In this document: positions 1 to 64,000 of the stretch, one piece after another | Layout of the letters: each line of letters starts with the position of its first letter | Position numbering within the stretch: the stretch's first letter is position 1 | DNA from: Deltaproteobacteria bacterium | Lineage (GTDB): Bacteria; UBA10199; JACPAL01; GCA-016699445 | NCBI GenBank assembly: GCA_016699445.1 | Contig: CP064976.1 | Location: 2,222,619-2,286,618, forward strand | Direction: 5' to 3' | Length of the DNA stretch: 64,000 nucleotides | Position numbers and translations under genes: made by a program | Notes under the pieces: generated by a model | Told to the model about the DNA's origin: nothing | Seen by the model: the letters and a program-made list of their open reading frames with translations, nothing else | The model's database searches: none

Positions 1-84
1 GCAAAATGTTTTGAAACACAAGACTTAAAAGAAGGCCTCGCGGCCTTTTTGGAAAAACGCGCTGCTAATTTTAAAGGAAACTAA
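1..84 (+). CDS. Enoyl-CoA hydratase/crotonase family protein, 3' end (partial, starts upstream of window)
   Basis: Frame 1 translates to ...KCFETQDLKEGLAAFLEKRAANFKGN*, the typical crotonase C-terminal motif; stop at 82-84. Confidence 0.6.
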   Translation, partial: AKCFETQDLKEGLAAFLEKRAANFKGN

Positions 85-200
85 CCCCCACCACCGCCTT
101 CGGCGGAGCCTCCCCCATAAATGAGGGAGGCCACTAAGGACCCTCCCTTTTTAGGGGAGGGAATTTGAGATAAACGAAGGTATATGAGGGTGGGGTAGGA
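85..200. repeat. Structured intergenic repeat, family A copy 1 (multi-hairpin element, supplies RBS for the downstream gene)
   Basis: Near-identical to 3737-3853 and 4265-4397; contains CCTCCC..GGGAGG and CCCTCCC-TTTTTA-GGGAGGG hairpins; ends GGGTGGGGTAGGAG 6-7 nt before ATG at 208. Confidence 0.8.
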
Positions 201-207
201 GATAAAC

Positions 208-1350
208 ATGGACTTCAAATTATCCGACGAACAGAAAATGATTCAAAACATGGCTCGTGACTTCGCTCAAAAAGAAGTTGCGCCTAAAGCCATGGAGCTC
301 GATCACAAAAGTGAATTTCCAGCGATTCATCTCAAAAAGATGGCGGAGCTGGGATTGATGGGGATGATGGTTCCGACCGAGTTTGGAGGATCCGGACTCG
401 ATGCGGTTTCGTATGTATTGGCTTTGGAAGAAATTTCTGCGGCCTGTGCATCGACAGCGGTAACGATGTCTGTGAATAATTCACTCTACTGTGGACCGAT
501 TGTTAAATTTGGAACTCAAGCCCAAAAAGAAAAGTATGTGACACCTTTTGCCAGCGGACAAAAGCTGGGTGCTTATGCTTTATCAGAGCCTGGAACAGGT
601 TCGGATGCAGCCAATCAAAAAACAACCGCTAAAAAAGTGGGTAATAAATGGATTTTGAATGGTCGTAAAAACTTCATCACCAACGGACCTAATGCAGATG
701 CGATGGTGGTGTATGCGATGAACGATCCTGAAAAGAAGCACAAAGGGATTTCGTGCTTTATTGTTGAAAAAAACTTCCCTGGATTTTCAGTTGGAAAAGT
801 TGAAAAAAAATTAGGCATCTGTGCCTCAAGTACTTCTGAAATTGTTTTGGATAACTGTGAAGTGCCAGAGGAAAACGTGTTGGGTGAGATTGGTAAGGGT
901 TTTACGATTGCCATGGATACACTCGATAATGGACGTATCGGCATTGCCACTCAAGCAGTTGGTATTGCTCGCGCGGCTTTAGAGCAGGCGACGAGCTATT
1001 CTAAAGTGCGAGAAGCTTTTGGTCAGGCTATTTCTGAATTTCAAGCCATCCAACATTTTATTGCCGACATGGCCACACAAACAGACGCGGCCCGCATGCT
1101 CGTTTGGCGCGCAGCTTGGATGAAAGATGCAGGACTCAACATCAACCGTGAAGCTGCGATGGCAAAACTTTTTGCCTCAGAAGTTTGTGGTTTTGTGACG
1201 AATAAAGCTGTCCAAATTCACGGGGGTTATGGTTACATTAAGGAATATCCTGTGGAACGTTTGTTCCGTGATGCGAAGATTACAGAAATTTATGAAGGTA
1301 CGAGCGAAATTCAGAGACTTGTGATCGCTCGGAGTGTTTTGAAGGGTTAA
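208..1350 (+). CDS. Acyl-CoA dehydrogenase (short/branched-chain type)
   Basis: 380 aa; full-length match in character to butyryl-CoA dehydrogenases (YGGYGYIKEYPVERLFRDAKITEIYEGTSEIQRLVIAR C-terminus). Confidence 0.9.
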   Translation: MDFKLSDEQKMIQNMARDFAQKEVAPKAMELDHKSEFPAIHLKKMAELGLMGMMVPTEFGGSGLDAVSYVLALEEISAACASTAVTMSVNNSLYCGPIVKFGTQAQKEKYVTPFASGQKLGAYALSEPGTGSDAANQKTTAKKVGNKWILNGRKNFITNGPNADAMVVYAMNDPEKKHKGISCFIVEKNFPGFSVGKVEKKLGICASSTSEIVLDNCEVPEENVLGEIGKGFTIAMDTLDNGRIGIATQAVGIARAALEQATSYSKVREAFGQAISEFQAIQHFIADMATQTDAARMLVWRAAWMKDAGLNINREAAMAKLFASEVCGFVTNKAVQIHGGYGYIKEYPVERLFRDAKITEIYEGTSEIQRLVIARSVLKG

Positions 1351-1377
1351 GTTTCAACGTATTAAAAAGGAGTCTTT

Positions 1378-2126
1378 ATGAAAAACAAAATAAAAAGTCT
1401 TGGGCTCGTTTCAGCTACTTTGCTGAGCGTCGCCTTTTATCAACAACAGGCCCCGCTGGGTGCGGTGGGGGTGGTGGCGCTTCAACTATTGATACATCCG
1501 CTTCAGCGAGTGTAGAGCAAAGGCAACAAGTCGCTCTTCAAATTATATCTAACTTGGGTAGTAGTTCTTCAACAAACCCTGCGGGTTTATTATTAGGTTC
1601 TGATGCTCCTGCTTTAACTTTGGATACAACAGTTGCTGTACCTTGTGATTCAGGCTCAGCGACAATTGTTGTGAATCCAGGAACTCCAACAGCTATTACT
1701 TATGATCACTGCCGTTTTGGAGATTATACTATTGATGGTTTGGCCACGATCACAACGACGAGTTTACATCATACCACCATTACTTATACTAATGTGACTT
1801 ATTCGACCACCAGTTGTGGAGCTTATGGTTTGAATGGCACAATTGGCATTGATTCTTCAGCAGCTTCAACAACTACGTTTTTACCTGTGACTGTGACTTA
1901 TGGTTTAAGCACACAACGTGGTGGAAGTGTTGGAACCATTACAGGAACAGTGACACATAATACCGGTGATACTTTGTCAGGTAACATGAATGTGACCAAT
2001 CCTAATTTTACCTGCAACTACAGCAACACAGCTCTTACATGTCCTGCTTTGACTTCAGCCTGCAGCTTGTCTTCAGCTAGCTTGTGTAATGGAAATGATT
2101 TTCGAACGGATATTTGCTCTCTCTAA
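1378..2126 (+). CDS. Secreted Thr/Ser/Cys-rich protein, probable lipoprotein; frame change near 1445-1460
   Basis: AAGGAG RBS then ATG at 1378 encodes signal peptide MKNKIKSLGLVSATLLSVAF in frame 1; the Thr-rich body (ORF 1554..2126) is in frame 0 and open upstream (..PAGCGGGGGASTIDTS..); a 1-nt indel in the GCCCC run would join them. Confidence 0.45.
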
Positions 2127-2128
2127 AA

Positions 2129-3736
2129 ATGGAAAAACAATTTAAAGAACGCCTTCCCGAATTTACGACCCTCTCATCCAAAAAGATCGAGAGGGTCTAT
2201 AATTCTGACTCGATTGCTCATCTTAATCCTGAAAAGGATTTAGGCGAGCCTGGAGAGTATCCTTTTACGCGTGGCGCTTACCCGACCATGTATCGCGGTC
2301 GTCATTGGACCATGCGGCAGTTTGCAGGTTTTGGAACAGCAGCAGACACCAATGAACGCTTTCATTATCTTTTGAATCAAGGGCAGACAGGTCTTTCGAC
2401 AGCTTTTCATTTTCCCACATTGATGGGTGTAGATTCCGATAGTCCGCGTGCGCGCGGTGAGGTGGGTGTGTGTGGTGTAGCGATTGATACGCTGCATGAC
2501 ATGGAAGTCCTCTTTAAAGGAATCAATCTCGAAAATGTGAGTACGTCGATGACGATTAATACGCCTGCGCCGATCTTACTCGCGATGTATTTGGAAGTGG
2601 CGGCTAAACAAAATTTTCAGCAGAAAAAATTATCTGGAACGGTGCAGAATGACGTCTTGAAGGATTTTATTGCTCAAAAAACTTGGATCTATCCACCCGC
2701 TCCCGCCATGCGTTTGTGTACGGATCTTTTTGATTATTGCCAAACAGAAGTGCCTCGTTGGCATCCCGTTTCAATTTCGGGATATCACATTCGTGAAGCC
2801 GGTTCGACGGCAGCTCAAGAGTTGGCTTTTACCCTTCGAGACGGAATTGAGTATGTGGATTATTGTGTGAAGCGTGGAATGAAAGTTGACGAGTTTGGTC
2901 CCAAACTTTCTTTTTTCTTTAATGCTCAGAGTGATTTTTTTGAAGAGATTGCCAAGTACCGTGCGGCTCGTCGTATTTGGGCACGCACCATGAAAGAACG
3001 TTTCGGTGCGACTAATCCCGAAGCGATGCGTGTGAAGTTTCATACACAGACGGCTGGATGTAGTTTGACGGCTCAACAGCCCATGAACAATGTTGTGAGG
3101 ACGACACTGCAAGCTCTCTCAGGTGTGTTGGGTGGGACTCAGTCATTGCACACCAATTCGCTTGATGAAACTTTAGCGTTACCCACAGAAGCTTCTGTGC
3201 GCATTGCTTTGCGTACACAACAAATTATTGCCTACGAAAGTGGTGTGACCAATACCGTTGATCCTTTTGCAGGATCTTACTTTGTTGAAAAACTGACTGA
3301 CGACATTGAACGAGAAGCTTTGGCCTATTTTAAAAAAATCGACGACATGGGTGGGATGGTGCGTGCGATTGAACTTGGTTACCCTCAAAAAGAAATTATT
3401 GAAGCGGCTTACCGTTATCAAAAGCAGTTGGAGACTAAAGAAAAAATCATGGTGGGTGTACAAGACTTTGTGATTGAAAATGAGCCTCCGATTGACGTAC
3501 TCCGCATCGACCCTCAAGTGGAACAAAGACAGATTGAAAGTACACGGCAGGTAAAAGCCAAACGCAATAACGCTGCGGTGAAAGCGGCTTTAAGTGATTT
3601 GAAAAAAACAGCCGAAGGTTCGGCTAATCTCATCCCCAATATCCGCAATGCTGTTCGTGAGTATGCGACATTGGGAGAGATGATTGATACGATGAAGGAA
3701 GTGTTCGGGGCTTATAAGGATCCGGGGCATTATTAG
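2129..3736 (+). CDS. B12-dependent acyl-CoA mutase, catalytic (large) subunit, isobutyryl-CoA mutase-like
   Basis: ATG at 2129; methylmalonyl-CoA mutase family TIM-barrel domain without fused B12 domain; Phe in TMRQFAGF and Gln in DFIAQKTWIYPP at positions of MCM Tyr89/Arg207. Confidence 0.85.
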   Translation: MEKQFKERLPEFTTLSSKKIERVYNSDSIAHLNPEKDLGEPGEYPFTRGAYPTMYRGRHWTMRQFAGFGTAADTNERFHYLLNQGQTGLSTAFHFPTLMGVDSDSPRARGEVGVCGVAIDTLHDMEVLFKGINLENVSTSMTINTPAPILLAMYLEVAAKQNFQQKKLSGTVQNDVLKDFIAQKTWIYPPAPAMRLCTDLFDYCQTEVPRWHPVSISGYHIREAGSTAAQELAFTLRDGIEYVDYCVKRGMKVDEFGPKLSFFFNAQSDFFEEIAKYRAARRIWARTMKERFGATNPEAMRVKFHTQTAGCSLTAQQPMNNVVRTTLQALSGVLGGTQSLHTNSLDETLALPTEASVRIALRTQQIIAYESGVTNTVDPFAGSYFVEKLTDDIEREALAYFKKIDDMGGMVRAIELGYPQKEIIEAAYRYQKQLETKEKIMVGVQDFVIENEPPIDVLRIDPQVEQRQIESTRQVKAKRNNAAVKAALSDLKKTAEGSANLIPNIRNAVREYATLGEMIDTMKEVFGAYKDPGHY

Positions 3737-3853
3737 GGCCCCCACCACCCCTTCGGGGAGCCTCCCCCATAAATGAGGGAGGTCACAAAGGACCCTCCCT
3801 TTTTAGGGGAGGGAAATTGAGAGAATCGAAAGTAGTGATGGGTGGGGTAGGAG
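3737..3853. repeat. Structured intergenic repeat, family A copy 2
   Basis: GGCCCCCACCACCCCTTCGGGGAGCCTCCCCCATAAATGAGGGAGG...GGGTGGGGTAGGAG; ends 7 nt before ATG 3860. Confidence 0.8.
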
Positions 3854-3859
3854 AAAATT

Positions 3860-4264
3860 ATGGAAAGAAAACTTAGAATACTAGTCGCTAAACCCGGTCT
3901 TGATGGACATGACCGTGGAGCTAAAATTATCGCACGTGCTTTACGTGATGCTGGTTTTGAAGTGATTTATACAGGTCTACACCAAACCCCTGAAATGATC
4001 GCTGATGCCGCTTTGCAAGAAGACGTCGATTTAGTGTCTCTCTCTATTTTATCCGGAGCTCACAATCACTTAATGCCCGAAGTGATTCGTCTTTTGAAAG
4101 AAAAGGGAATGGGGGATGTGTCCATCATTGGTGGTGGTATCATTCCTCAAGAAGATATTGTGACGTTGAAACAACAAGGCGTGAAAGAAATTTTTACTCC
4201 AGGAACCGACACGCGTGATGTTGTGAAGTGGATCGAAACCAATATCCAACCACGAAGTTTATAA
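3860..4264 (+). CDS. Acyl-CoA mutase B12-binding (small) subunit
   Basis: 134 aa with cobalamin-binding DxHxxG motif ([15 protein letters not shown]) and Rossmann-like B12 domain. Confidence 0.85.
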
Positions 4265-4397
4265 TCCCCCACCACCCCTTCGGGGAGCCTCCCCCATAAA
4301 TGAGGGAGGCCAAAAAACAAAAAATCGCAAAATAAATGACCCTCCCTTTTTAGGGGAGGGAAGTTCCTATCATGAAATTATTGAGGGTGGGGTAGAG
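4265..4397. repeat. Structured repeat, family A copy 3 (with ~25-nt internal insertion); 3' arm overlaps the UbiA-like gene C-terminus
   Basis: Same 5' half as copies 1-2; the GGGTGGGGTAG arm read on the minus strand encodes the terminal ..LPHPQ* of ORF 4378..5238. Confidence 0.75.
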
Positions 4398-5238
4398 AAA
4401 TCCACACGCCTACAAAAAACAAGATCGAAATAATCCCGTTTACATTAAAGAAGGCCGCGTTGACCTTCGAAAGATCTTTGTCTGACACTAACGAATGTTC
4501 ATATAAAAACAATCCAGCAATTACGCTGAGAGTGATGAAATAAGTCCAGCCAAAGTGGTTTAAGATTCCGAAAGCTAAGAGCAGGAGTAAGGTGATCAGG
4601 TGAAAGAGGCGTGCGAGCAGTAGAGCTTTGCTAATACCCAGAGCCACCACCATTGAATGCAATCCTGATTGTTTATCAAAGTCATAATCTTGAGTAGCAT
4701 AAATCAAATCAAAACCCGCGACCCATAAAGTGACCGCAATACCTAAAAGGACAGGGATGAAAGCCACTTCTCCACGCATGGCGACCCAAGCGCCAATGGG
4801 AGACATGCCTAAAACACAGCCTAAGATAATATGAGAAAGAGATGTGAATCGTTTTGCCAACGAATAACCATAAGCGGCGCTCAGCGCGATGGGTGAGAGT
4901 TGAAATGCCAGAGTATTAATTTGTGTGCATAAAATGACAAAGAGGATTCCACAAAAAATAGAGGTGATCAGGACTGATTGTTTCGAGAGAATATTTTGAG
5001 GAATGTGACGCACCGCTGTTCGTGGATTTTTGGCATCGATGTCGGCATCAACCCAACGATTAAAAGCCATGGCTCCAGTGCGCAAAGCGACCATGGCTAA
5101 AACCATCAAAAATAAAATCCGAAAAGGCGGATGTCCTTGAGAGGCAATCATGAGAGAGGCGAGAGCAAAGGGAAGGGCGAAAATCGAATGCGAGAACTTC
5201 ACCATTTCGCCAAATTGTCTGATTTTCTTAATTTCCAT
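4378..5238 (-). CDS. UbiA-family aromatic prenyltransferase (MqnP/4-hydroxybenzoate polyprenyltransferase-like)
   Basis: 286 aa polytopic membrane protein with NRWVDADID (NxxxDxxxD) motif. Confidence 0.8.
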   Translation of the reverse strand: MEIKKIRQFGEMVKFSHSIFALPFALASLMIASQGHPPFRILFLMVLAMVALRTGAMAFNRWVDADIDAKNPRTAVRHIPQNILSKQSVLITSIFCGILFVILCTQINTLAFQLSPIALSAAYGYSLAKRFTSLSHIILGCVLGMSPIGAWVAMRGEVAFIPVLLGIAVTLWVAGFDLIYATQDYDFDKQSGLHSMVVALGISKALLLARLFHLITLLLLLAFGILNHFGWTYFITLSVIAGLFLYEHSLVSDKDLSKVNAAFFNVNGIISILFFVGVWISLPHPQ

Positions 5239-5782
5239 ACCGAGGCCTCAAGTCATTCCCAACCCCCAAATGATCCAAGACGCGAGCAATCACGGTATCT
5301 ACCGCTTCTTCAATCGTTTTGGGTTTTGAATAAAACGACGGAATCGCGGGAATGATCTCAGCTCCGGCCAAAGCCAAAAGGCGCATATTCTCAATATGAA
5401 CCAGGTTGAAAGGCGTCTCGCGAGGGACGAGAATCAACGTCTTCTTCTCTTTCAGAAACACATCGGCAGCCCGTGTCAGCAAGCTATCGGAATAGCCATG
5501 AGCGATCCGCCCCAAAGTGCCCATGCTGCACGGGATGATGACCATAGCGTCATAATGAGCTGTCACGGCGGAACCACTCGCAAAGGGTGCAGAAAAATCT
5601 TTTTGCCCAAAAAATGGAACGTCGAGAGATGTATAATCCGTGCTCATCTCATCAAGGCCGATTTGCAAAGCATTAGGACTCGCCGTGAGTTCGAGAGAAT
5701 GCCCAGCCTCTTTGAGGCAGTGAATAGTGCGCGTGGCATAAATAGCTCCGCTAGAGCCGCTGATTCCGAGGACAATTTTCAT
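5228..5782 (-). CDS. ubiX: Flavin prenyltransferase UbiX
   Basis: 184 aa, MKIVLGISGSSGAIYA N-terminus and full-length UbiX/Pad1 flavoprotein character; overlaps start of downstream UbiA-like gene. Confidence 0.85.
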   Translation of the reverse strand: MKIVLGISGSSGAIYATRTIHCLKEAGHSLELTASPNALQIGLDEMSTDYTSLDVPFFGQKDFSAPFASGSAVTAHYDAMVIIPCSMGTLGRIAHGYSDSLLTRAADVFLKEKKTLILVPRETPFNLVHIENMRLLALAGAEIIPAIPSFYSKPKTIEEAVDTVIARVLDHLGVGNDLRPRYGN

Positions 5783-5792
5783 AGGATGATTT

Positions 5793-7007
5793 TCATGCTT
5801 TCTCCTCAGGTGGTAAATGCCAAGGCTGTATGTTCATTCCAAGAAAGGGATAAGGATTTTCAAGAGGGACCATGAGGTAAAACTGGTTTGCTTTCTTCCC
5901 TAATTCTTTTTTGGCTTTCTCGAGTTGTTTCAACGTATCTTGAGTGATGGTGCGTGTACTTTTGATTTCATAAACGTCCCAGAGTGTTTGATTTTGGACC
6001 ATCAGATCAATTTCCAACGACGGCGTCTTGAGATAATAGTGTGGAGGCATTTCCCCTTGGCTCGTCCAATGTTTGATCAGATTAGTCACGACCAAGGTTT
6101 CAAAAAGAGGCCCAAACTGTGGAGAGCCTGCGATGAGTGAGGGATCCCGAAACCCCATTAAATAACAGGCAAGACCGACATCCATAAAATACATCTTGGG
6201 TGACTTCCGGATCCGTGACGAAATATTTTCATAAAAGGGTTCCACAAGATGGACTTGATAGGTTTGCACGAGAAGATTCAGCCAGCGCTGAGCGGTAGAA
6301 GGAGAGATGTTGGCGTCTCTGGCAAGATCACTGACGTTAAGGATTTGCCCAGTGCGGATAGCACACAATCTCACAAAACGTTCAAAGGAAAGAAGGTCAG
6401 CTACTTGTGCCAAAGAACGGATATCTCTCTCGAGATATGTATTCAAATAACTTCGATGCCAATCCGTAGGAAGGATATTTTGATCCCTCCATAATTCCGG
6501 AAAAAAACCTCGAAATAAAATTTGGGATAACGTGTCTTCCTGATGCCATTCTAAATCAATGGATGCGGAAATTTCTTTAACCGTAAGGGGATAAAGTGTG
6601 ATCAACCCAACACGTCCAGCCAAAGACTGAGTTACTTGTTCCATCATTAAAAAATTCTGGGAACCCGTCAGGATATACTGACCCTTTTCATCACGTTTTG
6701 CGTCGATACGACTTTGGAGATAGCTGGTCAGGTCAGGAACATTTTGGAATTCGTCAAAAATTACCGGAGGAGGGTAGCGATCCAAAAAGCTTTTGGGATC
6801 TTGCAGTACTTGCGCTCTCAGATCCAGGTCTTCAAGAAGGACATAATGATGAGTCTTGCAGTGCTCTTTGATAAAAGAGGTCTTTCCGACTTGTCGAGCC
6901 CCTGTCAGGATAATAGCGGGAAAAGACTTGAGAAAACGATCAAAAACACCCTCAAATTGCCTCGTAAACATTTGAAAAATAATAATATATGCAAATTGAT
7001 TATTCAA
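5793..7007 (-). CDS. AAA+ ATPase with DUF4143-type C-terminal domain
   Basis: Walker A GARQVGKTS near N-terminus; ~400 aa architecture typical of the ATPase/DUF4143 family; true start may be an internal Met. Confidence 0.7.
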   Translation of the reverse strand: MNNQFAYIIIFQMFTRQFEGVFDRFLKSFPAIILTGARQVGKTSFIKEHCKTHHYVLLEDLDLRAQVLQDPKSFLDRYPPPVIFDEFQNVPDLTSYLQSRIDAKRDEKGQYILTGSQNFLMMEQVTQSLAGRVGLITLYPLTVKEISASIDLEWHQEDTLSQILFRGFFPELWRDQNILPTDWHRSYLNTYLERDIRSLAQVADLLSFERFVRLCAIRTGQILNVSDLARDANISPSTAQRWLNLLVQTYQVHLVEPFYENISSRIRKSPKMYFMDVGLACYLMGFRDPSLIAGSPQFGPLFETLVVTNLIKHWTSQGEMPPHYYLKTPSLEIDLMVQNQTLWDVYEIKSTRTITQDTLKQLEKAKKELGKKANQFYLMVPLENPYPFLGMNIQPWHLPPEEKA

Positions 7008-7024
7008 TAATTAATTTGCATGAA

Positions 7025-7714
7025 TTATTTATCCGCCACGATTAAATGCGAAATACCACCCGTTTGTGCGGTAATTTTGATGTTCTTAAAGCCTGTTTGT
7101 TCTAATAATTTTCGGTACTCTTCCGTCGTGTAAAATTTCCGCACGGAATCGCGCAAATGTTCATAAGCCGACTTATTCTTAGACACTAAGGATCCTAATA
7201 CTGGAATGACAACTTCCGCGTAGGTGATGTTGAAAAGCTTCGGGAGAAGCTCCGTGGGCTTGAAGAATTCTAAGACCACGAGACGTCCGCCGGGTTTTAG
7301 CCATTCGTAAATATTCTGGAGTGCGAGGGGATTGTCTCCCACATTGCGCATTCCATAAGCCACCATCGCACCATCATAAGAAGAGCGGGGGATATCCAAG
7401 GCCAGTATATCCCCAATCTGAATTTGAATCTGCTTGCGTTCTTCTGGCGTCAAAAGGGCTTCACCTTTTTTGAGCATGTTTTCAGAAAAATCCACAGCGG
7501 TGATCTGAGTCATGGGATTGGTTTCCAAAAGTGTTTTGGAGAGAGCCAAAGTCCCGGCACAGAGATCCAGGATTTTCTGAAATTTTTTCGAATCAGAAAA
7601 TTCTTTCATCCCTTGCCGCCGCCACCGACGGTCGACTTGAAAAGAAAGCAGCGAATTCAACAAATCATATTGAGGCGCGATGGAGTCAAAAAGTTTCTGG
7701 ATGTGTTCGGACAT
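7025..7714 (-). CDS. ubiE: Demethylmenaquinone/ubiquinone C-methyltransferase UbiE/MenG
   Basis: 229 aa class I SAM methyltransferase with UbiE-type motifs (LDLCAGTL, VAYGMRNV). Confidence 0.85.
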   Translation of the reverse strand: MSEHIQKLFDSIAPQYDLLNSLLSFQVDRRWRRQGMKEFSDSKKFQKILDLCAGTLALSKTLLETNPMTQITAVDFSENMLKKGEALLTPEERKQIQIQIGDILALDIPRSSYDGAMVAYGMRNVGDNPLALQNIYEWLKPGGRLVVLEFFKPTELLPKLFNITYAEVVIPVLGSLVSKNKSAYEHLRDSVRKFYTTEEYRKLLEQTGFKNIKITAQTGGISHLIVADK

Positions 7715-7746
7715 GGGTCCGCCCTAACGAGGACGCCCTCACTTGT

Positions 7747-9810
7747 CTATCTTCCATTAGGTCTTGGAAATGGTCCGGCATCTGCCGCAAAACCTATACG
7801 TGTCGTTTCAGCTCTGAGTAATGCTACTCTCATTTGTCTGGCACGAAAAGCGTCTGGATGCTTGGCTTCTGCTAAATCATCAGGTTTGAAATGTTTTACG
7901 AGTGCGGCAAAAGCTGGACGGACTCCCAATGGTGAATAGCCAAACATATTATGAGGAGATCGAAATCCTGTAAGATCACGAGGTATATCGGGTGAAGGCA
8001 CAGCACCCACATGGAAATTATTAGCCATCATGATGCGTTCAGCATCAGGAATCTTATCATCTCTGACATGCATGCCAGCGATATTACGCCGTGGAATGTA
8101 TTCATTGGGCACGAAAAGCGCTCCCTTCCGACGAAGAGGCGCATAAGGTGAAGGGAAAGGAAATGAAGAGATTCGTGTGCCTGAATCAAATAAGGCATTA
8201 CTTCTTCCTCGTTTGATATTAGTTTTCATTATTTCATAAATCGCTGAAGGATCTTTGCGACTTAAAAATCCTCCTGTTGTATTCAATAAATGCCCTCTCA
8301 TCACAGGAACAAAATTAAATATTTTTTCGGCGATGATAGAGTCTGGTTCAAGACCGAAAAGATATAAAGAACCAATGATGCCACAATAATCAAAAGCTCC
8401 TGTGTGATCCCAGGCTGAAATATTCCCTTGGGAAGGTTGTCGTTGTTGATCATGTCCTGAAAAAAGAAGATCAGCTCCTAGGATATTTTCGATTCCTTCG
8501 GGAACTCGATGCCTAAACATAAAATCTTTATCTGATTCACTTCCAATGATTCGGATTCCTGAGTAAGCATTGACAAGCATGGGTAGCGCCCATCGATTCG
8601 CTATCTGATGGTCATACTCTTGCTGAGTCAGTTTGCCATTTCTCAAATCGCTAATAAGATGTCGAGGGTGAGATGTGAGCTCATATAATAACTCCAGTGA
8701 CTGCATTCCCGTAGGCCCTTGATCGATGCGGTACGCTTGAGTTCTGGAAAGAAAAGTTGTGATGGGAATTTGAATATCCCATTTTTTAAGTATTTTTTGA
8801 GCGGCTTCATGTAAGTTCCAAAGTGCATTAAAACTTTTTTCTTCTCGTTTTTTTCGTTCATTTTCACGAGCGTTTTTATCTCCACCAATCATGGTTTGAT
8901 TATAGGCTATGTAGTTTTCAGTGAGAGATTTGTAAGCATTTCGAGCTACTGTAAACTCATCACATTCTTGAGACGTAGCTCTGTCTTTAAATTTGAGAAA
9001 AACATTGTCGTAAACAGTCAGCTGCCATTCGAGCTCAATATTTTCTATTTTGAGATGAAGCGGAAGTGCTTCTTGCCAAAGCTTATACTCTCTTTCAAAT
9101 GAGTTTTCTTGAGTACTAGATGGTGAAGCAAAAAATAATTCACGATAATCTTCATTAGCTTCCAACGCTTGAGCGTATAAGCCCGAGAGTTTGTCTTGTA
9201 TCTCTTGTGGTAAAACTGCCATGACGCGATCGTAAGCTGCTTCACTCCATTCAAGATCCGCTGCATGAAAACGTTCATAAGACGCCCGTCTTTCAGCTGT
9301 TTCAATGTGTGAAGGAATCGCTTCATAAACAACTTTTTCTTCAACAAGTTTTCTAACGGCTGCAGGATCGGTGACCAGATGGGCAGGAGGGGGTGGGGAT
9401 TTAGGAAATTCGCGAATCAAGCGAGCTCCTAAATACCCTAAAACTGTAGAACTTTTTCTTCCCAAGGTATCAATCGCTTCAACTCCTGGAGCTTCACTCA
9501 CAGAAACATTCAAAGCTTCTGCAATATTTTTATTAAAAATAGGAGCCAAAGAAGGGTGATAACTATGAGGTTGAAGCGTCGTAAAAAAGTCTCGTGCTTC
9601 AGGGATGGTTTGAGGAGGCGTTGATGACAATCCCACTAGATTTTGATCCAAAGATTTTAGCTCTTGATGTAAGTACTGAGCGATAGCCATTATTGGCGCT
9701 TCGCTCAGTCTATCTGTTTTCTGTTGGGCTAAAAAATCACGAAAATTAAGTGTGGATAAAAAATGGCTCGTGGCAAAAGTCAGGGCTTGGTTTGTTGAAG
9801 GGGAAATCAT
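7747..9810 (-). CDS. Hypothetical protein, 687 aa, no recognised domain; polar uncharged N-terminus
   Basis: Long ORF, 28-nt spacing to upstream gene, N-terminus MISPSTNQALTFATS. Confidence 0.6.
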   Translation of the reverse strand: MISPSTNQALTFATSHFLSTLNFRDFLAQQKTDRLSEAPIMAIAQYLHQELKSLDQNLVGLSSTPPQTIPEARDFFTTLQPHSYHPSLAPIFNKNIAEALNVSVSEAPGVEAIDTLGRKSSTVLGYLGARLIREFPKSPPPPAHLVTDPAAVRKLVEEKVVYEAIPSHIETAERRASYERFHAADLEWSEAAYDRVMAVLPQEIQDKLSGLYAQALEANEDYRELFFASPSSTQENSFEREYKLWQEALPLHLKIENIELEWQLTVYDNVFLKFKDRATSQECDEFTVARNAYKSLTENYIAYNQTMIGGDKNARENERKKREEKSFNALWNLHEAAQKILKKWDIQIPITTFLSRTQAYRIDQGPTGMQSLELLYELTSHPRHLISDLRNGKLTQQEYDHQIANRWALPMLVNAYSGIRIIGSESDKDFMFRHRVPEGIENILGADLLFSGHDQQRQPSQGNISAWDHTGAFDYCGIIGSLYLFGLEPDSIIAEKIFNFVPVMRGHLLNTTGGFLSRKDPSAIYEIMKTNIKRGRSNALFDSGTRISSFPFPSPYAPLRRKGALFVPNEYIPRRNIAGMHVRDDKIPDAERIMMANNFHVGAVPSPDIPRDLTGFRSPHNMFGYSPLGVRPAFAALVKHFKPDDLAEAKHPDAFRARQMRVALLRAETTRIGFAADAGPFPRPNGR

Positions 9811-9838
9811 AAAATCCTCATTTTTATAGTTTTAGTTT

Positions 9839-11647
9839 TTATGCGGCTACTTGAAGAGGTATCGACTTATCGTATTCATACTTTTTCACAAGTTTAGAGA
9901 CTTCAAATAGAAGTTGTTGGATAGCCGCTTCATCTTTTTGTGAAGAGGTCAGATGTCTTTTCATTATTGATAGCAATCGTCGTTTCATTTCTTCTCGATC
10001 ATCTTTTGCTTTTTGAGGAGGGATAGCTCGGATGCGAGCAATGATAGTGAAATAACGTTCTTCTTCTGAAGTAAGTTTGGTTATTTCATCTTCACTTATT
10101 TCTGTATTGAGAGCCGATGACCATTGAGTGGCGAGATTTGCAAGATACTGATCTGCAGGGCTGTAAGCACGTATAAGTGCATGGACTTTATCTATGATTT
10201 CTTGATCGGGAGTGTCTGCTGTTACATAAAAACCACCCGTCTGACGAAAATCAATAGTTCCTCCCGTAATGATAGGCTGAATGAATGGAAAAGTGTCTGT
10301 GAATTTTGGATCAATCGTAGTGCCTCCTAAAATATCAATGACAGAAATAAATACAGCTTTATTCATTTTTGCAGAAGTAGCTTTTGCAAGTTTAATTAAG
10401 CCAAAAATATTATCATAACGTTCAGGATGTTCTAATTTTACCACATTGTCATACATCGTGGGTATATCTAGAGTACCATTGTCTCGATAAACACGTGGAG
10501 CTCGTCCTCCTTGAACAAAAACGGCTGGCTCAATACCGAGTTTTTCAACGTTGTTTACAGTTTCATTAAAAGCTTCGGTTTGTGAGTCTTTGTTAGTGTT
10601 ATCACCATTCTGTTTAATCGCTGGTGGGAGAGCTAATACATCCATTAACCAAGAAAATAGAATCATTTTAGCTGCACGATTATTTCTAAAATTACTAATA
10701 TTTGCCATGAATCGTATTAAAGGACGAAGCGCAAATAAAGTGTAATTCGTCCACATCGTATGTCCATAAAGAGCATGAAAGATAGGTGTTCCTTTTGAAA
10801 CGTTTATTAAATTATCGAAACCCTGAGATGTCATACTCATCTTGTAGATTCGTGCTTGTCTTTGAGCCCAATAACCTAAAGCGTACCCAATGGCTTGTGT
10901 AAACTCAGGTGTGGCTTTTGCTTTACCTCCCATGAAAACTGTAGCGATATTGACAACAGTTTGAACAAATCCTTCCGCATGGACAGACGTGCGTCTAGCA
11001 AGTCCGAAAATTGTAGAAGCAGTATTAAGAAGTCCTGCATAGAAAGCTTTTTCAGAAGGAATTCTTTCTACACCCTCTCCATAGCGAGGCATGTTATTTT
11101 CTAACAAGTCTTGATGTTCAAACTCTTTAGGAACATCAGCCCCCAAAACTCCCAGGGCATTATGCTCAAACCTTTCCCAAGCATCCATTGTCAGCATCGC
11201 TCCTGCCGCCATTTGATTTTTGATGATAGCGTTTTCAACTCTATTGCTGTGATCTAAGGCTGCTAATGTAGAACCTAAAACGGCAGCAGCTGCCATTTGA
11301 GCTGGGTGAGAACCATAAGCATAAGCTATAAAAGGCATTAGCAAAGCTCTCCAGGGACTTAATTTCGAGTCCATTCTTCCAAATCGTTCGTTCCAATAAG
11401 CGAGTGCAGAACTTCTTTCTGGATTCATTTGCTTTCTTAAATCATCGGGCAGGATGGGACGAAATCCTCTGGCTAAGAGTCTGAGAACGGGTACCGTATA
11501 AGTAAGAGTCATAAGAGCATCAAGTGCGTAATTCGTTCCTGTCAAAACAGGTGCTGCTTGAGCTAAAGCTTCAAGGGGTTGAGTGTAGGCCGCTATTCCA
11601 ACAGCACCAGGAAGTACGCGAGCTGTAATAGAGTTTGGAGATGTCAT
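9839..11647 (-). CDS. Hypothetical protein, 602 aa, no recognised domain; polar uncharged N-terminus
   Basis: Long ORF, N-terminus MTSPNSITARVLPGAVGIA; AT-rich 200-bp upstream spacer. Confidence 0.6.
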   Translation of the reverse strand: MTSPNSITARVLPGAVGIAAYTQPLEALAQAAPVLTGTNYALDALMTLTYTVPVLRLLARGFRPILPDDLRKQMNPERSSALAYWNERFGRMDSKLSPWRALLMPFIAYAYGSHPAQMAAAAVLGSTLAALDHSNRVENAIIKNQMAAGAMLTMDAWERFEHNALGVLGADVPKEFEHQDLLENNMPRYGEGVERIPSEKAFYAGLLNTASTIFGLARRTSVHAEGFVQTVVNIATVFMGGKAKATPEFTQAIGYALGYWAQRQARIYKMSMTSQGFDNLINVSKGTPIFHALYGHTMWTNYTLFALRPLIRFMANISNFRNNRAAKMILFSWLMDVLALPPAIKQNGDNTNKDSQTEAFNETVNNVEKLGIEPAVFVQGGRAPRVYRDNGTLDIPTMYDNVVKLEHPERYDNIFGLIKLAKATSAKMNKAVFISVIDILGGTTIDPKFTDTFPFIQPIITGGTIDFRQTGGFYVTADTPDQEIIDKVHALIRAYSPADQYLANLATQWSSALNTEISEDEITKLTSEEERYFTIIARIRAIPPQKAKDDREEMKRRLLSIMKRHLTSSQKDEAAIQQLLFEVSKLVKKYEYDKSIPLQVAA

Positions 11648-11850
11648 GATAAAATTCCCTTTCTATTAAGATTCTTCGTAATTCTTTTAAAGAAGTTGTG
11701 TTTTGTGTGAGAAAAAAATGAGATAATAAAAATTTTGTAAATATTATAGAGGGTTAGGATGAAAATTTTGTTTAAAAAATAAAAGTAAGCCTACGAAAAG
11801 AAAAAAAGATGGTGAGTTGAAGCTGGGACTGTTTGTTCTGAAAAAAACGA

Positions 11851-13548
11851 TTAGTAAAACCGAGTATTATTATTAGCCGCCTGAATTTTTCCTAATGTCA
11901 TCGCTTGCATGCGGATGGCAGCAATTTCTAAATTGCGGGCTGTTTCTGCCGCTGTGTCGCCTTGATAGTCACTTACTTTCAAAATCCCGCAAGGTGCTAT
12001 CATGACCGTTTGGTTTTGTTTAACCCCTTGACGTAAGACTTGTTTGATATTGGTTGGTAAAATTTGGCCTGTACCGCAGATAGCATAGACGACAACATAA
12101 GTATCATTTGAATATTTTTCATTTGTATGTGCTGCAAAATTAAAAGCTCCGGACCGAAAACGTAGAGCTCCAGTTTCTTCATTTCTATCGGGAGTCTCTT
12201 TTCGTTTGCCTTCAGGCATAACCCATACAGTAGCACTTTGATCTCCAGAATTATCCACCCATTGAGACGCTGTTTTTTCTAATTCTAAATAAGCAGCATT
12301 TCCACCTTCTCTATCCAGATAAAAATGAGGAAATGTTCTTATCGTGCTGTCGGCACTCCAAAGATCTCGATTTGCAGGGTGTAAAAAAGGGTTTTTGCCT
12401 AAAACAAGAGATGTCTCCAGTTCTTTTTTAGAAGCAAAAGCCCCAGGCTGAACTCCAAATAATAAAATGGGATCCAGATGAGCTAAGTGATTACTAATGG
12501 CGATAATTTTAGATCCTTTAGCGATCAATTGTTGAATTACTTCCATCAGGTTTAAATTGAGAAAAATAGGGCGCCAATTTTGATGTTGAAGTAAACTTAA
12601 AGACCCAACGCCTAAAAGTTTTTTATAATCGTGACGAGAGGGCGTATTTAGTGTGCTCGATGCCGCTAAAGCGGCAATATGCATAAAATCAGCAATAAGC
12701 GTTGTTAGAGCCCAATGACTATAATAATGTTTGCCTCCAGCCCCACAACTATCTCTAAAAGCCTCAAAAAAAGCATCCGCATCTGTCATCGTATCTCTAT
12801 GAGCAGAGTCTCGAGGAGGTAACTCTCCAAAATAATCGTCAAAGTCTCTTGTACTAATAGGTCCTTGGCTGACATGTTTTAAAAACCGTTTTACATGAGG
12901 GTGGTCTTGAAAAGCTTCGATGCCTCCACGAGCTAATATTTCTTCAGCTACTTTGGGATCTTTAGAGAGTAGTAAATGTGCAAGTTCAAAAGGTGTGTTT
13001 AAAGTGGGGTTTGCTTTTGCTAATTTTAAACTTTGAACGACACTTCTCCACAATCCATGATTAAATGTATGGGGGCTGGTTTGTGTGGGTAATTCCGATA
13101 ACCATTTTTCAGCTTCTGCTTGAATCCCACTAATATCAATAAGACTATCTCGAGAGTATTCAAAAAGCGCTCTTCTAACTTCTTCTTTCTGGCTTAAAGC
13201 TTTGCAAACACCCGCATGATCGGCAATTTCTCTAAGAGCCGACGCGGATTGATGAATATCAGAAGACGTAATAAGCTGACGATGTCGAAGTTTATTATTT
13301 AAGCGTTGTTTTTCAGGAAGATCGGGATGTTTTCTTAGGGTCCGTGTATCGATCGCAGAAACATATTCATTGGTTATTCCTAAAATAGACGACATTGTAT
13401 TGGTATAAGGATGTTTTGTCCCAGGAGTTAGGCGAAACAAATGATCGATCAAATGACTAAGTGCACGTTGGACATCAAGTCCGCTTTGGACACCATCCGC
13501 TAAAGCGGGAGAAAGAAAAACTCGGGTTGGTGCTACTGTTGATATCAT
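11851..13548 (-). CDS. Two-domain protein: unknown N-terminal domain + C-terminal lysophospholipid acyltransferase (PlsC/GPAT-like) domain
   Basis: HX4D motif in IAISNHLAHLDPILL, motif III-like VWVMPEGKRK, motif IV-like TYVVVYAICGTGQILP; paralogous to 15525..17198. Confidence 0.7.
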   Translation of the reverse strand: MISTVAPTRVFLSPALADGVQSGLDVQRALSHLIDHLFRLTPGTKHPYTNTMSSILGITNEYVSAIDTRTLRKHPDLPEKQRLNNKLRHRQLITSSDIHQSASALREIADHAGVCKALSQKEEVRRALFEYSRDSLIDISGIQAEAEKWLSELPTQTSPHTFNHGLWRSVVQSLKLAKANPTLNTPFELAHLLLSKDPKVAEEILARGGIEAFQDHPHVKRFLKHVSQGPISTRDFDDYFGELPPRDSAHRDTMTDADAFFEAFRDSCGAGGKHYYSHWALTTLIADFMHIAALAASSTLNTPSRHDYKKLLGVGSLSLLQHQNWRPIFLNLNLMEVIQQLIAKGSKIIAISNHLAHLDPILLFGVQPGAFASKKELETSLVLGKNPFLHPANRDLWSADSTIRTFPHFYLDREGGNAAYLELEKTASQWVDNSGDQSATVWVMPEGKRKETPDRNEETGALRFRSGAFNFAAHTNEKYSNDTYVVVYAICGTGQILPTNIKQVLRQGVKQNQTVMIAPCGILKVSDYQGDTAAETARNLEIAAIRMQAMTLGKIQAANNNTRFY

Positions 13549-13688
13549 TTAGAAAGCTCTTTTCCAGAAAACTTTTTATTAGTATTACATTGATGTCTTA
13601 AAAGTACGTTTAATCATTATCGACATTATAAATAAAAAAGTTGCCTAATATTTTTTTAAAAACTTTTATCCTTTTTAGATATTTCTCC

Positions 13689-15464
13689 TCATTTATTTCC
13701 TAAATAATAAGCCAATACGGGGGCTAATGAGTGGTAAATCATTTGAAAAGCTACCAGTTGAGAGGCTCGTGTGAATGCCATAGTTGGTTGGCTTCGCAAA
13801 ACTCTTCCGGTAATACCTGATCCTCGTGCATAAGCAATTTCTTGTAGAGCCGCTAGAATGACATAAGGAAGAGCTGCTGCCAAAGCGAAGGTCGCGATAA
13901 GAGCAGTAGGATTATTGAGCGGTTGTAAGAAGATTTCAGTTGCCACAAGGGGTGCTGTGATTCCCAGCGCGGAACGTGAGTCTTGGTACGTTTCTTTTTG
14001 TGGAGATAGAGACATAAGAAGAGAGGTCAAAATTCCTGCGGCTGCAGCCCTTAAAGTTTCATGAGTATTATGAGTCGGTGCTCCTGGGATATGTTGCTGT
14101 AAAAAGGATCCAGCAAAGGCTCCAGATGTCAAACCAACAGCTTCAGAAATTAAGCTTGCAGCTTTTTGGGGTATCGTTGGTAGTATAAGCGGATTTTCTA
14201 TTTGCTCACGAGTGATGAGAAAATGCCCTGGATGTCTTGGGTCGGATCTTTTAATGGTTCGATAACCGGCCAGTTCATGTACAATGCTTCCGTTATGTTC
14301 TTGGACCCACTTAAGAAGTTGAGGCTTGGAAGCATTGACAGCAAAGGTAATTCCATTTTTTCTTTCGGGATTAGCATGGTCTAAGGCAAATTGAAGCATG
14401 TCCATATCTGACGGGGAGTCGGTATACGCAGCAACTGTTTCCAGTTTTAATCCACGTTCTTTAAATAAATCTGAAAGTCTTGTGAGTGCCCGAGCTTTTT
14501 CAACATCATGAAGGTAAACCATTTCTCCTGATAGTTTTTGAGTTTGAGGATCTACGGTAAAACTAGTCCCCATGACATTTTCAGGCGGCAAGCCTAAATC
14601 GCGAGCATGATCTTCAATAAGAGGTTTAGGGGAGGCGGAAACAAGAAGGACAAGATGGCCCGCTTCATAATGCCGCACAATTTCATCACAGAGAAATTCA
14701 CTAATACCTTCTCGTCCATGAAGCCGATGCCAATGAGAGAGACTGGCTCCAATTTTGAGAGGGTCCATATCTTTGATCGTTTCAGCAATGAACTTTTGTA
14801 CTTCTTCACGATTGATATGTCCTTCTCTTACTTCTTTTATCCGGGCTTTAAGTGAGGGGATAAGGATCTTTAAAATCTCTTTCTCCGCACCGGTTTGTTC
14901 TTCTAATGTAGTTTTTTTAAATAAGACTTTGAAGGCAATACGCCCAATCCAATCCATCCATCCTTGTCCTGCTCGAGTCGTTCCATCAACGTCAATCAAA
15001 ACAACTTTTGGTGAGTTATCTTTGTATTTTTCAGGGTGAGTCAGGACATCTCCCAATGAAATAGGGGTCCGATAAGAGGAAGCATTGATGTCGACAATTC
15101 CTCGGATTTTGGCCCTTGCAACAGCGGTTTTCAATAAAATGCCTAGGGTGGTATCATAGGGAATTTTAGTGATAGTTTCTCCAAGTAAAATTTGGAGAGT
15201 GTGTTCTGGTCTCGTTAGTGGTGTTAAAAATTGAGAAGTTGTGTCTGTATTTGGTAAAAAAGTTTTCAGGGCATTAGGGATATATTCTGCAGGAACCCCT
15301 TGAGCCCCAAGTGCTTTAACGGCTGCGGTAATATCATTTTGAGCAAAAGCATCATTAATAATCGGTGTTAAGTTCTCTCTAATATTCGGAGGAAGATGAG
15401 GCATGTAAGCTCTAAAATCAAATATAGAACCTGCTGTGAGAGTGGGTCCTGTAATAGTATTCAT
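13689..15464 (-). CDS. HAD-IB superfamily phosphatase domain protein with hydrophobic C-terminal region
   Basis: Motif I VVLIDVDGTTRAG (DxDGT), motif II LVLLVSASP, motif IV AAYTDSPSDMDM; C-terminal 150 aa hydrophobic. Confidence 0.7.
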   Translation of the reverse strand: MNTITGPTLTAGSIFDFRAYMPHLPPNIRENLTPIINDAFAQNDITAAVKALGAQGVPAEYIPNALKTFLPNTDTTSQFLTPLTRPEHTLQILLGETITKIPYDTTLGILLKTAVARAKIRGIVDINASSYRTPISLGDVLTHPEKYKDNSPKVVLIDVDGTTRAGQGWMDWIGRIAFKVLFKKTTLEEQTGAEKEILKILIPSLKARIKEVREGHINREEVQKFIAETIKDMDPLKIGASLSHWHRLHGREGISEFLCDEIVRHYEAGHLVLLVSASPKPLIEDHARDLGLPPENVMGTSFTVDPQTQKLSGEMVYLHDVEKARALTRLSDLFKERGLKLETVAAYTDSPSDMDMLQFALDHANPERKNGITFAVNASKPQLLKWVQEHNGSIVHELAGYRTIKRSDPRHPGHFLITREQIENPLILPTIPQKAASLISEAVGLTSGAFAGSFLQQHIPGAPTHNTHETLRAAAAGILTSLLMSLSPQKETYQDSRSALGITAPLVATEIFLQPLNNPTALIATFALAAALPYVILAALQEIAYARGSGITGRVLRSQPTMAFTRASQLVAFQMIYHSLAPVLAYYLGNK

Positions 15465-15524
15465 AATTATCCTTTCATGAGTTTCTGTAGTCGCAGGTGA
15501 TTTGTAAAAGTTTCGAATATTTTT

Positions 15525-17198
15525 TTATTTTTTGTTTAGTAGTGAAAAAAGCTGATGATTTCCAGCTGCTTGAACAGCTCCGAGGCTAGCAGCATGTGCT
15601 CTCATTATAGCTCTATGGAGATTATCTGCAGCCTCACGAGGGTTAGCCCCCTCATCAATATGTTCTTGAAGAGGGATGAGCCCATCAAAGCTCACAACAA
15701 CAGGTTGTTTCCTCTGAACGCCTTCTTTCAATAATTGATTTATTTTTGAGGGTAGAGCTTCGGATGTGCCATAGAGAGACACAACAACTACATATGTATT
15801 TCCCTTTTCTCTTTGAACGCGTGCAGCAAAATTAGCAGCTCCATGATGAAAGAAAGATTCACCTACTTCTTGGCCACGTATATCAGAGGTTCGTGACCCT
15901 CCCGGAAACCAGCAAATGGTTTTTCCTTTTTCGATTTGTTTTAAAGCAGCTTGCTCTACTTCTTGATAAGCTTCAGATTTTTTGCTTCGATCTACGGGAA
16001 TATGATTTCCTATGCCTAGAAGAGAATCTTCATGCCATCGAGAAGGGTCTAAGGGGTGATTGAAAGGATTATTTCCAAGTATTGGAGCCTTCCAAAGCTC
16101 TCTTTTAGCTATAAAAACCCCTTTGAAAAGGGCATAGAGTATCAATGCATCGAAGTGACTTCGATGGTTAGAAATGGCAATAATATTGGCCCCATCTTTT
16201 TTTAGCTTTTCTATTTCTAGTAAAACTTCGTGGTTTAAAATAAAAGGCTGCCATTGTAGGTGTTGCATAAGGCTAACAGTCCCCATGCTTAAGAGCCTTT
16301 TATATGAAGTGCCGGATGGATCAATCAAATGACTTCGTGTGGTGAGAGCTCCTACTTGTAAAAAATTAAATACAACTTCGGCTATGCCAAGCCGACTCAA
16401 CGTTGGTACGCCTTCAGGTCCACGACTTCTTTTTATTGCCTCGATAATTTGCTCGGCCTCACTTTTTTCTGGAAAGAAGGGGTTGGCTTCTGGGGGTTCT
16501 AAGGCAAGATAATGAGCGATATCAAAAGGCCCAATAGGACTTTGTTTAGTTTTATGTAAAAGCTTTTCAGCATTGGAAAGACGTAAAATGATCTCTGATA
16601 TTGAGAGTCCTAAAGCACCTGCATAAAGGCTAAGTGTCGAAAGATTTAATTGATTATTAAAAAGCTGATATAAAAGTATGGAAGGCAATCCAATGGCATG
16701 AAGTGCTGATCCCATCTCTCCCCAATAAGCAGCTTGTTTCCATAGGCTGTTAGAAATAGGGGTTGGGATATAAGTCTGACAAAGGCTTTTCCAATACTCC
16801 ACTTCGCGACAGACTTGTGTTACGTTGGTTTTTGTATCTTCTAGGCTATCTTCAAGTGATTTAAGAAGTTCTTTTGAATTGTGTAAGAATACAACTAAGC
16901 TTGGGTAGTTTCCGATTTCTCTTAAGGCATGGGCAACATCTTCAGGTCGAGTCGATCTAAGCATGGCTCTGTGATGAAGATTTTTTTCTGAAGAAGGGTA
17001 TTTCTTCACATATTCTTCCACAGCTTTTGCAATCATAGTTGTAAGCGTTGGAAAAGGATTGTTTTTATTGAGTTCACTGGCTTCAAAAATATGATTGCTA
17101 AGCTGAAATAAGGCCGCTCTTGTATCATCTGTGCATTTGATGCCTTCTTTAAGTGAAGGTGTAAGGGGTAGTCGCGTTTGAGTAGGTGCAACAATCAT
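15525..17198 (-). CDS. Two-domain protein: unknown N-terminal domain + C-terminal lysophospholipid acyltransferase domain (paralog of 11851..13548)
   Basis: HX4D in IAISNHRSHFDALIL, motif III ICWFPGGSRTS, motif IV TYVVVVSLYGTSEALP; N-terminus MIVAPTQTRLPLTPSL parallels MISTVAPTRVFLSPAL. Confidence 0.7.
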   Translation of the reverse strand: MIVAPTQTRLPLTPSLKEGIKCTDDTRAALFQLSNHIFEASELNKNNPFPTLTTMIAKAVEEYVKKYPSSEKNLHHRAMLRSTRPEDVAHALREIGNYPSLVVFLHNSKELLKSLEDSLEDTKTNVTQVCREVEYWKSLCQTYIPTPISNSLWKQAAYWGEMGSALHAIGLPSILLYQLFNNQLNLSTLSLYAGALGLSISEIILRLSNAEKLLHKTKQSPIGPFDIAHYLALEPPEANPFFPEKSEAEQIIEAIKRSRGPEGVPTLSRLGIAEVVFNFLQVGALTTRSHLIDPSGTSYKRLLSMGTVSLMQHLQWQPFILNHEVLLEIEKLKKDGANIIAISNHRSHFDALILYALFKGVFIAKRELWKAPILGNNPFNHPLDPSRWHEDSLLGIGNHIPVDRSKKSEAYQEVEQAALKQIEKGKTICWFPGGSRTSDIRGQEVGESFFHHGAANFAARVQREKGNTYVVVVSLYGTSEALPSKINQLLKEGVQRKQPVVVSFDGLIPLQEHIDEGANPREAADNLHRAIMRAHAASLGAVQAAGNHQLFSLLNKK

Positions 17199-17326
17199 AA
17201 GTTTTTATTATTTCCTAATTATTTACAGTCTTTTATTAAGCATCGTATTGTCTTTTCAAAAGTTGCTAAGTAATTTTGAAAAAAATAAATAAAATCATGG
17301 ATTAGATTATTATCTTCTCATGACGT

Positions 17327-18517
17327 CTAGCATGATTTGCCCGCTGCCCACCCGGACGACCAGGCCCATTGGAAGTTGTAGCCGCCGAGTTCTCCTGTGA
17401 CGTCCAAGACTTCTCCAACAAAAAAAAGTCCTGATATGGATTTTGATTCTAGGGTTTTGGATGAGAAATGGTCAGTGTCGACCCCACCTCGGGTCACTTC
17501 AGCGCGTGCGTAGCCCACTGTTTTTTCGGGAGTCCATGTCCAATGATGAATTTTTTCCACGAGCTCTAGAATTGTTTGATTCGAAATTTCGACAAGCGGT
17601 TTGGAAGGAAATTCAAACACAGTGGCTAAATGCTCTGCCAAGCGGGATGGCCAAAAAATTCCCATGAGAGTTTTAAACGTTTTTTTTTCGCCCTGATTTT
17701 TTTTCTCCAAAAACCATTCTGACAGTTTTTGATTTTGACACCAATCAATCTCAATAGATTCTTTTTGCTTCCAATAGAGTGACGCTTGAAGAGCTGCTGG
17801 ACCGCTTAAACCTTGATGAGTGATGAGTAGGTCGTCTTCAAAATTTTTTGTTTTGGTTCGAATACACACAGGGGTTGAAAGACCTGAAAGCGTTTTCCAT
17901 AAATCCTGAAATTCAGGATTTCCACGAAAACCATCGAGGGCAGGGGATGTGGGGATGATGTTCATGTGAAACTGTTTAGCAATTTCATAGCCAAATCCCG
18001 TGGCTCCAATTTGTGGTAGCGACAGTCCACCCGTCGCGATGACGAGAGTCTCTGAAGAAAAATTTCCCTGTGAGGTTTCTGTTAAAAAATTTTCCGGATC
18101 TTTTTGAATCGAGAGGACTTTTGTCTCCAGAAGTATTTTGACCCCAGCCTGTTCGCATTCATGAAGGAGCATGTTTAAAATATCTTTAGCGGAGTTTTGA
18201 CAAAAAAGTTGTCCGGGTTTTTTCTCCACGTAAGCAATCTTGTGTTTTTGAATCAATTCCAAAAAATGATGAGGGGTATAACGAGAGAGGGCGGATTTGC
18301 AAAAATGAGGATTTTGAGAAACAAAATTTTCAGGAGTCGTGTTGAGATTGGTGAAATTGCACCGACCACCACCTGAAACCAAAATCTTCGCTCCCGCTTT
18401 GGTATTGTGATCGATGACGACAACTTTTCGTCCTCTTTTGGCCGCTTCAATCGCGCAAAAAAGTCCCGCAGCTCCAGCACCGATAATGAGTGTGTCGTAA
18501 TTTTTCTTAATATTCAC
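17327..18517 (-). CDS. FAD-dependent oxidoreductase, HI0933/BaiN-like family
   Basis: N-terminal dinucleotide fold YDTLIIGAGAAGLFCAIEAAKRGRKVVVIDHN and GGGRCNFTN motif. Confidence 0.8.
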   Translation of the reverse strand: MNIKKNYDTLIIGAGAAGLFCAIEAAKRGRKVVVIDHNTKAGAKILVSGGGRCNFTNLNTTPENFVSQNPHFCKSALSRYTPHHFLELIQKHKIAYVEKKPGQLFCQNSAKDILNMLLHECEQAGVKILLETKVLSIQKDPENFLTETSQGNFSSETLVIATGGLSLPQIGATGFGYEIAKQFHMNIIPTSPALDGFRGNPEFQDLWKTLSGLSTPVCIRTKTKNFEDDLLITHQGLSGPAALQASLYWKQKESIEIDWCQNQKLSEWFLEKKNQGEKKTFKTLMGIFWPSRLAEHLATVFEFPSKPLVEISNQTILELVEKIHHWTWTPEKTVGYARAEVTRGGVDTDHFSSKTLESKSISGLFFVGEVLDVTGELGGYNFQWAWSSGWAAGKSC

Positions 18518-19352
18518 CGTGCGGGTTTACAGCATGATCATGTAAATCATTCAAGAATGGAAGAAGGCCGGTTTCCACAGAGAGGTTGGGCATGATTGGT
18601 TGGCCACTAGAATTTTGACAAGTGATGGTGATGACTCCCGAAGTAAGACCACCATCCTGACTTAAAAAAGAAGCTTCAAATACTGCTTTGCCTAGAGGAC
18701 CTCTTTGATTCTGTTCAAATCCTGAAAAAATTAGTGCAGAAAGTGTGATGGTTGCTGGGGTTAAATCTCCAGCTGGGATGAGACCGGATCGTTGAGCTAA
18801 TTGATAGACGAGTGTTGGTATTTGCGCACTATGAGTCTCATTTCCAAAAAAAGCTTGTGCGATAGCCATCAAGTCGGGGTTAAATTTGATTCTAATACTG
18901 AGTTGTCCAGGAGAATCTGGACCAGGGCTGCTGGCGATTTCCGTTGTCACTCTGTATGAAATGGAAGCGCCTACACCTAAAATCAGTGTATCCGTGAATG
19001 AAAAAAGCGTTCCAGCATTTGCTTGATTTGGATCTAAACTCTTCCTGATCAATGAGATCTGTTTGTCACTGTCTTGATGGAGATAATTTATTTTTGAGAT
19101 TCCACCAGCGGTAGATGTGTTCTCTGACCAACCTGCGGGCACTGGAGGTCTTGGTTCTTCGTGAGAGCGGGCGAGTTGATGGTAAATAAATGGAAGGAGC
19201 ACATGTAAAGGATATTCTGTTTCCATTTTTTTATACATACTTGCAACGATGCCATCTGTATGTGCCGATAACGGAGGAAGGTTTAATCCTGTTGTAGGTT
19301 CGTAAGAAGCAGTGTTTAAAAAGCTTGTGACATATGGGGTTATTGTTGCCAT
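18507..19352 (-). CDS. Hypothetical protein, 281 aa; polar uncharged N-terminus
   Basis: ORF with N-terminus MATITPYVTSFLNTASYEPTTG; overlaps the start of the downstream oxidoreductase by 11 nt. Confidence 0.5.
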   Translation of the reverse strand: MATITPYVTSFLNTASYEPTTGLNLPPLSAHTDGIVASMYKKMETEYPLHVLLPFIYHQLARSHEEPRPPVPAGWSENTSTAGGISKINYLHQDSDKQISLIRKSLDPNQANAGTLFSFTDTLILGVGASISYRVTTEIASSPGPDSPGQLSIRIKFNPDLMAIAQAFFGNETHSAQIPTLVYQLAQRSGLIPAGDLTPATITLSALIFSGFEQNQRGPLGKAVFEASFLSQDGGLTSGVITITCQNSSGQPIMPNLSVETGLLPFLNDLHDHAVNPHGEY

Positions 19353-19470
19353 TATTTTCTCCTTAAACCTTATCGCACTGACATTGAAAAAGTTTCGTCT
19401 TTATTTATTTCATCTTTATATATTTCTTCTTGCCGAACTCTTGATTCAAGGGAATGAGTAGCCACTCATT

Positions 19471-20484
19471 ATGAAGAGAATTGATTCTAAACAGGCTCTA
19501 AATATTTGGGAAAGTGATTGGACGTCACTTCGATCTCAATCTCATGAAGCGCGTTGTGAACATTATCCTGATGGGCAGGCGAGCTATGTTGTCATGCGGA
19601 TTGTGAGCTATACCAATGTTTGTGTGGCGGATTGTTCTTATTGCGCCTTCTACCGTCGACCCAATGACGATGGGGCTTATGTCCTTTCGAAGGAAGATAT
19701 TTTTTCTAAAATTGACGGACTTCTAGCTGTTGGTGGGTCGGTGGTGGCTATGGAAGGGGGATTTAATCCCAAGCTTAAGATTGAACATTACGAAGATCTT
19801 TTTGCGTCCGTGCGTAAGCGCTATGGAGATAAGATTGAGATTTATGGGTCTACGATTGTCGAAGTGATTTTCATTGCGAAGAGTTCGCGTATTTCACTGG
19901 AAGAAGCTCTCATCCGTCTCAAAGAAGCTGGATTGCGTTGGATTCCGGGTGGTGGTGCTGAAATTTTAACCGATGCCTGGCGCGCAAAGCTTTCTCCTAA
20001 AAAATATTCGGTGAAAGATTATATTGAAGGCATGCGAGTGGCACAAAAACTTGGACTCGGTACCACAGCGACGATGGTGATTGGTTTTGGTGAAACAGTT
20101 GCCGACCGTATTGAGCATCTCGAACATATCCGTCGTCTTCAAGATGAGACAGGTGGTTTTGCGAGTTTTCTTTTGTGGACCTACCAACCCCTCAACACTC
20201 CCATGGGAGGCTCTCTCACCAGCAATGACGACTATCTTCGCTCAGTCGCCTTAAGCCGTTTGTATTTGGATAACATCCCTGTGATTCGTGCGTCTTTTCT
20301 CACTCAATACGACAAAGGCCCCGAAGCTCTCACTGCCGGTGCTCATGATTTTGATATCCCTCTAGAAGACCAAGTCACCCAACTGGCCGGCGCCAAGATT
20401 GAAGAAAATGTCGATCGTGTGTTGGAGTGGGTAAAGAAGTCTGGGATAACCCCTCAGAAAAGGCTCCCATTTTCTTTGAAATGA
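19471..20484 (+). CDS. Radical SAM menaquinone biosynthesis enzyme, MqnC/MqnE family (futalosine pathway)
   Basis: 337 aa; CxxxCxxC cluster motif in SYTNVCVADCSYCAF. Confidence 0.8.
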   Translation: MKRIDSKQALNIWESDWTSLRSQSHEARCEHYPDGQASYVVMRIVSYTNVCVADCSYCAFYRRPNDDGAYVLSKEDIFSKIDGLLAVGGSVVAMEGGFNPKLKIEHYEDLFASVRKRYGDKIEIYGSTIVEVIFIAKSSRISLEEALIRLKEAGLRWIPGGGAEILTDAWRAKLSPKKYSVKDYIEGMRVAQKLGLGTTATMVIGFGETVADRIEHLEHIRRLQDETGGFASFLLWTYQPLNTPMGGSLTSNDDYLRSVALSRLYLDNIPVIRASFLTQYDKGPEALTAGAHDFDIPLEDQVTQLAGAKIEENVDRVLEWVKKSGITPQKRLPFSLK

Positions 20485-20537
20485 TAAATTCCTATTGGAA
20501 TAAAATATTCTAATAGGAATATTTTATTGTAGATTGG

Positions 20538-20615
20538 CTGTCATCGCGAGCGAAGCGTGGCGATCTCCCGATATTAAGTGTGAGATCGCCACGCCCTTCA
20601 GGCTCGCGATGACAG
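20538..20615. repeat. Hairpin repeat, family B copy 1 (long imperfect inverted repeat)
   Basis: CTGTCATCGCGAGCGAAGCGTGGCGATCTC ... GAGATCGCCACGCCCTTCAGGCTCGCGATGACAG; related copy at 44448-44526; lies 3' of the MqnC/E gene. Confidence 0.75.
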
Positions 20616-20618
20616 GCA

Positions 20619-21438
20619 ATGTTTCCCTATATAAATATGAATCTTCATTGTTTAAAAATTAAAAGCCAAACCGCCCCTCATAAAACCTTCTTTTTCCTCC
20701 ACGGTATTATGGGACGTGGGAGAAATTGGCAGCGCTTTGCGACAGAGCTAGTTCAGCGAAAACCAGATATCGAAGCGGTATTGGTCGATTTGCGTTTGCA
20801 TGGCGAGTCTCAAGGTTTTGATCCACCGCATACAGTACGAGCTTGTGGTGAAGATGTGGTAGGGGCAATTCATGAATTGCCCTTACAAAATGAAAAAAGT
20901 GATCGTTGGACATTCGTTCGGAGGGAAGGTGGCTCTGGAAGTTGCGCGACTCGCTCCTGATTTACTTTCAGCAATTTGGCTCATTGATTCATTTCCAGGT
21001 TTGTCTGCAAGGCATGGTGATGCTTGGAAAATGATTGAATGGCTTCAAAAAAATGAAGGTCCTTTTACAACACGGACAGAAGTGCTTAAAAAATTAAAAG
21101 AAGCGCAATTTCCCGAAGCCATCGCTGCGTGGATGGCGACCAATCTAGAACCCGAAGGAAAACTTTTAAAATGGATTTTCCCCGTGAAGGGCATCGCGAG
21201 TCTATTAGATGATTACGCCAAAACAGATTTGACCGACACACTCCTCAATCCACCATGTCCTATACATGTCGTGAAGGGGACAAAGTCGCCTTTGATTACG
21301 GATGATTTAATCCAGAAAATCCAACATTCAAAAACCAGATTTCCAATTTCCCTTCACTTCGTCGAAGCCGGACATTGGGTGCATTCTGAAAATCCGAAAG
21401 AATTGCTAAGAATAATGATGTCATCTTTTAAAGGATAA
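20619..21438 (+). pseudogene. Alpha/beta hydrolase, reading frame interrupted by a 28-bp palindromic insertion
   Basis: N-part FFFLHGIMGRGRNW..DLRLHGESQ (frame 0) and C-part KKVIVGHSFGGKVA.. (frame 1, GxSxG nucleophile); deleting 20859-20886 joins ..GEDV to KMKKVIVGHSFGG in frame. Confidence 0.65.
20859..20886. mobile_element. 28-bp palindromic insertion element, copy 1 (one mismatch)
   Basis: GTAGGGGCAATTCATGAATTGCCCTTAC; same element at 25885-25912; exact excision restores the hydrolase frame. Confidence 0.75.
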
Positions 21439-21621
21439 CATTTCTTCAAAATTACGAGGAGATGAGAGAATTTTTCCCTCGGGTGAGAAATATAAGTGAA
21501 TGGATTTAAAAGCACGATCGGGGCCAATAAATAACAGTCCTCGGTTATGTGTGGCAAAGTCTTTAGTAAGTCCTTAAGGAATTAACTTGAAATATACTCT
21601 ATTTATCCTACTATTAGGAGT

Positions 21622-21852
21622 ATGAAAGTTAAGACATCTATCACCCTTTCGGAAGATCTGTTAAGATCTATTGATGAACTGACGAAAGATTTCAAAAATC
21701 GATCCGATGTTATAGAGCAAGCTTTGAAGGAGTTTGTTCATAAAAAACTGAAAGAGATTAGAGACGAGAAGGATCGGCAAATTCTTAATAAAAAAGCACG
21801 TCAGCTCAATGAAGAAGCTTCCGATGTTTTAGGGTATCAGGCGGATTGGTAA
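21622..21852 (+). CDS. Ribbon-helix-helix (CopG-like) antitoxin
   Basis: 76 aa, N-terminal beta-strand/helix pattern [18 protein letters not shown]; immediately precedes a MazF/PemK-like toxin ORF. Confidence 0.6.
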
Positions 21853-22190
21853 GATGAAACGCGGCGAATTGTATCGAGTCTACAAACCTAACAAGAGAGA
21901 TCCAAAAGAGTTTCGTGTTTTTGCTATTGTCAGTCGTCAGGCTCTGATTGATTCTCAGTTTTCAACGGTCATTTGTGCCCCCTATTTATTCTCGCTATGA
22001 TGGTCTTTCAACCCAAATAGAAGTCGGCCCAGCCGAAGGGCTGAAGCATGAGAGTGCTGTGCATTGTGATGAGCTTGTTAGCCTTCCTAAAAGTCAGCTG
22101 ACACATTTTGTAGGGATGCTTTCTTTGCAAAAAATAAGACAGTTAGGCCATTCCCTTAAGATAGCGATCGATGTCGAAGCCCCTCATTAA
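21853..22190 (+). pseudogene. MazF/PemK-family toxin, frame-disrupted at a C5 run (~21985)
   Basis: ATG 21853 gives [27 protein letters not shown].. then stop; frame +1 continues ..[29 protein letters not shown], which matches the MazF C-terminal pattern. Confidence 0.6.
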
Positions 22191-22219
22191 GTTCATCAAA
22201 ACTTCTTTTTGGTGAACTT

Positions 22220-23473
22220 TTACACTTTTTCTGTTTCTTTAAAAGGAATCCAAAAAAGTAATATCATCGATGGAATGCCAGCAAAAAAGCTTAAGATGAA
22301 AAGATTGGTGTAGCCGATTTTTTCAACGATGATGCCACTGAAGCCGCCGAAGAGAGTGGAGCCTAGGCTCATGATGGCGGTGCCGATTGCAAAATGGGCG
22401 GCTTTATAGCGTGTGTCACACAATCTCATGAGATAGACAGTTAAGGCTGCCGCGCCTAATCCGGCAGCGATGTTTTCGTAAGCATGAGTGAGGGCAATGT
22501 AGGTCATGCCTTGCAAGGTGTTGGGATCGGGATGGTAAATGGAGAGTAAAATATAAGCTGCGATGTTGATGTTCATGAGAATGGTCAGTGGCCAGATAGC
22601 TTTTTTTAAACCTTGTTTATGAATCCACCAGCCACCGAGCATGGTGCCAGCAATGGTTGAGAAGGCTCCAACAAAGCCACCTAACCAAGCGATTTGTGGT
22701 TTGCTCACACCCAGCTCTCTCATCAAAAATGGCGTATTCATGGCGAAGAGAATTTCGTCTCCTAATTTATAGGTGATGATGAATATAAGAATGAGAACGA
22801 TTTTGTGCTGCGCCAAATAAACACGAAAAGAATCAATAAAATCTTGTTTGATAGCCTCAAAGTTTTTTTGTCGAGGGTGCTCGTTTTTCTTCAAAATGGG
22901 GAGAAGTTTGGTGTGAAGTAAAAAGAAAAGACCCATCGTCACAGCTCCAACAGAAAATCCCCAAAACCAATTGGCTACACCGGCAATAGCCACCAAGATA
23001 GTGCGTGTGTAAATCACTGCTCCACGATAGGCTAAAGTGCGTAAGCCTGAGTAGGCCGCTTGTTCGGATTTGTCTGGTAATCCTTCCAAATAAAAAGCAT
23101 CGATGGCGATGTCGTTGGTCGCTGCCAGAAAAGCCATTCCTATAAAAAGAAACGCGATGATTTGAAGTAAATGAGGTGAAGAATTTTTATCCGCAAATCC
23201 TGCTAAAAAAGAAATACTAAGAATAATCAGCGTAATAAAAAGCTGCATGCGCAACAGCCATTGGCGTTTCGTAGAAAAAATATCCAAGAAAGGTGCCCAG
23301 AAAAATTTAAGATTCCAAGGAATCCCTAAAAAATTCAGGAAGCCGAGGAAGGATTCACGCACGCCCATATCGGTAAAAAACACAGACGAAAGCACGCGTG
23401 TGATCATGTAAGGAAGACCTTCAGTAAAATAGGTAGAGGCAATCCAGAGCGACGTTCGCGATTTTTTGGTCAT
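22220..23473 (-). CDS. MFS-type permease, AmpG/PAT-like family
   Basis: 417 aa, ~12 predicted hydrophobic helices; N-terminal WIASTYFTEGLPYMI resembles AmpG signature. Confidence 0.6.
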   Translation of the reverse strand: MTKKSRTSLWIASTYFTEGLPYMITRVLSSVFFTDMGVRESFLGFLNFLGIPWNLKFFWAPFLDIFSTKRQWLLRMQLFITLIILSISFLAGFADKNSSPHLLQIIAFLFIGMAFLAATNDIAIDAFYLEGLPDKSEQAAYSGLRTLAYRGAVIYTRTILVAIAGVANWFWGFSVGAVTMGLFFLLHTKLLPILKKNEHPRQKNFEAIKQDFIDSFRVYLAQHKIVLILIFIITYKLGDEILFAMNTPFLMRELGVSKPQIAWLGGFVGAFSTIAGTMLGGWWIHKQGLKKAIWPLTILMNINIAAYILLSIYHPDPNTLQGMTYIALTHAYENIAAGLGAAALTVYLMRLCDTRYKAAHFAIGTAIMSLGSTLFGGFSGIIVEKIGYTNLFILSFFAGIPSMILLFWIPFKETEKV

Positions 23474-23573
23474 TTTTTAGATAATTACTATTTTACAGCG
23501 TATCTGGCTAGTGATGAATGATTGTTATGAAACAAAAGTTTGACTCATCATATGAGTCATTTATACTCATCAT

Positions 23574-23819
23574 ATGAGTCAACGATTACAAGTATTGCTT
23601 CCAGCTCAGGAATATAAGCAGTTTCGGAAAGTCTCTAAAGAACAAGGGTTAAGTTTGGGGGAATGGGTGAGAGTGACCTTAAGACAGGCTGTATCTCGTT
23701 TATCTTCCCAACCTGCTGATAAAAAACTAGAAGCTATCCGCAAGGCCAGTCGATTTTCTTATCCTTCCGGAGATATTGATCAAATGTTATCAGAAATTGA
23801 AAAAGGTTATCTCTCTTGA
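23574..23819 (+). CDS. Ribbon-helix-helix antitoxin (VapB-like)
   Basis: 81 aa; precedes and overlaps a PIN-domain ORF by 4 nt. Confidence 0.6.
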   Translation: MSQRLQVLLPAQEYKQFRKVSKEQGLSLGEWVRVTLRQAVSRLSSQPADKKLEAIRKASRFSYPSGDIDQMLSEIEKGYLS

Positions 23820-24198
23820 TTTTCATCGATTCGAATATCCCCATGTATCTTGTAGGTCAGGACCACCCCCATAAAACAGAGTGTATCGTTTTGCTCGAAA
23901 AAATGATTGTTGAAAAAGCACGATTTGTGACCAGTACGGAAGTCCTTCAGGAAATATTGCATCGTTATACAGCCATTCATCGGAAAGAAGCTATTTCAGC
24001 AGCATTTGATTCTCTTTATGGGATCGTGGATGAAGTTTTTGAGGTGACAGAAGCTGATGTGTTGGAAGCCAAGGATTTATTGCTGACAAACGAATAGATC
24101 TCCGCTCGCGATGCCTTGCATGGAAGTCTTATGAAGCGCCTCAAAATAAAGAAAATTTTCTCGTTTGATAAGGGTTTTGATGCTCTGCCATTTATCAA
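23816..24198 (+). pseudogene. VapC PIN-domain toxin with in-frame TAG (24095-24097)
   Basis: MIFIDSNIPMYL.. PIN N-terminus; after the TAG the same frame continues ISARDALHGSL...FDKGFDALPF, the PIN C-terminal motif region. Confidence 0.55.
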
Positions 24199-24258
24199 AA
24201 GAATTTCTTCTATAAAATGTTCATAAACGCACTTGAAAGTGTTTTGCTGGAAAATTTT

Positions 24259-24651
24259 TTATTTAGGGCCAATGATTTTAGCATCTGTCTTTTTGAAATC
24301 ACTGTCTAAGGTAAGAATCGGGCAACGCTCTTCCATGGCTAAGGCATAGGCAAAACAGTCACCTAAATTGATGGGGTAAGTCAGGCGGGCTTTAGCTGCT
24401 GTAACTGATTGATTTGTTGAAGGGGGTATAAATTGGATACCTGATGAAAGGATTTCGTCTTTAATTTTGGAGAAGAGTTTGGGCTGCTTGTCCTGAAGAA
24501 GAATGAGGGTTTCAGTGAGGTTGACGGTGCTCATCAGAAGCTCATGTCGATGAGCTTCTAGCTGATCTTCAACCCAGACGGCATGAGTTTCATTTAAAAA
24601 AAGAGCTAAGAGAGCTGAAGTATCAATGACCATATTATTTCCAAAGGTCAT
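24259..24651 (-). CDS. VapC PIN-domain toxin
   Basis: VIDTSALLALF.. and C-terminal LTLDSDFKK PIN motifs; overlaps upstream antitoxin. Confidence 0.75.
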   Translation of the reverse strand: MTFGNNMVIDTSALLALFLNETHAVWVEDQLEAHRHELLMSTVNLTETLILLQDKQPKLFSKIKDEILSSGIQFIPPSTNQSVTAAKARLTYPINLGDCFAYALAMEERCPILTLDSDFKKTDAKIIGPK

Positions 24652-24868
24652 CTTGAGACTTAAATTTTGTTTTTAGATTGAGATGCTGTTGTAAGGCCAA
24701 ACCTCTCCAAGTTCTGAAATCAGTATGCCTTGAGCGATTGATCATTTCTACGGCATCATGAATAGCTTTCCGAACAGCTTCTGACTTTTGAGTGACTCCA
24801 CATTTTTTCATGTAAGTTTTGAGATCTTTTTCAAACTCGGGAGTCATGTTAATGTTTAGTTGTTGCAT
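24635..24868 (-). CDS. VapB-type antitoxin
   Basis: 77 aa small ORF upstream of and overlapping the VapC gene. Confidence 0.55.
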   Translation of the reverse strand: MQQLNINMTPEFEKDLKTYMKKCGVTQKSEAVRKAIHDAVEMINRSRHTDFRTWRGLALQQHLNLKTKFKSQDDLWK

Positions 24869-24926
24869 ATAGCCTTAAATATAGGCCAGATATAGGTTGT
24901 TTTCAACAATAAAACTGCCTGATCTA

Positions 24927-26215
24927 TTACAACACATCCATAAACGCACTCACCGAAAAGACGGCCTTGCCTAATCCTGCTTCTCCATAACCGGGTGGGA
25001 TGGGGAGTTTGTATTTGTAAAAAGTCTCTCGATACACTTGGAGGAGGCGTAAGTAATAATCCAGAGGTGGCGGGCCTTCGTTGGTTTTGGCCAATGTGGT
25101 GTTCGGTTCGACACACCACACGGTGAAGCGGGGGCAGATGGATTGTGACATGAAAAAATCTAAACCCTCTTGCGTAGATCGAATCGCAGCTTCGATATCC
25201 GTGAAGCCAAAAGGTTTGGCCATCTCGATGCCGGCAACAAAATTAGGAATGACTTTTTCAGGGCCGAAAATTTTGGCTCCAGCCAGAATGCGGCGGATCC
25301 ATTCTTTTGACCGACATAGCGTGTTTTACCAGGACAGACGTGGTTAAAAATCTTTTCATCCCAGACTTCATAATTCGGGTGATAAATTTGATAGCCGGAA
25401 TCTTTTAAAATTTTAATTTCGTCATCAGGCAATCCTTGCACCACAGCCTTGCCAATCCAACGCCCGGGAAATTTTGCCTCGATGGCTTGAGCATATTGAG
25501 CGTAAAACTGTGCCTCGTTCATGCCACCCAGTTGTGAAGTGATACTGCCTCCGGTGACGGTATAAGCATGGCTCAGTTTTTGAGGATCATGTTTTTCAAT
25601 AATCTGCAGGGCTTCGATGACTTCATCTAAAGATTTGATTCCTGTATAAGAACGACCTTCGGCCTTTTGTTGGCGGTAGTTGTGGTTGATGTCGCAAAAC
25701 GCACATTCTTCTTCGGCTCCAAAATACTGACAGAGACGGAAGGCGGTAATGTAAATCAAATATCCCCACTCAATCGTGGGTGTGATATCGCTGACAGGTT
25801 TTCCATTAGCGAGGGGTTGTGCGTAATAATCCGGAAATGATGGGAGAAGAATGTCGCAGATTTTTTCGTCGTGAAAAAATAATTGTAGGGGCAATTCATG
25901 AATTGCCCCTACGGTGATTCGATACGGCGATTCCGGATTCACACGTACAGAAACTATCGTACGTTTAAAATCAAAAGGTCCTCCAATGAGGGCAATTTCT
26001 TCAGGTGCTGATTTTTTTTCTAGTTGTGAAAGATCTTTTTGAGCGGTGCGATCAAAGGAAAAAATAAAATAGGATTTTGGTTTGGCAGCTTTGCAGGCTT
26101 CCAAGGCTTCATTTGAAAATGAAATACCTAAACGTAGTAGATCTGTTTTGATGATCGCTTCAAATGGAATATCGCAGTATGTCTCCTTCAATATTAAAAA
26201 ATCTTCAGGCTTCAT
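24927..26215 (-). CDS. Hypothetical protein with Cys cluster (CX8CX2C) and TGG motif, possibly radical-SAM-like; contains the 28-bp palindrome in frame and a frame change near 25310
   Basis: ORF 25160..26215 reads through the palindrome (..ITVGAIHELPLQLFF..); C-terminal continuation in the frame of ORF 24927..25223 (..RRILAGAKIFGPEKVIPNFVAGIEMAKPFGFTDIEAAIRS..). Confidence 0.4.
25885..25912. mobile_element. 28-bp palindromic insertion element, copy 2 (perfect palindrome)
   Basis: GTAGGGGCAATTCATGAATTGCCCCTAC; encodes VGAIHELPL in the host ORF, the same peptide as copy 1. Confidence 0.75.
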
Positions 26216-26952
26216 GATTTCAAAAGCTCCGCCTTAAAAATATAGTCTTTAAAAAGTGCGATCGCTTTTGTTTCTTCAGTTCCCAAAAAATAATTCAGAT
26301 TTTCAAGGTAGCTTTTGATTACTTCAAACGGAAGTGATGTTTTATGCGGAATCACAGAAGCAATATTTTTTACTCCTTGATCACGAGCTTGTTGAAGTTC
26401 TTGAATAGCTTTATCACTGACTTCAGGATGTCGGCTCATCCACGCGGCAAAGACAAAAGGAAGACCTGTCCACGAAGTCCATTCTTCTCCTAAATCTAAA
26501 GCAGGATTGGTTGGCAATTCCAGCATAGCCTTGTCGCCGATCAAAAGTTTTCCTTCGACATGGCGTGGGGGAAGGGGATGGAAAAACTGAATATCATTAA
26601 GATCACGACCATATTTAAACTTTAACAAAACCTTAAGAAGAAGAGCTGATGTTTTCGACTCCATGTCGAGATAGATGGTTTTAACATTATGAACAGTCAC
26701 TTCAGGAGATGTGAAAAAAAGTTTTACACTTTTAACAGCACCTCGAGAGCCAATACAAACACCGGGAATCAAAGTATAATGAGGATTTTCAAAAAGAGTG
26801 ACGATCGGAGCTGTAGCAATATCGATTTCCCCAATTTTTAAAAGTCGAGCCAGAGCCGCGGGCACTTCGAGACGAGGCTTTTCATCAAGAGGAAGATAAT
26901 GAATCAGCGGCAATGAATTCCAATAAGGCACAGCGCCAAGGTGATAGAGCAT
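26212..26952 (-). CDS. mqnA: Chorismate dehydratase MqnA (futalosine pathway), MqnA/MqnD family
   Basis: 246 aa; N-terminal LGAVPYWNSLPLIHYL resembles the MqnA periplasmic-binding-like fold signature. Confidence 0.7.
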   Translation of the reverse strand: MLYHLGAVPYWNSLPLIHYLPLDEKPRLEVPAALARLLKIGEIDIATAPIVTLFENPHYTLIPGVCIGSRGAVKSVKLFFTSPEVTVHNVKTIYLDMESKTSALLLKVLLKFKYGRDLNDIQFFHPLPPRHVEGKLLIGDKAMLELPTNPALDLGEEWTSWTGLPFVFAAWMSRHPEVSDKAIQELQQARDQGVKNIASVIPHKTSLPFEVIKSYLENLNYFLGTEETKAIALFKDYIFKAELLKS

Positions 26953-27042
26953 GAGGACCCGTAAAAAAGAGTCGTTCTTGTGTCAACGCTTCAAAATTAA
27001 AAAAGTTGAATTTAAATTTAGACTCCGATTAATGGCGCCGCC

Positions 27043-37660: not shown

Positions 37661-39256
37661 TTAAAAATCATTAATTAATGTATCCTTTTTGAAATTTTCC
37701 GAAGTGTTTGGCAAATCCAAATTGTAATGAAGTCCACGACTTTCCTGACGAGAAAGAGCACAGCGAATGATTAAATCGGCAACTGTCGCAATATTACGGA
37801 GTTCGAGTAGATCGGCTGAAACTTTAAAATTCCAATAATAATCATTAATCTCCTTCATCAAAAGATCCAGTCGACTTCGTGCCCGGAGAAGGCGTTTGTT
37901 GGTGCGTACGATGCCTACATAGTTCCACATGGTACGACGAATCTCGTCCCAGTTTTGAGTGATCACAACATTTTCATCACTGTCGACAGCTTGGCCTGAA
38001 TTCCAATCAGGAATATTTTCAGAAAATGAGATATTTTTTATTTCTTTCGAAGTTTCTAAATAAGCTTGATGAGAAAACACAACGGCTTCGAGAAGGGAAT
38101 TGGATGCTAAGCGATTGGCTCCATGCAAACCTGTGCAGGCCACTTCTACCGCCGCATAAAGCCCCGGAATATTGGTTTGCGCTTTGAGATTGGTGACCAC
38201 ACCTCCACAAAAGTAATGAGCAGCAGGAACCACCGGAATAGGTTGGGTGGCGATGTCAATACCGTAGGACAAACAGTTTTGATAAATCGCCGGAAATCGT
38301 TCGCGGATAACAGCTGCTTTTTTATGAGTGAGATCGAGAAAAACACAATCCTGACCTGTGCGTTTCAGCTCCTGATCGATCGCGCGTGCGACCACATCAC
38401 GAGGGGCTAGATCGCGCATGGGATGATAGGATTCCATAAAGGCTTCACCGGTTTGAAGTCGGAGAATACCCCCTTCACCACGCATTGCTTCTGTGATTAA
38501 AAATGATTTTGCCTGGGGATGGTAAAGACAGGTGGGGTGAAATTGGACAAACTCCAGATTGGCCATCGTGGCTCCTGCACGAAAAGCCATAGCCATCCCA
38601 TCACCTGTGGCGATGTCGGGATTGGATGTGTATAAATAAACTTTTCCAGCACCACCGGTAGCCAAAAACGTGATTTTTGAGTGGAGTGTTTTAATAGCTC
38701 CCTGTTTTTCATCTAAAACGTAAGCACCCAAGCAGCGATTGTTTGCAGAATTTTTATCCAACTTTTTAGTCGTTATGAGATCGATGACAAAATGATGTTC
38801 CAGCATCTGAATGTTGGATGAGCGTCGGATGGCTTCCAGAAGGGCTCGTTCAATTTCAGCACCTGTTGTATCTCGACTATGAAGGACGCGGCTTTCACTA
38901 TGACCACCTTCACGGGTCAGATCAAAGGTGTTGGTTTGGTTTTTGGAAAACTCCACGCCCCACTGAATCAAGCTTTGGATGGCTTGAGGCCCTTCATTGA
39001 CCACAAGTTTAACGACATCTTCGTGACAGAGTCCATAACCAGCACTCAGAGTGTCTTGAATATGGGAATCTACGGAGTCTTTTGAATTTACTGAAGACAT
39101 CACGGCTGCGATGCCACCTTGAGCGTAGTTGGTGTTGGATTCTGCTTTTGATTTTTTGGTGACAATGGTCACAGATCCTTTTTGTGCGGCTTGAAGGGCA
39201 AAAGTAAGTCCTGCGATCCCAGAACCAATAACTAAATAGTCGGTAGAAATAGTCAT
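37661..39256 (-). CDS. nadB: L-aspartate oxidase
   Basis: Start at ATG 39256 ([20 protein letters not shown] fold); FVQFHPTCL motif; ORF-track N-extension lacks support. Confidence 0.85.
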
Positions 39257-39299
39257 AGATGTCTCTTTCAGAAAAAAGCTTGGGCTTTTCAATGAAAAC

Positions 39300-40082
39300 A
39301 TGCATAAAAAAAATATGTCATCCGATAATTCCAACTTGGGGGGTATCCCTCAGGGACTTCCTCCGGTCGTCGGGGGGAGAAGTTCTCCCCCTGATTCTAA
39401 GTCGAGATCCGGCTTAGCCGGGCTCGACGAAGAAATCGACGAAGTGAGCGAAGTTTCAGCTCACATGGTACGCCGTCGACGCCGTAAACCTCTGACCAAA
39501 GATCAGCTTTTAGGCATCGCCAACTATTTGACTTATGGGCGTATTGCGATGGTGCCTTTTGTCGTCGCTGTGATGATGATGATTAATGATTCCAGTCCCA
39601 AACTAGCTTTAATGAAAAGTCTGAGTTGGTTGGCCATGGGGCTTTTTTCCGTAGCTCAATTTTCAGATATTATTGATGGGTATTATGCACGCAAATATGG
39701 TGTCGTTAGTTCATTTGGAAAATTTATCGATCCTTTGGCTGATAAACTCATGTCGATGTCGATCATGATCATGTTGATTCCTATGGATCGTATGGCTGCA
39801 TGGATGGTCGCTCTATTGATAGCCAGGGAAGTTTCTATTACAGCTCTTCGAGGTGTGGCGGCATCAGAAGGTGTGGAGATTGCGGCTTCTGATTGGGGTA
39901 AGAAAAAGACTTTTATTCAGTCTTTCGCTATGGGAGCCTTGTTGATTCATTATCCTTTTTTAGGGGTGGATCCTCATCGAATCGGTGAGGTTTTGATGTG
40001 GATGACATTGGCTATTTCTTTAGGTTCTGGATTGCACTATATCCTCACTTTTTTTGCCGAAGTTTTGAGAAAGAACAAATAA
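39300..40082 (+). CDS. pgsA: CDP-alcohol phosphatidyltransferase (PgsA-like); N-terminal ~55 aa extension uncertain
   Basis: [27 protein letters not shown] = D-G-x2-A-R-x8-G-x3-D-x3-D motif. Confidence 0.75.
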
Positions 40083-40118
40083 TCCTTCAGAAAATTTCAA
40101 ACAGATCCGTAAAGGGTT

Positions 40119-41039
40119 TTGGATAAGAAAATACGTTATTTTTTCAAAACACTTGGGGGATTTATGAGAAGTTTGAAAGTTATCACATCAATTTGTTTAT
40201 TAGGGATGTCTCAAATGGCTCTTGCGGCAACACTCGCTCCAGATAGGGGCACTGCAGGAGCACGCTCTTCGGGATATCAAAAACCCACAGATCTTTCGAT
40301 TCAGAAAACAGCCGACAAGCCTCTCGTGAATCGTGGAGAGGGTATCACTTTTAGTATTAAGGTGAAAAATGAAGGCCGAGAGAACGAAGCGCGAGATGTT
40401 GTGATCAACGACACTCTGACCCCAGATTTTACAAAAACAGCCGTTCATTGTCCTGATGGATCTGTCGATAACTCCAGTGGTAGTTTGGTGAGTTGCTTTA
40501 TTCGTTCATTACCTCCTCAGGAAACTGTGATTTTAACTATAGAAGCCAGAGCTGTGACCTGTACTGAAAAAACATGGAATACCGCCTCTGTCTGGAATCC
40601 CTATGATGATAACCCCTCAAATAACAGTTCAACCGTCAATCTTGCGACTTATTGCCCTCCTGAGACTCCACCAGAAAAAGATGCCCCAGTAAAAGAAGAT
40701 GTAGAAGGAACGACTTCTTCAACAAAAGGCACTACTTTCTCAACAGAAGGAACTTCTTCAAAAGGTTCTGCGTCTGAAGAACCACCTCTTCCAGCCTGCT
40801 ATGTGATTCATCCACCTTTGATCTCTGATAAAATGGATGTGAATACTGTTCATCGTAGGGATTGTTGCGAATCGCGATTTACGGTTTCTCCCGCTGATAC
40901 GGGTGAGACTTATAATGCTGTAGAATGTTGCATGGAAGGTTATGAATCTCCCGAGGCTTTGACATGTTGTACGGAAACTTCTCGTGCTGTCTCTACAAGT
41001 ACAAGTTATGTGAATCCTTTGGCTCATTGCTCTCGTTAG
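40119..41039 (+). CDS. Secreted protein with DUF11-like beta-sandwich domain and Cys-rich C-terminus
   Basis: Signal peptide MRSLKVITSICLLGMSQMALA; DLSIQKTADKPLVNRGEGITFSIKVKNEG segment; 14 Cys in last 120 aa. Confidence 0.5.
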   Translation: MDKKIRYFFKTLGGFMRSLKVITSICLLGMSQMALAATLAPDRGTAGARSSGYQKPTDLSIQKTADKPLVNRGEGITFSIKVKNEGRENEARDVVINDTLTPDFTKTAVHCPDGSVDNSSGSLVSCFIRSLPPQETVILTIEARAVTCTEKTWNTASVWNPYDDNPSNNSSTVNLATYCPPETPPEKDAPVKEDVEGTTSSTKGTTFSTEGTSSKGSASEEPPLPACYVIHPPLISDKMDVNTVHRRDCCESRFTVSPADTGETYNAVECCMEGYESPEALTCCTETSRAVSTSTSYVNPLAHCSR

Positions 41040-41060
41040 TTTTTTTAAACTGGCAAAAAA

Positions 41061-41088
41061 GGTGGAGAATGGTTCTCCACCTTTTTTT
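41061..41088 (+). terminator. Rho-independent terminator
   Basis: GGTGGAGAA-TGG-TTCTCCACC hairpin followed by TTTTTTT. Confidence 0.65.
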
Positions 41089-41156
41089 GTTTTTATTTTC
41101 ACTAGCATGAAGCAAAAGACTAGCTTAGGAGTTTCAAAACCAAACAAGGAGTCTTT

Positions 41157-41369
41157 ATGGCCGTAGCCCGTGTGACAGAAATTATTTCATCATCTAAAGA
41201 AAGTTGGGAAGATGCTGCTCGTCAAGGATTGAGCCGGGCTGCAAAGACTCTGAGAGGTATCACTGGCCTTGAGATCATCCGTCAGAATGCCAAAGTGGTG
41301 AATGGGCGTATTCAGGAGTATCGTGTTGAACTCCGCATCACTTTTGTCTTGGAAGATAATCAAAATTAA
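41157..41369 (+). CDS. Dodecin-family flavin-binding protein
   Basis: 70 aa; ARVTEIISSSKESWEDAARQGLSRAAKTLRGITGLEIIRQNAKVVNGRIQEYRVELRITFVLED matches dodecin pattern. Confidence 0.75.
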   Translation: MAVARVTEIISSSKESWEDAARQGLSRAAKTLRGITGLEIIRQNAKVVNGRIQEYRVELRITFVLEDNQN

Positions 41370-41455
41370 AAATATTTAATTTCCACTTCAGAAAATCCAA
41401 AATCCCTCCGTTATCTCCTTCATAACGCATTAAACAAACTTAAGAAGGGGATGGT

Positions 41456-43513
41456 ATGAAAAAACAACTATTTCGTTATAGTGGACTCTTGGCGACGAGC
41501 CTGGTTTCTGTGTTTATTTTAGGCACTGGTTTGGGAGCCGGTGGGTGTGGAGGCTCTTCGACAGGTAATGCTGGTGGTGGAGATACGGGTGGGACAACAA
41601 TCACCTTGAGTGGACAAGCCGCCGTTCGTGCTCAGGATGTTTCTGGACTTCGTCTCAGTGCGCTGACTCTTAAAAATAGTATCCTTGGATTCAGACCAAA
41701 ATTTGCAACGATCGGAGACACCGCTTTGGCTTCTGCCGATGTGACCCTGGTGAAAATTAATGCGGATGGTACCGAAGAAACAGTTTCTGGTGTGACGGCA
41801 ACAACAGATAGTGATGGAAATTATACCTTGTCTGATGTTCCTGTGACCGAGACAGGGAGTGGGGCCACGACAGATTTTTATTACGAAGTGAGAATTGATA
41901 ATGGAGATGGTTATATTGCCGCTCCAGTGGCTGCAGAAGCCGATGCCACCGTCAATGTTTCTCCGGAAACTAATCTTGCCGCTACGATGCTTATGGATGT
42001 CGCTCAAGCAGATGCTACAGGAGCCACCCATGTGGTTCCTTCGGAAAGCATAATTAATGATCTCCGTGAAGCCGCTTTAGATGAAGTGTCTGGAACCTTA
42101 GATGGCAAAGTCACTATTCCAGATGCAACAGATGCTGAGCAAACGGGGGAGATATTGAAAAAGCTGTGGAAGCCGTGGAAGCGGAAAAAAATTATTTAGC
42201 GCTTGAAAGCTCTACTGATGAAGCTGAAGTGGCTTCTTATTTGTCGAGTACAACTAAAGCAGCTTGTGATTATAGCTCCAATCTCATTTTGCCTCAGTCA
42301 GCAATGGAGACGATTGCGGGTCTTTTTGCTTCCGATACGACTGTGACAATGGCGGATTTAGTCGCAGCTTTTAATGCCAGCAATGGTTCTGATCCAGATG
42401 TGACCTCTGAGGCAGCGACCACGTCGTTGGATACGATGCTGGACAATCTTGATACCGCGCTTGTGGGTGATGCTCCTGTGGCAGATGCTGATAGTATTGC
42501 AGCTTTTGTCAAAAGAGATCTGACTTCTTCGACATTTGATAGTACCACCCCTTTAGAAATGGATCAGGCTTTGGCTTTTGTTCAGACCTTATTTCCGACT
42601 GATTGTAATAATAGTCATTTTCGATTTTATTACGTTTGCCAATGAGTTGGGTGGTAGTGAAGTGACAGCCAGTTCTGAAGTCATCGATGCTCAAATTTAT
42701 CACAACTCGATGGGATCTTGTCCAGGACAAGGACATCTTCAGGCCAATGTACGTGTTTATGCGGCTACTGGATTAACAACATCGGGTGTCGTTCTATCTG
42801 GTGGGACTTCTCCAGTGACATTATCAGCGGGTCCTGTGGTGGGGGATATTTCAACATGGACGATTACAGGAGATTCCTGCGTGACCTTACCTAGTGATGT
42901 CGATTACACCGTGACGGCGACTATGAGTAATGCCTCGACTGTGACGCTGAGTAAGACAGTGCCTCATCGCAGTGTCGATGAAGCCGCAATTAGTCTCGTA
43001 GCTGCGGATGGTACTGAGACGCCATTTTCGAGCAGCAGTCCTGTGTACAAAGTACCTGTGGCTCGTCCCACCTTTAAGTGGACTCCAGCACCAGGAACAC
43101 CCACAAGCGATTCTGTGAATGGAGATGTTCCAGAAAACACCAAGGTTAAGTTTATCTTTGAACTCGCTTACACCTTCAGTAGTGATTTTTTAGCGGGCCA
43201 CAGTGGCGCATCAGTTAGTCCTATTAATTACTGTGGTACAGGAGGCAGTGGTAATAAGTTGATGGATAAAAACTACTTCGTCTCTGATACGGATTGCGAT
43301 ATTGCAGCCTGTTTGGCCAGCATTCAAGAACATGCGACTGTATCTTTGAATACAGGAGATGTAAGCACCTCCGGCATTGAAACAACTGATATCGTCTGCC
43401 GCACGAACATCCAAACTTTCTTAGTGGATGATCTGGATAATATCATCGGTCAAGCTGCTGGAAATTTTCGTAACTACTGCGTGGATGCGGATGGAGATGA
43501 AGAATGTGATTAA
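41456..43513 (+). CDS. Large secreted lipoprotein (~685 aa) split over three ORFs by two frame disruptions (~42148, ~42590)
   Basis: Signal peptide + LGAGGC; ORFs 41456..42199, 42166..42645, 42578..43513 are serially overlapping; a G5 to G6 change joins ..AEQTGGDIEKAVEAVEAEKNY..; removing one T joins ..NNSHFDFITFANELGG.. Confidence 0.55.
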
Positions 43514-43538
43514 TTATTGATGACACATGAATTTAAAA

Positions 43539-43566
43539 GGGCCGGCAATTGCCGGCCCTTTTATTT
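43539..43566. terminator. Rho-independent terminator (likely bidirectional)
   Basis: GGGCCGGCAATTGCCGGCCC palindrome followed by TTTTATTT. Confidence 0.65.
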
Positions 43567-43630
43567 AAAACTCCCGGGCTCACCACAGGGCCCAGGAGTT
43601 TTGCGGTTTAACCGCTTTTAGGAGGGGGGG

Positions 43631-44314
43631 CTAATTAGTGGAATGATCGTGATCGGCTTCATTGAAAGCGTAGTAGGATCCATAAACATCCTGAAGCTCA
43701 GCCACGAGGTCTGTATCCAGAGTGTGAACGACTGTATTCATGCCATAATTAGGATTCATGATCGATCCAGCGATTGTCGTATGTTCTAAACCAAAGAAAT
43801 GTCCCATTTCATGAAGGAGATTCGTTTTGATATCATAGCGACCTTCGCGAACACGACAGTTAGACTCGCCAGCGGGGCAATTTAAAACGGCATAAGTTGC
43901 AGGATCTCTGAAAATTTCTATGTCGGATTCGATAATGGTGTTGCCGCTAAATTTGCGATAAGTCATTCCAAGGTGACCTTGAGTATCGCCTTCACGATTC
44001 CAGGAAATAACATTCTTTCCATCCCATTCTTTTTCAGCATCCGTACGACCACGGTATTCCACTAAGCTACGACCCACAGCTTCTTCCCAATCCTGAAAAG
44101 CTTCTTGGATCACAGGAACAAATTCATCGGGGACATTATTACTAATATAGTAAGGAACAGCTTCTTGCCCAACCCAGCTTTTTTGGAGCACAGCTTGTGT
44201 GTTGTTTTGTACATGAATTTCAACCGCATGATTTTCAATAGAGGATTGACCGCATCCGACCAAACTTCCCAAAACAACTGCTGTCATGATGATTTTTGAA
44301 AAACTATTTTTCAT
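43631..44314 (-). CDS. Matrixin-like (metzincin) zinc metalloprotease, lipoprotein
   Basis: HEMGHFFGLEHT (HExxHxxGxxH) plus Met-turn SIMNP; signal peptide with lipobox LVGC. Confidence 0.7.
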   Translation of the reverse strand: MKNSFSKIIMTAVVLGSLVGCGQSSIENHAVEIHVQNNTQAVLQKSWVGQEAVPYYISNNVPDEFVPVIQEAFQDWEEAVGRSLVEYRGRTDAEKEWDGKNVISWNREGDTQGHLGMTYRKFSGNTIIESDIEIFRDPATYAVLNCPAGESNCRVREGRYDIKTNLLHEMGHFFGLEHTTIAGSIMNPNYGMNTVVHTLDTDLVAELQDVYGSYYAFNEADHDHSTN

Positions 44315-44447
44315 CTCGTTCTCCCTAGGGCCTATAAGAGCAAGCAAGAGGCCAAAGAAAAAAGATGGTTAAGTTGATGAAATGATAGGGATTGATGCAG
44401 TGCGGCCAAGGTTAAAGCTGGGGTGAGAAATCCTCATAAAGAGTTGT

Positions 44448-44526
44448 GTTATGGCGAGCGAAGCGTGGCCATCTCCCGACCTTTATGAGATCACCACGTC
44501 GGCCTTCGGCCTCCTCGTGATGACAG
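44448..44526. repeat. Hairpin repeat, family B copy 2
   Basis: ..GGCGAGCGAAGCGTGGCCATCTCCCGAC..GAGATCACCACGTCGGCCTTCGGCCTCCTCGTGATGACAG; lies immediately 3' of efp. Confidence 0.7.
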
Positions 44527-44530
44527 AACA

Positions 44531-45091
44531 CTACTCAGCTCTTTCGACGTATTCGTTTGAGGATGTGTCGACTTTGACCTTATCTCCCACTTGGATAAAT
44601 TGAGGTACTTTTACTGTTAAGCCATTGTCCAGCACAGCTGGTTTGGCACTTCCAGAAGCGGTGGCACCCTTCATTGGAGGATCGGTGTCTTTGACTGTTA
44701 AAACCATCGTTCCAGGGAGCTCCACTCCGATCGGACGTTCTTCATAAAATTCGATCGATACTTTTGTATTGGGTTGAAGATAGTGAACGGCATTTCCCAG
44801 ATCTTCTTTGTTCATATGAATCTGTTCGTAGGTGGTAGAATCCATAAACACAAACTGCTCACCATCTTGATAAAGATATTCCATTTCCTTTTCAACAAAA
44901 GTGGCTTTTTCCACACTATCTTCTGCACGAAATCGATGTTCATTTTTTAGACCTGTGCGCATGCTGCGAAGCTGGGTCATGACTTTAGCGCGAAGATTTC
45001 CAGGAGTCAGATGGTCTACTTTAAGAACACGATAAAGCTCTCCATCAAGAACAAGAGCCATTCCGACACGAATTTTTGTTGCTGGTAACAT
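44531..45091 (-). CDS. efp: Elongation factor P
   Basis: 186 aa, full-length EF-P (KPGKG-type loop region, three beta-barrel domains). Confidence 0.9.
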   Translation of the reverse strand: MLPATKIRVGMALVLDGELYRVLKVDHLTPGNLRAKVMTQLRSMRTGLKNEHRFRAEDSVEKATFVEKEMEYLYQDGEQFVFMDSTTYEQIHMNKEDLGNAVHYLQPNTKVSIEFYEERPIGVELPGTMVLTVKDTDPPMKGATASGSAKPAVLDNGLTVKVPQFIQVGDKVKVDTSSNEYVERAE

Positions 45092-45148
45092 AATATCTCC
45101 CTGTGAATAAAATTGATTGCGCGCCTCTATCCATGATTATCCGAATTC

Positions 45149-46045
45149 ATGTCAAGATTTGTCATCCATATGACGCTGCTATTAGCCACTTTGTGTGTGA
45201 CATTGGTGTCTATCTGTGCAGGATTTGTCATCCCTCTATCACAGCTTAGATTCATCAACCCTAATCGTACGATGATGATGATTTCTAATGGTGATTTTTT
45301 CCCTGAAAAGAAATGGGTGTCGCTTTCGCATATTTCCAAAAGCTTACAGCAAACTGTCATCGCAGCAGAAGATGGACGTTTTTATGAGCATGAGGGTGTG
45401 GATTGGGAAGAGATGAGAAAGTCTTTTGAAAAAGACATGAAAAAGAAAAAGTTTTTGCGTGGTTCATCGACGATCACCATGCAATTGATGAAGAATCTCT
45501 ATCTCCCAAAACGAAAACTTTTACTGCGCAAAGCATTGGAAGTGGGGTTGGCTTTAAGTGTGGAAAAGATAGTCTCGAAAGAAAGACTTTTGGAAGTCTA
45601 TCTGAATGTGATCGAATGGGGCCCTGGTATTTATGGTGCCGAAGCGGCAGCTCAACATTATTTTAAAAAGTCAGCCGATCACATCAGTCACGACGAAGCT
45701 TTGTTTTTGGCAGCAATTATTCCCAATCCTGACAAATGGGGTGTGTGGCCGCCGTCTCGCTATGTGAAAAAAAGGGAATCTCTTATTGGGATGCGTTTGG
45801 GTCTTGTGGCTTCGAAAAAAACTCAGAACGTTGTGAAGACGAAGGAAGTTCACCCCCAGCCATTACCCGATTCGCCAGTGTCTGTTTCTCCAGCCCCAAT
45901 ACCATCAGCTGGTCCTGTTGACGCTGATACGGACGAAGAGTCAGACTCGTTACCACCAGAACAATCAGAAGCCACAACGGGTACAGCCACAGACTCTCAG
46001 CCACCAGTGACCAATCCAGAAATAAAAGAGAACTCGTCACAATAG
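45149..46045 (+). CDS. mtgA: Monofunctional peptidoglycan glycosyltransferase (GT51) with Pro-rich C-terminal tail
   Basis: AAEDGRFYEHEGVDWEEMRKS and RGSSTITMQL transglycosylase motifs; 3' ~260 nt overlaps an opposite-strand ORF. Confidence 0.75.
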   Translation: MSRFVIHMTLLLATLCVTLVSICAGFVIPLSQLRFINPNRTMMMISNGDFFPEKKWVSLSHISKSLQQTVIAAEDGRFYEHEGVDWEEMRKSFEKDMKKKKFLRGSSTITMQLMKNLYLPKRKLLLRKALEVGLALSVEKIVSKERLLEVYLNVIEWGPGIYGAEAAAQHYFKKSADHISHDEALFLAAIIPNPDKWGVWPPSRYVKKRESLIGMRLGLVASKKTQNVVKTKEVHPQPLPDSPVSVSPAPIPSAGPVDADTDEESDSLPPEQSEATTGTATDSQPPVTNPEIKENSSQ

Positions 46046-46736
46046 TCGGCAATCCAATCGAAAACGTTATCAATCGACCTGTTTGAACAAAGCTCAATGG
46101 GCTTTGGAGAATTTTGAAAATAATCCACAAAGGCAGCGCCAAAAATGGAATGAGAGGAAAAAGCGAAAACCAAAATGATGGGAAGATGACTAAGACGCTC
46201 AAAGCAAAAAGCTTGAGAAGAAAGCCTTCTTTATCCGTCTTCAGATAGTTAACAAGTTGGTCCGCCGATAGGTGAAATTTTGGAAAGAGAAAGTAGGGAA
46301 GGGGTTGAGCTGGTTTGCTTTCATCATATTTCACAAAAGCAGCATTTTTAGACAAGAGAAGCCCCAGAGAAGATCCCGTCAGTTTTGTCTGTTCACTTGT
46401 ATCAACGATGACGGGAAAACCTGTAAGATCAAAATGAATGGGTTGAGGAATGTCTTTGAGTTCGAGTGTTTTCTTATCGAGCGAAATATCAAAGTGAGGC
46501 GCCACTCGTTCGATCATAGACAAGGTATTATCATAGTGAGTCCAGACAATGACTAAAGCGATCAAGCTGACAATAAACCCTTGCAGAAAGGTAAAATAGA
46601 GAAAAAACTTAAAAGACGTGGGTTTAGGGTCATGAGCGACCTCCCTGAAATAGAGGGGGTCAAAGGATGTGTTAAAGACCAAATTTAGAAAAGAAAACAC
46701 GAGAGGTAGTGTATAGAAGCAATCGAGATTTGACAA
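45783..46736 (-). CDS. Hypothetical integral membrane protein (extent uncertain at 3' end)
   Basis: Multiple hydrophobic helices; C-terminal ~85 aa overlap mtgA on the other strand and may be non-coding. Confidence 0.4.
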   Translation of the reverse strand: MSNLDCFYTLPLVFSFLNLVFNTSFDPLYFREVAHDPKPTSFKFFLYFTFLQGFIVSLIALVIVWTHYDNTLSMIERVAPHFDISLDKKTLELKDIPQPIHFDLTGFPVIVDTSEQTKLTGSSLGLLLSKNAAFVKYDESKPAQPLPYFLFPKFHLSADQLVNYLKTDKEGFLLKLFALSVLVIFPSFWFSLFPLIPFLALPLWIIFKILQSPLSFVQTGRLITFSIGLPTIVTSSLLFLDWSLVAESLWLYPLWLLIVLVVTSLTLRPYQRQQDQLMVLGLEKQTLANRVMAGGELPSSSQRSEFFSKPQDPNASQ

Positions 46737-46779
46737 AACAAAATCTTATGCTATTGGCGGCAGACTTTTTTAGACTTAC

Positions 46780-46851
46780 GCGGGAGTAGCTCAGTGGTAG
46801 AGCGCCACCTTGCCAAGGTGGATGTCGCGGGTTCAAATCCCGTCTCCCGCT
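46780..46851 (+). tRNA. tRNA-Gly (anticodon GCC)
   Basis: Cloverleaf: acceptor GCGGGAG/CTCCCGC, D-arm GCTC..GAGC, anticodon loop TTGCCAA, T-arm GCGGG-TTCAAAT-CCCGT; no encoded CCA. Confidence 0.85.
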
Positions 46852-46989
46852 TTTTCTTTTTGCCTCACCGTCCGATTTTTGGACACTTTTCATTCTCAAA
46901 AAATCTTAAAATACTGAAATTACCTAGTTTCTCTCTTGGCTTGTCTCTTGCTCAAGTCCTCACCCATGTTTTCTTTCAAAATAAAGAAA

Positions 46990-47022
46990 TTGACGATAGT
47001 AACTTATAAGTTACACTAGGAG
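46990..47022 (+). promoter_or_regulatory. Putative promoter/operator of the HigB-HigA-like operon
   Basis: TTGACG, 16-nt spacer containing perfect palindrome GTAACTTATAAGTTAC, TACACT, then AGGAGG RBS. Confidence 0.35.
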
Positions 47023-47355
47023 GTGAGCGTGATATTTGAGCTTAAATGTTATCAAGAAGGCGGTCAGATTCCTTTTTCAGAATGGTTGGATGAATTGGAT
47101 GCTAGGACAGCAGGTCGTATTAGAGCTTATACTGAAAGAATGAGGAGTGAAAATTTTGGCGATACGAAAAATGTTGGACGTGGAGTTCTAGAGCTGAAGC
47201 TTAATTTTGGTCCAGGATATCGAGTATACTATCTGCGTGACGGTGTGTCGGTTGTATTGCTTTTGTGTGGTGGTGATAAAGGTTCGCAAGAGAAAGACAT
47301 TCAACAAGCTCATAACTTTGCTCAAAATTATTGGAGGCAACGTGAAAAAAAATAA
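47023..47355 (+). CDS. HigB/Gp49-type addiction-module toxin (RelE/ParE superfamily)
   Basis: 110 aa; ..GRGVLELKLNFGPGYRVYYLRDGVSVVLLLCGGDKGSQEKDIQQA.. matches phage Gp49/HigB pattern. Confidence 0.7.
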   Translation: MSVIFELKCYQEGGQIPFSEWLDELDARTAGRIRAYTERMRSENFGDTKNVGRGVLELKLNFGPGYRVYYLRDGVSVVLLLCGGDKGSQEKDIQQAHNFAQNYWRQREKK

Positions 47356-47671
47356 TCTACCATATGTTTCTTATGAAGAAGAGCAGATTCGTGAATTTCG
47401 TGAAGATCCTGAACGAGCGATGGAATATCTAAATGCTTGTGTTGAGGTGGCGTTTGAAGAAAACGAGCCTGAGTTAGTTTTGAATGCCTTAGCTGTTATT
47501 GCAAAAGCCTATGGTATTACAAAGTTGGCGAAAAAGACCCATATTCAAAGAGAAAGTATTCATCGCATGTTTTCCAAAGGGGGTAACCCAGAATGGAAAA
47601 GTATTTTTAAAATGTTTAGGGCTTTAAAAATAAGAATGAAGCTTGAGTTTTTAAACCCATTAGTTGTTTGA
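47342..47671 (+). CDS. HigA-type addiction-module antidote protein (HTH)
   Basis: GTG start overlapping toxin stop; FREDPERAMEYLNACVE...LALNALAVIAKAYGITKLAKKTHIQRESIHRMFSKGGNPEWKSIFKMFRALKIRMK matches antidote family. Confidence 0.7.
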   Translation: MKKNNLPYVSYEEEQIREFREDPERAMEYLNACVEVAFEENEPELVLNALAVIAKAYGITKLAKKTHIQRESIHRMFSKGGNPEWKSIFKMFRALKIRMKLEFLNPLVV

Positions 47672-47719
47672 AAAAATCTAAAACCTTGCACTCTTCAAAT
47701 CACTGACTAAATTGCACCT

Positions 47720-48643
47720 ATGACTAAAGACTATTATAAAATTCTTGAAGTAGAGCGTAGTGCTTCTCAGGACGATATTAAAAAAAGTTTTCGCAAACTC
47801 GCCAAAAAATACCATCCTGACGTCAACAAAGGGAATAAAAAGGCTGAAGAAAAGTTTAAGGAAGTTACCGAAGCTCATGAAGTTTTGGGAGATGCCGATA
47901 AGCGGAAAAAATATGATCAGTTTGGTTCGGCTGATTTTTCTGGTTTTGGAGGGGGAGGCGGGACCGGACCAGGTTATGCCCATCGAGCTTATTCATGGAA
48001 TAATCAGCAAGGTGCTCAGAATGGGGCTGATTTTAATATTGGGGATATTTTTGGAGATTTGTTTGGTGGAGCCGGTGGAGGCTTTAGTACAGGCCGCACG
48101 TCTCGATCACGAAAGGGAACTCCATTTTCAGACTACATGCAAGAAGCTCAAGAAGATGTAGAGACGTCCATTGAAATTGCTTTTGAAGAATCCATCAAGG
48201 GTGGCACGCGTCGTTTGACTTTGCAGCGTGGGGGTCGTGAAGAGAAGATTGATGTGAAAATTCCGGCGGGTATTCGTGATGGTGGTAAAATCAGAATTCC
48301 TGGAAAAGGAAATGGTGGAGATCTTTACATTAAAGTACGTGTGGCCCCACATCAGCTTTTTACCCGAGAGGACGACGATTTATTTGAAGAAGTGCCGATC
48401 ACATTTACTCAAGCGATTTTAGGCGACACGATGAAAGTCCCGACACTTGATGGAGCGATTAATCTAAAAATCCCTCCGCATACCTCTTCTGGAAAGAAGT
48501 TTCGCATTCCCGAAAAAGGAGCTCCTCATTTAGGGCAAGCAGGTCGTGGAGATCTGTTTGTGATTGCTCACGTCTACATCCCTGAAAAATTAGATGAAGA
48601 AGATATTGAAGCTATTCGAAAAATTCATAAGAAAATTTCGTAA
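47720..48643 (+). CDS. J-domain co-chaperone without zinc finger (CbpA-like)
   Basis: J-domain [36 protein letters not shown]-rich linker, DnaJ C-terminal domains; no CxxCxG repeats. Confidence 0.8.
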
Positions 48644-48644
48644 A

Positions 48645-50269
48645 CTAAAGCCCAAGAGTTTTGAAAAAATCATTCCCCTTATCATCAATTAAGATAAAGG
48701 CGGGGAAATTTTTCACGTCGATTTTCCAGACCGCTTCCATGCCGAGCTCAGGAAAATCGAGACATTCGACTTTATTAATATTTTCTTCTGCAAGGACCGC
48801 TGCAGGGCCTCCGATCGATCCTAAGTAAAATCCGCCATATTTCTTGCAGGCATCAGTAACTTGTTGGCTGCGATTGCCTTTGGCAATCATGACCATGCTG
48901 GCACCTTTGCTCTGTAAAAGATCCACATAAGAATCCATGCGACCTGCCGTTGTGGGTCCAAACGAACCTGAAGCTTTACCTTTGGGTGTTTTAGCAGGAC
49001 CTGCATAGTAGATGGGGTATTTTAAAAGATAATCAGGAAGAGGTTTGCCGGCATCGATAATCTCTTTAAATTTCGCATGGGCAATATCACGACCTACGAC
49101 AATGGTTCCTGTGAGAAGGAGGGCTGTGGAGACGGGGTATTGTGAAAGTTGAGCCAGGATTTCCTTCATGGGACGATTGAGATCAATTTTAACACCGATT
49201 TCATTTTTGGTGCGGTATGAAGGAGGAATCAAGCGGCCTGGATTGCGATCCAATTCCTCAACGAAAAGTCCGTCACGAGTGATTTTAGCTTTGATATTTC
49301 GATCGGCAGAGCAAGATACTGCCATCCCAATGGGGCAGGAAGCTCCATGCCGTGGCAGACGGATTACACGCACATCATGAGCAAAATATTTTCCGCCAAA
49401 TTGAGCTCCGATACCGATATGAAAAGCTTCATTTAATAATTTTTTTCAAGCTCGACATCACGAAAGGCTTGGCCATGTTCGTTGCCTTGAGTGGGCAGTT
49501 CATCCAGATAATGAGTGCTGGCCAATTTGACTGTTTTTAAGCACGCATCAGCGCTCGTGCCGCCGATGACAAAAGCCATATGATAAGGTGGACATGCTGC
49601 AGTGCCCAAGGTTTTCATTTTTTCGACCAAAAATTTTACGAGTTTTTCAGGAGTCAAAAGCGCTTTGGTTTCCTGAAAGAGATAGGTTTTGTTGGCAGAA
49701 CCGCCACCCTTGGCTAAAAAGAGAAATTTGTAGCTATCCCCATCGACGGCTTGAATATCAATTTGAGCGGGAAGGTTGGTTCCTGTGTTGATCTCATCAT
49801 ACATATTGAGCGCAACAGTTTGTGAGTATCGTAAGTTTTCTTCCGTATACGTTTTGTAAATTCCCAATGAGAGAGCTTCTTCGTCTTTTCCACCCGTCCA
49901 GATATTTTGACCTTTTTTGGCGATCACATGGGCTGTGCCTGTATCTTGACAGGTAGGGAGGCTAAAGTTGGCAGAAATTTCGGCATTGCGCAAAAAAGCC
50001 AAAGCGACACCTTTGTCGTTTTCCGAAGCTTCGGGATCATTCAGAATTTTGGCGACTGATTCATTGTGCTCAGCGCGAAGCAGAAAAGAAACATCGCGCA
50101 TCGCTTCATGGGCAAGTTGTGTGAGTGCTTCAGGCTGGATGCAAACGACTTCTTTTCCATTAAAACTTTGAACACTCACTAAGTTTTCAGAGTCTTCAAT
50201 TTTTCGATAACGTGTCGAGTCGTTTTGAAGTGGATACGGATTTTGATAAACAAAAGGTTTAGTCGTCAT
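48645..50269 (-). CDS. fumA: Fumarate hydratase class I (Fe-S), frame-disrupted at an A7 run (~49415)
   Basis: N-part with CQDTGTA; C-part [25 protein letters not shown]...[31 protein letters not shown]; alternate frame across junction reads ..[28 protein letters not shown].. Confidence 0.85.
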
Positions 50270-50337
50270 AGAATAGTCTCCTGAGATTTAAGAGTTTGCT
50301 GAATAAGAAGCCCGGATTACTGCGTCAAGTGACAACG

Positions 50338-52269
50338 TCATTGAGGCTGATTAATTGATAACAGTGGTGACATCCCGATTAAAGCTCTCGCTGTTGTAAA
50401 AATAACTTCAATAACAGCTTCTGCTGAAGGTGGAGTGCTATTTTTCGACAAGTTGGAAAAAAAACTATAACCAGCTCTCAGTGAAAAATGAGAGTTATGT
50501 GTTCTCAAAAGGACGTCCAATAATAGTGGATCTAGAAAGAGCGTTTCAGGGAATTGCCCTGGGTGCTCAATATACCTAATGTTTTGTTTTCCAAGCCAAT
50601 CATATACTTTGTCGAGGCGATCTCTCTGTATGGGGCCTATGCTTTGGATCAAGGTTTGAAGCTCTTTTTTAAGAACCTCCAACCTTTCGGAATCCCCTCT
50701 TAAAAGTGATTGAACAAATTGGTCTCTTAAATTTTTGAGTTTAATGATGATATTCAGAAGCTCTTGGTCTTCTTTAGTAAGTTTTGGATGCGGCGTTACT
50801 TCATCAGGAAGTGGATCTTGTGGAGTTTGATAAAGTGGAGATAGTCGATTCCAGTTTGATTCATGGAGCTGTGCTTTAGCCTGTTGTTTCCAAGCTAGGA
50901 CAGCAGGTAGGTTCGCCCAAGGTGACCATGAAAGATGCGCTCCAAGTAAAGTGAGCAACGGAGAACCTTTCTTCAAGAAGGGTCTTTTGCTTAAAAGTGC
51001 AATCAAGAGTGCCGGGTGTTGATCTTTTTCAATGATTTTTGAAATTATAGAAGCCGCGTAAGCTGCTTGATCTGTAAAAGAGGGTGGGGGTAAGCCCAAT
51101 GCTTCTGCTACTTTTTCCCATTGGGAGGTTTCTTGAGATAACTCCATCATGGACAGTATTAATTCTATGCAAATCAGACTTCTTTTTTCTTCTAAAACTT
51201 CTTCAAACCTATGCAGAAGAATAGAATGATAAATGTTCGTAATCCGTTCCCGTAGTCGTTTGATTTTATTACCTATGAAATGTTCAGAGCCATCCCTGCT
51301 TTTTTTTGTAAGTTGGGCCACTCTCAAAGAGTCCTTCTGATAATGACTGATAACTTCGCGGGTCCAAATAGCATAATCATTAGCTGTGGTAGATGCAGGT
51401 CTTGTAGCAGGATCTATAGTTATTAAGGGATCTTGATATCCATAAACATAAGGCCTTTCACTCCAGTTTGAATAGGAAGGTTGGAGATGCGTAAAGGGTA
51501 GAGGCGGGTTTGTAGCCTTCACTTCATCCGCATGAGGATAAGGATCGATAAAGCCAAAAAGAAGATAGAGAAATTTCGAATTGCTGTAGAGCTTATCTTT
51601 TAAAATATTAGGAATAGCTGTCCAAGCTTCTTGTAGGCGTCGACATAAATAATCAATAAGTGGGAAATTTTTTTCGGAGGCTTGCATGAGAATCTCTAGT
51701 ATCTCTAAAAGAGTTTCTAAACTTTTGTAAGAACAAGTATCCGGAGAAAGCAGATTTTCGATCCAAGTAATTGTTGCTGTAAAAGGGAGACTTTCTGATC
51801 TTGGAGGTTTCGATTCTTCATATTCTCCACACCATTGATTAGAGAATGTTCGCATTTCTTCTAAAACTTCTGGCAGAGAAAACCCTCGGGTGTACCAATC
51901 TCTCAACAAGGCATAAGGTTCCATTTCAATGACTTCAGGATTTCCAGTGAGCTGAGTCGGCCACAAAGGATCTTGTTGAGCCAAAAAGTTTATTCCTGAT
52001 GTACGAATTTGCTCAGCAGTGAGACTATTTGAGACCCAAATCTCAAATGAATCCGGTAATCTTTCATCTGAAGGTTTTAGACGGGGTGCTAATAACGCAC
52101 CAGCTCCTCCTAAAACAACTACAGCCACCAAACTAAGAAGAGGTGGTACTTGAGAAGTCGATAAAACGTCCTCCCCCTGTGAAGCTGGCTGTAAGTGAGC
52201 ATCAGCTGCAGGTGCAGAAGGAAAAACAGTTGCAGTCGGAGAACCTGTGATAACAAAAGGCGGTGGCAT
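50338..52269 (-). CDS. Hypothetical protein, 643 aa, single N-proximal hydrophobic helix; polar uncharged N-terminus
   Basis: MPPPFVITGSPTATVFPSAPA.. then LLSLVAVVVLGGAGALLA helix; no recognised domain. Confidence 0.55.
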   Translation of the reverse strand: MPPPFVITGSPTATVFPSAPAADAHLQPASQGEDVLSTSQVPPLLSLVAVVVLGGAGALLAPRLKPSDERLPDSFEIWVSNSLTAEQIRTSGINFLAQQDPLWPTQLTGNPEVIEMEPYALLRDWYTRGFSLPEVLEEMRTFSNQWCGEYEESKPPRSESLPFTATITWIENLLSPDTCSYKSLETLLEILEILMQASEKNFPLIDYLCRRLQEAWTAIPNILKDKLYSNSKFLYLLFGFIDPYPHADEVKATNPPLPFTHLQPSYSNWSERPYVYGYQDPLITIDPATRPASTTANDYAIWTREVISHYQKDSLRVAQLTKKSRDGSEHFIGNKIKRLRERITNIYHSILLHRFEEVLEEKRSLICIELILSMMELSQETSQWEKVAEALGLPPPSFTDQAAYAASIISKIIEKDQHPALLIALLSKRPFLKKGSPLLTLLGAHLSWSPWANLPAVLAWKQQAKAQLHESNWNRLSPLYQTPQDPLPDEVTPHPKLTKEDQELLNIIIKLKNLRDQFVQSLLRGDSERLEVLKKELQTLIQSIGPIQRDRLDKVYDWLGKQNIRYIEHPGQFPETLFLDPLLLDVLLRTHNSHFSLRAGYSFFSNLSKNSTPPSAEAVIEVIFTTARALIGMSPLLSINQPQ

Positions 52270-52418
52270 ATAGAGACTTATTCGGAAGATGAAAAAGTAA
52301 GTTGCGATTTTTCATCAGTCTTTATTTTGCTTTCATAAAAATCCGCAACTTTTGATGCTTGTTTGCCGATGACTAAGAATCATTAAAAAGATTTATTTGC
52401 CGTAACGCGTCAATTTCT

Positions 52419-53408
52419 ATGAGTTTTTGTCATGACTCTCGGGTTGACATAATCAGAGGGCGCAGGGTAACACCGCGCAAATTTTTTGTGAAAATAAACA
52501 AACTCAAAATCGTTTCTCTCTTATTGGTCCAGATTTTTCTGGCCTCATCTTGTAGTCTCTCCAAAATCGCATCGGACATGACTTCTGATATTTTTAAGGG
52601 TGGTGTTCCATCCTTTGAAATGGAAGGAGATGTCGAAGTGGCTGAAAATGCCGGCTTGGCGATGATCAAGACTTTGGAAATTTTTAATTACCAAAATCCT
52701 TCCAACAAAACCTATCTGGCTCTTCTCTCTCGTTCTTATGCTACGTATGCTTTTGGATTTTTGGAAAACCGCATGTTGCAGTATCAATATAAAGATCAGG
52801 AAAAATATAATCTCTATTTTAACCGAGCCAAACGTTTTTACACTATTGGTAAAAAATACGGGATGGATCTCTTGCAACGTTCTGACAAAAAGTTGGTCAA
52901 AGCTTTGGGGCAGGGTGTGGATGCCACGCGGGCTCGTATGAAGTCTTATGATCATCAAGAAGTGGAGCCGGTGTTTTGGACAGCTTTTAACTGGGGAAGT
53001 CTCATTAATCTTTCTAAAGATGATATCTCCGTTGTGGCTGATTTGGCTCTGGTGGAAGTGATGATGGCGCGCATTTTGGAAGTGCACCCCACATTTTATT
53101 TTGCCGGCCCACATCTTTTTTATGGTGTTTATTATGCGAGCCGTCCCGCAATGCTTGGGGGAAGTCCTGAAAAAGCTAAAAACCATTTTGAAGAAGCCGC
53201 TCGCTTAAACGGTGATAGGTCGTTGATTGTGTATGCTTTGGAAGCTCAGTTTTTAGCGGTACAGACAATGGATAAGACTTTGTTTGACGAATTGCTGGAA
53301 AAAATTAATGCAGGATCGATCGATGCTTTGCCAGAACAGAGACTCGCAAACTCACTGGCGAAAGATCGAGCGAAGTATTTGAAGGAAAATTCGAATCAGT
53401 ATTTTTAA
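52419..53408 (+). CDS. TRAP-transporter-associated TPR-like lipoprotein (TatT family); start probably internal
   Basis: Internal signal/lipobox IVSLLLVQIFLASSC; TPR-like helical protein immediately upstream of a DctP-type binding protein. Confidence 0.6.
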   Translation: MSFCHDSRVDIIRGRRVTPRKFFVKINKLKIVSLLLVQIFLASSCSLSKIASDMTSDIFKGGVPSFEMEGDVEVAENAGLAMIKTLEIFNYQNPSNKTYLALLSRSYATYAFGFLENRMLQYQYKDQEKYNLYFNRAKRFYTIGKKYGMDLLQRSDKKLVKALGQGVDATRARMKSYDHQEVEPVFWTAFNWGSLINLSKDDISVVADLALVEVMMARILEVHPTFYFAGPHLFYGVYYASRPAMLGGSPEKAKNHFEEAARLNGDRSLIVYALEAQFLAVQTMDKTLFDELLEKINAGSIDALPEQRLANSLAKDRAKYLKENSNQYF

Positions 53409-53426
53409 ATACAAAAGGGAGGTTGT

Positions 53427-54434
53427 ATGAATAAAGGTTTTTCTAAGATCGTCGCGGGTCTTGTGATGAGTCTCGCTGTTCTAGCAGGTTCAGCCGTTCA
53501 AGCTCAGCAGGCTTCTAATATCAAAGAATTGAAGTTTGCCACTTTAGCTCCCAGCGGATCGTCATGGGATAAGCTTTTTGTCGCGTGGAAAGATGAAGTG
53601 ATTCAACGCACGAATGGTCAAGTGGTTCCTAAGATTTATGCTGGTGGTGTTCAAGGTGATGAGAAAGCTGTTGTTCAAAAAATCCGCAGTGGTCAATTGG
53701 TCGGTGGTGGTTTGACGGGTTTTGGTTTAGGAATGATTGCTCCTTCCGTTAGAGCTTTAGAGCTCCCTTTTTTATTTAAAGATGGTGCTGAAGTCGATAC
53801 CGCTATTCAAAAAGTAGATACTTCCATGCGCGCGGCTTTTAATAATGGCAATCCTCAAGTGGAATTGTTGGGTTGGGCTGAAGCTGGTTTTGTTTACATC
53901 ATGTCCAATAAGCCAATTGCTAAGCTTGATGACATGAAGGGTGTGAAGATGTGGATGTGGGAAGGGGATCCTGTAGCCGAAGCCCTGTACTCTTCACTCA
54001 ATGTGACTCCTGTTCAGCTTTCTATCGCTGACGTTTTAACGTCACTTCAAACCAGCATGATTGAAGCTGTGTATGCGCCTCCCATGGGTGCTGTGGCTCT
54101 TCAATGGGCGTCTAAAGTCAAATATGTGACAGATCTTCCTTTGGCTAATTCCATTGGTGGTTTGGTGATGAGTAAAGCTGAATTTTCTAAGCTGACTCCG
54201 GAACAACAGAAAATCTTAAAAGAAGTTTCGCAAAAATATTGTCGTCAAATTGTGGAACAAACACGAAAAGATAATGCAGCAGCTTTTGACTCCCTTGTGA
54301 AGTTGGGTGTTCAAAAGGTTTCTGTAGCTGATGCAGATAAACAAGCTTTGGTTAATTTGACTGTAGGTGTGGGTGATAAGCTTGTGGGTAAACTTTATGA
54401 TCAAGCCACTCTATCGAGTGTGCGCGGGAAATAA
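53427..54434 (+). CDS. TRAP transporter substrate-binding protein (DctP family)
   Basis: Signal peptide then DctP-family periplasmic binding fold, 335 aa. Confidence 0.85.
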   Translation: MNKGFSKIVAGLVMSLAVLAGSAVQAQQASNIKELKFATLAPSGSSWDKLFVAWKDEVIQRTNGQVVPKIYAGGVQGDEKAVVQKIRSGQLVGGGLTGFGLGMIAPSVRALELPFLFKDGAEVDTAIQKVDTSMRAAFNNGNPQVELLGWAEAGFVYIMSNKPIAKLDDMKGVKMWMWEGDPVAEALYSSLNVTPVQLSIADVLTSLQTSMIEAVYAPPMGAVALQWASKVKYVTDLPLANSIGGLVMSKAEFSKLTPEQQKILKEVSQKYCRQIVEQTRKDNAAAFDSLVKLGVQKVSVADADKQALVNLTVGVGDKLVGKLYDQATLSSVRGK

Positions 54435-54436
54435 TC

Positions 54437-54934
54437 ATGAAGCAACAATTGAATAACTTGAATGAACTGATTGGCAAGATCGAGACGTTTTTTGTCTCGA
54501 TCTTGCTGTCTGTGATGATCGTTTTAGCATTTCTCCAAGTAGTGATGCGCAATGTTTTTAATGAAGGCATTCCTTGGGCTGATAGTGTGGTGCGTTTGAT
54601 GGTGCTGTGGGTGGGATTGTTTGGTGGTTGTTTGGCAACCAAACTGGAACAAAATATCACAATAGAAGTGATGACCAAATACATGCCAGAGCGTGGTAAA
54701 CATTTGGTAGGTGTTTTGGTGAAGAGCTTTGCTGTGATTGTTTGTTTGTATCTTTTTAAAGCCTCTTTAACCTTTATTCAGAATGAAAGTAGTTCTGGAA
54801 GTGAGTTTTTACATCTCTTCCCTGATTGGTGGACTGTCACTATTATCCCTATCGCTTTTATTCTGATCCCTTTTCACTTGTCCTTTAGTATTGTGAAAGA
54901 TGCTCAGTATTTTCTGAAAGGAAAGAAATCGTGA
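54437..54934 (+). CDS. TRAP transporter small permease (DctQ)
   Basis: 165 aa, four hydrophobic helices, positioned between DctP and DctM. Confidence 0.75.
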   Translation: MKQQLNNLNELIGKIETFFVSILLSVMIVLAFLQVVMRNVFNEGIPWADSVVRLMVLWVGLFGGCLATKLEQNITIEVMTKYMPERGKHLVGVLVKSFAVIVCLYLFKASLTFIQNESSSGSEFLHLFPDWWTVTIIPIAFILIPFHLSFSIVKDAQYFLKGKKS

Positions 54935-56203
54935 CAACTCTCTTGGTGGTTTTGATTGTTTTAGCGGCAGCTTTTGGGGCTCCGCTTTTTTCCATTTTTG
55001 GGGCAGGTTCTTTAGTGGGTTTTATCAATGCAGACATCAATCCGTCGGCGATTATTATTCAAATGACACAATTGGTTTCAGCGCCAGCGCTAGTGGCTAT
55101 TCCTCTTTTTACTTTTGCCGGCTACATGATGGCAGAAAGTAAAATGCCAGAGCGTTTGGTGAATGTTTCTCAAACTCTCTTAGGTTGGATGCCGGGTGGT
55201 TTGGCATTTGTCACTCTCTTTGCTTGCTCTTTTTTTACAGCGTTTACTGGTGCTTCAGGTGTGACAATTATTGCTTTGGGAGGACTTCTCTATCCTATCC
55301 TTGTTAAACGAGGTTATCCTGAACACTTTTCATTAGGAATGATGACCTGTTGTGGAAGTTTGGGGCTGCTGTTTCCACCGAGCTTGCCTATCATTCTTTA
55401 TGGGATGGTGGCAGGAGTGGATGTTGATAAGCTCTTTATGGCAGGTCTTGTTCCAGGGATTTTGTTGATTGTCATGATTGCAGCTTACTCACTTTATATT
55501 GGGCGTGGTCATGCCATGAGAGTGCCTTTCAAGTTGAATGCTACACTCAAAGCTTTGAAAGCTGCAGGTTGGGAAATTCCTTTGCCATTTTTAGTTTTGA
55601 TTGGCGTCTATGGTGGATATACGACCGCTTCAGAAGCGGCAGCAGTCTGTGCAGCCTATGTTTTTATTGTCGAAGTTTTCATTTATAAAGATCTAAGTCT
55701 GACTAAAGATGTTCCCCGTGTGATGAAGGATAGTATGGTTTTGGTGGGGGGGATTTTGGTGATTGTGGCTGTGGCCTTGGGTTTTACCAATTATGTGATC
55801 GATCAAGAAGTGCCGATGAAGCTTTTTGCTCTTACGAAGAAGTATATCTCAAGTCCCTACATGTTCATGACGATTTTAGATCTCTTCCTTTTAATTGTGG
55901 GTTGTTTGATCGATATTTTTTTCAGCTATTTTGGTTATTGTTTCAATTATTGTTCCGGTGGCGATGGGGTATCATATTGACCCTGTTCATTTAGGAATTG
56001 TCTTTTTGGCCAATATGGAAATCGGTTATTTGACGCCTCCTTTTGGTCTAAACCTTTTCTTGGCTGGGTATCGTTTTAAAAAGCCTGTGGCGAAAGTGTT
56101 TGTGGATTCTTTGCCTTTTATTATTATTTTGCTGACAGGGCTGGCCTTACTCACTTATTTCCCCATTATCAGTACCTATTTAGTAAATAAGATTTATCAT
56201 TAA
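54931..56203 (+). CDS. TRAP transporter large permease (DctM), frame-disrupted at a T7 run (~55920)
   Basis: ORFs 54931..55980 and 55931..56203 overlap; T8 instead of T7 gives continuous ..LIDIFFSAILVIVSIIVPVAMGYHIDPVHLGIVF..GYLTPPFGLNLF. Confidence 0.8.
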
Positions 56204-56228
56204 CCTCAAAAAATCAGGAGCGAAGATT

Positions 56229-57404
56229 ATGACAGAAACAGTCATCGTGAGTGCTACACGTACAGCCATTGGTTCTTTTCAAGGAGCTTTGGCCGAAGTG
56301 GGAGCGACAAAGTTGGGAAGTATTGCCATTGCCGAAGCTTTAAAAAGAGCTGGTTTAAGTGGTGAAGATGTCAATGAAGTGATTATGGGCAATGTATTGA
56401 CCTCAGGAATTGGTCAAGCTCCAGCCCGCCAAGCAACTCTCTATGCAGGATTGCCTCAGGGAACTCCCGCGCTGACGATTGGAAAAGTTTGCGGATCTGG
56501 ATTGAAGGCTGTGATGTTGGCCGATCAAATCATTCGTTCAGGAGATTCTGAAGTGATCATCGCGGGTGGTATGGAGAATATGTCTCAATCTCCGTATTTG
56601 CTGCCTAAAGCGCGTAATGGCTATCGCATGGGCCACGGCGAGATTATTGATAGTATGATCAAGGATGGTTTGTGGGACGTGTACAATAATTTCCACATGG
56701 GTACGGCGACGGAGATGTGTGCGAAGAAGTATGAAATCAGCCGTGAAGATCAGGATAAGTTTGCCGCTTTAAGTTATACACGCGCTCAAAAATCAGTCAC
56801 CGATGGTGTTTTCCAAAAAGAAATTGTTCCTGTTTCAATTGAATCCAAAAAGGGCACGGTGATTTTTGATAAGGACGAAGAGCCTTTCAAGGGTAATATT
56901 GAAAAGCTCGCCACCTTGCGTCCTGCTTTTGATAAAGCGGGTACTGTGACGGCTGGAAATGCTTCGGGTATCAATGATGGTGCAGCAGCTTTTGTTTTGA
57001 TGAGTGCCGAAGCCGCGAAGAAGAAGGGGTTGAAACCTTTGGCTCGTATTATCGGACAAGCTCAAGCGTCTTTGGATCCAGCTTGGTTCAGTATGGGTCC
57101 TGCTGAAGCTATTAAGAAAAATTTGGCGAAGTTGAATTTAAAAACTTCTGATATCGATTTGTGGGAAATCAATGAAGCTTTTGCAGCTGTCGCGATTGCT
57201 AATAACAAAGTCTTGGGTCTTTCAGAAGATCGCGTGAATATCCGCGGTGGTGCTGTGGCTTTGGGTCATCCAATCGGAGCCTCAGGCGCTCGCGTATTAG
57301 TGACTTTGGTTCATGCGCTTTTAGAAACTAACGCCAAGAGAGGTTTGGCTTCTCTGTGTATTGGTGGTGGTGAAGGTGTATCGTTGGTGATCGAAAGATT
57401 ATAG
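56229..57404 (+). CDS. Acetyl-CoA C-acetyltransferase (thiolase II)
   Basis: 391 aa; active-site Cys region [10 protein letters not shown]-terminal [13 protein letters not shown]. Confidence 0.9.
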
Positions 57405-57409
57405 AAATT

Positions 57410-57491
57410 GTAGGGGCGCCATTCATGGCGCCCCTTTATTTACTGCGATAAATTAGGGCGTGATGAACACGCCCCTACCGTGGGGGTAGGG
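57410..57491. repeat. Three tandem GC-rich hairpins related to the 28-bp palindrome
   Basis: GTAGGGGCGCCATTCATGGCGCCCCT; AGGGCGTG-ATGAAC-ACGCCC; CCCTACC-GTGG-GGGTAGGG; directly 3' of thiolase stop. Confidence 0.6.
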
Positions 57492-58259
57492 TATGAAAGA
57501 TGCTCTTTTAGCTATTATTGTTGGGCTTTATTGGGAGTCATGGTTTGCTTTGGTGCGTTGCAGTTGAGAAGCGACAAAGACAAAACCACTTCTCTTATTC
57601 CTGTTTCAAAAAACTCTTCAGAGACAACAAAAACAATTTCAGCTTCTGCTAGTAGTTTTGTGATGGCAAAGCCAGACGTAGCTATTTTAAGTATGGGTAT
57701 TGAAAGTCGAGGCCCAAAGTTGGAAGCTCTACTAGCTGAAGTAAACCAAAAAAACTCACTTCTGATGCAAAAAATAAAAGAGAGTGGTGTTGCAGAAAGA
57801 GATATTCAATCTAATCTATCGACATATCCTCAGTACAGTAATGGTGGTAAAGGTATTCCTCCTAAAATCATCGGTTATGAAGTGAGAAATAAGATTGTTC
57901 TTAAAATAAGAAGTCTTTCAAAAGTAGGTGAGACTCTTGATCTTGTCATTTCTGGGGGTATTAATTCTTTAGATAATATTCAGTGGGTGATTGAAGATGA
58001 TGAAAAATATAAATCTCAAGCACGGTCAGCTGCTGTACGTTTAGTTATGAATAAAATTAAAGGAATGTCGGATGCCGCTGATGTTAAAATTGGAGATATC
58101 GTTTCCCTTCATGAAGATTTTAGCTCTCAAGAAGATCCAAGTGACAACATCACTCTTAATAAAATGTCTGCATCATCTGGATTAGCGCAGGGTGCTGTTT
58201 CTGAAAGTGGAATGATTAAAGTGTCTGCGCAAGTTTCAGTGAATGTCGAGATTCAGTAG
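57480..58259 (+). CDS. SIMPL-domain (DUF541) periplasmic protein; N-terminus possibly frame-disrupted
   Basis: Body matches SIMPL pattern; ATG 57493 in frame +1 encodes signal-like MKDALLAIIVGL.. that would join the main frame with a 1-nt indel. Confidence 0.6.
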   Translation: MGVGYERCSFSYYCWALLGVMVCFGALQLRSDKDKTTSLIPVSKNSSETTKTISASASSFVMAKPDVAILSMGIESRGPKLEALLAEVNQKNSLLMQKIKESGVAERDIQSNLSTYPQYSNGGKGIPPKIIGYEVRNKIVLKIRSLSKVGETLDLVISGGINSLDNIQWVIEDDEKYKSQARSAAVRLVMNKIKGMSDAADVKIGDIVSLHEDFSSQEDPSDNITLNKMSASSGLAQGAVSESGMIKVSAQVSVNVEIQ

Positions 58260-58841
58260 TTATTTTAAACAACACTTCTTGTATTTTTTCCCACTGCCGC
58301 AAGGACAAGGATCATTACGGCCCGTCTGATTTTCGTTGATAATAGGCTGAGGTGCTGTGGGAAGGACAGGGGCTTTTTTGAAATATTCTTTCATGTCATC
58401 TTTGGACATGGCGATGACTCTGTCTTTTTCTGATTCAGAAATGGATTGTTGCCACCAGTTGATTCCGGGTCTCATGATTTCCGCAAGGCCTTCCATGTTT
58501 TTGGGAATCTTTTTGCCGGTTTCTTCTTTGTAACGTTCCAAAATAATTTTAGCTAAAATCTCCTGAGCTTTATTGGTTTTCTCATGCTTGTCTTTAGCTT
58601 CTTTGGTGGAAATTTTACGACGCTCCGCAATATCTTTGATGGTGCAATCATAACACATAATGATCGCAACTGGATTTTGTTGAGTGGGTGTCGTGGTTGA
58701 ACCAAACTTGCCTTTGTTGTTACAGACTCCGCAAATACAGCGGCCCCATTTGAGAATTTCACCTTTGATTGATGCTTGTTGCTGGACGATTTTTTGTTGT
58801 TGCATGCGGGCGTAACAAACAGGAATTTTTATAAGGGTCAA
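58260..58841 (-). CDS. SEC-C-motif protein with N-terminal Cys-rich region
   Basis: C-terminal [20 protein letters not shown]; N-terminal CxxC-type clusters ([12 protein letters not shown]). Confidence 0.55.
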
Positions 58842-59686
58842 GAGTTTCGTTTCAAAACAAGGTTGGCGTCTTGGTAACCTTGAAGAATTGAGGCCTTAAT
58901 TTTTTTGAGATTGGTTGTCATGCGTGAAGCGATGGGTTTTTCTTGAGGTTGAATGACTCTTAAGCGTGCGGGAAAGTCATTGGTTTCAATCTTTTCAACA
59001 ATGGTATTGTAGCGTTGGTGTCGAAGGCGAATTTCTTCTGCTAACAATGGAAAAGATTTTTTGTAATAAGCCGGCATCAAATCAATTAATGGAGATTTTT
59101 TTCGATAGCCTTTTGGGCGAGTGAGAAGGACAAAAATTTCTTCACAACCCTCTTCAATTGCCTTTTGGATGGGAATGGCGTCGGACAAACCTCCGTCGAT
59201 ATAAGAATCATTTTCGATGATCACGGGTTGACGATAAGCTATAGGGAGTGCTGCAGAGGCTTTGAGTGCGGGGAGTATCGGATCAGTATGCCCTTCAAAA
59301 TATTTTGGCTTTCCGGTCTTACAATGAGTTGCGACGATATAAAATTGCGTTGAGCTTTCTTGAATGGCTTGAGTGTTGAGAGGCGCTGTATTAGCAAAAA
59401 CCTGATCGATTAAGTAATCTAAATCCATCAGAGAAGAAGATCGCCGGGTGAGATTTCGATAGTTGATAAATCGAGTCCCATGAAGGTGTTCTGTCCAAAT
59501 TTTGGGCAACATATCAAACTGCCGACTTACCAAAAAAGCAGACGTACAAGCCCCTGCCGAAGTCGCCGCAACAACCTCAAACTCCCAAAACCCATTTTCA
59601 ACCAGAGCCATCAAAGCCCCGCAGCTATGAGATCCACGCATCCCACCACCTTCGACAATCAGGGCTCTTTTGGGTTGTTGTTTCAT
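58838..59686 (-). CDS. Patatin-like phospholipase
   Basis: Oxyanion GGGMRG, nucleophile elbow ATSAGA (GxSxG), catalytic Asp in DGGLSD; start at internal Met ([15 protein letters not shown]). Confidence 0.75.
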
Positions 59687-60882
59687 ATCACCTGCACAAT
59701 CCAGCATTGTAAATAATGAGATTCTGGAAAATTCATTAAGACTGGATGGTCCGAAGCGGCGCCGCGCACTTCGAGGATTTGAATTTCACGTCTGGCATCG
59801 CGAGCGGCTTCATGGAGAGTGGCTGCAAAAAGTGCGGGCGTAAAATTTTGAGAACAGGAAGCCGTGATTAAGACTCCATCAGGTTTAAGAAGCTTCATGG
59901 CTCTGAGATTAATTTCTTTATAACCTGCCGGAGCGGATTCTTTTACTTTTTTACTTTTCATGAAAGGCGGAGGGTCCAGAACAATCGTATCAAACTTTTC
60001 TCCACGATCGGAGAGCTCTCTTAAATAATCAAATCCATTAGCTTCCACAGGAATAATTTTTCTCTGATTGCGTTGAGCATTGCTCAGCATTTTTTTGAGC
60101 GCTGGTGCTGAAGAGTCAACAGCTGTGACTTCATCGGCTGATTGTGAAAGGGGAAGGGCAAAGCCCCCCTGATAAGTAAAAATATCTAAAGCACGCCCCG
60201 AAGCATAACGACGAGCTATTACATGATTTTCAGACTGATCTAAAAAGAGACCTGTCTTTTGTCCTTCGAGAGGGTCCACAGAGAAAAAATTATCTCCTTC
60301 CCGAACCTCAAGATCTTGAGGGATCTCTCCTGAGACAATTCCTTTTTGTTTCAACAAACCTTCCAGTTCCCTGACAGAAACATCATTTCTTTCTACAAGA
60401 GTTGTGAGATTGGTTTCTTCTTGGATAATTTTCAAAATCAATTCTCTCTTCAAATCGATTCCTGCACAGAGAGTTTGGAAAACCAGGACGTCACGATAAC
60501 GATCTACGATCAGGCCTGGAAGAAAATCTGATTCTCCATAGATGAGCCGAATGCCTTGATCCTCAGAATAGTTTAAGGCTTTGCGACGATGTATCGATCG
60601 TCTAATTTTTTCTCTCAAAAACTGGATATCTATAGAACTGTCTTTGTTGGTTAAAAATCGAAGTGAAATTTGAGAGAGGGGATTAAAAAAAGCTTGGCCT
60701 AAAAATTGTCCTTTTTTATTTTGAACCGAAATAACAGCCCCTGGTTGATGATCTGTTGGGGCATCGACAATGTCGGAACGAAAAACCCAAGGGTGACGAT
60801 GCAGAACCCTCTGTGTGCCTTTTTCATTGATTATCACATGTTTCATAATAGATTTACTAAGTGAGGTTATTCTTTTACTCAA
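59683..60882 (-). CDS. Class I SAM-dependent rRNA methyltransferase, RlmI-like (PUA + MTase)
   Basis: 399 aa; SAM-binding LDLFTYQGGFAL and VLDPPPF motifs. Confidence 0.8.
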   Translation of the reverse strand: MSKRITSLSKSIMKHVIINEKGTQRVLHRHPWVFRSDIVDAPTDHQPGAVISVQNKKGQFLGQAFFNPLSQISLRFLTNKDSSIDIQFLREKIRRSIHRRKALNYSEDQGIRLIYGESDFLPGLIVDRYRDVLVFQTLCAGIDLKRELILKIIQEETNLTTLVERNDVSVRELEGLLKQKGIVSGEIPQDLEVREGDNFFSVDPLEGQKTGLFLDQSENHVIARRYASGRALDIFTYQGGFALPLSQSADEVTAVDSSAPALKKMLSNAQRNQRKIIPVEANGFDYLRELSDRGEKFDTIVLDPPPFMKSKKVKESAPAGYKEINLRAMKLLKPDGVLITASCSQNFTPALFAATLHEAARDARREIQILEVRGAASDHPVLMNFPESHYLQCWIVQVI

Positions 60883-60913
60883 TGAAGAAGTGTGTTAGGG
60901 AGCCGCAACTTAT

Positions 60914-61858
60914 ATGACTCAAAAAACAATTATTATCGGGACTCGTGGAAGCCCTCTGGCACTTTGGCAGGCTAATTTCGTAAAAAATTTACTGTTGGAA
61001 GAATATGCAGACCTGTCTATTGAGCTCAAAATTATCAAGACGACAGGGGATAAGATTGATCAGATCCCTTTGGCTGAAATTGGTGGGAAAGCTCTCTTTT
61101 TAAAAGAAATCGAAGAACAGCTTTTAGATGGGAATGTTCATTTGGCTGTTCACAGTATGAAAGATGTGCCGACAGTTTTTCCCAAAGGCCTTAGGCTTGC
61201 GGCTGTATTGAAACGAGAAGATCCACGAGATGTGATGATTTCGCATAAATATGCGTCGTTGGCAGCACTTCCCAAAAAGGCTGTGGTGGGAACGAGTTCT
61301 TTGAGAAGAAAAGCACAGCTTAAAAATTGGCGTAGTGATTTGGAGATTGTTCCTATTCGTGGAAATGTCGATACACGACTGAAGAAGCTTGAAACAGAAA
61401 ATATGTCGGCCATTATTTTGGCTTCAGCAGGGATGACCCGATTAGGTCTTTCAAATCATATTACAGAATATATTAATCCTGAAACGATGTTGCCGGCTGT
61501 AGCTCAAGGAGCGATCGGGATTGAAGTTCGTGAAAAAGATGAAGACATTTTAAACTTGGTCAAATGCCTCAATCACCGCGAGACCGAAATCTGTGTAACC
61601 GCTGAAAGATCATTTTTGAAAACCATTGAAGGGGATTGCCAATCTCCCGTGGCTGCACATGCGGTTTGTCATGGAGAAACTTTAAAAGTAGAAGGAATGG
61701 TTTCGACTTTGGATGGTTATGAAGTAATCAAAGATTCCGTTTCCGGATCCATTGATGCCCCAGGCCTTTTGGGTGAGCAACTCGCTCGAAAAATATTATC
61801 TCAAGGTGGAGACACTATTTTAGAAAGATGTCGTCTTAATCATTATACAAAGTCTTAA
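60914..61858 (+). CDS. hemC: Hydroxymethylbilane synthase (porphobilinogen deaminase)
   Basis: IIIGTRGSPLALWQANFV N-terminus; full-length HemC 314 aa. Confidence 0.9.
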   Translation: MTQKTIIIGTRGSPLALWQANFVKNLLLEEYADLSIELKIIKTTGDKIDQIPLAEIGGKALFLKEIEEQLLDGNVHLAVHSMKDVPTVFPKGLRLAAVLKREDPRDVMISHKYASLAALPKKAVVGTSSLRRKAQLKNWRSDLEIVPIRGNVDTRLKKLETENMSAIILASAGMTRLGLSNHITEYINPETMLPAVAQGAIGIEVREKDEDILNLVKCLNHRETEICVTAERSFLKTIEGDCQSPVAAHAVCHGETLKVEGMVSTLDGYEVIKDSVSGSIDAPGLLGEQLARKILSQGGDTILERCRLNHYTKS

Positions 61859-62334
61859 ATAGAGACGTTCTCTAAGAATTCTCGACATGAATAAATCTCT
61901 CGATAAATTTTCTTCCCAGCTCTGAGAAATCTTTCATCAGATGTGATAAACGGAATTTTTCGATTCATGGCTACAGCTAGATAGCTACAGTCGTAGATTC
62001 TCTTGAGGTCTAGCCGAGAAGCTAAGTCTGTGGCTGTTTTAAGAACAGAGGCCTGCCATTGAAAGATCAAGTTAGTATGGTAAAAGATATCGATAGCCGT
62101 ATCTCTCTCTAAATGGCTCATTCCCTCTTTTTGTGATTTTTGATGAAGTGCTGAAATAACTTCAAAAAAAACAAGACCAGGTTCAAAAAGATCTATCGAT
62201 TCTTCATCAATTTTATCCCAGAGCTCTAGTGCCGCTTGATGGAGTGGTTCCACTTTAACGAGTGCTGCGATGAAAATATTAGCATCCAAACATATCTCTG
62301 TTGGTACTAAATGCATTTTATCCCCCTTCCTCAC
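61855..62334 (-). CDS. PIN-domain protein (VapC-like toxin)
   Basis: CLDANIFIAAL and C-terminal PFITSDERF motifs; probable start at internal Met MHLVPTE. Confidence 0.65.
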   Translation of the reverse strand: MRKGDKMHLVPTEICLDANIFIAALVKVEPLHQAALELWDKIDEESIDLFEPGLVFFEVISALHQKSQKEGMSHLERDTAIDIFYHTNLIFQWQASVLKTATDLASRLDLKRIYDCSYLAVAMNRKIPFITSDERFLRAGKKIYREIYSCREFLENVSI

Positions 62335-62410
62335 GAATTTGATTAATCAGGTCAGCAGCTGAAAATGGTTTCATATGAGGATGTTTTTTGCCAGCTTTTC
62401 AGAAAACTCT

Positions 62411-62605
62411 CTAGCCATGGAAGCAAATGATTTTCTTTTTAGGTCGTGTTGATTGCTTCCAGTTTTCATAATCGAGAATAACCGCAATAGGTTTCCCATG
62501 TTTTTTAATGAGTAAAGGTTCGTGTTTGGTGAGTACTGACTGTAAATAATCTCCAAACCTATTTTTCACATCTGTGGCCGTCGCTGTATTGGGTTGATTT
62601 CTCAT
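62411..62605 (-). CDS. Phd/YefM-type antitoxin (C-terminus uncertain)
   Basis: ATDVKNRFGDYLQSVLTKHEPLLIKKHGKPIAVILDYENWK; upstream of the PIN gene. Confidence 0.55.
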   Translation of the reverse strand: MRNQPNTATATDVKNRFGDYLQSVLTKHEPLLIKKHGKPIAVILDYENWKQSTRPKKKIICFHG

Positions 62606-62699
62606 TTTTAAATAATAGCTAAAATAGCTAATTTGTCAAAAGTTAATCCTGGGAAGCAACTAATTGGTAGGTTTGACGATAATGTAATAAAGTTTATTT

Positions 62700-64000
62700 A
62701 TGACAATACCAGCGACAATACAGACTGTTTCACCTGAACACCTCTTCTTCAATACTCAACTTATAAGTGCTGTTGAAGCGGTGGTTGAGGAACCCCTATC
62801 TCAGACCCAATTTTCTCAGGAGGCTTTTCAACAACTTGCTATTAGAGGTTTCAAGAATGAACTTGCTTGCTCTCGCTTCCAATCTAAAGCGAGAGCACTT
62901 GTAGCTGCGCATGGGATTCCTAGTGGGTTGTCTTGGAGTGCGTCTTTCTTTGAATTTCTTGGGCGTAGGGCCGATGAAAGAGGCGAATTACCTGCGATGA
63001 TGCAATCAATGCTGACATATCTAGGCCCAGCATTAGAACACTACCAAACTATTTATGCCTATAAAAGAGGGGAGCTTACTGATGATGAAATCAAAACTCG
63101 TATTGATTCAGGTCAGCTATGGAATCCTCAAAGGGAATCTGCACCTTCACTCCCCATAGGAGTTCGTCACTATGGTGATAGTGGTGGTTTTGTCCTGTCG
63201 TTAGATTTCGATATGCAGAAAGTGCAAGATGAGCAGCACGTTTTAGATTATCTAAAGCGGTTGAGCATGCACCCATCAGGGCTTTTGTTTAAAACGATTA
63301 TATTTAGGAAAGCTGTCCCTAATGATCAATTTATCAGAAAAATTTTTGAAGTTACTTCTGTTTCCTCAATCAACATTGATTGTATTCAGTCTGAAGCTGC
63401 CAAGAATCTGAATAGCTTTTTTAGAGCGATTCCAGATGACAGACTAACTTGTTTAACAATTAATAATGTCAAATCACTTTCTGTGCAGGACTTGGCTAAT
63501 TGTCAGTTTGTCAGGGGGCTTAGAGAACTTCGAATCGTGCAAACACGTGTTAGTGTCGATGCAATTCGAGAATTATCAGAACTAAATTGGGTGAAGTTAA
63601 AGAAACTTTCTTTAAATGGTTGTCAATTAACGGTCGAGGCTTTGGAGGCTTTAGTAAACTCAGGTATGCTGAATGGAATGACTGAGTTAGACCTTTCTGA
63701 AAATGATTTTGGTGATGTTAGGGACGAGTGTTTGACTTCATTAAATTGTCCCACACTTGAAATTCTAGTTTTGAGAGCATGTGAGCTTACAGATGGTGGG
63801 TGTATTGCATTGGGCAATAGTAGTATGGTTAGATTAAAAAAGTTGGATATCAATCAAAATCCAAGAATTGGCGATCAAGGGATTTGTGCATTAGTTGAAA
63901 ATAGCAAGGCTCTAGAAGATATTGCATTGGGCTATACTCAAGTTGGGAGGGCAGGTGTCGAAGCATTGAGTCGTTTAACTAATTTAAAGCGATTGCATTT
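62700..64000 (+). CDS. Leucine-rich-repeat protein, ribonuclease-inhibitor-like repeats (partial, continues past window end)
   Basis: ATG 62700, frame open to window end (not in ORF track); C-terminal LxxLxLxxCxLT repeats (LKKLSLNGCQLTVEALEAL.., LEILVLRACELTDGGCIAL..); N-terminus MTIPATIQTVSPE. Confidence 0.7.
   Translation, partial: MTIPATIQTVSPEHLFFNTQLISAVEAVVEEPLSQTQFSQEAFQQLAIRGFKNELACSRFQSKARALVAAHGIPSGLSWSASFFEFLGRRADERGELPAMMQSMLTYLGPALEHYQTIYAYKRGELTDDEIKTRIDSGQLWNPQRESAPSLPIGVRHYGDSGGFVLSLDFDMQKVQDEQHVLDYLKRLSMHPSGLLFKTIIFRKAVPNDQFIRKIFEVTSVSSINIDCIQSEAAKNLNSFFRAIPDDRLTCLTINNVKSLSVQDLANCQFVRGLRELRIVQTRVSVDAIRELSELNWVKLKKLSLNGCQLTVEALEALVNSGMLNGMTELDLSENDFGDVRDECLTSLNCPTLEILVLRACELTDGGCIALGNSSMVRLKKLDINQNPRIGDQGICALVENSKALEDIALGYTQVGRAGVEALSRLTNLKRLH

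Follow-up and report, generated by a model that had tools for sequence, protein, structure and literature searches.

When a structured repeat is found at three junctions of a single operon, a basic question is whether it belongs to the operon or came to it from elsewhere. The 64,000-nt stretch of DNA analysed here (the window) raises this question in its acyl-CoA mutase operon, where an element of 117-134 nt is present in three copies, all on the + strand, at 85-207, 3737-3859 and 4265-4399. The original prediction left open whether this was a REP/MITE-like mobile element or an operon-specific RNA structure. Here we argue that the copies are probably non-coding interspersed inverted-dimer repeats of the BoxC/PIT type that lie outside the conserved design of the operon.

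Three copies of an inverted dimer

The sub-motifs CCTCCCCCATAAATGAGGGAGG, CCCTCCCTTTTTAGGGGAGGG and GGGTGGGGTAG are invariant, and each has exactly three matches in the 64 kb, also with 1-3 mismatches allowed, against shuffle expectations of 0.00, 0.00 and 0.31, respectively. These counts confirm that three structured copies exist where they had been placed and that there is no copy elsewhere in the 64 kb. All three lie at gene junctions within 4.3 kb; by a rough combinatorial estimate, such clustering among the ~59 gene junctions of the window has p~0.01. Where >90% identity had been predicted, copies 1 and 2 share 90% overall, and copy 3 reaches 91-92% over aligned columns but only 75-77% overall, because of a ~20-nt A-rich insertion and a diverged 3' linker. 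The features are as follows.

85-207 (+): copy 1, entire insert, flanked by TAA 82-84 (stop of the enoyl-CoA hydratase gene) and ATG 208 (start of the acyl-CoA dehydrogenase gene); limits set by the empty site in the related genome L078
85-92 (+): copy 1, left C-rich tail CCCCCACC, 5' arm of the closing helix; its minus strand is the third block GGTGGGGG of the left unit
94-106 (+): copy 1, hairpin P1, CCGCC-TTC-GGCGG (CCCC-TTC-GGGG in copies 2 and 3)
108-131 (+): copy 1, hairpin P2, GCCTCCC-CCATAAATGA-GGGAGGC, inverted copy of the P3 unit; on the minus strand a 10-bp stem including a G.U pair
141-161 (+): copy 1, hairpin P3, CCCTCCC-TTTTTA-GGGGAGGG, from folding
188-201 (+): copy 1, right G-rich tail GGGTGGGG (mirror of GGGGAGGG with A replaced by T), then TAGGAG; AGGAG at 197-201
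3737-3859 (+): copy 2, flanked by TAG 3734-3736 (stop of the mutase large subunit) and ATG 3860 (start of the B12-binding small subunit)
Parts of copy 2 (+): tail 3739-3746, P1 3748-3758, P2 3760-3783, P3 3793-3813, G-tail 3840-3847, AGGAG 3849-3853
4265-4399 (+): copy 3, separating the small-subunit gene (stop 4262-4264) from the convergent UbiA-like gene
Parts of copy 3 (+): tail 4266-4273, P1 4275-4285, P2 4287-4310, A-rich spacer 4311-4337, P3 4340-4360, G-tail 4385-4392
4378-4398 (-): final six codons of the UbiA-like gene (S-L-P-H-P-Q) with its TAA stop, from the 3' end of copy 3
4311-4360 (-): terminator-like site for the UbiA strand by consensus scan; P3 minus strand CCCTCCCCTAAAAAGGGAGGG, then a T-rich run from the copy-3-specific spacer

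Folding, which had been proposed as a check, yields stable structures for every copy on either strand (z-scores from -2.0 to -3.8). The first hairpin, expected to be a 4-bp stem with a UUCG tetraloop (CCCC-UUCG-GGGG), reads instead CCGCC-UUC-GGCGG in copy 1, with one extra G:C pair gained on both sides, and CCCC-UUC-GGGG (11 nt) in the other two copies. Two features had been overlooked, namely, a helix, CCCCACC/GGTGGGG, that closes round hairpins P1, P2 and P3, and the inverted-dimer layout of each copy. Specifically, the minus strand of P2 scores 9 in alignment with P3(+), as compared to 1 for P2(+); the two hairpins are separated by 9 nt in copies 1 and 2, as against 29 nt in copy 3. The repeat unit consists of three blocks: a C-rich arm, the G-rich arm complementary to it, and a G-rich tail mirroring that second block. 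These are CCCTCCC / GGGGAGGG / GGGTGGGG in the right half and, on the minus strand, CCTCCCTC / GGGGGAGG / GGTGGGGG in the left half. The third block is the mirror of the second with A replaced by T in all six half-elements of the three copies. Since the tails point outwards, they pair on the transcribed strand to form the closing helix around P1-P3. Hairpins and loops are near-invariant across the copies and linkers are variable, which, together with the two-sided change in P1, indicates that some structural constraint exists; this constraint could be one of RNA function rather than of recognition by a mobilising enzyme.

Strain variation and the operon-specific reading

The genome L078 carries the same operon, with flanking genes 96.6-97.4% identical to those of the window. 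At the site of copy 1, L078 has a clean empty site, ...GGAAACTAA-TC-ATGGAC... (ACTAA-TC-ATGG), whereas the window reads ...GGAAACTAA-CCCCCACC...GGGGTAGGAGATAAAC-ATGGAC, with the insert running from CCCCCACC to GGGGTAGGAGATAAAC. The site of copy 2 is occupied in L078 by an unrelated 116-nt insert, a different repeat; copy 3 is common to both genomes (identity 133/134). Two of the three sites differ, and no other large indel is seen across the ~25 kb compared. The suggested comparison with more distant orthologous operons (L079, L080-82 and L083-85) revealed no element in any of them; their junctions are tight or overlapping, measuring 19, 8, 15 or 1 nt or consisting of a TAATG overlap, and the copy 2 junction in particular is 8 nt, 1 nt or overlapping. 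These comparisons show that the element is a strain-variable insertion, gained, lost or replaced between strains, and that insertion took place at or near stop codons in the lineage of this species.

Such variation bears directly on the view that the element is an operon-specific cis-regulatory RNA, with the copies acting as processing, stabilising or attenuation sites that would set the relative expression of the hydratase, the dehydrogenase, the mutase subunits and UbiA. The stable structures are compatible with this view, as are the shared operon orientation of the three copies, their position exactly at cistron boundaries with a Shine-Dalgarno sequence at the 3' end, and the conservation of hairpins, including the two-sided change in P1, amid variable linkers. 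However, the element is missing at one site and replaced at another in a ~97% identical relative, and every more distant operon compared lacks it. Rfam gives no match in 1-4800, whether the gathering threshold or E<=10 is applied. The two strands fold equally well, which is what palindromic DNA would do, and unrelated genomes contain scattered instances of the building block. BoxC/PIT repeats showed no promoter or terminator activity (PMC4666352). Being neither conserved with the operon nor matched in Rfam, and belonging to a hairpin-plus-G-tail class present in many unrelated genomes, the element gives no support to this half of the original prediction, and we consider a dedicated regulatory RNA the least probable of the explanations weighed here. 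The other half, a REP/MITE-like mobile element, is supported by the empty site at copy 1, the different repeat at copy 2 and the lack of the element in distant operons.

Affinities with known repeat families

The BoxC/PIT/TMECO repeats of E. coli, other Proteobacteria and Cyanobacteria (PMC4666352) share with the window element a common three-block design with T opposite A in the mirror tail, the E. coli blocks being CCCTCTCCC / GGGAGAGGG / GGGTGAGGG. The sequences of all three copies contain the C-rich block, its G-rich complement and the G-rich mirror that would form purine-motif triads (G*G:C, T*A:T). Both kinds of repeat are intergenic, form inverted pairs with conserved stems, vary strongly between strains at their loci and have no known mobility gene; here, the three intergenic copies and the L078 comparison reveal such hypervariability between close strains. 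BoxC/PIT/TMECO are always intergenic, 5 of the 18 TMECO sites in MG1655 are inverted pairs, the loci are far more rearranged between strains than control loci, they showed no promoter or terminator activity, and the mode of spread is unexplained (PMC4666352); earlier work on BoxC/PIT is that of Hoyne and Maher, as cited in Holder et al. 2015 (PMC4666352).

The likeness is one of design and not of detail. The TMECO pattern, CCCTCNCCC N3-6 GGGNGAGGG N3 GGGNGAGGG (PMC4666352), has 0 matches on either strand of the window. Loop 1 has 6 nt. Loop 2 has 24-26 nt in the right half of the element and 14-16 nt in the left, far above the published 1-6 nt for both loops (ITxF; 0-10 nt in Hoyne et al.). 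The second loop of the left half forms a hairpin of its own, whereas that of TMECO is 3 nt; blocks are 7-8 nt here and 9 nt in TMECO; and the tails face outwards to make the closing helix, whereas in the first MG1655 pair (TMECO 1+2, Table 1) they face inwards, judging by the coordinates. Furthermore, unlike BoxC/PIT/TMECO, the window element carries a Shine-Dalgarno sequence and sits inside an operon, and its host is an uncultivated bacterium of 42% GC labelled Deltaproteobacteria. No transposase or RAYT was found in the 10 small ORFs scanned, and the insertions display no unambiguous target-site duplication.

The building block itself is not peculiar to this host. The exact P3 21-mer occurs at 76 metagenome loci with GC contents of 34-72%. 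Among 67 distinct P3 contexts, a G-rich tail lies <=6 nt away in 53, GGG[TA]GGG follows after a 2-8 nt loop in 28, and a second similar hairpin is present within <=160 nt in 30, both inverted arrangements being seen. Going by these matches, the hairpin with a G-tail is a widespread class found on dozens of unrelated metagenome contigs.

REP dimers and REPINs (Bertels and Rainey 2011, PMC3116915; Di Nocera et al. 2013, PMC3733652) offer a further comparison: like the window element, they comprise two short inverted palindromes with a spacer on the 20-100 bp scale, can fold as separate hairpins or as one long hairpin, and lie a few nt from an upstream stop between co-directional or convergent genes, sometimes donating codons or stops. 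A strict REPIN would be a pair of inverted REPs that owe their mobility to a single-copy RAYT (Y1/HUH) transposase gene at another genomic locus. P2 and P3 are, as in REP dimers (PMC3733652), inverted copies of one stem-loop (by the alignment scores given above), with stems of 7-10 bp, within the 6-13 bp stem of a 20-40 bp REP, and 8-30 nt apart. REP dimers occur <=20 bp from upstream stop codons, between co-directional or convergent genes, and may overlap ORF ends (PMC3733652), behaviour which the placement of the copies beside stop codons and the overlap of an ORF end fit. Classical GTAG-headed palindromes GTAGGGGCAATTCATGAATTGCCCCTAC are also present in the window, so that a RAYT may well be present in the genome. 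Yet no GTAG/CGTC tag adjoins P2 or P3, the flanks being GGAG/CCAC/TCAC, GGAC/GAAT and similar, and the sole GTAG is at the outer 3' end, 3' of the G-tail and 34 nt from P3; no RAYT is seen among the 10 small ORFs of the window that were scanned, none of which has a Y1_Tnp domain (the source genome is 2.75 Mb); and with only three copies seen in 64 kb, high copy number is not established. A strict REPIN therefore appears decidedly unlikely. Still less probable, in our estimate, is a classical MITE, that is, a deletion derivative of an insertion sequence moved in trans by a DDE transposase via terminal inverted repeats, with duplication of the target. The size of 117-134 nt, the non-coding nature of the element, the terminal inverted sequences CCCCACC/GGTGGGG, a possible TAA duplication at copy 1 (CTAA|...|ATAA) and the insertion polymorphism would all agree with a MITE; however, the terminal repeats span just 7-8 bp and make better sense as mirror tails of two triplex-type units, the TAA duplication needs an extra substitution and has no equivalent at copies 2 and 3 (there is one empty/filled pair), and neither the window nor L078 contains an insertion sequence with such ends.

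Among structured bacterial MITEs that act in mRNA, Neisseria Correia elements, enterobacterial ERIC/IRU and Rickettsia RPEs are ~100-150 nt long and co-transcribed with their neighbours. They form long hairpins, differ from strain to strain, and can affect expression or contribute coding sequence. Their terminal inverted repeats are long, their target duplications are defined (TA for Correia), and their copies number in the tens to hundreds. The window element resembles them in size, folding and strain variation but shows none of the last three traits. In archaea, the G-quadruplex-prone motifs of Methanomicrobiaceae (PMC8044849) are likewise interspersed intergenic repeats with the same three kinds of block, e.g. 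GGGGGGTGGGGG-CA-GGGGAGGGGG-CTCG-CCCCCTCCCC, but of opposite polarity, with the G-tail 5' of the hairpin and the C-arm last; they are found for the most part close to the ends of genes and can interconvert in vitro between hairpin, triplex and quadruplex folds (Chashchina et al. 2021, PMC8044849). The unrelated insert at the copy 2 site of L078 has this Methanomicrobiaceae-type polarity; the window element does not.

What the copies give to neighbouring genes

As had been predicted, AGGAG is found 6 nt before the ATG at 208 in copy 1 and before the ATG at 3860 in copy 2. At copy 1, it arrived with the insert, because the empty site leaves only 2 nt between stop and ATG. In the folded ensemble, the Shine-Dalgarno sequence is unpaired with a probability of 0.49 in copy 1 and 0.68 in copy 2, i.e. 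about half or more. As AGGAG belongs to the element's right end, an insertion between two formerly coupled genes places a new putative ribosome-binding site 6 nt from the downstream ATG.

The following scenario can be envisaged. An inverted dimer of the BoxC/PIT-type three-block unit, tails outward, inserts at or near a stop codon and splits a coupled gene pair, its AGGAG supplying a new putative ribosome-binding site. Selection may then have retained only those insertions in which AGGAG is oriented toward the downstream ATG; the closing helix would keep the upstream stop and the downstream Shine-Dalgarno side by side, and the hairpin cluster in the mRNA might act as REPs do, as a barrier to 3'-exonucleases or as a translational decoupler. 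A bolder version, which we consider unlikely as a whole, treats the element as a portable intercistronic module suited to operon junctions: the helix would bring the stop and the element-borne Shine-Dalgarno within a few nt, and a terminating ribosome would melt the helix and re-initiate. If so, the flanking genes would stay translationally coupled despite a 120-nt insertion, differences in mRNA stability would be set by the hairpin cluster, and the repeats would constitute an undescribed cross-phylum REP-like superfamily, with the GGGTGGGG mirror tail as its tag instead of GTAG/CGTC and an undescribed mobilising enzyme.

The effect of copy 3 is of another kind. The UbiA-like ORF (4378-5238, minus strand) terminates in the 3' arm of this copy, and the predicted donation of C-terminal codons stands, although the number is six codons (SLPHPQ) plus the stop, not five residues; the orthologue in L079 ends ...ETYHKSSK instead. 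A scan for the intrinsic-terminator consensus gave no match on the operon (+) strand; on the minus strand, it flagged, as consensus matches, P1 in copy 1 and P3 in the other two copies, and a long T-rich run, TCATTTATTTTGCGATTTTTTGTTTTTT, follows the flagged hairpin in copy 3 only. As read from the sequence, ubiA has co-opted copy 3 for its 3' end, gaining six codons, the stop and a hairpin with a T-run.

Architecture of the repeat

The sequence-level remarks on the repeat in the original prediction are correct. Repeat detection and direct reading of the window yield three direct copies on the same strand, located as had been claimed:

Copy 1: 85-207, + strand, junction between the enoyl-CoA hydratase stop and the acyl-CoA dehydrogenase start
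Copy 2: 3737-3859, + strand, between the mutase large subunit and the B12-binding small subunit
Copy 3: 4265-4399, + strand, between the small subunit and the convergent UbiA-like gene

A core-motif search with shuffled controls found no fourth copy in the 64 kb: the invariant cores CCTCCCCCATAAATGAGGGAGG, CCCTCCCTTTTTAGGGGAGGG and GGGTGGGGTAG occur three times each with 1-3 mismatches allowed, as compared to shuffled-sequence expectations of 0.00, 0.00 and 0.31, respectively. By global alignment, the identity of more than 90% ascribed to all copies holds roughly for copies 1 and 2 (90%) but not for copy 3, which is 75-77% identical to the other two overall (91-92% over aligned columns) and differs from them by an A-rich insertion of ~20 nt between the hairpins P2 and P3 and by a diverged 3' linker. 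RNA folding, which had been proposed as a check, predicts a stable structure for every copy on either strand (-51 to -57 kcal/mol, z -2.0 to -3.8). The first of the three successive hairpins, P1, is not the 4-bp stem with a UUCG tetraloop that had been described: copies 2 and 3 have CCCC-UUC-GGGG, and copy 1, with one additional G:C pair on both sides, has CCGCC-UUC-GGCGG. P1-P3 are surrounded by a closing helix, CCCCACC/GGTGGGG, absent from the earlier description.

The minus strand of P2 (GCCTCCCTCATTTATGGGGGAGGC) aligns with the plus strand of P3 (CCCTCCCTTTTTAGGGGAGGG) at a score of 9, as against only 1 for P2 in the same orientation, and the G.U pair that either hairpin forms on its "own" strand turns into a C.A mismatch on the opposite one. 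The element is, therefore, an inverted dimer of the following halves:

Right half, + strand: CCCTCCC / TTTTTA / GGGGAGGG / 24-26 nt / GGGTGGGG
Left half, - strand: CCTCCCTC / ATTTAT / GGGGGAGG / 14-16 nt (= P1) / GGTGGGGG

The third block reproduces the second in mirror order, exactly and with T opposite A, in 6 of the 6 halves. Since both G-rich tails face outwards, the transcribed strand has a C-rich 5' arm and a G-rich 3' arm, which make up the closing helix. The loop of P2 also contains the ATG of a mini-ORF:

Mini-ORF of copy 1: 121-168, ATG in the P2 loop, MREATKDPPFLGEGI
Mini-ORF of copy 2: 3773-3820, ATG in the P2 loop, MREVTKDPPFLGEGN
Mini-ORF of copy 3: 4300-4335, ATG in the P2 loop, MREAKKQKIAK

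This mini-ORF, 15 codons long in copies 1 and 2, is probably incidental, given that the nearest GGAG lies 12 nt 5' of its ATG and that the frame is lost in copy 3.

The repeat sites in a sister strain and in orthologous operons

An exact match to the small-subunit protein is encoded on the Logan contig L078 (sample SRR12404947), the DNA of which is 96.6-97.4% identical to positions 197-9925 of the window and so belongs to a sister strain; a look-up of the acyl-CoA dehydrogenase of the window returned no exact-protein record. At the copy 1 site, L078 reads GGAAACTAA-TC-ATGGAC: 2 nt separate the stop of the hydratase from the start of the dehydrogenase, the element is missing, and TC stands in place of 123 nt of the window. 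At the copy 2 site (9429-9544 in L078), the junction between the large and small subunits of the mutase carries an unrelated 116-nt insert with a terminal G-tract hairpin, GGGGTTGGGGGAGAG-AGCGGTAT-CTCTCCCC; an inverted relative of it lies at a distance of 8.6 kb in L078 (844-886). The blocks of this insert come in the order G-tail, GGGGGAGAG, loop, CTCTCCCC, and are preceded by an A/T hairpin; the small-subunit start codon next to it has no obvious Shine-Dalgarno sequence. Copy 3 is present in L078 and identical to that of the window in 133 of 134 positions. Over about 25 kb covered by L078 and L087, a second contig of the same sample that was found via EF-P and is collinear with the window and free of the element, no other large indels between the two strains were seen.

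The proposed comparison with orthologous operons leads further back. In the more distant operons, namely, L079 (from GCA_964555055.1; 95% amino-acid identity of the small subunit), L080-82 and L083-85, there is no trace of the element, and the hydratase-dehydrogenase and large-small junctions are tight or overlapping (19, 8 or 1 nt, or a TAATG overlap). Such element-free junctions in distant orthologues imply that the ancestral junctions were tight; probably, they were translationally coupled.

The original prediction left two possibilities, a REP/MITE-like mobile element and an operon-specific RNA structure. The latter is favoured by the stable folds and by the position of the copies at cistron boundaries, but copy 1 is missing and copy 2 is replaced in L078, the distant operons are devoid of the element, and Rfam is blank, with only the tRNA at 46780 and one chance match found in the whole window at the gathering threshold and in 1-4800 at E<=10. 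The explanation that fits best is a strain-variable interspersed palindromic repeat, not an operon-specific RNA device. Judging from these sequence comparisons, the elements are recent insertions specific to this lineage, and their turnover is ongoing. A more ambitious proposal, that the repeat belongs to a new REP-like superfamily and works as a portable junction module by which translational coupling is maintained, strikes us as quite improbable.

As to the origin of the insertions, copies 1 and 2 differ by 12 events in 120 columns, compared to 1 in 134 for the copy 3 orthologues of the window and L078, which suggests that the donor of copy 1 resided outside the window, with the caveat that the neutral divergence between the strains may amount to several percent, which reduces the force of the argument. 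Pfam scans of 10 small ORFs of the window detected no transposases, Y1 included.

Effects on the neighbouring genes

As predicted, copies 1 and 2 donate AGGAG 6 nt before the next ATG. In the case of ATG 208, comparison with the empty site of L078 indicates that the AGGAG came with the insert: a Shine-Dalgarno sequence already present at the target is rejected, since the 2 nt between stop and start leave no room for it. The GGGGTAGGAGA end of copy 2 is likewise located 6 nt before ATG 3860. Roughly half or more of the predicted ensemble leaves the Shine-Dalgarno sequence and the start codon unpaired (P unpaired 0.49-0.79). Copy 3 encodes the C-terminus of the UbiA-like protein, as claimed, although this comprises six residues (SLPHPQ) and the stop, not five residues; the L079 orthologue ends with ETYHKSSK. 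The A-rich spacer unique to copy 3 provides, on the minus strand, a T-run directly after P3, and a scan flagged this combination as terminator-like for the ubiA strand, so that copy 3 may provide a terminator for ubiA. An intrinsic terminator for the operon strand is rejected because no + strand hairpin is followed by a T-run.

A scenario for the persistence of such insertions can be envisaged. Insertions in coupled junctions would survive only when the G-rich, Shine-Dalgarno-bearing end adjoins the downstream start. The closing helix would set the upstream stop, located 0-2 nt before the 5' arm, beside the Shine-Dalgarno sequence just after the 3' arm; with the two side by side, a terminating ribosome could open the helix, favouring re-initiation. 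The hairpins in the mRNA may, in addition, serve as REP-like barriers to 3'-exonucleases. Taken together, the donated ribosome-binding site, the C-terminal codons and the terminator-like site are, as far as can be judged from sequence, best explained as incidental, partly co-opted effects.

The strain pair is a clean natural example of operon remodelling by small palindromic repeats. In copy 1 versus L078, a repeat has freshly entered a coupled junction of 2 nt, presumably tolerated since it brings along a ribosome-binding site of its own; at the copy 2 site, one repeat family has been swapped for another at a single junction; and copy 3, which is older, now gives C-terminal codons, a stop and a putative terminator. 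No new regulatory RNA is revealed, and in annotation, repeated, structured, operon-embedded sequences should be checked in sister strains before riboregulators are named.

Relation to known repeats and other features of the window

The intrastrand-triplex repeats of E. coli (BoxC/PIT/TMECO) follow the pattern CCCTCNCCC N3-6 GGGNGAGGG N3 GGGNGAGGG and are represented in MG1655 by 23 copies, with inverted pairs at five sites; they are always intergenic, show no detected promoter or terminator activity and no association with mobile elements, and, in comparisons of E. coli strains, rearrangement at their loci markedly exceeds that of control intergenic regions (PMC4666352). A hairpin with a G-rich tail, often paired, is also the organisation of the P3 contexts; the element has long second loops and outward-facing tails, and the strict TMECO regular expression gives no match, the second loop being far longer than 1-6 nt. 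Like the E. coli motifs, for which such instability has been reported, the repeat varies at the level of strains. Its clustering within 4.3 kb, with p~0.01 by a rough estimate among about 59 junctions, may reflect a local hotspot as reported for TMECO loci. REP dimers are inverted pairs with spacers of mostly 20-100 bp that lie within about 20 bp of upstream stops, between co-directional or convergent genes, and sometimes overlap ORF ends (PMC3733652). The element shares the inverted pairing, near-stop placement and ORF-end overlap; unlike in a tagged REP, neither GTAG nor CGTC adjoins P2 or P3. A classical MITE is improbable, the inverted ends being just 7-8 bp and a consistent target duplication being absent (one of TAA can be postulated at copy 1 given an additional substitution, and copies 2 and 3 show nothing equivalent). 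Thus, the predicted REP/MITE-like element stands as interspersed and strain-variable, and fails under the strict tagged-REP and MITE definitions. With strict TMECO failing as well, only the general kind applies, no single named family, and we file the element as a small G/C-rich palindromic interspersed repeat of the general BoxC/PIT/REP type; it extends the three-block design of BoxC/PIT to an uncultivated low-GC lineage. Interspersed repeats of Methanomicrobiaceae have the same three block kinds in opposite polarity (PMC8044849), which is that of the alternative insert in L078 rather than that of BoxC. Literature searches on MITEs combined with Shine-Dalgarno sequences retrieved nothing relevant, and those on the G-tract strings mostly eukaryotic G-quadruplex work.

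The building block is more widespread. The exact P3 21-mer occurs at 76 metagenome loci (GC 34 to 72%), none of which contains the full element or comes from the source species. A G-rich tail lies within 6 nt of it in 53 of the 67 distinct contexts, GGG[TA]GGG follows after a 2-8 nt loop in 28, and in 30 another hairpin of similar type lies no more than 160 nt away; by manual count, about 16 of these pairs have their tails outside, about 11 have them inside and about 3 are tandem. Three scans of viral contigs gave 0, 1 and 0 matches. The P2 22-mer has one match in the genome collection, in which the source species is not represented: it is in an unrelated Hydrogenophilaceae MAG (L001, JACAEC010000077.1), where 5990-6090 of this high-GC genome contains the exact 22-nt hairpin, loop included, amid similar C-rich/G-rich tracts, ACCCCATCCCC...GGGGATGGGGTGGGG; this could be chance, convergence or horizontal spread of units. 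In the metagenome Ga0172379 (~36% GC), L028 2166-2331, L070 6-172 and L071 2414-2581 carry paired CCCTCCC-TTTTTA-GGGGAGGG + GGGGTGGGGTGTTTC units, inverted and with inward tails, around a ~95-nt core that recurs on several contigs and has no Rfam match; such pairs possibly form a composite repeat of high copy number in that organism.

The window harbours other palindromes. A second repeat family, a near-perfect long hairpin of ~85 nt (GGCTGTCATCGCGAGCGAAGCGTGGCGATCTCCCGA...GAGATCGCCACG..CTCGCGATGACAGGC), is found at 20535-20618 and 44445-44525; the short-read contig behind L087 stops within the latter copy (window 44496), which suggests that this family is multi-copy in that genome. GTAG-headed REP-like palindromes (GTAGGGGCAATTCATGAATTGCCCCTAC and a GGCGCC variant) are located at 20859-20888, 25885-25912, 57410-57437 and 57451-57478. 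The one at 20859 lies inside an alpha/beta-hydrolase frame, encoding ...VGAIHELPLQ..., and the frame shifts at an A6 run just 3' of it, which may be a homopolymer error. Between dehydrogenase and mutase, the lipoprotein gene at 1378-2126 is frameshifted (TTTT near 1435 versus TTTTT in L078), which makes it a pseudogene unless the shift is a long-read homopolymer error; L078 has it intact (249 aa), and the operons of L079 and L080-82 lack it. Two PIN-domain proteins and an addiction-module antidote-like protein, encoded at 24262-24651 (-), 33495-33929 (+) and 47207-47668 (+), indicate that several toxin-antitoxin modules are scattered through the window.

Follow-up and report, generated by a model that had tools for sequence, protein, structure and literature searches.

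The frame breaks in the window (the whole 64,000-nucleotide stretch of contig CP064976.1 that was analysed) are very probably errors in its consensus and not mutations of the organism; they almost certainly represent artefact rather than gene decay, because a nearly identical strain has an unbroken copy of each affected gene and the lesions look like homopolymer errors of the consensus. The indels are present in the window, are specific to it and lie mostly in runs of identical bases, and every gene concerned is whole in the nearest strain. The original prediction had reported at least ten frame disruptions, mostly at short mononucleotide runs, and had favoured systematic consensus error over decay or phase variation; this preference is supported by the intact relative, the 1-nt run-length lesions, unrelaxed selection and a flat indel density.

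As reference, Logan contigs of SRR12404947 were used, which were assembled independently, are 97–99% identical to the window, span 58.3 kb of it and come from a different strain; their accuracy as a short-read product was assumed. Breaks were seen in three-frame translations and their positions were fixed by alignment to the intact orthologous genes of SRR12404947. All ten predicted disruptions were recovered by translation and alignment, within 5–35 nt of the predicted positions; the list was real but incomplete, and 8 more sites brought the total to 18 frame-breaking sites in 13 genes (13 of ~57 genes compared, 23%). The relative carried 0 such lesions, and all 13 genes were whole in its contigs (361 aa for dnaJ, 541 for fumA, 423 for dctM and 698 for the large lipoprotein). 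Runs of 3–7 nt held 15 of the 18 sites, and the window was shorter than the relative at 13 of the 18; the sites that were not length changes of runs of at least 3 nt were 36922 (G to GG), 37527 (GG to G) and 42622 (inserted C). Each split pair of reading frames aligned to one continuous gene in the relative, which rules out chance juxtaposition of ORFs.

Positions below are those of the window, with strand as + or −. The lipoprotein before the methylmalonyl-CoA mutase (249 aa, gene 1378–2126, +) was broken at 1435–1438 (T4, relative T5; predicted at ~1450), and the PemK/MazF toxin (111 aa, gene 21854–22190, +) at 21978–21982, where the window had C5 and the relative C4, as expected for the predicted C5 break at ~21985. 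The break in the radical-SAM-like gene (429 aa, ~24927–26215, −; predicted at ~25310) lay at 25305–25308 (T4, relative T5); once repaired, this gene formed one ORF, with a sub-threshold match to PF04055. In dnaJ (gene 30026–31110, +) codon 21 of 361 was affected at 30086–30090 (A5, relative A6; predicted at ~30091), and in dctM, a TRAP transporter gene (54931–56203, +), ~codon 329 of 423 at 55916–55922 (T7, relative T6; predicted at ~55920). The SIMPL-domain gene (57493–58259, +), for which an N-terminal break at ~57520 had been called probable, was indeed broken at codon 12 of 255 (57527–57529; T3, relative T4). The repeat protein (610 aa, gene 35840–37671, −), predicted to be broken at ~36905, had the first of three breaks at 36922–36923 (GG, relative G). 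The break in fumA (class I fumarate hydratase, gene 48645–50269, −) was present but misplaced: it had been put at ~49415, and the true run is at 49440–49446, ~25 nt away, near codon 275 of 541 (T7, A7 on the coding strand, relative 8).

Two breaks were located in the large lipoprotein (698 aa, gene 41456–43513, +). The first, predicted as a G5 run at ~42148, was found at 42145–42149, where G5 stands at a 31-nt gap; the relative is longer by 31 nt, which was interpreted as an in-frame difference of 30 nt with 1 further nt, and G6 at 42145 would restore ...TGGDIEKA... in the 698-aa protein. The second had been expected at ~42590 and exists, ~30 nt away at 42622, as an extra C after T4 that is not a run extension.

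Of the eight further sites, one lay in an alpha/beta-hydrolase (269 aa, gene 20631–21438, +), broken at 20893–20899 (A6+G, relative A8+GG, net −2). The MFS transporter (gene 22220–23407, −) carried a pair at 22863 (+1, T7 vs T6) and 22898 (−1, G4 vs G5), spanning 22863–22901; the two changes compensate each other, leaving an 11-aa stretch out of frame in an ORF that is still open. The C-terminus of a Phd/YefM antitoxin (90 aa, gene 32817–33088, −) was altered by a break at 32835–32839 (T5, relative T6). The repeat protein on the minus strand had its second break at 37527 (G, relative GG) and its third at 37604–37608, right after the start codon (T5, relative T6). A second Phd antitoxin (96 aa, gene ~62318–62605, −) was affected at 62384 (−1, T6 vs T7) and 62436 (−2, T5 vs T7), spanning 62384–62440, and the shifted stretch between the two sites contains a stop codon.

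Outside genes, about 7 intergenic 1-nt indels were found, an A5 vs A6 difference at 1364–1368 and others at 11647, 11841, 13634, 40139, 56210 and 57482; 5 of the 7 were in runs of at least 3 nt. Run-length discordance in runs of at least 5 nt affected 10 of 356 coding and 3 of 40 non-coding runs (Fisher p = 0.13, with low power from ~3 kb of non-coding sequence), so that genes showed no clear depletion of frame-breaking changes; like the flat indel density given below, this accords with an artefact but falls short of deciding for it. When runs of at least 5 nt were counted by base, those of G/C were affected more often (about 4/52) than those of A/T (13/536), on small numbers. In-gene indels longer than 2 nt all kept the frame (−3 at 2869, −3 at 35217, +9 at 35271 and the 30/31 nt at 42145). 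Two classes of indel are distinguished, those of more than 2 nt, which are in frame and are what selection leaves, and those of 1–2 nt, which break the frame.

Taken as real, the breaks would amount to a very recent burst of slippage that inactivated ~1/4 of the genes, for example in a mismatch-repair-deficient hypermutator or in a lineage entering genome decay under extreme drift, and this is improbable. In its favour, the indels are specific to the window and fall in runs, which are prone to replication slippage as well, and window-specific real mutations are conceivable given that the comparison strain is not the identical strain; yet selection in the broken genes is not relaxed and is the same purifying selection as in the intact ones. 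pN/pS was 0.113 in ten broken genes vs 0.095 in 38 intact genes, and it stayed low downstream of the breaks (0.20; 44.5 synonymous and 29.5 non-synonymous changes). Indel density was flat with respect to local divergence (Spearman rho 0.25, p = 0.30): blocks less than 1% divergent had 8 indels per 15 kb with only 92 substitutions, and more divergent blocks had 16 indels per 40 kb with 1404 substitutions. The lesion spectrum, 18 frameshift sites to 1 nonsense change, is atypical of natural decay, although the nonsense change (CAG to TAG at 24095 in a PIN toxin) looks real and some true inactivation may thus occur. The window has no IS elements, large deletions or eroded genes, and its genes are otherwise full length.

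A burst would also have to account for more than 1000 frameshifts when extrapolated to a several-Mb genome that otherwise looks free-living, with many toxin–antitoxin pairs and complete pathways, and for a sister strain that has no lesion of this kind. The same low probability attaches to the variant in which mismatch-repair loss or a host-restricted or strongly bottlenecked life acted before other signs of decay appeared; transcriptional or ribosomal slippage may then have given a partial rescue. The two close pairs of indels that restore frame (22863/22898 and 62436/62384) would be in keeping with real, compensated frameshifts; this interpretation was rejected, as run-length-dependent rates would give ~0.7–1.4 such pairs by chance, the observed number is not significant against that expectation, and the 62436/62384 pair encloses a stop codon.

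That essential-looking genes are involved had been taken as an argument for consensus error. The genes are broken as described, but the argument is weaker than claimed because the window contains a CbpA-like paralog of dnaJ at 47720–48643 and because fumA and dctM are often dispensable; this weakness is offset by the other lines of evidence.

Functional frame changes, either in phase-variable contingency loci or by programmed ribosomal or transcriptional slippage that yields full-length protein, were considered very unlikely. The breaks do occur at mononucleotide runs, and the two surface lipoproteins (1378–2126 and 41456–43513) and the repeat protein belong to classes that phase-vary in other bacteria. 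Efficient slippage usually requires runs of roughly 8 or more nt, however, and the tracts here are only 1–7 nt. The shifts go in both directions (+1 and −1), involve runs of all four bases as well as sites outside runs, and share no slippery motif; the genes hit are for the most part housekeeping or cytoplasmic ones (dnaJ, fumA, dctM, toxins, antitoxins); and the breaks are spread along the genes from codon 12 to codon 329 with no 5' preference. Nor is the shift conserved: the genes are in frame in SRR12404947, DnaJ is uninterrupted in L007 and L008, two relatives at 60% identity, and FumA is uninterrupted across the break position in 80/80 other genomes. Tract length, gene class, shifts in both directions and the lack of conservation were the grounds for rejecting phase variation and programmed frameshifting.

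Contingency loci of Neisseria, Haemophilus, Campylobacter and Helicobacter share with the window the change of frame at mononucleotide tracts, but their tracts are ~8 nt or more, whereas those of the window are 1–7 nt, mostly in cytoplasmic housekeeping genes and with no 5' or promoter bias. Buchnera and Blochmannia have A/T-run breaks in conserved genes that are rescued by transcriptional slippage at poly(A) tracts; those tracts are long (at least ~9 A) and lie in reduced genomes of extreme AT content, and the window differs in its short tracts, its GC content of 42% and the additional involvement of C and G runs and of sites outside runs. Genomes in early reduction (Mycobacterium leprae, Sodalis glossinidius, Shigella and Yersinia pestis) likewise have many interrupted genes, including housekeeping genes. 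In them the lesions are mixed (nonsense changes, IS elements, deletions and multiple hits per gene) and selection is relaxed, in contrast to the window, with almost only single-base indels, normal pN/pS and an intact sister strain.

The comparison rests mostly on the assembly of one sample, and the converse was therefore weighed, that the window is correct and the contigs of SRR12404947 are wrong or 'over-repaired'. No point was found in favour of this reading, which is scarcely credible: random assembly errors break frames and would not mend 18 of them, the contig ORFs are full length with complete Pfam architectures (DnaJ with 4 domains, Fumerase plus Fumerase_C, DctM, SIMPL and PemK), and the contig genes agree with the continuous genes of distant relatives. 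In a second sample, ERR12160659, the PemK ORF was open for at least 97 codons, and that of the window stops at codon 49. A scan of JGI metagenomes recovered as relatives only L007 and L008, and a scan of GTDB with FumA gave a best identity of 83%, to Desulfuromonadales/'Deltaproteobacteria' MAGs with no synteny. Exact-product look-ups of the thiolase, DctQ and HemC gave no hit, nor did a scan of GTDB species representatives with the lineage-specific 643-aa protein, and no paper turned up in a literature search for the two SRA run accessions. Look-ups of the truncated products, FumA at 278 aa and DctM at 349 aa, found no other assembly with the same frameshift, which is weak evidence as the collection does not hold the window's strain.

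Homopolymer indel errors are known to fragment genes in unpolished assemblies from long reads (ONT R9 type, PacBio CLR) or flow-based platforms (454, Ion Torrent) (PMC12007338, PMC6325685, PMC8574707), and in uncorrected long-read assemblies 23.3% pseudogenes have been reported, 89% of them frameshift-only, with A/T-homopolymer deletions dominant (PMC12007338). The window resembles unpolished assemblies in its 1-nt indels at short homopolymers, with deletions in excess of insertions, most events in A/T runs and a minority off-run, and in that frameshifts alone split ~23% of its genes, which are otherwise full length and conserved; it departs from the A/T-dominant pattern in that, per run, its G/C runs of at least 5 nt are affected more often. 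Under the consensus-error reading, the assembly would have miscounted short runs of identical bases, mostly with the loss of one base, and ~1 small indel per 2.3 kb would artificially split roughly 1/4 of the window's genes. The errors would date from sequencing or from the calling of the consensus, the likeliest source being noisy long reads, or a flow-based chemistry, that had no short-read polishing, and the living strain would have intact genes.

The value of the result is in quality control, not biology. If the same rate holds genome-wide, ~1 small indel per 2.3 kb corresponds to roughly Q33–34, ~1/4 of the predicted proteins would be truncated or split, and pseudogene counts, completeness, pan-genome and metabolic inferences would be wrong until polishing. 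Other findings in the window that concern short ORFs, 'split' genes or odd termini are to be read with this error rate in mind. Were the indels real, they would show how genome decay begins in unusually pure form, and the evidence is against this.

Scans of the window for tRNA and Rfam families, prompted by the ORF-poor stretch at 62.7–64 kb, returned only a tRNA-Gly at 46780–46851. An RNA gene as the cause of the ORF-poor appearance was rejected; the stretch is a single ORF for an LRR protein, which the ORF tool leaves out of its list because it continues beyond the end of the window.

Three-frame translation was performed across each of the ten single-nucleotide frame breaks listed in the original prediction, and at all ten sites, those in dnaJ, fumA and dctM included, the expected protein resumed in another frame; in dctM, ...LLIVGCLIDIF is followed by SAILVIVSIIVPVAMGY... 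in the shifted frame. Split sites appear in the ORF table as adjoining or overlapping ORF pairs. The window has a GC content of 42%, contains no N and shows a normal homopolymer census. By translation and by alignment gaps against a relative, 10/10 breaks were present, at positions 5–35 nt from those first proposed; the list was incomplete, eight further frame-breaking sites having been missed.

Comparison contigs were found by exact-product look-ups using short conserved proteins of the window. Four contigs of 7–24 kb were obtained, all from Logan assemblies of SRR12404947 (loci L001–L006 and L089), and aligned collinearly to window positions 1–14266, 18831–25912, 26218–44513 and 44496–63968, covering 58.3 kb with 1597 substitutions. 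Nucleotide identity was 97–99% for most of the length, and the contigs represent another strain from the same species-level population. Positions 14267–18830 lie outside the comparison sequence, and the ORFs there look contiguous. At 18507–18830 (opposite L003 1–30) the comparison contig ends and diverges, and the L003 orthologue of the 281-aa protein at 18507–19352 was called at only 181 aa; the probable cause is structural variation or the contig end itself, and no frameshift. In the relative, the flagged genes were single ORFs with full Pfam architecture: DnaJ (361 aa; DnaJ, DnaJ_CXXCXGXG and DnaJ_C), FumA (541 aa; Fumerase and Fumerase_C), DctM (423 aa), a large lipoprotein (698 aa), a PemK toxin (111 aa), a repeat protein (610 aa), the lipoprotein before the mutase (249 aa) and a SIMPL protein (255 aa). 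The exception was the radical-SAM-like gene, which is truncated by a contig end yet open across the break site; with one T added, the window copy became an ORF of 429 aa that matches Radical_SAM weakly. No gene of the relative was broken in the compared region.

For the census, every alignment gap was read and exact runs of identical bases were then checked (T4/T5 denotes window/relative run length). Window-specific frame-breaking sites numbered 18, spread over 13 genes: 1435 (T4/T5, lipoprotein before the mutase), 20893–20899 (net −2 at an A run, alpha/beta-hydrolase), 21978 (C5/C4, PemK toxin), 22863 (T7/T6) and 22898 (G4/G5) in an MFS transporter, 25305 (T4/T5, radical-SAM-like gene), 30086 (A5/A6, dnaJ), 32835 (T5/T6, 90-aa Phd antitoxin), 36922 (GG/G), 37527 (G/GG) and 37604 (T5/T6) in the repeat protein, 42145 (G5, a 31-nt gap of 30 + 1) and 42622 (extra C) in the large lipoprotein, 49440 (T7 against 8, fumA), 55916 (T7/T6, dctM), 57527 (T3/T4, SIMPL), and 62384 (T6/T7) and 62436 (T5/T7) in a 96-aa Phd antitoxin. 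The window lacked bases at 13 of these sites and had extra ones at five. Seven intergenic 1-nt differences were of like kind (1364, 11647, 11841, 13634, 40139, 56210 and 57482), and the small-indel rate in the window was approximately 1 per 2.3 kb. The 22863/22898 pair puts 11 residues out of frame and keeps the MFS ORF open, so that it is undetectable without a reference. That all 18 frames were mended by errors in the comparison contigs is next to inconceivable, as such errors could not restore them.

Artefact and real mutation were compared by five read-free tests, covering indel classes, selection, coding versus non-coding sequence, divergence and lesion spectrum. Intragenic indels longer than 2 nt were all in frame (−3 at 2869, −3 at 35217 and +9 at 35271), as were 30 of the 31 nt of the gap at 42145, and paired ±1 gaps from diverged codons also preserved frame; such differences are typical of natural variation filtered by selection. 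Isolated intragenic changes of 1–2 nt were all frame-breaking. Nei–Gojobori counts against the relative gave a pN/pS of 0.113 in ten broken genes versus 0.095 in 38 intact genes. If a break were real and of long standing, the sequence past it would not be translated; in the parts beyond a gene's first break pN/pS was 0.20 (44.5 synonymous and 29.5 non-synonymous changes). Values for single genes were 0.04 (dnaJ), 0.05 (dctM) and 0.125 (fumA). Judged by these counts, real breaks would have to be far younger than the ~1–3% strain divergence.

True indel polymorphism is usually strongly depleted in genes. Runs of ≥5 differed in length at 10/356 within genes and 3/40 between genes (Fisher p = 0.13), a test of low power, the available non-coding DNA amounting to only 3 kb. 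In 3-kb blocks less than 1% divergent, 8 indels were counted per 15 kb (92 substitutions), and in more divergent blocks 16 per 40 kb (1404 substitutions); the block 36001–39000 held three indels despite 0.2% substitutions. Indel density was flat against divergence across blocks (Spearman rho 0.25, p = 0.30), so the process behind the indels does not follow evolutionary distance. The lesion spectrum of the compared region comprised the 18 frameshift sites and one nonsense change, with no IS elements, large deletions or shortened genes among the lesions of compared genes. A real recent burst of frameshifts, by a hypermutator or at the onset of decay, is improbable: it needs more than 1000 frameshifts genome-wide with almost nothing else altered; the genome otherwise resembles that of a free-living organism, and the sister strain has zero such lesions. 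Two close frame-restoring pairs resembled real compensation, but ~0.7–1.4 close pairs are expected from run-length-dependent rates, and the antitoxin pair encloses a stop codon.

The frame changes are no conserved recoding signals, since FumA was unbroken over the break position in 80/80 genomes from other species, and two 60%-identical relatives likewise had a continuous DnaJ. The PemK ORF of a second public sample, ERR12160659, is open for at least 97 codons, and that of the window stops at codon 49. Neither the Logan/NCBI/ENA gene index nor the JGI metagenomes nor the GTDB representatives yielded the genome of the window itself, and a product look-up found no other record of FumA or DctM in their truncated forms. 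Programmed slippage or phase variation is very unlikely, given frame changes without conservation, tracts of only 1–7 nt, mixed shift direction and the wrong gene class.

In noisy long-read assemblies and with flow-based chemistries, the residual errors are known to be dominated by run-length miscounts. Miscounting of run length at consensus calling would produce window-specific indels of this kind, which would then have been made by the sequencer or assembler. With lesions confined to the window, normal selection and whole genes in the relative, the frame breaks are very probably systematic consensus error and no biological feature, as originally proposed. In one uncorrected long-read assembly, 23.3% of genes were annotated as pseudogenes, 89% of those frameshift-only; deletions after A/T runs were the commonest error, with a minority off runs, and correction cut the pseudogene rate to 5.6% (PMC12007338). 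The window resembles that assembly in its fraction of split genes (13 of ~57 compared, 23%), deletion bias and spectrum. The value of the result is as a warning: this genome should be polished before findings are drawn from it at the ORF level.

Seven toxin–antitoxin-like gene pairs in 64 kb are unusually dense: RHH–PemK, three small-protein–PIN, ParE–Phd, HigB–HigA and Phd–PIN (21622–22190, 23574–24226, 24259–24868, 32515–33088, 33206–33932, 47029–47671 and 61855–62605). They hold 4/13 of the artefactually broken genes. The nonsense substitution, CAG to TAG at 24095 relative to the other strain (codon 85/127 of the PIN/VapC-like gene 23843–24226), is the sole premature stop by substitution within 58 kb; it may mark the genuine inactivation of a toxin from a toxin–antitoxin pair, or else be a substitution error.

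Two genes were hypervariable between strains beside nearly identical neighbours, with 87–92% nucleotide identity in their own alignment blocks: 9842–11647, encoding a 601-aa protein of unassigned function (pS 0.45, pN 0.11), and 42620–43513, the C-terminal 300 aa of the 698-aa lipoprotein (72% identical, several in-frame indels). The pattern is suggestive of mosaic recombination, or of diversifying selection acting on surface proteins. Synonymous divergence was strongly mosaic across the window, from 0 to 0.2–0.27; DUF481, HigBA and the DnaJ paralog at 47720–48643 were 100% identical, and the mutase, dctM and a CofH-like radical SAM gene were the most diverged. The mosaic points to homologous recombination being frequent in this population. 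The best FumA match in a GTDB scan was 83% identical, from Desulfuromonadales-like MAGs and without synteny. Five large minus-strand genes form a run at 7747–17198 (687, 601, 565, 591 and 557 aa), most of them lacking Pfam domains; two of the products, of 565 and 557 aa, are paralogous acyltransferase-domain proteins on either side of a HAD-domain protein. A 236-aa ORF at 29190–29900 (+) was rejected as a shadow ORF antisense within dnaK. The apparent ORF desert at ~62700–64000 (+) is one LRR-protein ORF of at least 423 aa (LRR_6 and LRR_4), missing from the ORF table because it runs past the window end.

Follow-up and report, generated by a model that had tools for sequence, protein, structure and literature searches.

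Subfamilies of the acyl-CoA mutases are defined by two specificity-determining sites, and tyrosine together with arginine at these sites is the mark of methylmalonyl-CoA mutase (MCM, EC 5.4.99.2), as stated in PMC7238569 with reference to Jost et al. (2015). The isobutyryl-CoA mutase (ICM) genes of Streptomyces are understood to be unlinked and to serve polyketide precursor supply (PMC2847961), and IcmF is a single chain of approximately 1,100 aa in which a MeaB-like G-domain is embedded (PMC10481361). In Syntrophothermus lipocalidus, a split ICM cluster (Slip_0757-0760) was predicted to convert isobutyryl-CoA to butyryl-CoA before β-oxidation (PMC5017805). Here, we analyze a 64-kb stretch of DNA (the window), for which the initial annotation had proposed a split B12-dependent mutase at 2129-4264 carrying the residue signature of ICM instead of that of MCM. 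The regions 2129-3736 and 3860-4264 probably encode the two parts of a split ICM-type mutase (EC 5.4.99.13) with a catabolic role, by which isobutyryl-CoA derived from valine or isobutyrate would enter β-oxidation as butyryl-CoA. This assignment corrects a vague database name, while the enzyme type as such is already known and very common. Specialists will not be surprised by it, as the literature already contains both the Phe/Gln signature and predictions of split ICM clusters in syntrophs.

Subunit genes and active-site residues

Both mutase ORFs were recovered where the initial annotation had placed them (Pfam, TIGR00640); they encode 535 and 134 aa on the plus strand and are separated by 123 nt. 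The large, substrate-binding subunit (2129-3736; QQR80092.1) starts with ATG and is covered from residue 14 to 527 by the Pfam domain PF01642 (MM_CoA_mutase; model positions 2-512 of 512, E 5.6e-223). It reaches 754 bits with TIGR00641 (cut-off 303.8), so that the substrate TIM-barrel domain of the superfamily is full-length. The cobalamin-binding small subunit (3860-4264; Pfam B12-binding, PF02310; TIGR00640, 173 bits, cut-off 57.45) contains the DxHxxG motif of His-on cobalamin binding as D15-G-H17-D-R-G20, with His17 encoded by the codon 3908-3910. The same gene is deposited as QQR82060.1, in which the NCBI call is one residue longer. Among solved structures, the small subunit comes closest to 2yxb (Coenzyme B12-dependent mutase, 2.1e-43), followed by 4r3u_C, the small subunit of 2-hydroxyisobutyryl-CoA mutase (HCM; 2.1e-38).

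In the gap-free phmmer alignment to the MCM of P. shermanii (1req_A), the carboxylate-binding residues Tyr89 and Arg207 correspond in the large subunit to F65, located in the string WTMRQFAGF (codon 2321-2323, TTT), and to Q183, located in the string DFIAQKTWIYPP (codon 2675-2677, CAA). The MCMs from human and M. tuberculosis (2xij, 6oxc) agree, again without gaps. The numbering of the Tyr89 column is confirmed by 5req_A, the entry of the Y89F mutant, which is likewise aligned without gaps and which differs from 1req_A solely in this column, having Phe for Tyr. The Phe and Gln reported initially, including both quoted strings, are thus present. Both residues are unchanged across 183 other aligned Phe/Gln-type sequences and are therefore not there by chance. 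Moreover, the residues of general catalysis are retained: Q173, Y219, and H220, the equivalents of MCM Gln197, Tyr243, and His244, are invariant in the multiple alignment. Ethylmalonyl-CoA mutase (ECM) acts on a carboxylated substrate, and the loss of the Tyr/Arg pair speaks against an ECM identity.

The large subunit is labeled 'methylmalonyl-CoA mutase family protein' by PGAP, and it scores higher with the NCBIfam MCM equivalog (620 bits) than with the IcmF model NF045497 (376 bits), which could be taken to favor a genuine split MCM of the archaeal or Firmicute-like type acting in propionate or succinate metabolism. However, both scores are under their cut-offs (876 and 1500 bits, respectively), and both carboxylate-binding residues are substituted. 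The Phe/Gln signature itself is a correlate of specificity and no proof of it.

The two types of split mutases and their gene contexts

All of the 120 best database homologues of the large subunit, which were picked by score ignoring the motif, have Phe/Gln. Four columns tell the types of split mutases apart, namely 65, 98, 183, and 184, and the large subunit is in the Phe/Gln state at each of them (L98, codon 2420-2422; K184, codon 2678-2680), while the Tyr/Arg split mutases have Gln98 and Gly184. In a neighbor-joining tree computed without the signature columns, the large subunit lies within a clade of 182 Phe/Gln sequences, but the bootstrap of this clade is just 0.40 and the mean identity of the large subunit to Phe/Gln split mutases is 62.1% compared to 60.8% for the Tyr/Arg ones. 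As the separation from genuine split MCMs is this shallow, the Phe/Gln call is based on signature and context and not on the tree. Profile scoring is weakly discriminating as well, since the large subunit obtains 939 bits with the Phe/Gln HMM and 869 bits with the Tyr/Arg HMM, but the Phe/Gln HMM also gives human MCM its higher score.

The Phe/Gln sequences form a very large and diverse family. Position 94 is variable (His, Asp, Tyr, Ala) in Phe/Gln-type sequences only; His94, at the position of MCM Asp118, was considered as a new specificity marker and rejected because His and Asp toggle among close relatives (80% identity). Streptomyces homologues found with tblastn in a plasmid collection are of the Tyr/Arg type, and no record annotated as IcmF is among the matches listed, i.e., the best 100, with 328 weaker records beyond. 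When an actinomycete Phe/Gln member served as the query of a homology search, all matches were Gaiellaceae proteins from metagenomes, with at least 93% identity.

The survey of gene contexts comprised 84 related loci, 63 of the Phe/Gln and 21 of the Tyr/Arg type. In 29 of 63 Phe/Gln loci and in 0 of 21 Tyr/Arg loci (p = 3e-5), the mutase has a gene for an acyl-CoA dehydrogenase (ACAD), an enoyl-CoA hydratase (ECH), or a thiolase within 5 kb on its own strand. Conversely, a homologue of methylmalonyl-CoA epimerase, counted anywhere in the fetched locus with up to 10 kb on each side, occurs in 15 of the 21 Tyr/Arg loci and in none of the 63 Phe/Gln loci. Annotated genomes of cultured organisms illustrate both situations: the Tyr/Arg mutase of Ilyobacter polytropus is accompanied by MeaB, an epimerase, a carboxylase subunit, and a decarboxylase, the Tyr/Arg mutase of Brevibacillus laterosporus has an epimerase and a carboxyltransferase as neighbors, and the Phe/Gln mutase of Deinococcus sp. 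KNUC1210 lies near an ACAD and MeaB. Split mutases of the Phe/Gln type beside β-oxidation genes are distributed over more than 15 phyla, including Bathyarchaeia.

These results bear directly on a split MCM. Identities of 57-61% between the large subunit and Tyr/Arg split mutases from clear methylmalonyl-CoA contexts are in favor of such an enzyme. Against it stand the four discriminating columns, each of which is in the Phe/Gln state, and the gene context, as the 64-kb window holds no homologue of the epimerase or of the carboxyltransferase, an association that is typical for MCM although not strictly defining. We consider an MCM highly improbable. Overall similarity fails to split ICM-type from MCM-type split mutases, whereas columns 65, 98, 183, and 184 combined with the context do so cleanly. 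This matters for uncultured bacteria and archaea: if Phe/Gln genes are read as MCM, a role in propionate or succinate metabolism would be wrongly inferred, and a B12-dependent route from valine or isobutyrate to acetyl-CoA would be overlooked.

The mutase operon and its proposed function

The operon encodes, in this order, an enoyl-CoA hydratase, a short-chain acyl-CoA dehydrogenase, a lipoprotein-like protein, and the large followed by the small mutase subunit. The adjacent genes named in the initial annotation need some qualification: the acyl-CoA dehydrogenase is complete, while the hydratase (crotonase family; 1-84, plus strand) is truncated by the start of the window, which contains merely its 27 C-terminal residues (AKCFETQDLKEGLAAFLEKRAANFKGN, followed by the stop codon). 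With 100% identity, this fragment matches the C-terminal end of the intact 260-aa ECH_1/ECH_2 protein that occupies the equivalent position in two relatives, L001 and the strain L091. The dehydrogenase (208-1350, plus strand; 380 aa, QQR80089.1; three Pfam ACAD domains) is of the short-chain, butyryl-CoA type (SCAD), and it is 95% identical to its counterpart in L001. The solved structures that it matches best are those of rat and human SCAD (436-424 bits), ahead of ACADSB (312 bits), IVD (about 300 bits), and ACAD8 (294 bits), and it also resembles Bcd-type butyryl-CoA dehydrogenases working reductively (5ol2, 4l1f). Several acyltransferase-domain proteins are encoded downstream of the operon.

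The lipoprotein-like gene (1378-2126, plus strand) begins with an ATG at 1378 and changes frame near 1430-1450, the rest being the ORF 1554-2126; it has no match in Pfam or NCBIfam. In L091 the gene is unbroken and encodes 249 aa with a signal peptide and the lipobox ...GPAGC, whereas in L001 it is missing and 5 nt lie between the ACAD stop and the mutase start. Judged from both translations, the frameshift falls in a run of T with one base fewer than in L091, and it may therefore be a sequencing error.

A structured 120-nt repeat, variable between strains, occurs in three copies in the window, all within the mutase operon on the plus strand. Copy 1 (85-207) lies between the ECH and ACAD genes, folds as RNA with -56.1 kcal/mol (z -4.25), and is missing from the ECH/ACAD junction of L091, which is 97% identical. 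Copy 2 (3737-3859) is placed between the genes of the large and small subunit and folds with -51 kcal/mol (z -2.3); this spacer consists of an unrelated 119 nt in L091 and of 8 nt in L001. Both copies end at the 3' side with GGAG(N7)ATG. Copy 3 (4265-4377), at the 3' end of the operon, carries 20 additional nt inserted between hairpins 2 and 3 and is found in L091, too. A cobalamin riboswitch or another known RNA was rejected as an identity of the repeat, as Rfam gave no match at E <= 1 in 1-4500; over the whole window, Rfam detected tRNA-Gly only.

The frameshift, two strain-specific repeat insertions, and the missing chaperone might together be read as signs of a decaying, non-functional locus. 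Such decay has very little to recommend it: neither the two mutase ORFs nor the ACAD nor the ECH fragment is disrupted, the proteins are 89-95% identical to those of relatives, and all invariant family residues are retained. Moreover, the inserted copies 1 and 2 each bring a GGAG ribosome-binding site at normal spacing, and the frameshift has the possible technical origin given above. As reported initially, the window encodes no MeaB-type G-protein chaperone: none was recovered by scanning all six frames for the P-loop motif, by searching every stop-to-stop ORF of 80 aa or more with phmmer and a verified MeaB seed, or by a Pfam analysis of 8 ORFs in the first 7.7 kb and of 46 ORFs in the remainder that reach 150 aa or more. 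This absence is unremarkable, since 54 of the 63 Phe/Gln loci have no MeaB on the same strand within 5 kb.

For the substrate, the four columns, the tree, the gene context, and the SCAD-like neighbor all point to a non-carboxylated acyl-CoA, most likely butyryl/isobutyryl-CoA, and so favor the initial reading over a function in propionate metabolism. The synteny of ECH, ACAD, and mutase, which is kept in relatives that are 89% and about 97% identical, likewise favors the ICM-type assignment. In the literature, we found no assayed enzyme of the exact clade of the large subunit. The mutase would catalyze an adenosylcobalamin (AdoCbl)-dependent radical 1,2-shift, by which isobutyryl-CoA is turned into n-butyryl-CoA and back. 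Isobutyryl-CoA would be supplied by valine or isobutyrate, the butyryl-CoA formed may be oxidized to crotonyl-CoA by the dehydrogenase 208-1350, and the hydratase could yield 3-hydroxybutyryl-CoA, which would proceed to acetyl-CoA. Such a route would bypass methacrylyl-CoA and propionyl-CoA. The direction of flux is taken from the context: we infer a catabolic role because the mutase genes presumably share a transcript with those of the crotonase-family hydratase and the short-chain acyl-CoA dehydrogenase. The window encodes neither a 3-hydroxybutyryl-CoA dehydrogenase nor a branched-chain 2-oxoacid dehydrogenase nor an adenosyltransferase, and as MeaB is also absent, the proposed pathway is incomplete within it; a MeaB-type G-protein for cofactor loading, if required, would be encoded outside the 64 kb.

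The same genes allow for two other readings. The enzyme might mainly use another non-carboxylated acyl-CoA, such as isovaleryl-CoA/pivalyl-CoA or the isoleucine-derived pair 2-methylbutyryl-CoA/n-valeryl-CoA. IcmF, which is of the Phe/Gln type, turns over pivalyl-CoA and isovaleryl-CoA as a known side activity besides isobutyryl-CoA (PMC10481361), the size and diversity of the Phe/Gln family make sub-specificities plausible, and the variation at position 94 is confined to this family. However, the toggling at position 94 makes a specificity role of this residue unlikely, the adjacent dehydrogenase resembles SCAD and not the isovaleryl-CoA or short/branched-chain dehydrogenases, and pivalyl-CoA would be a dead end for an ACAD/ECH pair, so that we regard a different main substrate as unlikely, albeit worth bearing in mind. 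Slightly less probable still is an anabolic use of the ICM chemistry, in which butyryl-CoA would be converted to isobutyryl-CoA as a primer of iso-branched fatty acids or as a source of valine. The ICM reaction is freely reversible, and the conversion of butyrate to isobutyrate is documented in anaerobes (PMC10832561, PMC7764203); the likeness of the dehydrogenase to reductive Bcd-type enzymes and the acyltransferase-domain proteins downstream would also fit. Nevertheless, EtfAB, FabH, and branched-chain amino-acid genes are absent from the operon and from the operons of the relatives, the thiolase, ECH, and ACAD genes that accompany such mutases in various phyla suit degradation, and the published genomic reconstruction assigns split ICM to isobutyrate degradation (PMC5017805).

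Returning to the catabolic ICM-type mutase, a more speculative generalization would be that the ECH-SCAD-ICM operon forms a self-contained B12-dependent shunt from isobutyryl-CoA to butyryl-CoA, which replaces the canonical methacrylyl-CoA/propionyl-CoA route of valine catabolism and usually lacks a linked G-protein chaperone. It could represent a widespread and largely unannotated form of branched-chain catabolism, a suggestion that we put forward tentatively.

Comparison with described mutases

The top solved relative of the large subunit is HcmA/HcmB of Aquincola tertiaricarbonis (PDB 4r3u; E 1.1e-171, 51.5% identity), which is split like the window enzyme and has Gln183, Lys184, and Leu98 in common with it. 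HCM differs by Ile and Asp (Ile90 and Asp117 in HcmA numbering) at the positions at which the window enzyme has Phe65 and Ala92. The Asp of HCM at the Ala92 position reportedly binds the hydroxyl of the substrate, as Kurteva-Yaneva and colleagues are said to have described in 2015. IcmF of Cupriavidus metallidurans (PDB 4xc6) is AdoCbl-dependent, and the same chemistry is predicted for the window enzyme; IcmF also bears the Phe/Gln signature. In contrast to IcmF, which unites a B12 domain, a MeaB-like GTPase domain, and a substrate domain in a single polypeptide, the window enzyme consists of two subunits without a GTPase domain, and a G-protein is absent from the 64 kb. In the PDB search with the large subunit, the fused IcmF (293 bits) is more distant than HCM (575 bits) or MCM (481 bits).

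Split Tyr/Arg MCMs, such as those of Ilyobacter polytropus (ILYOP_RS13925) and Brevibacillus laterosporus (EX87_RS02395), share the architecture and the PGAP name of the window enzyme, and their identity to it about equals that of most Phe/Gln members. Unlike the mutase studied here, they cluster with epimerase, carboxyltransferase, and often MeaB, and ACAD, ECH, or thiolase genes accompany none of the 21. IcmA/IcmB of Streptomyces cinnamonensis (EC 5.4.99.13) consists, like the window enzyme, of a large subunit of approximately 535-566 aa and a cobalamin subunit of approximately 135 aa. Phe80 and Gln198 of IcmA, which we take to occupy the positions of MCM Tyr89 and Arg207, would correspond to F65 and Q183. 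The substrates of this ICM have no carboxylate, as predicted for the window enzyme. In contrast to the Streptomyces arrangement, the subunit genes in the window are adjacent and are embedded in a β-oxidation operon. The Slip_0757-0760 cluster of S. lipocalidus contains an adenosyltransferase and a MeaB-like gene, whereas the window operon has neither of them but encodes ECH, SCAD, and the lipoprotein-like protein; the pathway logic predicted for that cluster is the one that we propose for the operon described here.

Organization of the mutase operon and its surroundings

The window derives from a metagenome-assembled genome (NCBI label 'Deltaproteobacteria bacterium', 2.75-Mb contig), and its first 4.4 kb hold a single operon on the + strand. 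This operon comprises the last 27 codons of an enoyl-CoA hydratase gene (ECH; 1-84, +), which is cut by the window start, an acyl-CoA dehydrogenase (ACAD; 208-1350, +; NCBI 'acyl-CoA dehydrogenase' QQR80089.1), a Ser/Thr-rich lipoprotein-like ORF (1378-2126, +), the 535-aa mutase large subunit (2129-3736, +; QQR80092.1), which matches Pfam MM_CoA_mutase end to end (E 5.6e-223), and the 134-aa B12-binding small subunit (3860-4264, +; QQR82060.1; TIGR00640, 173 bits). NCBI names the two subunits 'methylmalonyl-CoA mutase family protein' and 'cobalamin B12-binding domain-containing protein'. The initial annotation had placed an ACAD and an ECH beside the mutase; the ACAD is present, while the ECH is a 27-residue fragment in the window and owes its identity to relatives. 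All 27 residues match the C-terminus of a full-length ECH_1 protein (260 aa; 100% identity) encoded at the equivalent position in L001 (a relative with an 89% identical mutase) and L091 (a strain of ~97% nucleotide identity). The crotonase and short-chain ACAD (SCAD) genes are co-linear with the mutase, an arrangement kept in relatives. The ACAD is closest to short-chain (butyryl-CoA) enzymes, scoring 436 bits against rat SCAD compared with 312 for short/branched-chain, ~300 for isovaleryl-CoA and 294 for isobutyryl-CoA dehydrogenase.

The lipoprotein-like gene between ACAD and mutase encodes a signal peptide, a lipobox (...GPAGC) and a Ser/Thr/Cys-rich protein for which no family match was found. 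L091 has an intact version of this gene (249 aa) and L001 has none, while the one in the window carries a frameshift at a T-run near 1430-1450.

A structured element of ~120 nt occurs in three copies in the 64-kb window, all within the mutase operon (85-207, 3737-3859 and 4265-4377, all +). Two to three hairpins lie within an outer stem CCCCCACC...GGGTGGGG; in one of these hairpins the two arms change in a compensatory way from copy to copy (CCGCC/GGCGG vs CCCC/GGGG). Copy 1 has a predicted fold of -56.1 kcal/mol (z = -4.25); Rfam returned no match for the repeat. Copies 1 and 2 terminate in GGAG(N7)ATG and therefore give the gene that follows its ribosome-binding site. Since both are missing from L091, which retains copy 3, the repeat is mobile or polymorphic (REP/MITE-like). 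An unrelated metagenome contig (L087) carries a related element.

Downstream of the operon, menaquinone (futalosine-route-like) genes are scattered at 4378-7714, 19471-20484 and 26212-26952, encoding a UbiA/MqnP-like prenyltransferase, UbiX, a UbiE/MenG methyltransferase, a CofH/MqnC-like radical SAM protein and a VitK2_biosynth protein, with an AAA_14/DUF4143 ATPase inserted amid them. Five large genes (557-687 aa) stand in a row at 7747-17198 (-) that is kept in L001 and L091: two had no Pfam match (7747-9810 and 9839-11647), two fuse a PlsC-type acyltransferase domain to a long N-terminal region (11851-13548 and 15525-17198, -) and one carries a HAD domain (13689-15464, -). Further features are a tRNA-Gly(GCC) (46780-46851), toxin-antitoxin-type genes (47207-47671 and 61855-62334; HI1420-type antidote, PIN-domain protein), a split class-I fumarate hydratase and a TRAP transporter with TAtT component (48645-50269, 52419-55980), and, from frame translation only, an ORF with ribonuclease-inhibitor-type (eukaryote-like) leucine-rich repeats at ~62700-64000 (+) that runs off the window end.

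Active-site residues of the large subunit

Two sites determine the specificity of these mutases, with Tyr/Arg marking methylmalonyl-CoA mutase (MCM), as cited in PMC7238569. Both motifs from which the initial annotation had read a Phe/Gln signature were found, and phmmer alignments to solved MCMs are gap-free across both sites. Tyr89 and Arg207 of P. shermanii MCM (1req_A, SEQRES index equal to gene numbering minus one) stand opposite Phe65 (codon TTT, 2321-2323) and Gln183 (CAA, 2675-2677); the numbering of Tyr89 is fixed by the Y89F mutant 5req_A, which departs from 1req_A in that column only, with Phe for Tyr. Alignment to human and M. tuberculosis MCM leads to the same assignment, which confirms Phe and Gln at the diagnostic positions. 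The general catalytic residues Gln173, Tyr219 and His220 (MCM Gln197, Tyr243, His244) and the small-subunit motif D15-x-H17-x-x-G20 are intact. The operon encodes a complete two-subunit AdoCbl mutase in which the carboxylate-binding pair is swapped for Phe/Gln.

A 208-sequence alignment contained 184 Phe/Gln and 23 Tyr/Arg sequences (21 split mutases from the fetched loci, the second mutase of locus L034 and human MCM) together with 2-hydroxyisobutyryl-CoA mutase (HCM; Ile/Gln). The two types can be told apart at four columns (65 F/Y, 98 L/Q, 183 Q/R, 184 K/G), and the Phe/Gln state is found at all four in the window protein and at three in HCM. Position 94 (MCM Asp118; window 2408-2410) is His in the window protein. 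It is invariably Asp in Tyr/Arg types and HCM and relaxed in Phe/Gln types only (His 82, Asp 100, Tyr 1, Ala 1), but it is probably no specificity marker, as His and Asp toggle between relatives 80% identical.

Relatives, phylogeny and gene context

The best solved relative of the large subunit is the HCM large subunit 4r3u (E 1.1e-171, 51.5% identity), followed by MCMs (~1e-143; human MCM 45% identity) and IcmF, the fused form of isobutyryl-CoA mutase (ICM) (2.9e-86). The large subunit lacks the HCM signature, position 65 being Phe rather than Ile and position 92 Ala rather than Asp. Its scores fall below the NCBIfam equivalog cut-offs both for MCM (620 < 876) and for IcmF (376 < 1500). Phe65 and Gln183 occur in all 120 best matches of a 5.8-billion-protein search, picked by score ranking with the motif playing no part. 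Scanning one genome per species gave at least 600 stretches, every listed one encoding a relative, and the 80 loci retained span Acidobacteriota, Myxococcota, Nitrospira, Actinomycetes, Chloroflexi, Ignavibacteria, Bacteroidetes, Bacillota, Bathyarchaeia and other groups; the enzyme belongs to a known, very widespread kind.

Overall similarity separates the types poorly: identity to the window protein is 57-61% (mean 60.8%) for Tyr/Arg split mutases and on average 62.1% for Phe/Gln ones, with a between-group mean of 61.0%. Tyr/Arg split mutases hence resemble the window protein as closely as most Phe/Gln ones do. A neighbour-joining tree that excluded the signature columns sets the window protein within a clade of 182 Phe/Gln sequences beside a sister clade of 19 Tyr/Arg sequences, yet the bootstrap of the Phe/Gln clade is just 0.40. 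A small archaeal clade mixes both types: Bathyarchaeia loci L013 and L049 (Phe/Gln) cluster with L024, L052 and L079 (Tyr/Arg; bootstrap 0.415), apart from the bacterial members of their own signature classes, a hint that specificity may have switched independently in this archaeal lineage, or that a gene was duplicated there long ago.

Gene context settles the function of these mutases better than the tree. In 84 related loci (63 Phe/Gln, 21 Tyr/Arg; Fisher tests), ACAD, ECH or thiolase genes lie on the same strand within 5 kb in 29/63 Phe/Gln but 0/21 Tyr/Arg loci (p 3e-5), whereas a methylmalonyl-CoA epimerase homologue occurs anywhere in the fetched locus in none of the 63 and 15 of the 21; epimerase or carboxyltransferase homologues combined give 11/63 vs 16/21 (p = 1.8e-6), and neither was found within the 64-kb window. 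Annotated genomes of cultured organisms served as controls: a Tyr/Arg mutase precedes meaB, mce and genes for an acyl-CoA carboxylase beta subunit and a Na+-translocating decarboxylase in Ilyobacter polytropus, and mce and a carboxyltransferase gene in Brevibacillus laterosporus; in Deinococcus sp. KNUC1210 a Phe/Gln mutase has meaB and an ACAD close by. The G-protein chaperone MeaB is absent from the window, as initially noted, by a six-frame P-loop motif scan, by phmmer over every stop-to-stop ORF of 80 aa or more (MeaB seed verified against 2qm7, 8dpb and 2www) and by Pfam searches covering 8 ORFs in the first 7.7 kb and, past that point, 46 ORFs of 150 aa or more. This absence is uninformative because most Phe/Gln loci lack a nearby MeaB (present in 9/63 vs 7/21 on the same strand within 5 kb, p 0.10) and the window is part of a genome. 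Signature, gene context and the SCAD-like ACAD uphold the initial ICM-type rather than MCM-type interpretation, and a true MCM, the class of the next-best solved relatives, is very unlikely.

Proposed function and comparison with known systems

The putative substrate pair is isobutyryl-CoA and n-butyryl-CoA, which the mutase would interconvert; the SCAD would then oxidize butyryl-CoA to crotonyl-CoA and the crotonase yield 3-hydroxybutyryl-CoA, so that valine- or isobutyrate-derived carbon may enter acetyl-CoA. An acetoacetyl-CoA-type thiolase at 56229-57404, 52 kb from the operon, could complete this pathway. IcmF acts on isobutyryl-CoA and also on pivalyl/isovaleryl-CoA (PMC10481361), and there is a small chance that the window enzyme prefers another non-carboxylated substrate (isovaleryl/pivalyl or 2-methylbutyryl/valeryl), with the ACAD scoring highest against butyryl-CoA enzymes. 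An anabolic role, running from butyryl-CoA to isobutyryl-CoA, appears quite improbable beside the co-linear SCAD and crotonase genes; the degradative direction is the predicted one. The chief value of the locus is as a clear example for annotation correction. The predicted route from isobutyryl-CoA into beta-oxidation shares its logic with one put forward earlier for Syntrophothermus lipocalidus and its split ICM cluster (PMC5017805).

Follow-up and report, generated by a model that had tools for sequence, protein, structure and literature searches.

Enzymes of the PlsC fold are known from glycerolipid metabolism and acylate non-glycerolipid acceptors too. The HAD-IB phosphatase subfamily, to which the membrane lipid phosphatase PgpC/YfhB belongs, also occurs as fusions with PlsC domains in Actinobacteria, M. 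tuberculosis Rv2483c being one example. On the regulatory side, the envelope-stress promoters of ECF sigma factors have an AAC-containing -35 element and a CGT-type -10 element. In B. bacteriovorus, attack-phase genes, many of them uncharacterised, are driven by the FliA consensus TTAAG-N16-CCGATA (PMC3627812). Here, a locus is described that appears to bring variants of these elements together.

Organization of the locus

The locus lies within a stretch of 64,000 nucleotides (the window) of CP064976, the closed MAG of an uncultured bacterium from candidate phylum UBA10199. Seven minus-strand ORFs occupy positions 7747-19352, as the initial annotation had it; the end that it set at 7747 has to be moved, since the minus-strand run continues 32 nt downstream into the late menaquinone genes (4378-7714, minus strand, Pfam assignments), namely UbiE/MenG (7025-7714), an AAA_14/DUF4143 ATPase (5793-7007), UbiX (5228-5782) and UbiA (4378-5238). 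Upstream, the slot is bounded by a divergent radical-SAM gene of the MqnE/MqnC type (19471-20484, plus strand; PF04055 and PF19288), whose orthologs (84% identity in the related genome L002, 73% in L088) keep their relative position. The GC content of the block is 39-41%, against 44-45% directly downstream. CP064976 is an indel-prone nanopore assembly; the same ORFs are intact in L001, an independent Illumina-based assembly of a sister strain (96-97% nucleotide identity), and thus they are not assembly artefacts. Unless otherwise indicated, the features described below are on the minus strand.

Acyltransferases and phosphatase

The two paralogs with a lysophospholipid-acyltransferase domain recognized previously, p557 (15525-17198, 557 aa) and p565 (11851-13548, 565 aa), carry complete PlsC/GPAT-type domains, matching PF01553 with E values of 3.7e-12 and 2.4e-9, respectively. 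They are 30% identical across their full length (E 1e-79) and have an identical two-domain architecture, in which a helical N-terminal domain (about aa 1-265 in p557) precedes the acyltransferase domain. L002 has an ortholog of p565 with 45% identity. The catalytic core of p557 (aa 331-486, 15741-16208) contains NH345RSHFD350, VDR404, FPGGSR436 and YVVVV, and that of p565 (aa 340-486, 12091-12531) contains NH354LAHLD359, LDR and MPEGKR, block III being degenerate in both copies (GGSR and EGKR). In an alignment of 25 family members His345, Asp350, Arg404 and Arg436, together with further Gly residues, are invariant, and the N-terminal 'LPLSPxL' motif of p557 is kept across the family, which comprises 43 cluster representatives among 1.84 billion proteins. 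Glycerolipid acyltransferases are the best match for the fold and the catalytic blocks.

A third acyltransferase is probably hidden in p687 (7747-9810, 687 aa), which is separated by 28 nt from p602 upstream and by 32 nt from UbiE downstream. Behind a helical N-terminal region, its putative core (aa 455-550, 8161-8448) displays H469-TGAF-D474, R518 and G544-T-R546. The sole Pfam match of this core is PF01553, below threshold (E 0.0034, 17.6 bits against a cut-off of 23 bits), and two of five members of the p687 family match the same profile, with a best E of 2.5e-4. Within the family alignment His469, Arg518 and GTR are invariant and H-x4-D/E is kept. Alignment by hhalign of this family with that of p557 and p565 (E 2.4e-4, 138 columns, probability 43%) paired His469 with His345, Arg518 with Arg404 and GTR with G(S/T)R. 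Therefore p687, although its statistics are sub-threshold, is predicted to be a very divergent member of the PlsC/GPAT superfamily, and the proteins lacking a recognisable domain, previously counted as three, would be two, p602 and p281.

The fourth enzyme, p591 (13689-15464), is the HAD-IB phosphatase with a hydrophobic C-terminal region that had been proposed from the sequence. It matches PF12710/TIGR01490 (E 9e-16), and its HAD core (aa 156-360, 14385-14999), which follows an N-terminal region with no assigned domain, contains D158-V-D160-G-T162 (motif I), S276-A-S278 (motif II) and D349-S-x-S-D353 (motif IV). The ortholog in L002 is 26-30% identical over aa 133-556, and the residues of the three motifs are invariant between the two proteins; hence p591 is predicted to be catalytically intact. 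The hydrophobic or amphipathic C-terminal region (aa ~430-591, 13689-14177), with a Kyte-Doolittle peak of 2.32 at aa 522-540, is partly conserved in L002.

Other proteins of the block

The first gene, p281 (18507-19352, 281 aa), leads the unit p281-p396; its product gave no match in Pfam, NCBIfam, PHROG, PADLOC or the PDB, and its L002 ortholog (35% identity) occupies the same position. The first 11 nt of p396 (17327-18517) are shared with the end of p281. The FAD oxidoreductase noted among the cluster genes is this protein, a conserved HI0933-like flavoprotein (TIGR00275, E 8e-122; HI0933, PDB 2GQF, E 8e-113). Its ortholog in L002 is 67% identical, compared with 22-45% for the neighbouring cluster genes, and so p396 appears to evolve like a housekeeping gene, though predicted to be co-transcribed with p281. 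No family match was found for p602 (9839-11647) in Pfam, NCBIfam and further searches, and its hhalign comparison with both acyltransferase families was not significant. Relative to L001 it shows 75% amino acid identity, a dS of 0.91 and a dN/dS of 0.19, the divergence beginning near aa 190. These values point to a real gene under purifying selection, of which the sister strain probably carries a recombinant allele. Homology searches placed none of the uncharacterised proteins in a well-characterised housekeeping family.

A shared promoter motif

That the genes form a functional group finds support in a motif, G[A/C]AACTTTT-N12-CGAT(AA), which precedes five of them and is predicted to be an alternative-sigma promoter. 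It is GAAACTTTTTCAATGTCAGTGCGAT for p281-p396 (19372-19396, ending 20 nt upstream of the start codon), GCAACTTTTGAAAAGACAATACGAT for p557 (17242-17266, identical in L001), GAAACTTTTACAAATCACCTGCGAC for p591 (15490-15514), GCAACTTTTTTATTTATAATGTCGAT for p565 (13619-13644, with a spacer 1 nt longer) and ACAACTTCTTTAAAAGAATTACGAA for p602-p687 and possibly UbiE onward (11675-11699). The window contains 7-9 matches where 1.1-1.9 are expected, a count reached by no shuffle, and eight of nine fall between genes, in the right orientation, with a start codon 12-137 nt further on. The sequences analysed here are also those from which the motif was derived, and its independent support comes from other genomes and negative-control loci. 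In four more genomes of the phylum (GC 42-63%) it stands before the counterparts of these genes; L002, L086 and L088 have five matches apiece where about 0.3 are expected. Related loci hold 28 matches in 122 kb, and unrelated loci totalling 648 kb hold 2. In relatives, promoters of this type also precede giant Ser/Thr kinases; flagellar or chemotaxis genes with the motif were not found in the available sequence. Because the acyltransferases and the phosphatase share one unusual promoter, the cluster is probably a switchable set for remodelling membrane lipids.

Conservation and selection

The same chromosomal slot in L002 contains p281-like, flavoprotein, p687-like and HAD genes and two acyltransferase genes. 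Part of the arrangement is conserved more widely: each of seven independent contigs has a p687-like gene and an acyltransferase gene directly ahead of the late menaquinone operon. The order p687-like gene, acyltransferase, amidohydrolase-UbiD-UbiE-UbiX-UbiA occurs in L083, L086/87, L088/89, L090 and L091, and p687 homologs adjoin acyltransferase genes in L002, L083, L086, L088 and L090, being adjacent or near-adjacent in all five genomes in which both were seen; in L002 the HAD gene intervenes, and in L083 the two genes overlap by 4 nt. HAD and p281 genes are limited to the window lineage and L002, and p602 to the window lineage, so that the seven-gene set is not conserved phylum-wide. Acyltransferase identity is 65% between L086 and L088 and 33% between L088 and L083 at a similar housekeeping distance; with divergence this uneven, unrecognised paralogs could have confused the assignment of orthologs. 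As for selection, p687 and p602 have dN/dS values of 0.16-0.19, indicating purifying selection. Constraint is weaker on the acyltransferase and HAD genes than on the quinone genes, with summed synonymous to non-synonymous changes of 19:35 and 40:5, respectively.

Proposed function and alternatives

The suggestion that the block makes or remodels a lipid accounts most simply for the presence of three PlsC/GPAT-type domains and one HAD-IB phosphatase. We infer the lipid substrate from superfamily membership, and give about an even chance to the block being a UBA10199-specific module for the remodelling of membrane glycerolipids, expressed under an alternative sigma factor. The cognate factor, FliA-like (sigma-28) or ECF-like, would be active in envelope stress or at a stage of the life cycle, and the cell would then produce the peripheral-membrane enzymes of the block. 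The acyltransferases would acylate lyso-lipids or glycerol-3-phosphate, p591, with its tail seeking the membrane, would dephosphorylate a lipid phosphate of the PA, LPA or PGP type, and p602, p281 and the flavoprotein might be co-expressed accessories. The outcome would be an altered acyl and head-group composition of the membrane, which also holds the quinone pool.

Alternatively, the proteins could be exported effectors or toxins that alter prey or host membranes, the promoter marking an attack or infection programme like the Bdellovibrio FliA regulon. It resembles the attack-phase consensus of that regulon (PMC3627812), and in relatives it also precedes the giant kinases. The products are large, lineage-restricted and free of Sec signals or transmembrane anchors, and the six other than the flavoprotein have uncharged N-termini rich in Ser, Thr, Pro and Asn; in a ranking of the 58 window proteins all six fall among the first 11 (Mann-Whitney p 1.7e-4, post hoc). 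Between the window and L002 the divergence of these proteins far outpaces that of the genes around them (22-45% against 67-84% identity). The set of genes also varies from genome to genome, and strains differ by a recombinant allele of p602. However, besides the lack of a Sec signal, no secretion-system genes were found in the window or related loci, and the N-terminus of p557, folded in the model from about residue 8 (strand at 9-10; pLDDT 93 for residues 11-20) and bearing the conserved 'LPLSPxL', differs from a free, disordered secretion signal. Moreover, the core genes are vertically inherited beside housekeeping quinone genes and evolve at a housekeeping rate between L086 and L088. The secretion raised by the initial annotation thus seems unlikely.

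Less probable still is that the p687-like and acyltransferase pair serves the adjacent late menaquinone operon, either by esterifying or tethering a quinone or naphthoate intermediate or by providing lipid surroundings for membrane-bound prenylation, decarboxylation and methylation, the remaining genes being later additions. In seven of seven independent contigs (GC 42-63%) amidohydrolase-UbiD-UbiE-UbiX-UbiA or UbiE-UbiX-UbiA follows the pair directly in the same orientation, after a gap of 32-75 nt, and since no motif-type promoter separates p687 from UbiE in the window, read-through is plausible. Nevertheless, the quinone genes change at a much lower rate, the order in the slot is rearranged in the window and in L002, synteny inside one phylum can reflect simple inheritance, and fold and catalytic blocks fit glycerolipid acyltransferases best. 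We know of no acyltransferase step in the futalosine/menaquinone pathway.

Least likely, by a small step, is a tolerant slot, bounded by the radical-SAM gene and the quinone operon, that gathers unrelated, weakly constrained genes with the acyltransferases as redundant PlsC paralogs. Genomes do differ in what the slot contains (some have HAD, p602 and p281 genes there, others giant kinases), GC in the block is lower than downstream, and p557, p591 and p565 show raised dN/dS. Yet one promoter type is common to the genes and conserved across genomes, the acyltransferase and p687-like genes stay together, catalytic residues are invariant in 25 family members, p602 and p687 are under purifying selection, and no tRNA, mobile-element or defence signatures were seen.

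Comparison with known systems

Under the preferred glycerolipid reading, the block would be a variation on familiar kinds of enzyme. The window family shares the NHxSxxD, xDR, (F/Y)PEGTR and VVPV-type blocks of the PlsC/LPLAT superfamily (PF01553; Thermotoga maritima PlsC, PDB 5KYM). It differs from PlsC in its length (520-610 aa), in a helical N-terminal domain of 230-270 residues with no detectable relative, in an insertion of 20-25 residues, 'LGxNPFHHPxxPxxW', between blocks I and II, and in a conserved C-terminal 'L..QAxMN' motif; unlike a housekeeping gene, its genes in the window are predicted to be alternative-sigma-dependent. Identity with the soluble squash plastid GPAT (PDB 1K30/1IUQ) and with PlsB/GPAT1-type enzymes is 12-16%, and their N-terminal domains have no detectable relation to those of the window proteins. 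The combination of a HAD-IB phosphatase with PlsC-type acyltransferases is one that the block has in common with the PlsC-HAD-IB fusions; p591 passes the Pfam threshold and has motifs I, II and IV intact, but it is a separate protein of 591 aa with an unassigned N-terminal region of 150 residues and a hydrophobic tail of 160, scores 57.9 bits against the NCBIfam HAD-IB subfamily, far under the 98.3-bit cut-off, and has no PDB relative detectable by sequence. The promoter motif resembles those of sigma-28 and ECF factors. Like them it has two blocks, an 'AA'-centred -35 pentamer and a (C)CGAT(AA) -10 element separated by about 15-16 nt, and, as in the Bdellovibrio FliA regulon, it fronts many lineage-specific uncharacterised genes, whereas its -35 element, G[A/C]AACTTTT, departs from the TAAA/TTAAG of sigma-28 and is nearer to the ECF-type GGAACTTTT.

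Genome and gene content of the block

The stretch belongs to CP064976, a circular, single-contig MAG of 2,746,553 bp (EsbW_18-Q3-R4-48_MAXAC.279_cln) that carries the GenBank label 'Deltaproteobacteria bacterium' and is classified as p__UBA10199; o__2-02-FULL-50-16 in GTDB and as Myxococcota 'bacteriap25' in SILVA (PMC8012365; Singleton et al. 2021, Supplementary Data). UBA10199 is called an undescribed phylum in that study, which reports this genome as its sole closed one from UBA10199 (PMC8012365). The seven minus-strand open reading frames of the block (7747-19352) lie where the initial annotation had placed them, and their products, named here by length in amino acids, are exact matches of QQR80097-QQR80103. 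The same genes are found intact in L001, an independent short-read assembly of a sister strain (96-97% nucleotide identity), an agreement that matters because in the nanopore-based assembly of the window two genes outside the block, dnaJ and one for a hydrolase, are disrupted by frameshifts. The dnaJ gene (29967-31110, plus strand) is split over two frames inside the J-domain, probably through a residual indel error of nanopore-based assembly and not as a pseudogene, and the alpha/beta-hydrolase gene beside the radical-SAM gene (20619-21438, plus strand) is also broken by a frameshift, being a single 265-aa ORF in the related contig L002. The TRAP DctM gene (54931-56203, plus strand) is called as two overlapping ORFs of 349 and 90 aa, which looks like a frameshift of the same type as that of the hydrolase gene. 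From 8001 to 18000, within the block, GC content is 39-41%; the menaquinone genes immediately downstream have 44-45% and the upstream side has 42-43%. The L002 counterpart shows no such dip (52.6% against 52.5% and 49.8%).

Acyltransferases p557 and p565 define a family on the PlsC fold

The two paralogs with an HX4D acyltransferase domain proposed at the outset are p557 (15525-17198) and p565 (11851-13548), and both claims are borne out: PF01553 scores 46.6 and 37.6 bits, above the gathering cut-off of 23 bits, and the proteins align over their full length with 30% identity (E 1e-79). No further paralogs were found within the 64-kb window. A two-sequence profile, run exhaustively with HMMER against 1.84 billion representatives, matched 43 proteins at E ≤ 1e-3, 26 of them at E ≤ 1e-10. 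Full-length relatives (520-610 aa) account for about 25 of the 43, and the others are ordinary PlsCs of 240-300 aa. Nine of ten family matches looked up come from metagenomic sources only, while one of the ten clusters contains a GenBank MAG protein labelled 'Deltaproteobacteria bacterium'. A word-indexed protein search with p557 or the 25-sequence alignment gave just the near-identical strain copy; with P0020 as query it led to the related genomic contexts.

Block I reads NH345RSHFD350 in p557 and NH354LAHLD359 in p565, with H and D invariant in the 25 family members. K365, R404 (block II), R436 (block III) and several glycines are also invariant in the 25-sequence alignment (p557 numbering), and in block III the window copies depart from the family consensus EGTR, with GGSR in p557 and EGKR in p565. 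An AlphaFold2 model of p557 from a 12-sequence alignment is confident (pLDDT 80.5, pTM 0.81) and predicts the PlsC alpha/beta fold; residues 11-140 reach a pLDDT of about 85-95, and the N-terminus is therefore predicted to belong to the fold. Compared with the ordinary PlsC core, the family has three additions: an N-terminal 'LPLSPxL' start, an insertion 'LGxNPFHHPxxPxxW' between blocks I and II, and a C-terminal 'L..QAxMN' motif. Acyl transfer would be to a lyso-glycerolipid or to glycerol-3-phosphate.

p687 as a probable cryptic acyltransferase

Three proteins had been listed as having no recognisable domain, and none of them, p687 (7747-9810), p602 (9839-11647) or p281 (18507-19352), has an above-threshold match in Pfam, NCBIfam, PHROGs, PADLOC or PDB sequences. 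For p602 and p281 the description stands; p687 has to be taken off the list, as it appears to contain a cryptic acyltransferase domain. Homologs of p687 are matched by phmmer (E 1e-21 to 4e-26) in the related contigs L002, L086 and L088, where they are 917-1022 aa long, and, as a fragment, in L083. Alignment of the five sequences shows H469, R518, G535 and G544-T-R546 to be invariant, and five positions past H469, where p687 has D474, the family has Asp or Glu (Glu in 3/5), so that the order and spacing of blocks I-III (H469-x4-D474, R518, G544-T-R546) fit the PlsC superfamily. PF01553 is the commonest Pfam match among family members (2/5, best E 2.5e-4) and the sole one on the excised p687 segment, sub-threshold at 17.6 bits (E 0.0034) and at 14.7 bits on the full-length protein. 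Comparison of the p687 and p557 families by hhalign (E 2.4e-4, probability 43%, 138 columns) pairs H469 with H345, the AK after block I, R518 with R404, and GTR with G(S/T)R436. Small home-made PlsC profiles and shallow hhalign runs against p687 gave nothing significant. Because of the pairing of catalytic blocks and the PF01553 matches, p687 is read as a probable PlsC-fold protein, highly diverged but with its catalytic residues retained; the assignment is well supported and not proven, since a single-sequence AF2 model had a pLDDT of 36.5 and no usable fold. Two protein families on the PlsC fold would be new here, the p557/p565 type with a novel N-terminal domain and the p687 type, so divergent that standard annotation gives 'hypothetical'.

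The remaining block proteins

The HAD-IB phosphatase with a hydrophobic C-terminal region foreseen in the initial annotation is p591 (13689-15464). It matches PF12710 with 59.3 bits (cut-off 27 bits) and also TIGR01490 (HAD-IB), below the NCBIfam subfamily cut-offs, and HAD motifs I (D158-V-D160-G-T162), II (S276/S278) and IV (D349/D353) are all conserved with the L002 ortholog; the hydrophobic region is at its C-terminal end. The predicted FAD oxidoreductase is p396 (17327-18517), by its HI0933-like/TIGR00275 match and its similarity to PDB 2GQF (E 8e-113) an ordinary member of a widespread flavoprotein family.

p602 is seen in the window lineage only. By eye it contains the PlsC-like strings GFDNL...YGH296TMWTN301, QGGR382 and FISVIDILGG, which are its best-conserved blocks between the two alleles. 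An Asn (N301) occupies the position of the Asp in H-x4-D, comparison with the acyltransferase families by hhalign was not significant (E 0.04-0.37), nor was that with home-made PlsC profiles, and the excised segment had no Pfam match. With no statistical test in its support and H-x4-D not intact, membership in the LPLAT/PlsC superfamily is unsupported, and p602 is left unassigned. From residue about 190 onward p602 (minus strand) shares 75% amino acid identity with its L001 allele (L001:6695-8500), with dS 0.91 and dN/dS 0.19, in a surrounding region that is 96-99.7% identical; the difference between strains is a recombination tract with a deeply diverged allele.

A shared predicted promoter motif

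Repeat analysis revealed similar strings in the intergenic spacers of the block. They correspond to a motif, [G/A][A/C]AAC[T/C]T-N14/15-CGA[T/C/A], typically G[A/C]AACTTTT-N12-CGAT(AA), on the coding strand upstream of p281, p557, p591, p565 and p602. The window contains nine matches where 1.8-1.9 are expected, the maximum being 5 in 100 block shuffles and 7 in a separate set of 300; with a fixed spacer there are 7 against 1.14 expected, a number reached in 0/100 shuffles. Of the nine, all but one lie between genes, in the correct orientation, at 12-137 nt from the start codon that follows. Outside the block the motif is found at 52281-52305 (minus strand), 12 nt before the start of the 643-aa orphan p643 (50338-52269), at 52345-52370 (plus strand), upstream of the TRAP T-component gene (TAtT, 52419-53408), after which the DctP/Q/M genes follow, and at 62471-62495 (minus strand), before ORF 61855-62334. 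A scan for sigma-70 promoters and terminators showed no enrichment.

Within the window the motif is absent before p687, p396 and UbiE, and the predicted units are therefore [p281-p396], [p557], [p591], [p565] and [p602-p687], the last perhaps reading on into UbiE. Tight spacing exists only at p281-p396 (11-nt overlap) and p602-p687(-UbiE) (28 and 32 nt), and these alone look co-transcribed. As there are five separate motif-type predicted promoters, wide gaps of 60-203 nt and only two tight groups, the block is better described as a clustered regulon than as a single operon.

The motif recurs in the related loci, with 5-6 matches per locus against about 0.3 expected. It precedes the p281-like gene, both acyltransferases and the p687-like gene in L002, the acyltransferase in L086, L088, L090 and L091, the p687-like gene in L086, L088 and L090, and in L086 and L088 also Ser/Thr kinases and small orphans. 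A scan of metagenome contigs with the generic motif NHRSxLD had yielded 79 ordinary PlsC loci, taken as negative controls, and one short contig of the p557/p565 family; over all loci compared, the motif occurs 28 times in the related sequence (122 kb) and twice in the unrelated PlsC loci (648 kb).

Outside the block, the orphan p643 (minus strand) has no Pfam, PHROG or PADLOC match, its N-terminus, MPPPFVITGSPTATVFPSAP, is uncharged and Ser/Thr/Pro-rich like those of block proteins, and it would probably belong to the regulon because of the motif promoter 12 nt before its start. Two minus-strand genes, for proteins of 600 aa (33935-35737) and 359 aa (35840-36919), have no family match; the second has a weak match to the core motif 11 nt ahead of it. 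Homologs of p643, the 600-aa protein and further orphans were absent from the related loci. ORF 61855-62334 is weakly related to two other small ORFs of the window. From their size, pairing and N-terminal sequences, the small gene pairs at 23816-24651, 32515-33088, 33230-33932 and 61855-62334, which are scattered among housekeeping genes, are guessed to be toxin-antitoxin modules.

Genomic position and conservation

The block sits between a divergently transcribed radical-SAM gene of MqnE/C type (19471-20484) and the late menaquinone genes UbiE, UbiX and UbiA (4378-7714), which are on its own strand and start 32 nt past p687, with MqnA further on. An AAA_14/DUF4143 ATPase gene (5793-7007, minus strand) is inserted between UbiE and UbiX; there is none at that place in L002, L083, L086 and L088, where UbiE and UbiX are adjacent. 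In L002 (GC 52%) the slot holds a p281-like gene, the flavoprotein, an acyltransferase (593 aa), the p687-like gene (1022 aa), the HAD protein (587 aa), an acyltransferase (539 aa) and UbiE; flanking genes are 67-84% identical to those of the window and block proteins 22-45%. The gene order shared by L083, L086/87, L088/89, L090 and L091 (GC up to 63%) is p687-like gene, acyltransferase, amidohydrolase, UbiD, UbiE, UbiX and UbiA, covered from the acyltransferase onward in L091, which begins just before it; L088 also has the radical-SAM gene upstream. From this gene order, the pair of p687-like gene and acyltransferase beside the quinone operon is the conserved core, while HAD and p281 are common to the window and L002 only. 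Directly upstream of the p687-like gene, the GC-rich relatives have motif-bearing Ser/Thr kinase genes (1,054-1,261 aa; L086:3818-6982, L088:3188-6973, L087:1830-5000), and an incomplete ORF (at least 1,192 aa; L090:3-3581) is at the kinase position.

Divergence of the pair is uneven. Between L086 and L088 it is as conserved as UbiE (65-72%), whereas between L088 and L083, at the same housekeeping distance, it is 26-33% identical, a pattern that would point to episodic divergence or hidden paralogy. Between the window and L001, dN/dS is 0-0.07 for the quinone genes, 0.16 for p687 and 0.19 for p602, and 0.48-0.72, from few substitutions, for p565, p591 and p557.

Proposed function of the block and comparison with known systems

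The most economical model gives the block a role in glycerolipid remodelling, as a clustered regulon that an alternative sigma factor would switch on. Its enzymes would comprise three PlsC-type acyltransferases, two canonical and one cryptic, together with a HAD-IB phosphatase for lipid phosphates, all of them probably peripheral membrane proteins. The model builds on observed features, namely the domains, catalytic residues, fold, conserved promoter motif and conserved position, and extends from them to putative substrates, sigma factor, inducing condition and roles of p602, p281 and p396. The making or remodelling of a lipid, as first suggested, is plausible and strengthened by the co-regulation evidence. 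The link of HAD-IB and PlsC domains has a precedent in fused proteins. Rv2483c of M. tuberculosis is listed among conserved PlsC homologs (PMC10593935).

An alternative role of the core pair linked to menaquinone is suggested by a single observation, the persistent adjacency of the pair to the quinone operon. The suggestion that the block proteins are secreted effectors is unsupported. The absence of Sec signals, the fast divergence of the block proteins, the analogy of the promoter with that of Bdellovibrio and the N-termini, which have in common that they are uncharged and Ser/Thr/Pro/Asn-rich (p 1.7e-4 in a post hoc test), would speak for export, but no secretion-apparatus gene is found in the 64-kb window and 122 kb of related loci, the N-terminus of p557 is predicted to be ordered and not an exposed disordered signal, and the core genes keep one position, next to quinone genes of housekeeping type. 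Against a chance accumulation of genes in the slot speak the promoter that they share, the invariance of catalytic residues and the pairing that persists between genomes. An origin as phage, defence system or mobile element was rejected, with no PHROG or PADLOC match and no tRNA or Rfam element at the block borders.

To our knowledge no physiology has been described for UBA10199 (SILVA 'bacteriap25'), a phylum without cultured members. An anonymous 11.6-kb block becomes a concrete unit of two PlsC-fold families, a dedicated HAD-IB phosphatase and a conserved promoter of alternative-sigma type, and the motif ties its genes to one another and, across the phylum, to further orphan giant proteins. 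This would be the first regulon and the first candidate membrane-remodelling response for UBA10199, and the promoter pattern can be searched genome-wide for a list of the whole regulon.

In a sigma-28 (FliA) promoter, as defined here, a -10 GCCGATAA lies about 11 nt past an extended -35 octamer (TAAAGTTT) and about 15 nt past the TAAA core. The block motif resembles it in its two-block layout and its -10 (CGAT in most instances, CCGATAA in several), and the spacing fits within ±1 nt, but its -35 is G[A/C]AAC(TTTT) and not TAAA. The AAC-TTTT element resembles the -35 of ECF sigma promoters, and an ECF-type sigma would fit the motif equally well; neither the window nor the related loci contain a sigma-factor gene. 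TTAAG-N16-CCGATA is the element behind two thirds of the attack-phase promoters of Bdellovibrio bacteriovorus, many of them before uncharacterised genes (PMC3627812). By a bolder reading, which we consider unlikely as a whole, G[A/C]AACTTTT-N12-CGATAA would mark a phylum-wide giant-protein regulon for a life-cycle or attack programme similar to the FliA regulon of Bdellovibrio, comprising the canonical and cryptic acyltransferases, the lipid phosphatase, the Ser/Thr kinases of 1,000-1,260 aa and orphans such as the 643-aa protein (50338-52269); a secretion route recognising uncharged Ser/Thr/Pro-rich N-termini would deliver the acyltransferases and the phosphatase for rewriting prey or host membrane lipids. 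Action on foreign membranes, if true, would for the first time hint that UBA10199 lives as a predator or in association with a host.

Follow-up and report, generated by a model that had tools for sequence, protein, structure and literature searches.

A threonine- and proline-rich, nearly uncharged N-terminal leader on lineage-specific proteins of an uncultured bacterium, a possible type III-like export signal

Otherwise unrelated proteins encoded in the window (the whole 64,000-nucleotide stretch of DNA analysed here) begin with a common leader that is nearly free of charge and rich in Ser, Thr and Pro. The leader is a real, non-random feature of these proteins, and it is kept in divergent relatives where the sequence itself is not. 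The explanation that we favour, if tentatively, is that it serves as an N-terminal export signal, of the type III kind, that is not cleaved off.

Eight proteins of the window share the leader

The candidate set comprises eight proteins, seven encoded on the minus strand and one, the LRR protein, on the plus strand. The leader of p687 (7747..9810; MISPSTNQALTFATS) is disordered at residues 1–7 in a confident structural model, and is followed by a helical-bundle N-terminal half and a divergent PlsC/GPAT-fold acyltransferase domain. No domain is recognisable in p602 (9839..11647; MTSPNSITARVLPGA), whereas p565 (11851..13548; MISTVAPTRVFLSPA) and p557 (15525..17198; MIVAPTQTRLPLTPS) each carry an N-terminal extension, of ~320 residues in p565, and a PF01553 acyltransferase domain. 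Between these two lies p591 (13689..15464; MNTITGPTLTAGSIF), with an HAD phosphatase domain (PF12710). The unknown protein p281 (18507..19352; MATITPYVTSFLNTA), whose stop overlaps the start of a flavoprotein gene, is a weak member of the set, as its orthologue in the related locus L002 begins with the charged MDLAQLDYTRAF. Farther away are p643 (50338..52269; MPPPFVITGSPTATVF), in which the leader precedes one hydrophobic segment (~35–65) and no known domain was found, and the LRR protein (62700..64000; MTIPATIQTVSPE), with LRR_6/LRR_4 repeats and a gene that extends past the window end.

All eight N-terminal peptides and their ORFs were confirmed in the window and read as given in the preliminary description, including those of p643 and the LRR protein. 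In each case the start used is the most upstream one of the ORF, and several candidates have a Shine-Dalgarno-like purine run 6–10 nt 5' of it. The starts of five candidates are identical in an independent Illumina-derived contig (L001; Logan SRR12404947), and two 687-aa homologues of p687 (P0003 and P0004) likewise begin with 'MI'.

Leaders were defined on residues 2–16 as having at most one charged residue (D, E, K, R) and at least six Ser/Thr/Pro. All eight candidates have 0–1 charged residue and 6–8 Ser/Thr/Pro there, which bears out the nearly chargeless N-termini first reported for them. Of the 48 other ORFs of the window that do not overlap and are 100 aa long or longer, a single one passes both thresholds, a TTG-start unknown protein (1554-2126) that is Ser/Thr-rich along its whole length. 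As a housekeeping control, which the preliminary description had proposed, we considered the ~33 window proteins with a recognised family; none has the leader composition, the closest being thiolase (2 charged, 6 Ser/Thr/Pro) and fumarase alpha (1 charged, 5 Ser/Thr/Pro). The pattern is shown by 1.3–2.6% of internal 15-mers of window proteins compared with 9 of 56 N-termini, for which the binomial P of ~1e-5 is only indicative because the thresholds were set after the data were seen. Relative to the other N-termini of the window, the leaders are enriched in Thr (20% vs 5.6%), Pro (13% vs 3.9%) and also Ser, and depleted in Lys (0% vs 9%), Asp+Glu (1.6% vs 8.2%) and also Leu.

The absence of a classical Sec signal, also claimed earlier, was upheld by a simple hydropathy scan (not SignalP), in which no Sec-type hydrophobic core was found within the first 40 residues of the eight candidates. 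Their best 10-residue Kyte-Doolittle means over this region are 0.85–1.97, compared with 2.3–3.6 for signal peptides of the window. Tat and lipoprotein signals are absent too, with no twin arginine or early Cys in any of the eight.

The leader persists in divergent relatives

Island homologues in relatives of 52–58% GC begin with MNTPSLLTLTHYPPQAPFPT (the L002 homologue of p591), MALPADSISTPPTGALQF, MAAITPSSSIMPLSRAVSPPL and MTTISSPLGTWLNASAQ. Under a relaxed criterion, 10 of 104 ORFs in nine related loci pass, 7 of which encode homologues of island proteins. Across the p687 family (n = 20; 17–60% identity), residues 2–16 are 9% charged compared with 24% elsewhere, and 35% Ser/Thr/Pro compared with 16% elsewhere. 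The leaders of the acyltransferase family keep an L-x-L-[ST]-P motif (RLPLTPSL, VFLSPAL, YLSPRL, LPLSP). In addition, a 658-aa protein of L003 that is unrelated to p643 begins with MPPPLVVDRPSPPYQPVFP.

Gene content is partly retained as well: a p565 orthologue (45% identical) adjoins MqnC in L002, p557 homologues occur in L005 and L019, and a partial p602 homologue lies immediately upstream of the p687 homologue in L004. The island of relatives also holds a eukaryote-type LRR or large Ser/Thr kinase. The leader-bearing families have a very narrow, lineage-specific distribution.

Most leader genes lie in an island within a menaquinone gene cluster

The source is the MAG of an uncultured sludge bacterium, a 2.75 Mb contig filed as 'Deltaproteobacteria bacterium' and labelled Myxococcota, which is NCBI's phylum for the MAG and was also used by one depositor for a relative. 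The organism is not chlamydia-like, and with this filing a type III system is not to be assumed.

The island sits within the futalosine/menaquinone gene cluster, between MqnC (futalosine pathway; 19471..20484, plus strand), the divergently oriented upstream boundary, and the MenG/UbiE methyltransferase (7025..7714, minus strand), the downstream boundary 32 bp past p687 on the same strand. The island also includes an HI0933-like FAD flavoprotein (17327..18517, minus strand) with an ordinary, charged N-terminus (MNIKKNYD), which is thus outside the leader set; its 67% identical orthologue occupies the matching place in L002. With gaps of 28–203 bp and no small ORF, no small chaperone gene was found between island genes, and gaps of at most 203 bp leave no room for one. 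Such genes often, though not universally, accompany type III effectors.

No type III component (SctN, V, C, J, R, S, T, U) was found in the 64 kb window or in loci L001-L007 and L019-L022, a search that covered ~200 kb of lineage DNA, and genes dedicated to other kinds of secretion were likewise not seen in the window and the related loci fetched.

Several leader-bearing proteins are putative lipid-modifying enzymes

In the three proteins p687, p557 and p565, a long helical N-domain precedes an acyltransferase of the PlsC/GPAT fold. LPLAT motifs I (HX4D) and III (F-x-x-G-x-R) are present in all three, as NHRSHFD and FPGGSR in p557, NHLAHLD and MPEGKR in p565, and WDH469TGAFD and FDSG544TR546 in p687, and the proteins match characterised LPLAT members by sequence or fold. 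Although p687 is too far diverged for Pfam PF01553, its H469 and G544-T545-R546 are invariant across 20 sequences. Compared with PlsC, GPAT and tafazzin, these proteins carry helical N-terminal extensions of 320–440 residues, and the p687 family is limited to ~21 cluster representatives, all with the uncharged leader. p591 is an HAD phosphatase with a hydrophobic tail: the nucleophile motif DxDxT is present as D158VDGT (PF12710, E=9e-16), and the only strong hydrophobic segment is C-terminal (519-544).

Island proteins change faster than their neighbours

Between two strains the MenG protein is identical and the island proteins differ, with dN/dS of 0.16–0.63 for island proteins compared with 0 for MenG and 0.07 for an AAA ATPase. 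The island proteins thus change faster than their neighbours, which together with their narrow distribution is an effector profile. All genes compared have dN/dS <1. p602 was replaced between the strains by an allele of 74.5% identity, in which residues 1-58 are identical. Codons 3-15 of p687 differ by 13 nucleotide substitutions, and no acidic residue was gained.

Origin and possible function of the leader

If the leaders are export signals, they would be recognised through composition and disorder instead of sequence, on carriers that are lineage-specific proteins of an uncultured bacterium. They may direct these proteins to an injectisome-type apparatus whose genes would lie elsewhere in the 2.75 Mb genome. 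The target cell, into or onto which the proteins would be delivered, could belong to a eukaryotic host or to bacterial prey, and there the acyltransferase and phosphatase set could remodel glycerolipids. Judged from sequence, it is conceivable, although we doubt it, that the lineage injects a new effector class of acyltransferase-helical-bundle fusions, accompanied by LRR proteins, an HAD phosphatase anchored in the membrane and, among relatives, giant Ser/Thr kinases. Their genes would then form an island within the menaquinone cluster that is conserved yet changes fast, and in a further variant the leader would address a non-injectisome export route.

Export may not be involved at all. The island could encode a glycerolipid pathway of the cytoplasm or inner membrane that was inherited with the menaquinone cluster, its leaders being flexible tails with no targeting role, which we consider possible and yet rather unlikely. 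Consistent with this, the three acyltransferases and the phosphatase have intact catalytic motifs and a flavoprotein alongside; the genes share a strand with menG-ubiX-ubiA at tight spacing, and their position between MqnC and MenG is constant in L002, L004, L005 and L019, as would be expected of an ordinary metabolic operon. Other points that argue against export are dN/dS values below 1 throughout, the lack of type III or other secretion genes in the window and the loci fetched, the lack of room for chaperone genes in the island, the low Ser share of the first 50 residues, which reaches 10% in only two of the eight, and the L-x-L-[ST]-P motif, which exceeds the conservation that a purely compositional signal needs. 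Moreover, composition-based type III predictors have known false positives and call numerous proteins in genomes that lack such a system (PMC2669295). A lipid pathway, however, leaves unexplained the leader on the unrelated LRR protein, p643 and p602, two of which are 30–45 kb off, and the flavoprotein, the only clearly ordinary enzyme of the island, has no leader. It also fails to explain the consistent charge avoidance in homologues at 17–60% identity, which is not expected of unconstrained tails; disordered tails are usually charge-rich. For housekeeping lipid enzymes, these families are also exceedingly rare. The leader might instead serve an undescribed, non-injectisome export or targeting machine, for example one for vesicle loading or the lineage's contact-dependent killing apparatus, which seems improbable to us. 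The evidence for a shared, conserved, non-Sec leader applies equally to such a route, and both the zero count of type III genes in the lineage DNA searched and the partly conserved motif of one family would suit it, but no candidate machine was seen for it either. To our knowledge, the known systems other than type III rely on a C-terminal signal, a Sec/Tat leader or no linear signal. The leader composition already fits a known signal class (PMC2669295).

Two origins raised in the preliminary description, a start-codon context effect and a paralogous family, fared poorly. Selection for a G-poor, unstructured 5' coding region could leave the amino-acid bias as a by-product, as Thr, Pro, Ala and Ser have NCN codons, and over their first 45 coding nucleotides the candidates do have 32% C and 12% G, compared with 19% and 20% in other genes. 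This is nevertheless a decidedly improbable cause: the 5' coding regions are not AT-rich (GC 0.37–0.50; genome ~0.42) and have no shared nucleotide motif, the housekeeping genes of the window show no such bias, the effect being confined to lineage-specific proteins, and the amino-acid bias is retained in the 52–58% GC relatives. That the leaders are alike through gene duplication is very improbable indeed, and as a general explanation it was ruled out by local BLASTP among the candidates. A single paralogous pair was detected, p557/p565 (30% identity over the full length, E=4e-74), accounting for only two of the eight; these share M1, I2, T8, R9, L12, P14 and L16, and p687 has the same catalytic fold. 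No other pair aligned significantly, the p687 profile matched the p557/p565 profile with an hhalign probability of only 14%, and the LRR, HAD, p602, p643 and p281 proteins are unrelated. As the protein bodies are unrelated except for that one pair, the leader was not inherited along with a domain.

As export signals, the leaders would single out a group of delivered proteins in a lineage known solely from metagenomes. They would then imply that this lineage leads a host- or prey-directed life, and would bring PlsC-fold glycerolipid acyltransferases into the effector repertoire. If the genome has no injectisome, they would be either a clean case of composition-based effector prediction being misleading or a sign of an export route yet to be described.

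Comparison with known signals and secretion systems

In type III signals, Thr, Pro and Ser are over-represented, acidic and basic residues and Leu are under-represented, and the structure is coil (Arnold et al. 2009, PMC2669295). The likeness to such signals that the preliminary description had proposed thus stands as to composition, which fits these statistics, and is not matched by any type III gene in the window or the related loci. Like the animal-pathogen and chlamydial signals modelled by EffectiveT3, the leaders are rich in Thr, Pro and Ser and poor in acidic and basic residues and Leu; they also have in common with them the first 15–25 residues as their extent, the lack of cleavage, a coil or disordered state, no sequence conservation and unrelated carriers. 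In contrast to those effectors, our candidates have no adjoining chaperone genes. We know of no effectors from the lineage of this deltaproteobacterial, Myxococcota-labelled MAG.

The export rules for Pseudomonas syringae Hop proteins are that none of the first 12 residues is acidic, that position 3 or 4 is aliphatic or Pro, and that Ser makes up 10% or more of the first 50 residues (PMC3338616). All eight candidates follow the first rule and seven follow the second, but only two the third; the bias of our leaders is borne by Thr and Pro, not Ser.

Chlamydial Inc proteins have a bilobed hydrophobic domain, ~40–60 residues long, after the type III signal. p643 also has a type III-like leader, which may resemble the start of IncA, followed by a hydrophobic segment; this is a single stretch of ~25–30 residues, and by hydropathy an Inc-type bilobed domain is absent from both p643 and p591. 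There is no homology to Inc proteins, and our organism is not a chlamydia.

In the summary given in PMC10469934, type III systems are known in Myxococcota and active in contact-dependent prey killing, for which the Myxococcus xanthus T3SS* works with the Kil Tad-like system (Thiery et al. 2022, as cited there). That machine belongs to the phylum that NCBI gives our MAG, and a predatory use would suit the lipid-modifying cargo of the island. Since we know of no substrates of Myxococcota type III systems, T3SS* included, the leader has no T3SS* signal to be compared with, and its occurrence on a defined set of proteins would supply concrete candidates.

Genomic setting of the candidate genes

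The window, with a GC content of about 42%, is bacterial chromosome carrying ordinary housekeeping genes, among them those for acyl-CoA dehydrogenase, methylmalonyl-CoA mutase, UbiA/UbiX/MenG, MqnC, MqnA, DnaK, L-aspartate oxidase, EF-P, fumarase, a TRAP transporter and thiolase. All open reading frames (ORFs) named in the preliminary description are present exactly as it gave them. Genes for six of the eight candidate proteins, p687 (7747–9810), p602 (9839–11647), p565 (11851–13548), p591 (13689–15464), p557 (15525–17198) and p281 (18507–19352), form a single co-oriented block on the minus strand (7747–19352; hereafter, the island), interrupted by a gene for an HI0933-like flavoprotein (17327–18517) and bounded by menG (7025–7714) and the divergent mqnC (19471–20484). 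The p643 gene lies outside the island (50338–52269, minus strand), and the leucine-rich repeat (LRR) gene begins at 62700 on the plus strand and runs past the window end.

The island sits within a futalosine/menaquinone gene set (4378–26952; ubiA-ubiX-(AAA_14)-menG, island, mqnC ... mqnA). The same placement was found in relatives whose MqnC identity is as low as 73% (related loci L002, L004 and L005; L019 2698–19351), and the island content differs among them: a giant Ser/Thr kinase (999–1135 aa) is also encoded in L005 and L019, and the HAD gene is absent from L019. The AAA_14/DUF4143 ATPase gene (5793–7007) is one gene away from the p687-family gene, and directly adjoins it in L020 (13010–14221) and L021 (5967–7178), where the context is quite different. 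A patatin gene is also near the p687-family gene in these two loci; in the window, the gene at 58838–59707 encodes a patatin-like phospholipase whose N-terminus is ordinary and charged, and is followed by a gene (58260–58841) for a small protein carrying a SEC-C motif at its C-terminus. Elsewhere, the gene for a 600-aa protein with a very high content of Gln, Pro, Thr and Ala (33935–35737; no signal peptide, no Pfam or NCBIfam match) lies next to that for an acidic repeat protein (8 K+R versus 50 D+E), whose repeats are of the FEI[FY]GQ type and whose tail is rich in Gly and Ser. Putative PIN-type toxin ORFs were recognised by eye at 24259–24651, 33495–33932 and 61855–62334, at least one of which has a small neighbouring ORF as candidate antitoxin (approximately 62335–62600, beside the last), and a PIN gene is annotated by Pfam in L020.

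The p687 protein is identical to QQR80097.1 (IPJ69_12305 [Deltaproteobacteria bacterium]), encoded on a 2,746,553-bp contig. The nearest MqnC genes in GTDB (one genome per species) are from metagenome-assembled genomes (MAGs) titled uncultured Pseudomonadota, Myxococcota or Deltaproteobacteria, with GC contents of 47–58% and MqnC identities to the window of 84% (L002), 73–75% (L003–L005) and 62–63% (L006–L007). L004, titled Myxococcota, retains the order mqnC, MqnA-region genes, dnaK, dnaJ and hydrolase, and NCBI currently places 'Deltaproteobacteria bacterium' under Myxococcota. The leaders, together with the LRR protein and the futalosine pathway, hinted at a chlamydial origin, which these nearest genomes and the p687 match rule out. 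Literature searches returned nothing relevant on this lineage, on the sample accessions or on any type III system of the lineage, and exact-protein look-up found no contigs carrying the edge genes of the window.

An uncharged leader distinguishes the candidate proteins

We scored a leader as present where residues 2–16 contained at most one D/E/K/R and at least six S/T/P. All eight candidates have such a leader; among the other non-overlapping ORFs of 100 aa or more in the window, 1 of 48 has it. This ORF (1554–2126, 190 aa, TTG start, with the uncharged start MGSSSSTNPAGLLLG) is flanked by the genes for acyl-CoA dehydrogenase and the mutase, is Thr/Ser/Cys-rich throughout, has no family match, and may not be a real gene. 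The preliminary description had regarded the same composition on housekeeping proteins as evidence against a secretion signal; none of the approximately 33 recognised-family proteins in the window has it, the nearest being thiolase (two charged, six S/T/P residues) and the fumarase alpha subunit (one and five). The base rate is 1.3–2.6% of internal 15-mers, compared with 9 of 56 N-termini (binomial P ~1e-5, indicative and not a formal test because the thresholds were chosen post hoc and the cases had been selected at first reading). Thr, Pro and Lys make up 20%, 13% and 0% of leader residues, and 5.6%, 3.9% and 9% of those of the other N-termini. As the preliminary description had stated, a classical Sec signal is lacking: a Sec-type hydrophobic core, a twin arginine and an early cysteine were found in none of the eight.

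The leaders recur in relatives. Island-protein homologues adjoin mqnC in L002, L004, L005 and the distant L019 (JGI 3300013121), and in related loci the HAD homologue begins MNTPSLLTLTHYPPQAPFPT, p687-family homologues begin MALPADSISTPPTGALQF, MAAITPSSSIMPLSRAVSPPL and MTTISSPLGTWLNASAQ, and an acyltransferase homologue begins MPLLLPLSPNVAAQLTS. With a relaxed criterion, 10 of 104 ORFs from nine related loci have the leader, seven of which encode island-protein homologues. When 1.84 billion cluster representatives were searched exhaustively with HMMER, no more than 21 p687-family members were recovered. In 20 of these, at 17–60% identity, residues 2–16 are 9% charged and 35% S/T/P, compared with 24% and 16% for the rest of the proteins. 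There are four exceptions, of which P0008 and P0012 look like truncated gene calls, since they align only from profile position 110–120. A 658-aa protein of L003 begins MPPPLVVDRPSPPYQPVFP, much like p643 (MPPPFVITGSPTATVFP), and is without similarity in the rest. The p281 orthologue in L002 begins with the charged MDLAQLDYTRAF, for which reason p281 is treated as a weak member of the set. The word-indexed protein search gave one to three near relatives at most, even with a 20-sequence profile; a metagenome scan gave a single 2.3 kb fragment, and a profile search of genomes with a two-sequence acyltransferase alignment gave no match.

Several genes in the assembly are split by frameshifts, i.e., those for DnaJ (30026–31110; ORFs at 30026 and 30190), an alpha/beta hydrolase (20619–21438; ORFs at 20619 and 20872) and the acidic repeat protein (35840–37505; ORFs at 35840 and 36822), each present as two overlapping ORFs in different frames; DnaJ is intact in L004 (375 aa). 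These are either indel errors of long-read assembly or pseudogenes. Five of the candidates have the same starts in an independent Illumina-derived contig from a second strain (Logan SRR12404947, L001), and an assembly artefact at the leaders is therefore ruled out.

Acyltransferases and a phosphatase among the candidates

Both p557 and p565 have a PF01553 acyltransferase domain after an extension of about 320 residues, with the motifs NHRSHFD/FPGGSR and NHLAHLD/MPEGKR, respectively. p687 has no Pfam match, and its family is invariant at H469 and G544-T545-R546, within WDHTGAFD (an HX4D motif) and FDSGTR; the family profile matches Thermotoga maritima PlsC (E = 4e-6). An AlphaFold model of p687 from a 20-sequence alignment was confident (pLDDT 85.8, pTM 0.89) with residues 1–7 disordered, compared with an unusable model (pLDDT 44) from a three-sequence alignment, and Foldseek gave only weak matches in the PDB. 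One family member, P0021 (L022 3008–7402), has 1464 aa, about 500 more than its closest relatives, and by eye the extra C-terminal stretch has a GFSLG-type motif as in serine hydrolases; directly upstream is a gene for a 971-aa PF01553 acyltransferase.

p591 is a HAD phosphatase (PF12710, D158VDGT), and the LRR protein has LRR_6/LRR_4 repeats. No recognisable domain was found in p602, p643 or p281, and PDB sequence searches with p602, p591 and p643 gave no significant match. The hydrophobic segments, a single one directly after the leader in p643 and a C-terminal one in p591, do not support an Inc-like reading of these two proteins.

Island genes differ between two strains

The MenG proteins of the window and the Logan contig are identical, and differences in the island proteins number 2 (p591), 9 (p557), 19 (p687), 23 (p565) and 154 (p602). 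The last, at 74.5% identity (dS 0.92) with the first 58 residues identical (window 9839–11647 versus L001 6695–8500), is flanked by genes 96–100% identical at the protein level and looks like an allele replaced through recombination, the breakpoint lying shortly after the N-terminal region. In p687, 6 of the 19 changes fall within residues 4–15, from 13 point substitutions and no indel, and this segment is acid-free in both versions. The dN/dS values of the island genes (0.16–0.63; menG 0, AAA_14 gene 0.07) indicate that constraint is relaxed; positive selection is not demonstrable from them.

Possible origins and function of the leader

The leader is a real feature common to unrelated, lineage-restricted and comparatively fast-changing proteins. 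Its composition is kept over large sequence distances and a 15-point GC range, which argues for selection on the peptide. Of the two alternatives to a secretion signal in the preliminary description, membership of one paralogous family holds for p557 and p565 alone (30% identity over the full length); all other pairs were unrelated in all-against-all BLASTP, ruling out paralogy as the general cause. The other, a start-codon context effect, might be read from the C-rich, G-poor 5' ends of the genes, which arise because Thr, Pro, Ala and Ser all have NCN codons; it fails as a general explanation, as does a shared DNA module, since no common nucleotide motif was found there and the first 60 nt have a GC fraction of 0.37–0.50 and are not AT-rich. 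A secretion signal is better supported than either.

That the leader is a secretion signal of type III-like kind is plausible yet unproven, and we hold it with somewhat less than even confidence. The composition is as in type III substrates; injectisome genes, which the claim would lead one to expect, were found neither in the window nor in about 200 kb of related DNA. Composition-based prediction also scores many proteins as positive in genomes that lack such a system (PMC2669295), and the acyltransferase leaders retain a small L-x-L-[ST]-P motif that a purely compositional signal does not need. Moreover, the island shares its orientation with the menaquinone genes, lies close against them and keeps this place across relatives, and the three acyltransferases and the phosphatase could equally belong to an unusual lipid pathway of the cell itself; these points likewise lower our confidence in the type III reading. 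Were the proteins exported, their target could be a eukaryote or equally bacterial prey, given the type III systems of Myxococcota and their role in contact-dependent predation by Myxococcus xanthus, as summarised in PMC10469934.

Comparison with known secretion signals

Of the other known export routes, types I, IVB and IX read a C-terminal signal, type VI has no linear signal, and others depend on Sec or Tat leaders. None of these fits the candidates, and a type III-like signal is therefore the best fit among known signals. Two of the three rules for Pseudomonas syringae (PMC3338616) hold for the candidates, and the Ser rule mostly does not. Type III substrates are set apart by an excess of Thr, Ser, Pro, polar residues and coil and a depletion of acidic and basic residues and Leu (Arnold et al., PMC2669295), and the composition of the leaders matches theirs; if the reading is true, new cargo families of an unstudied lineage would carry type III-like leaders.
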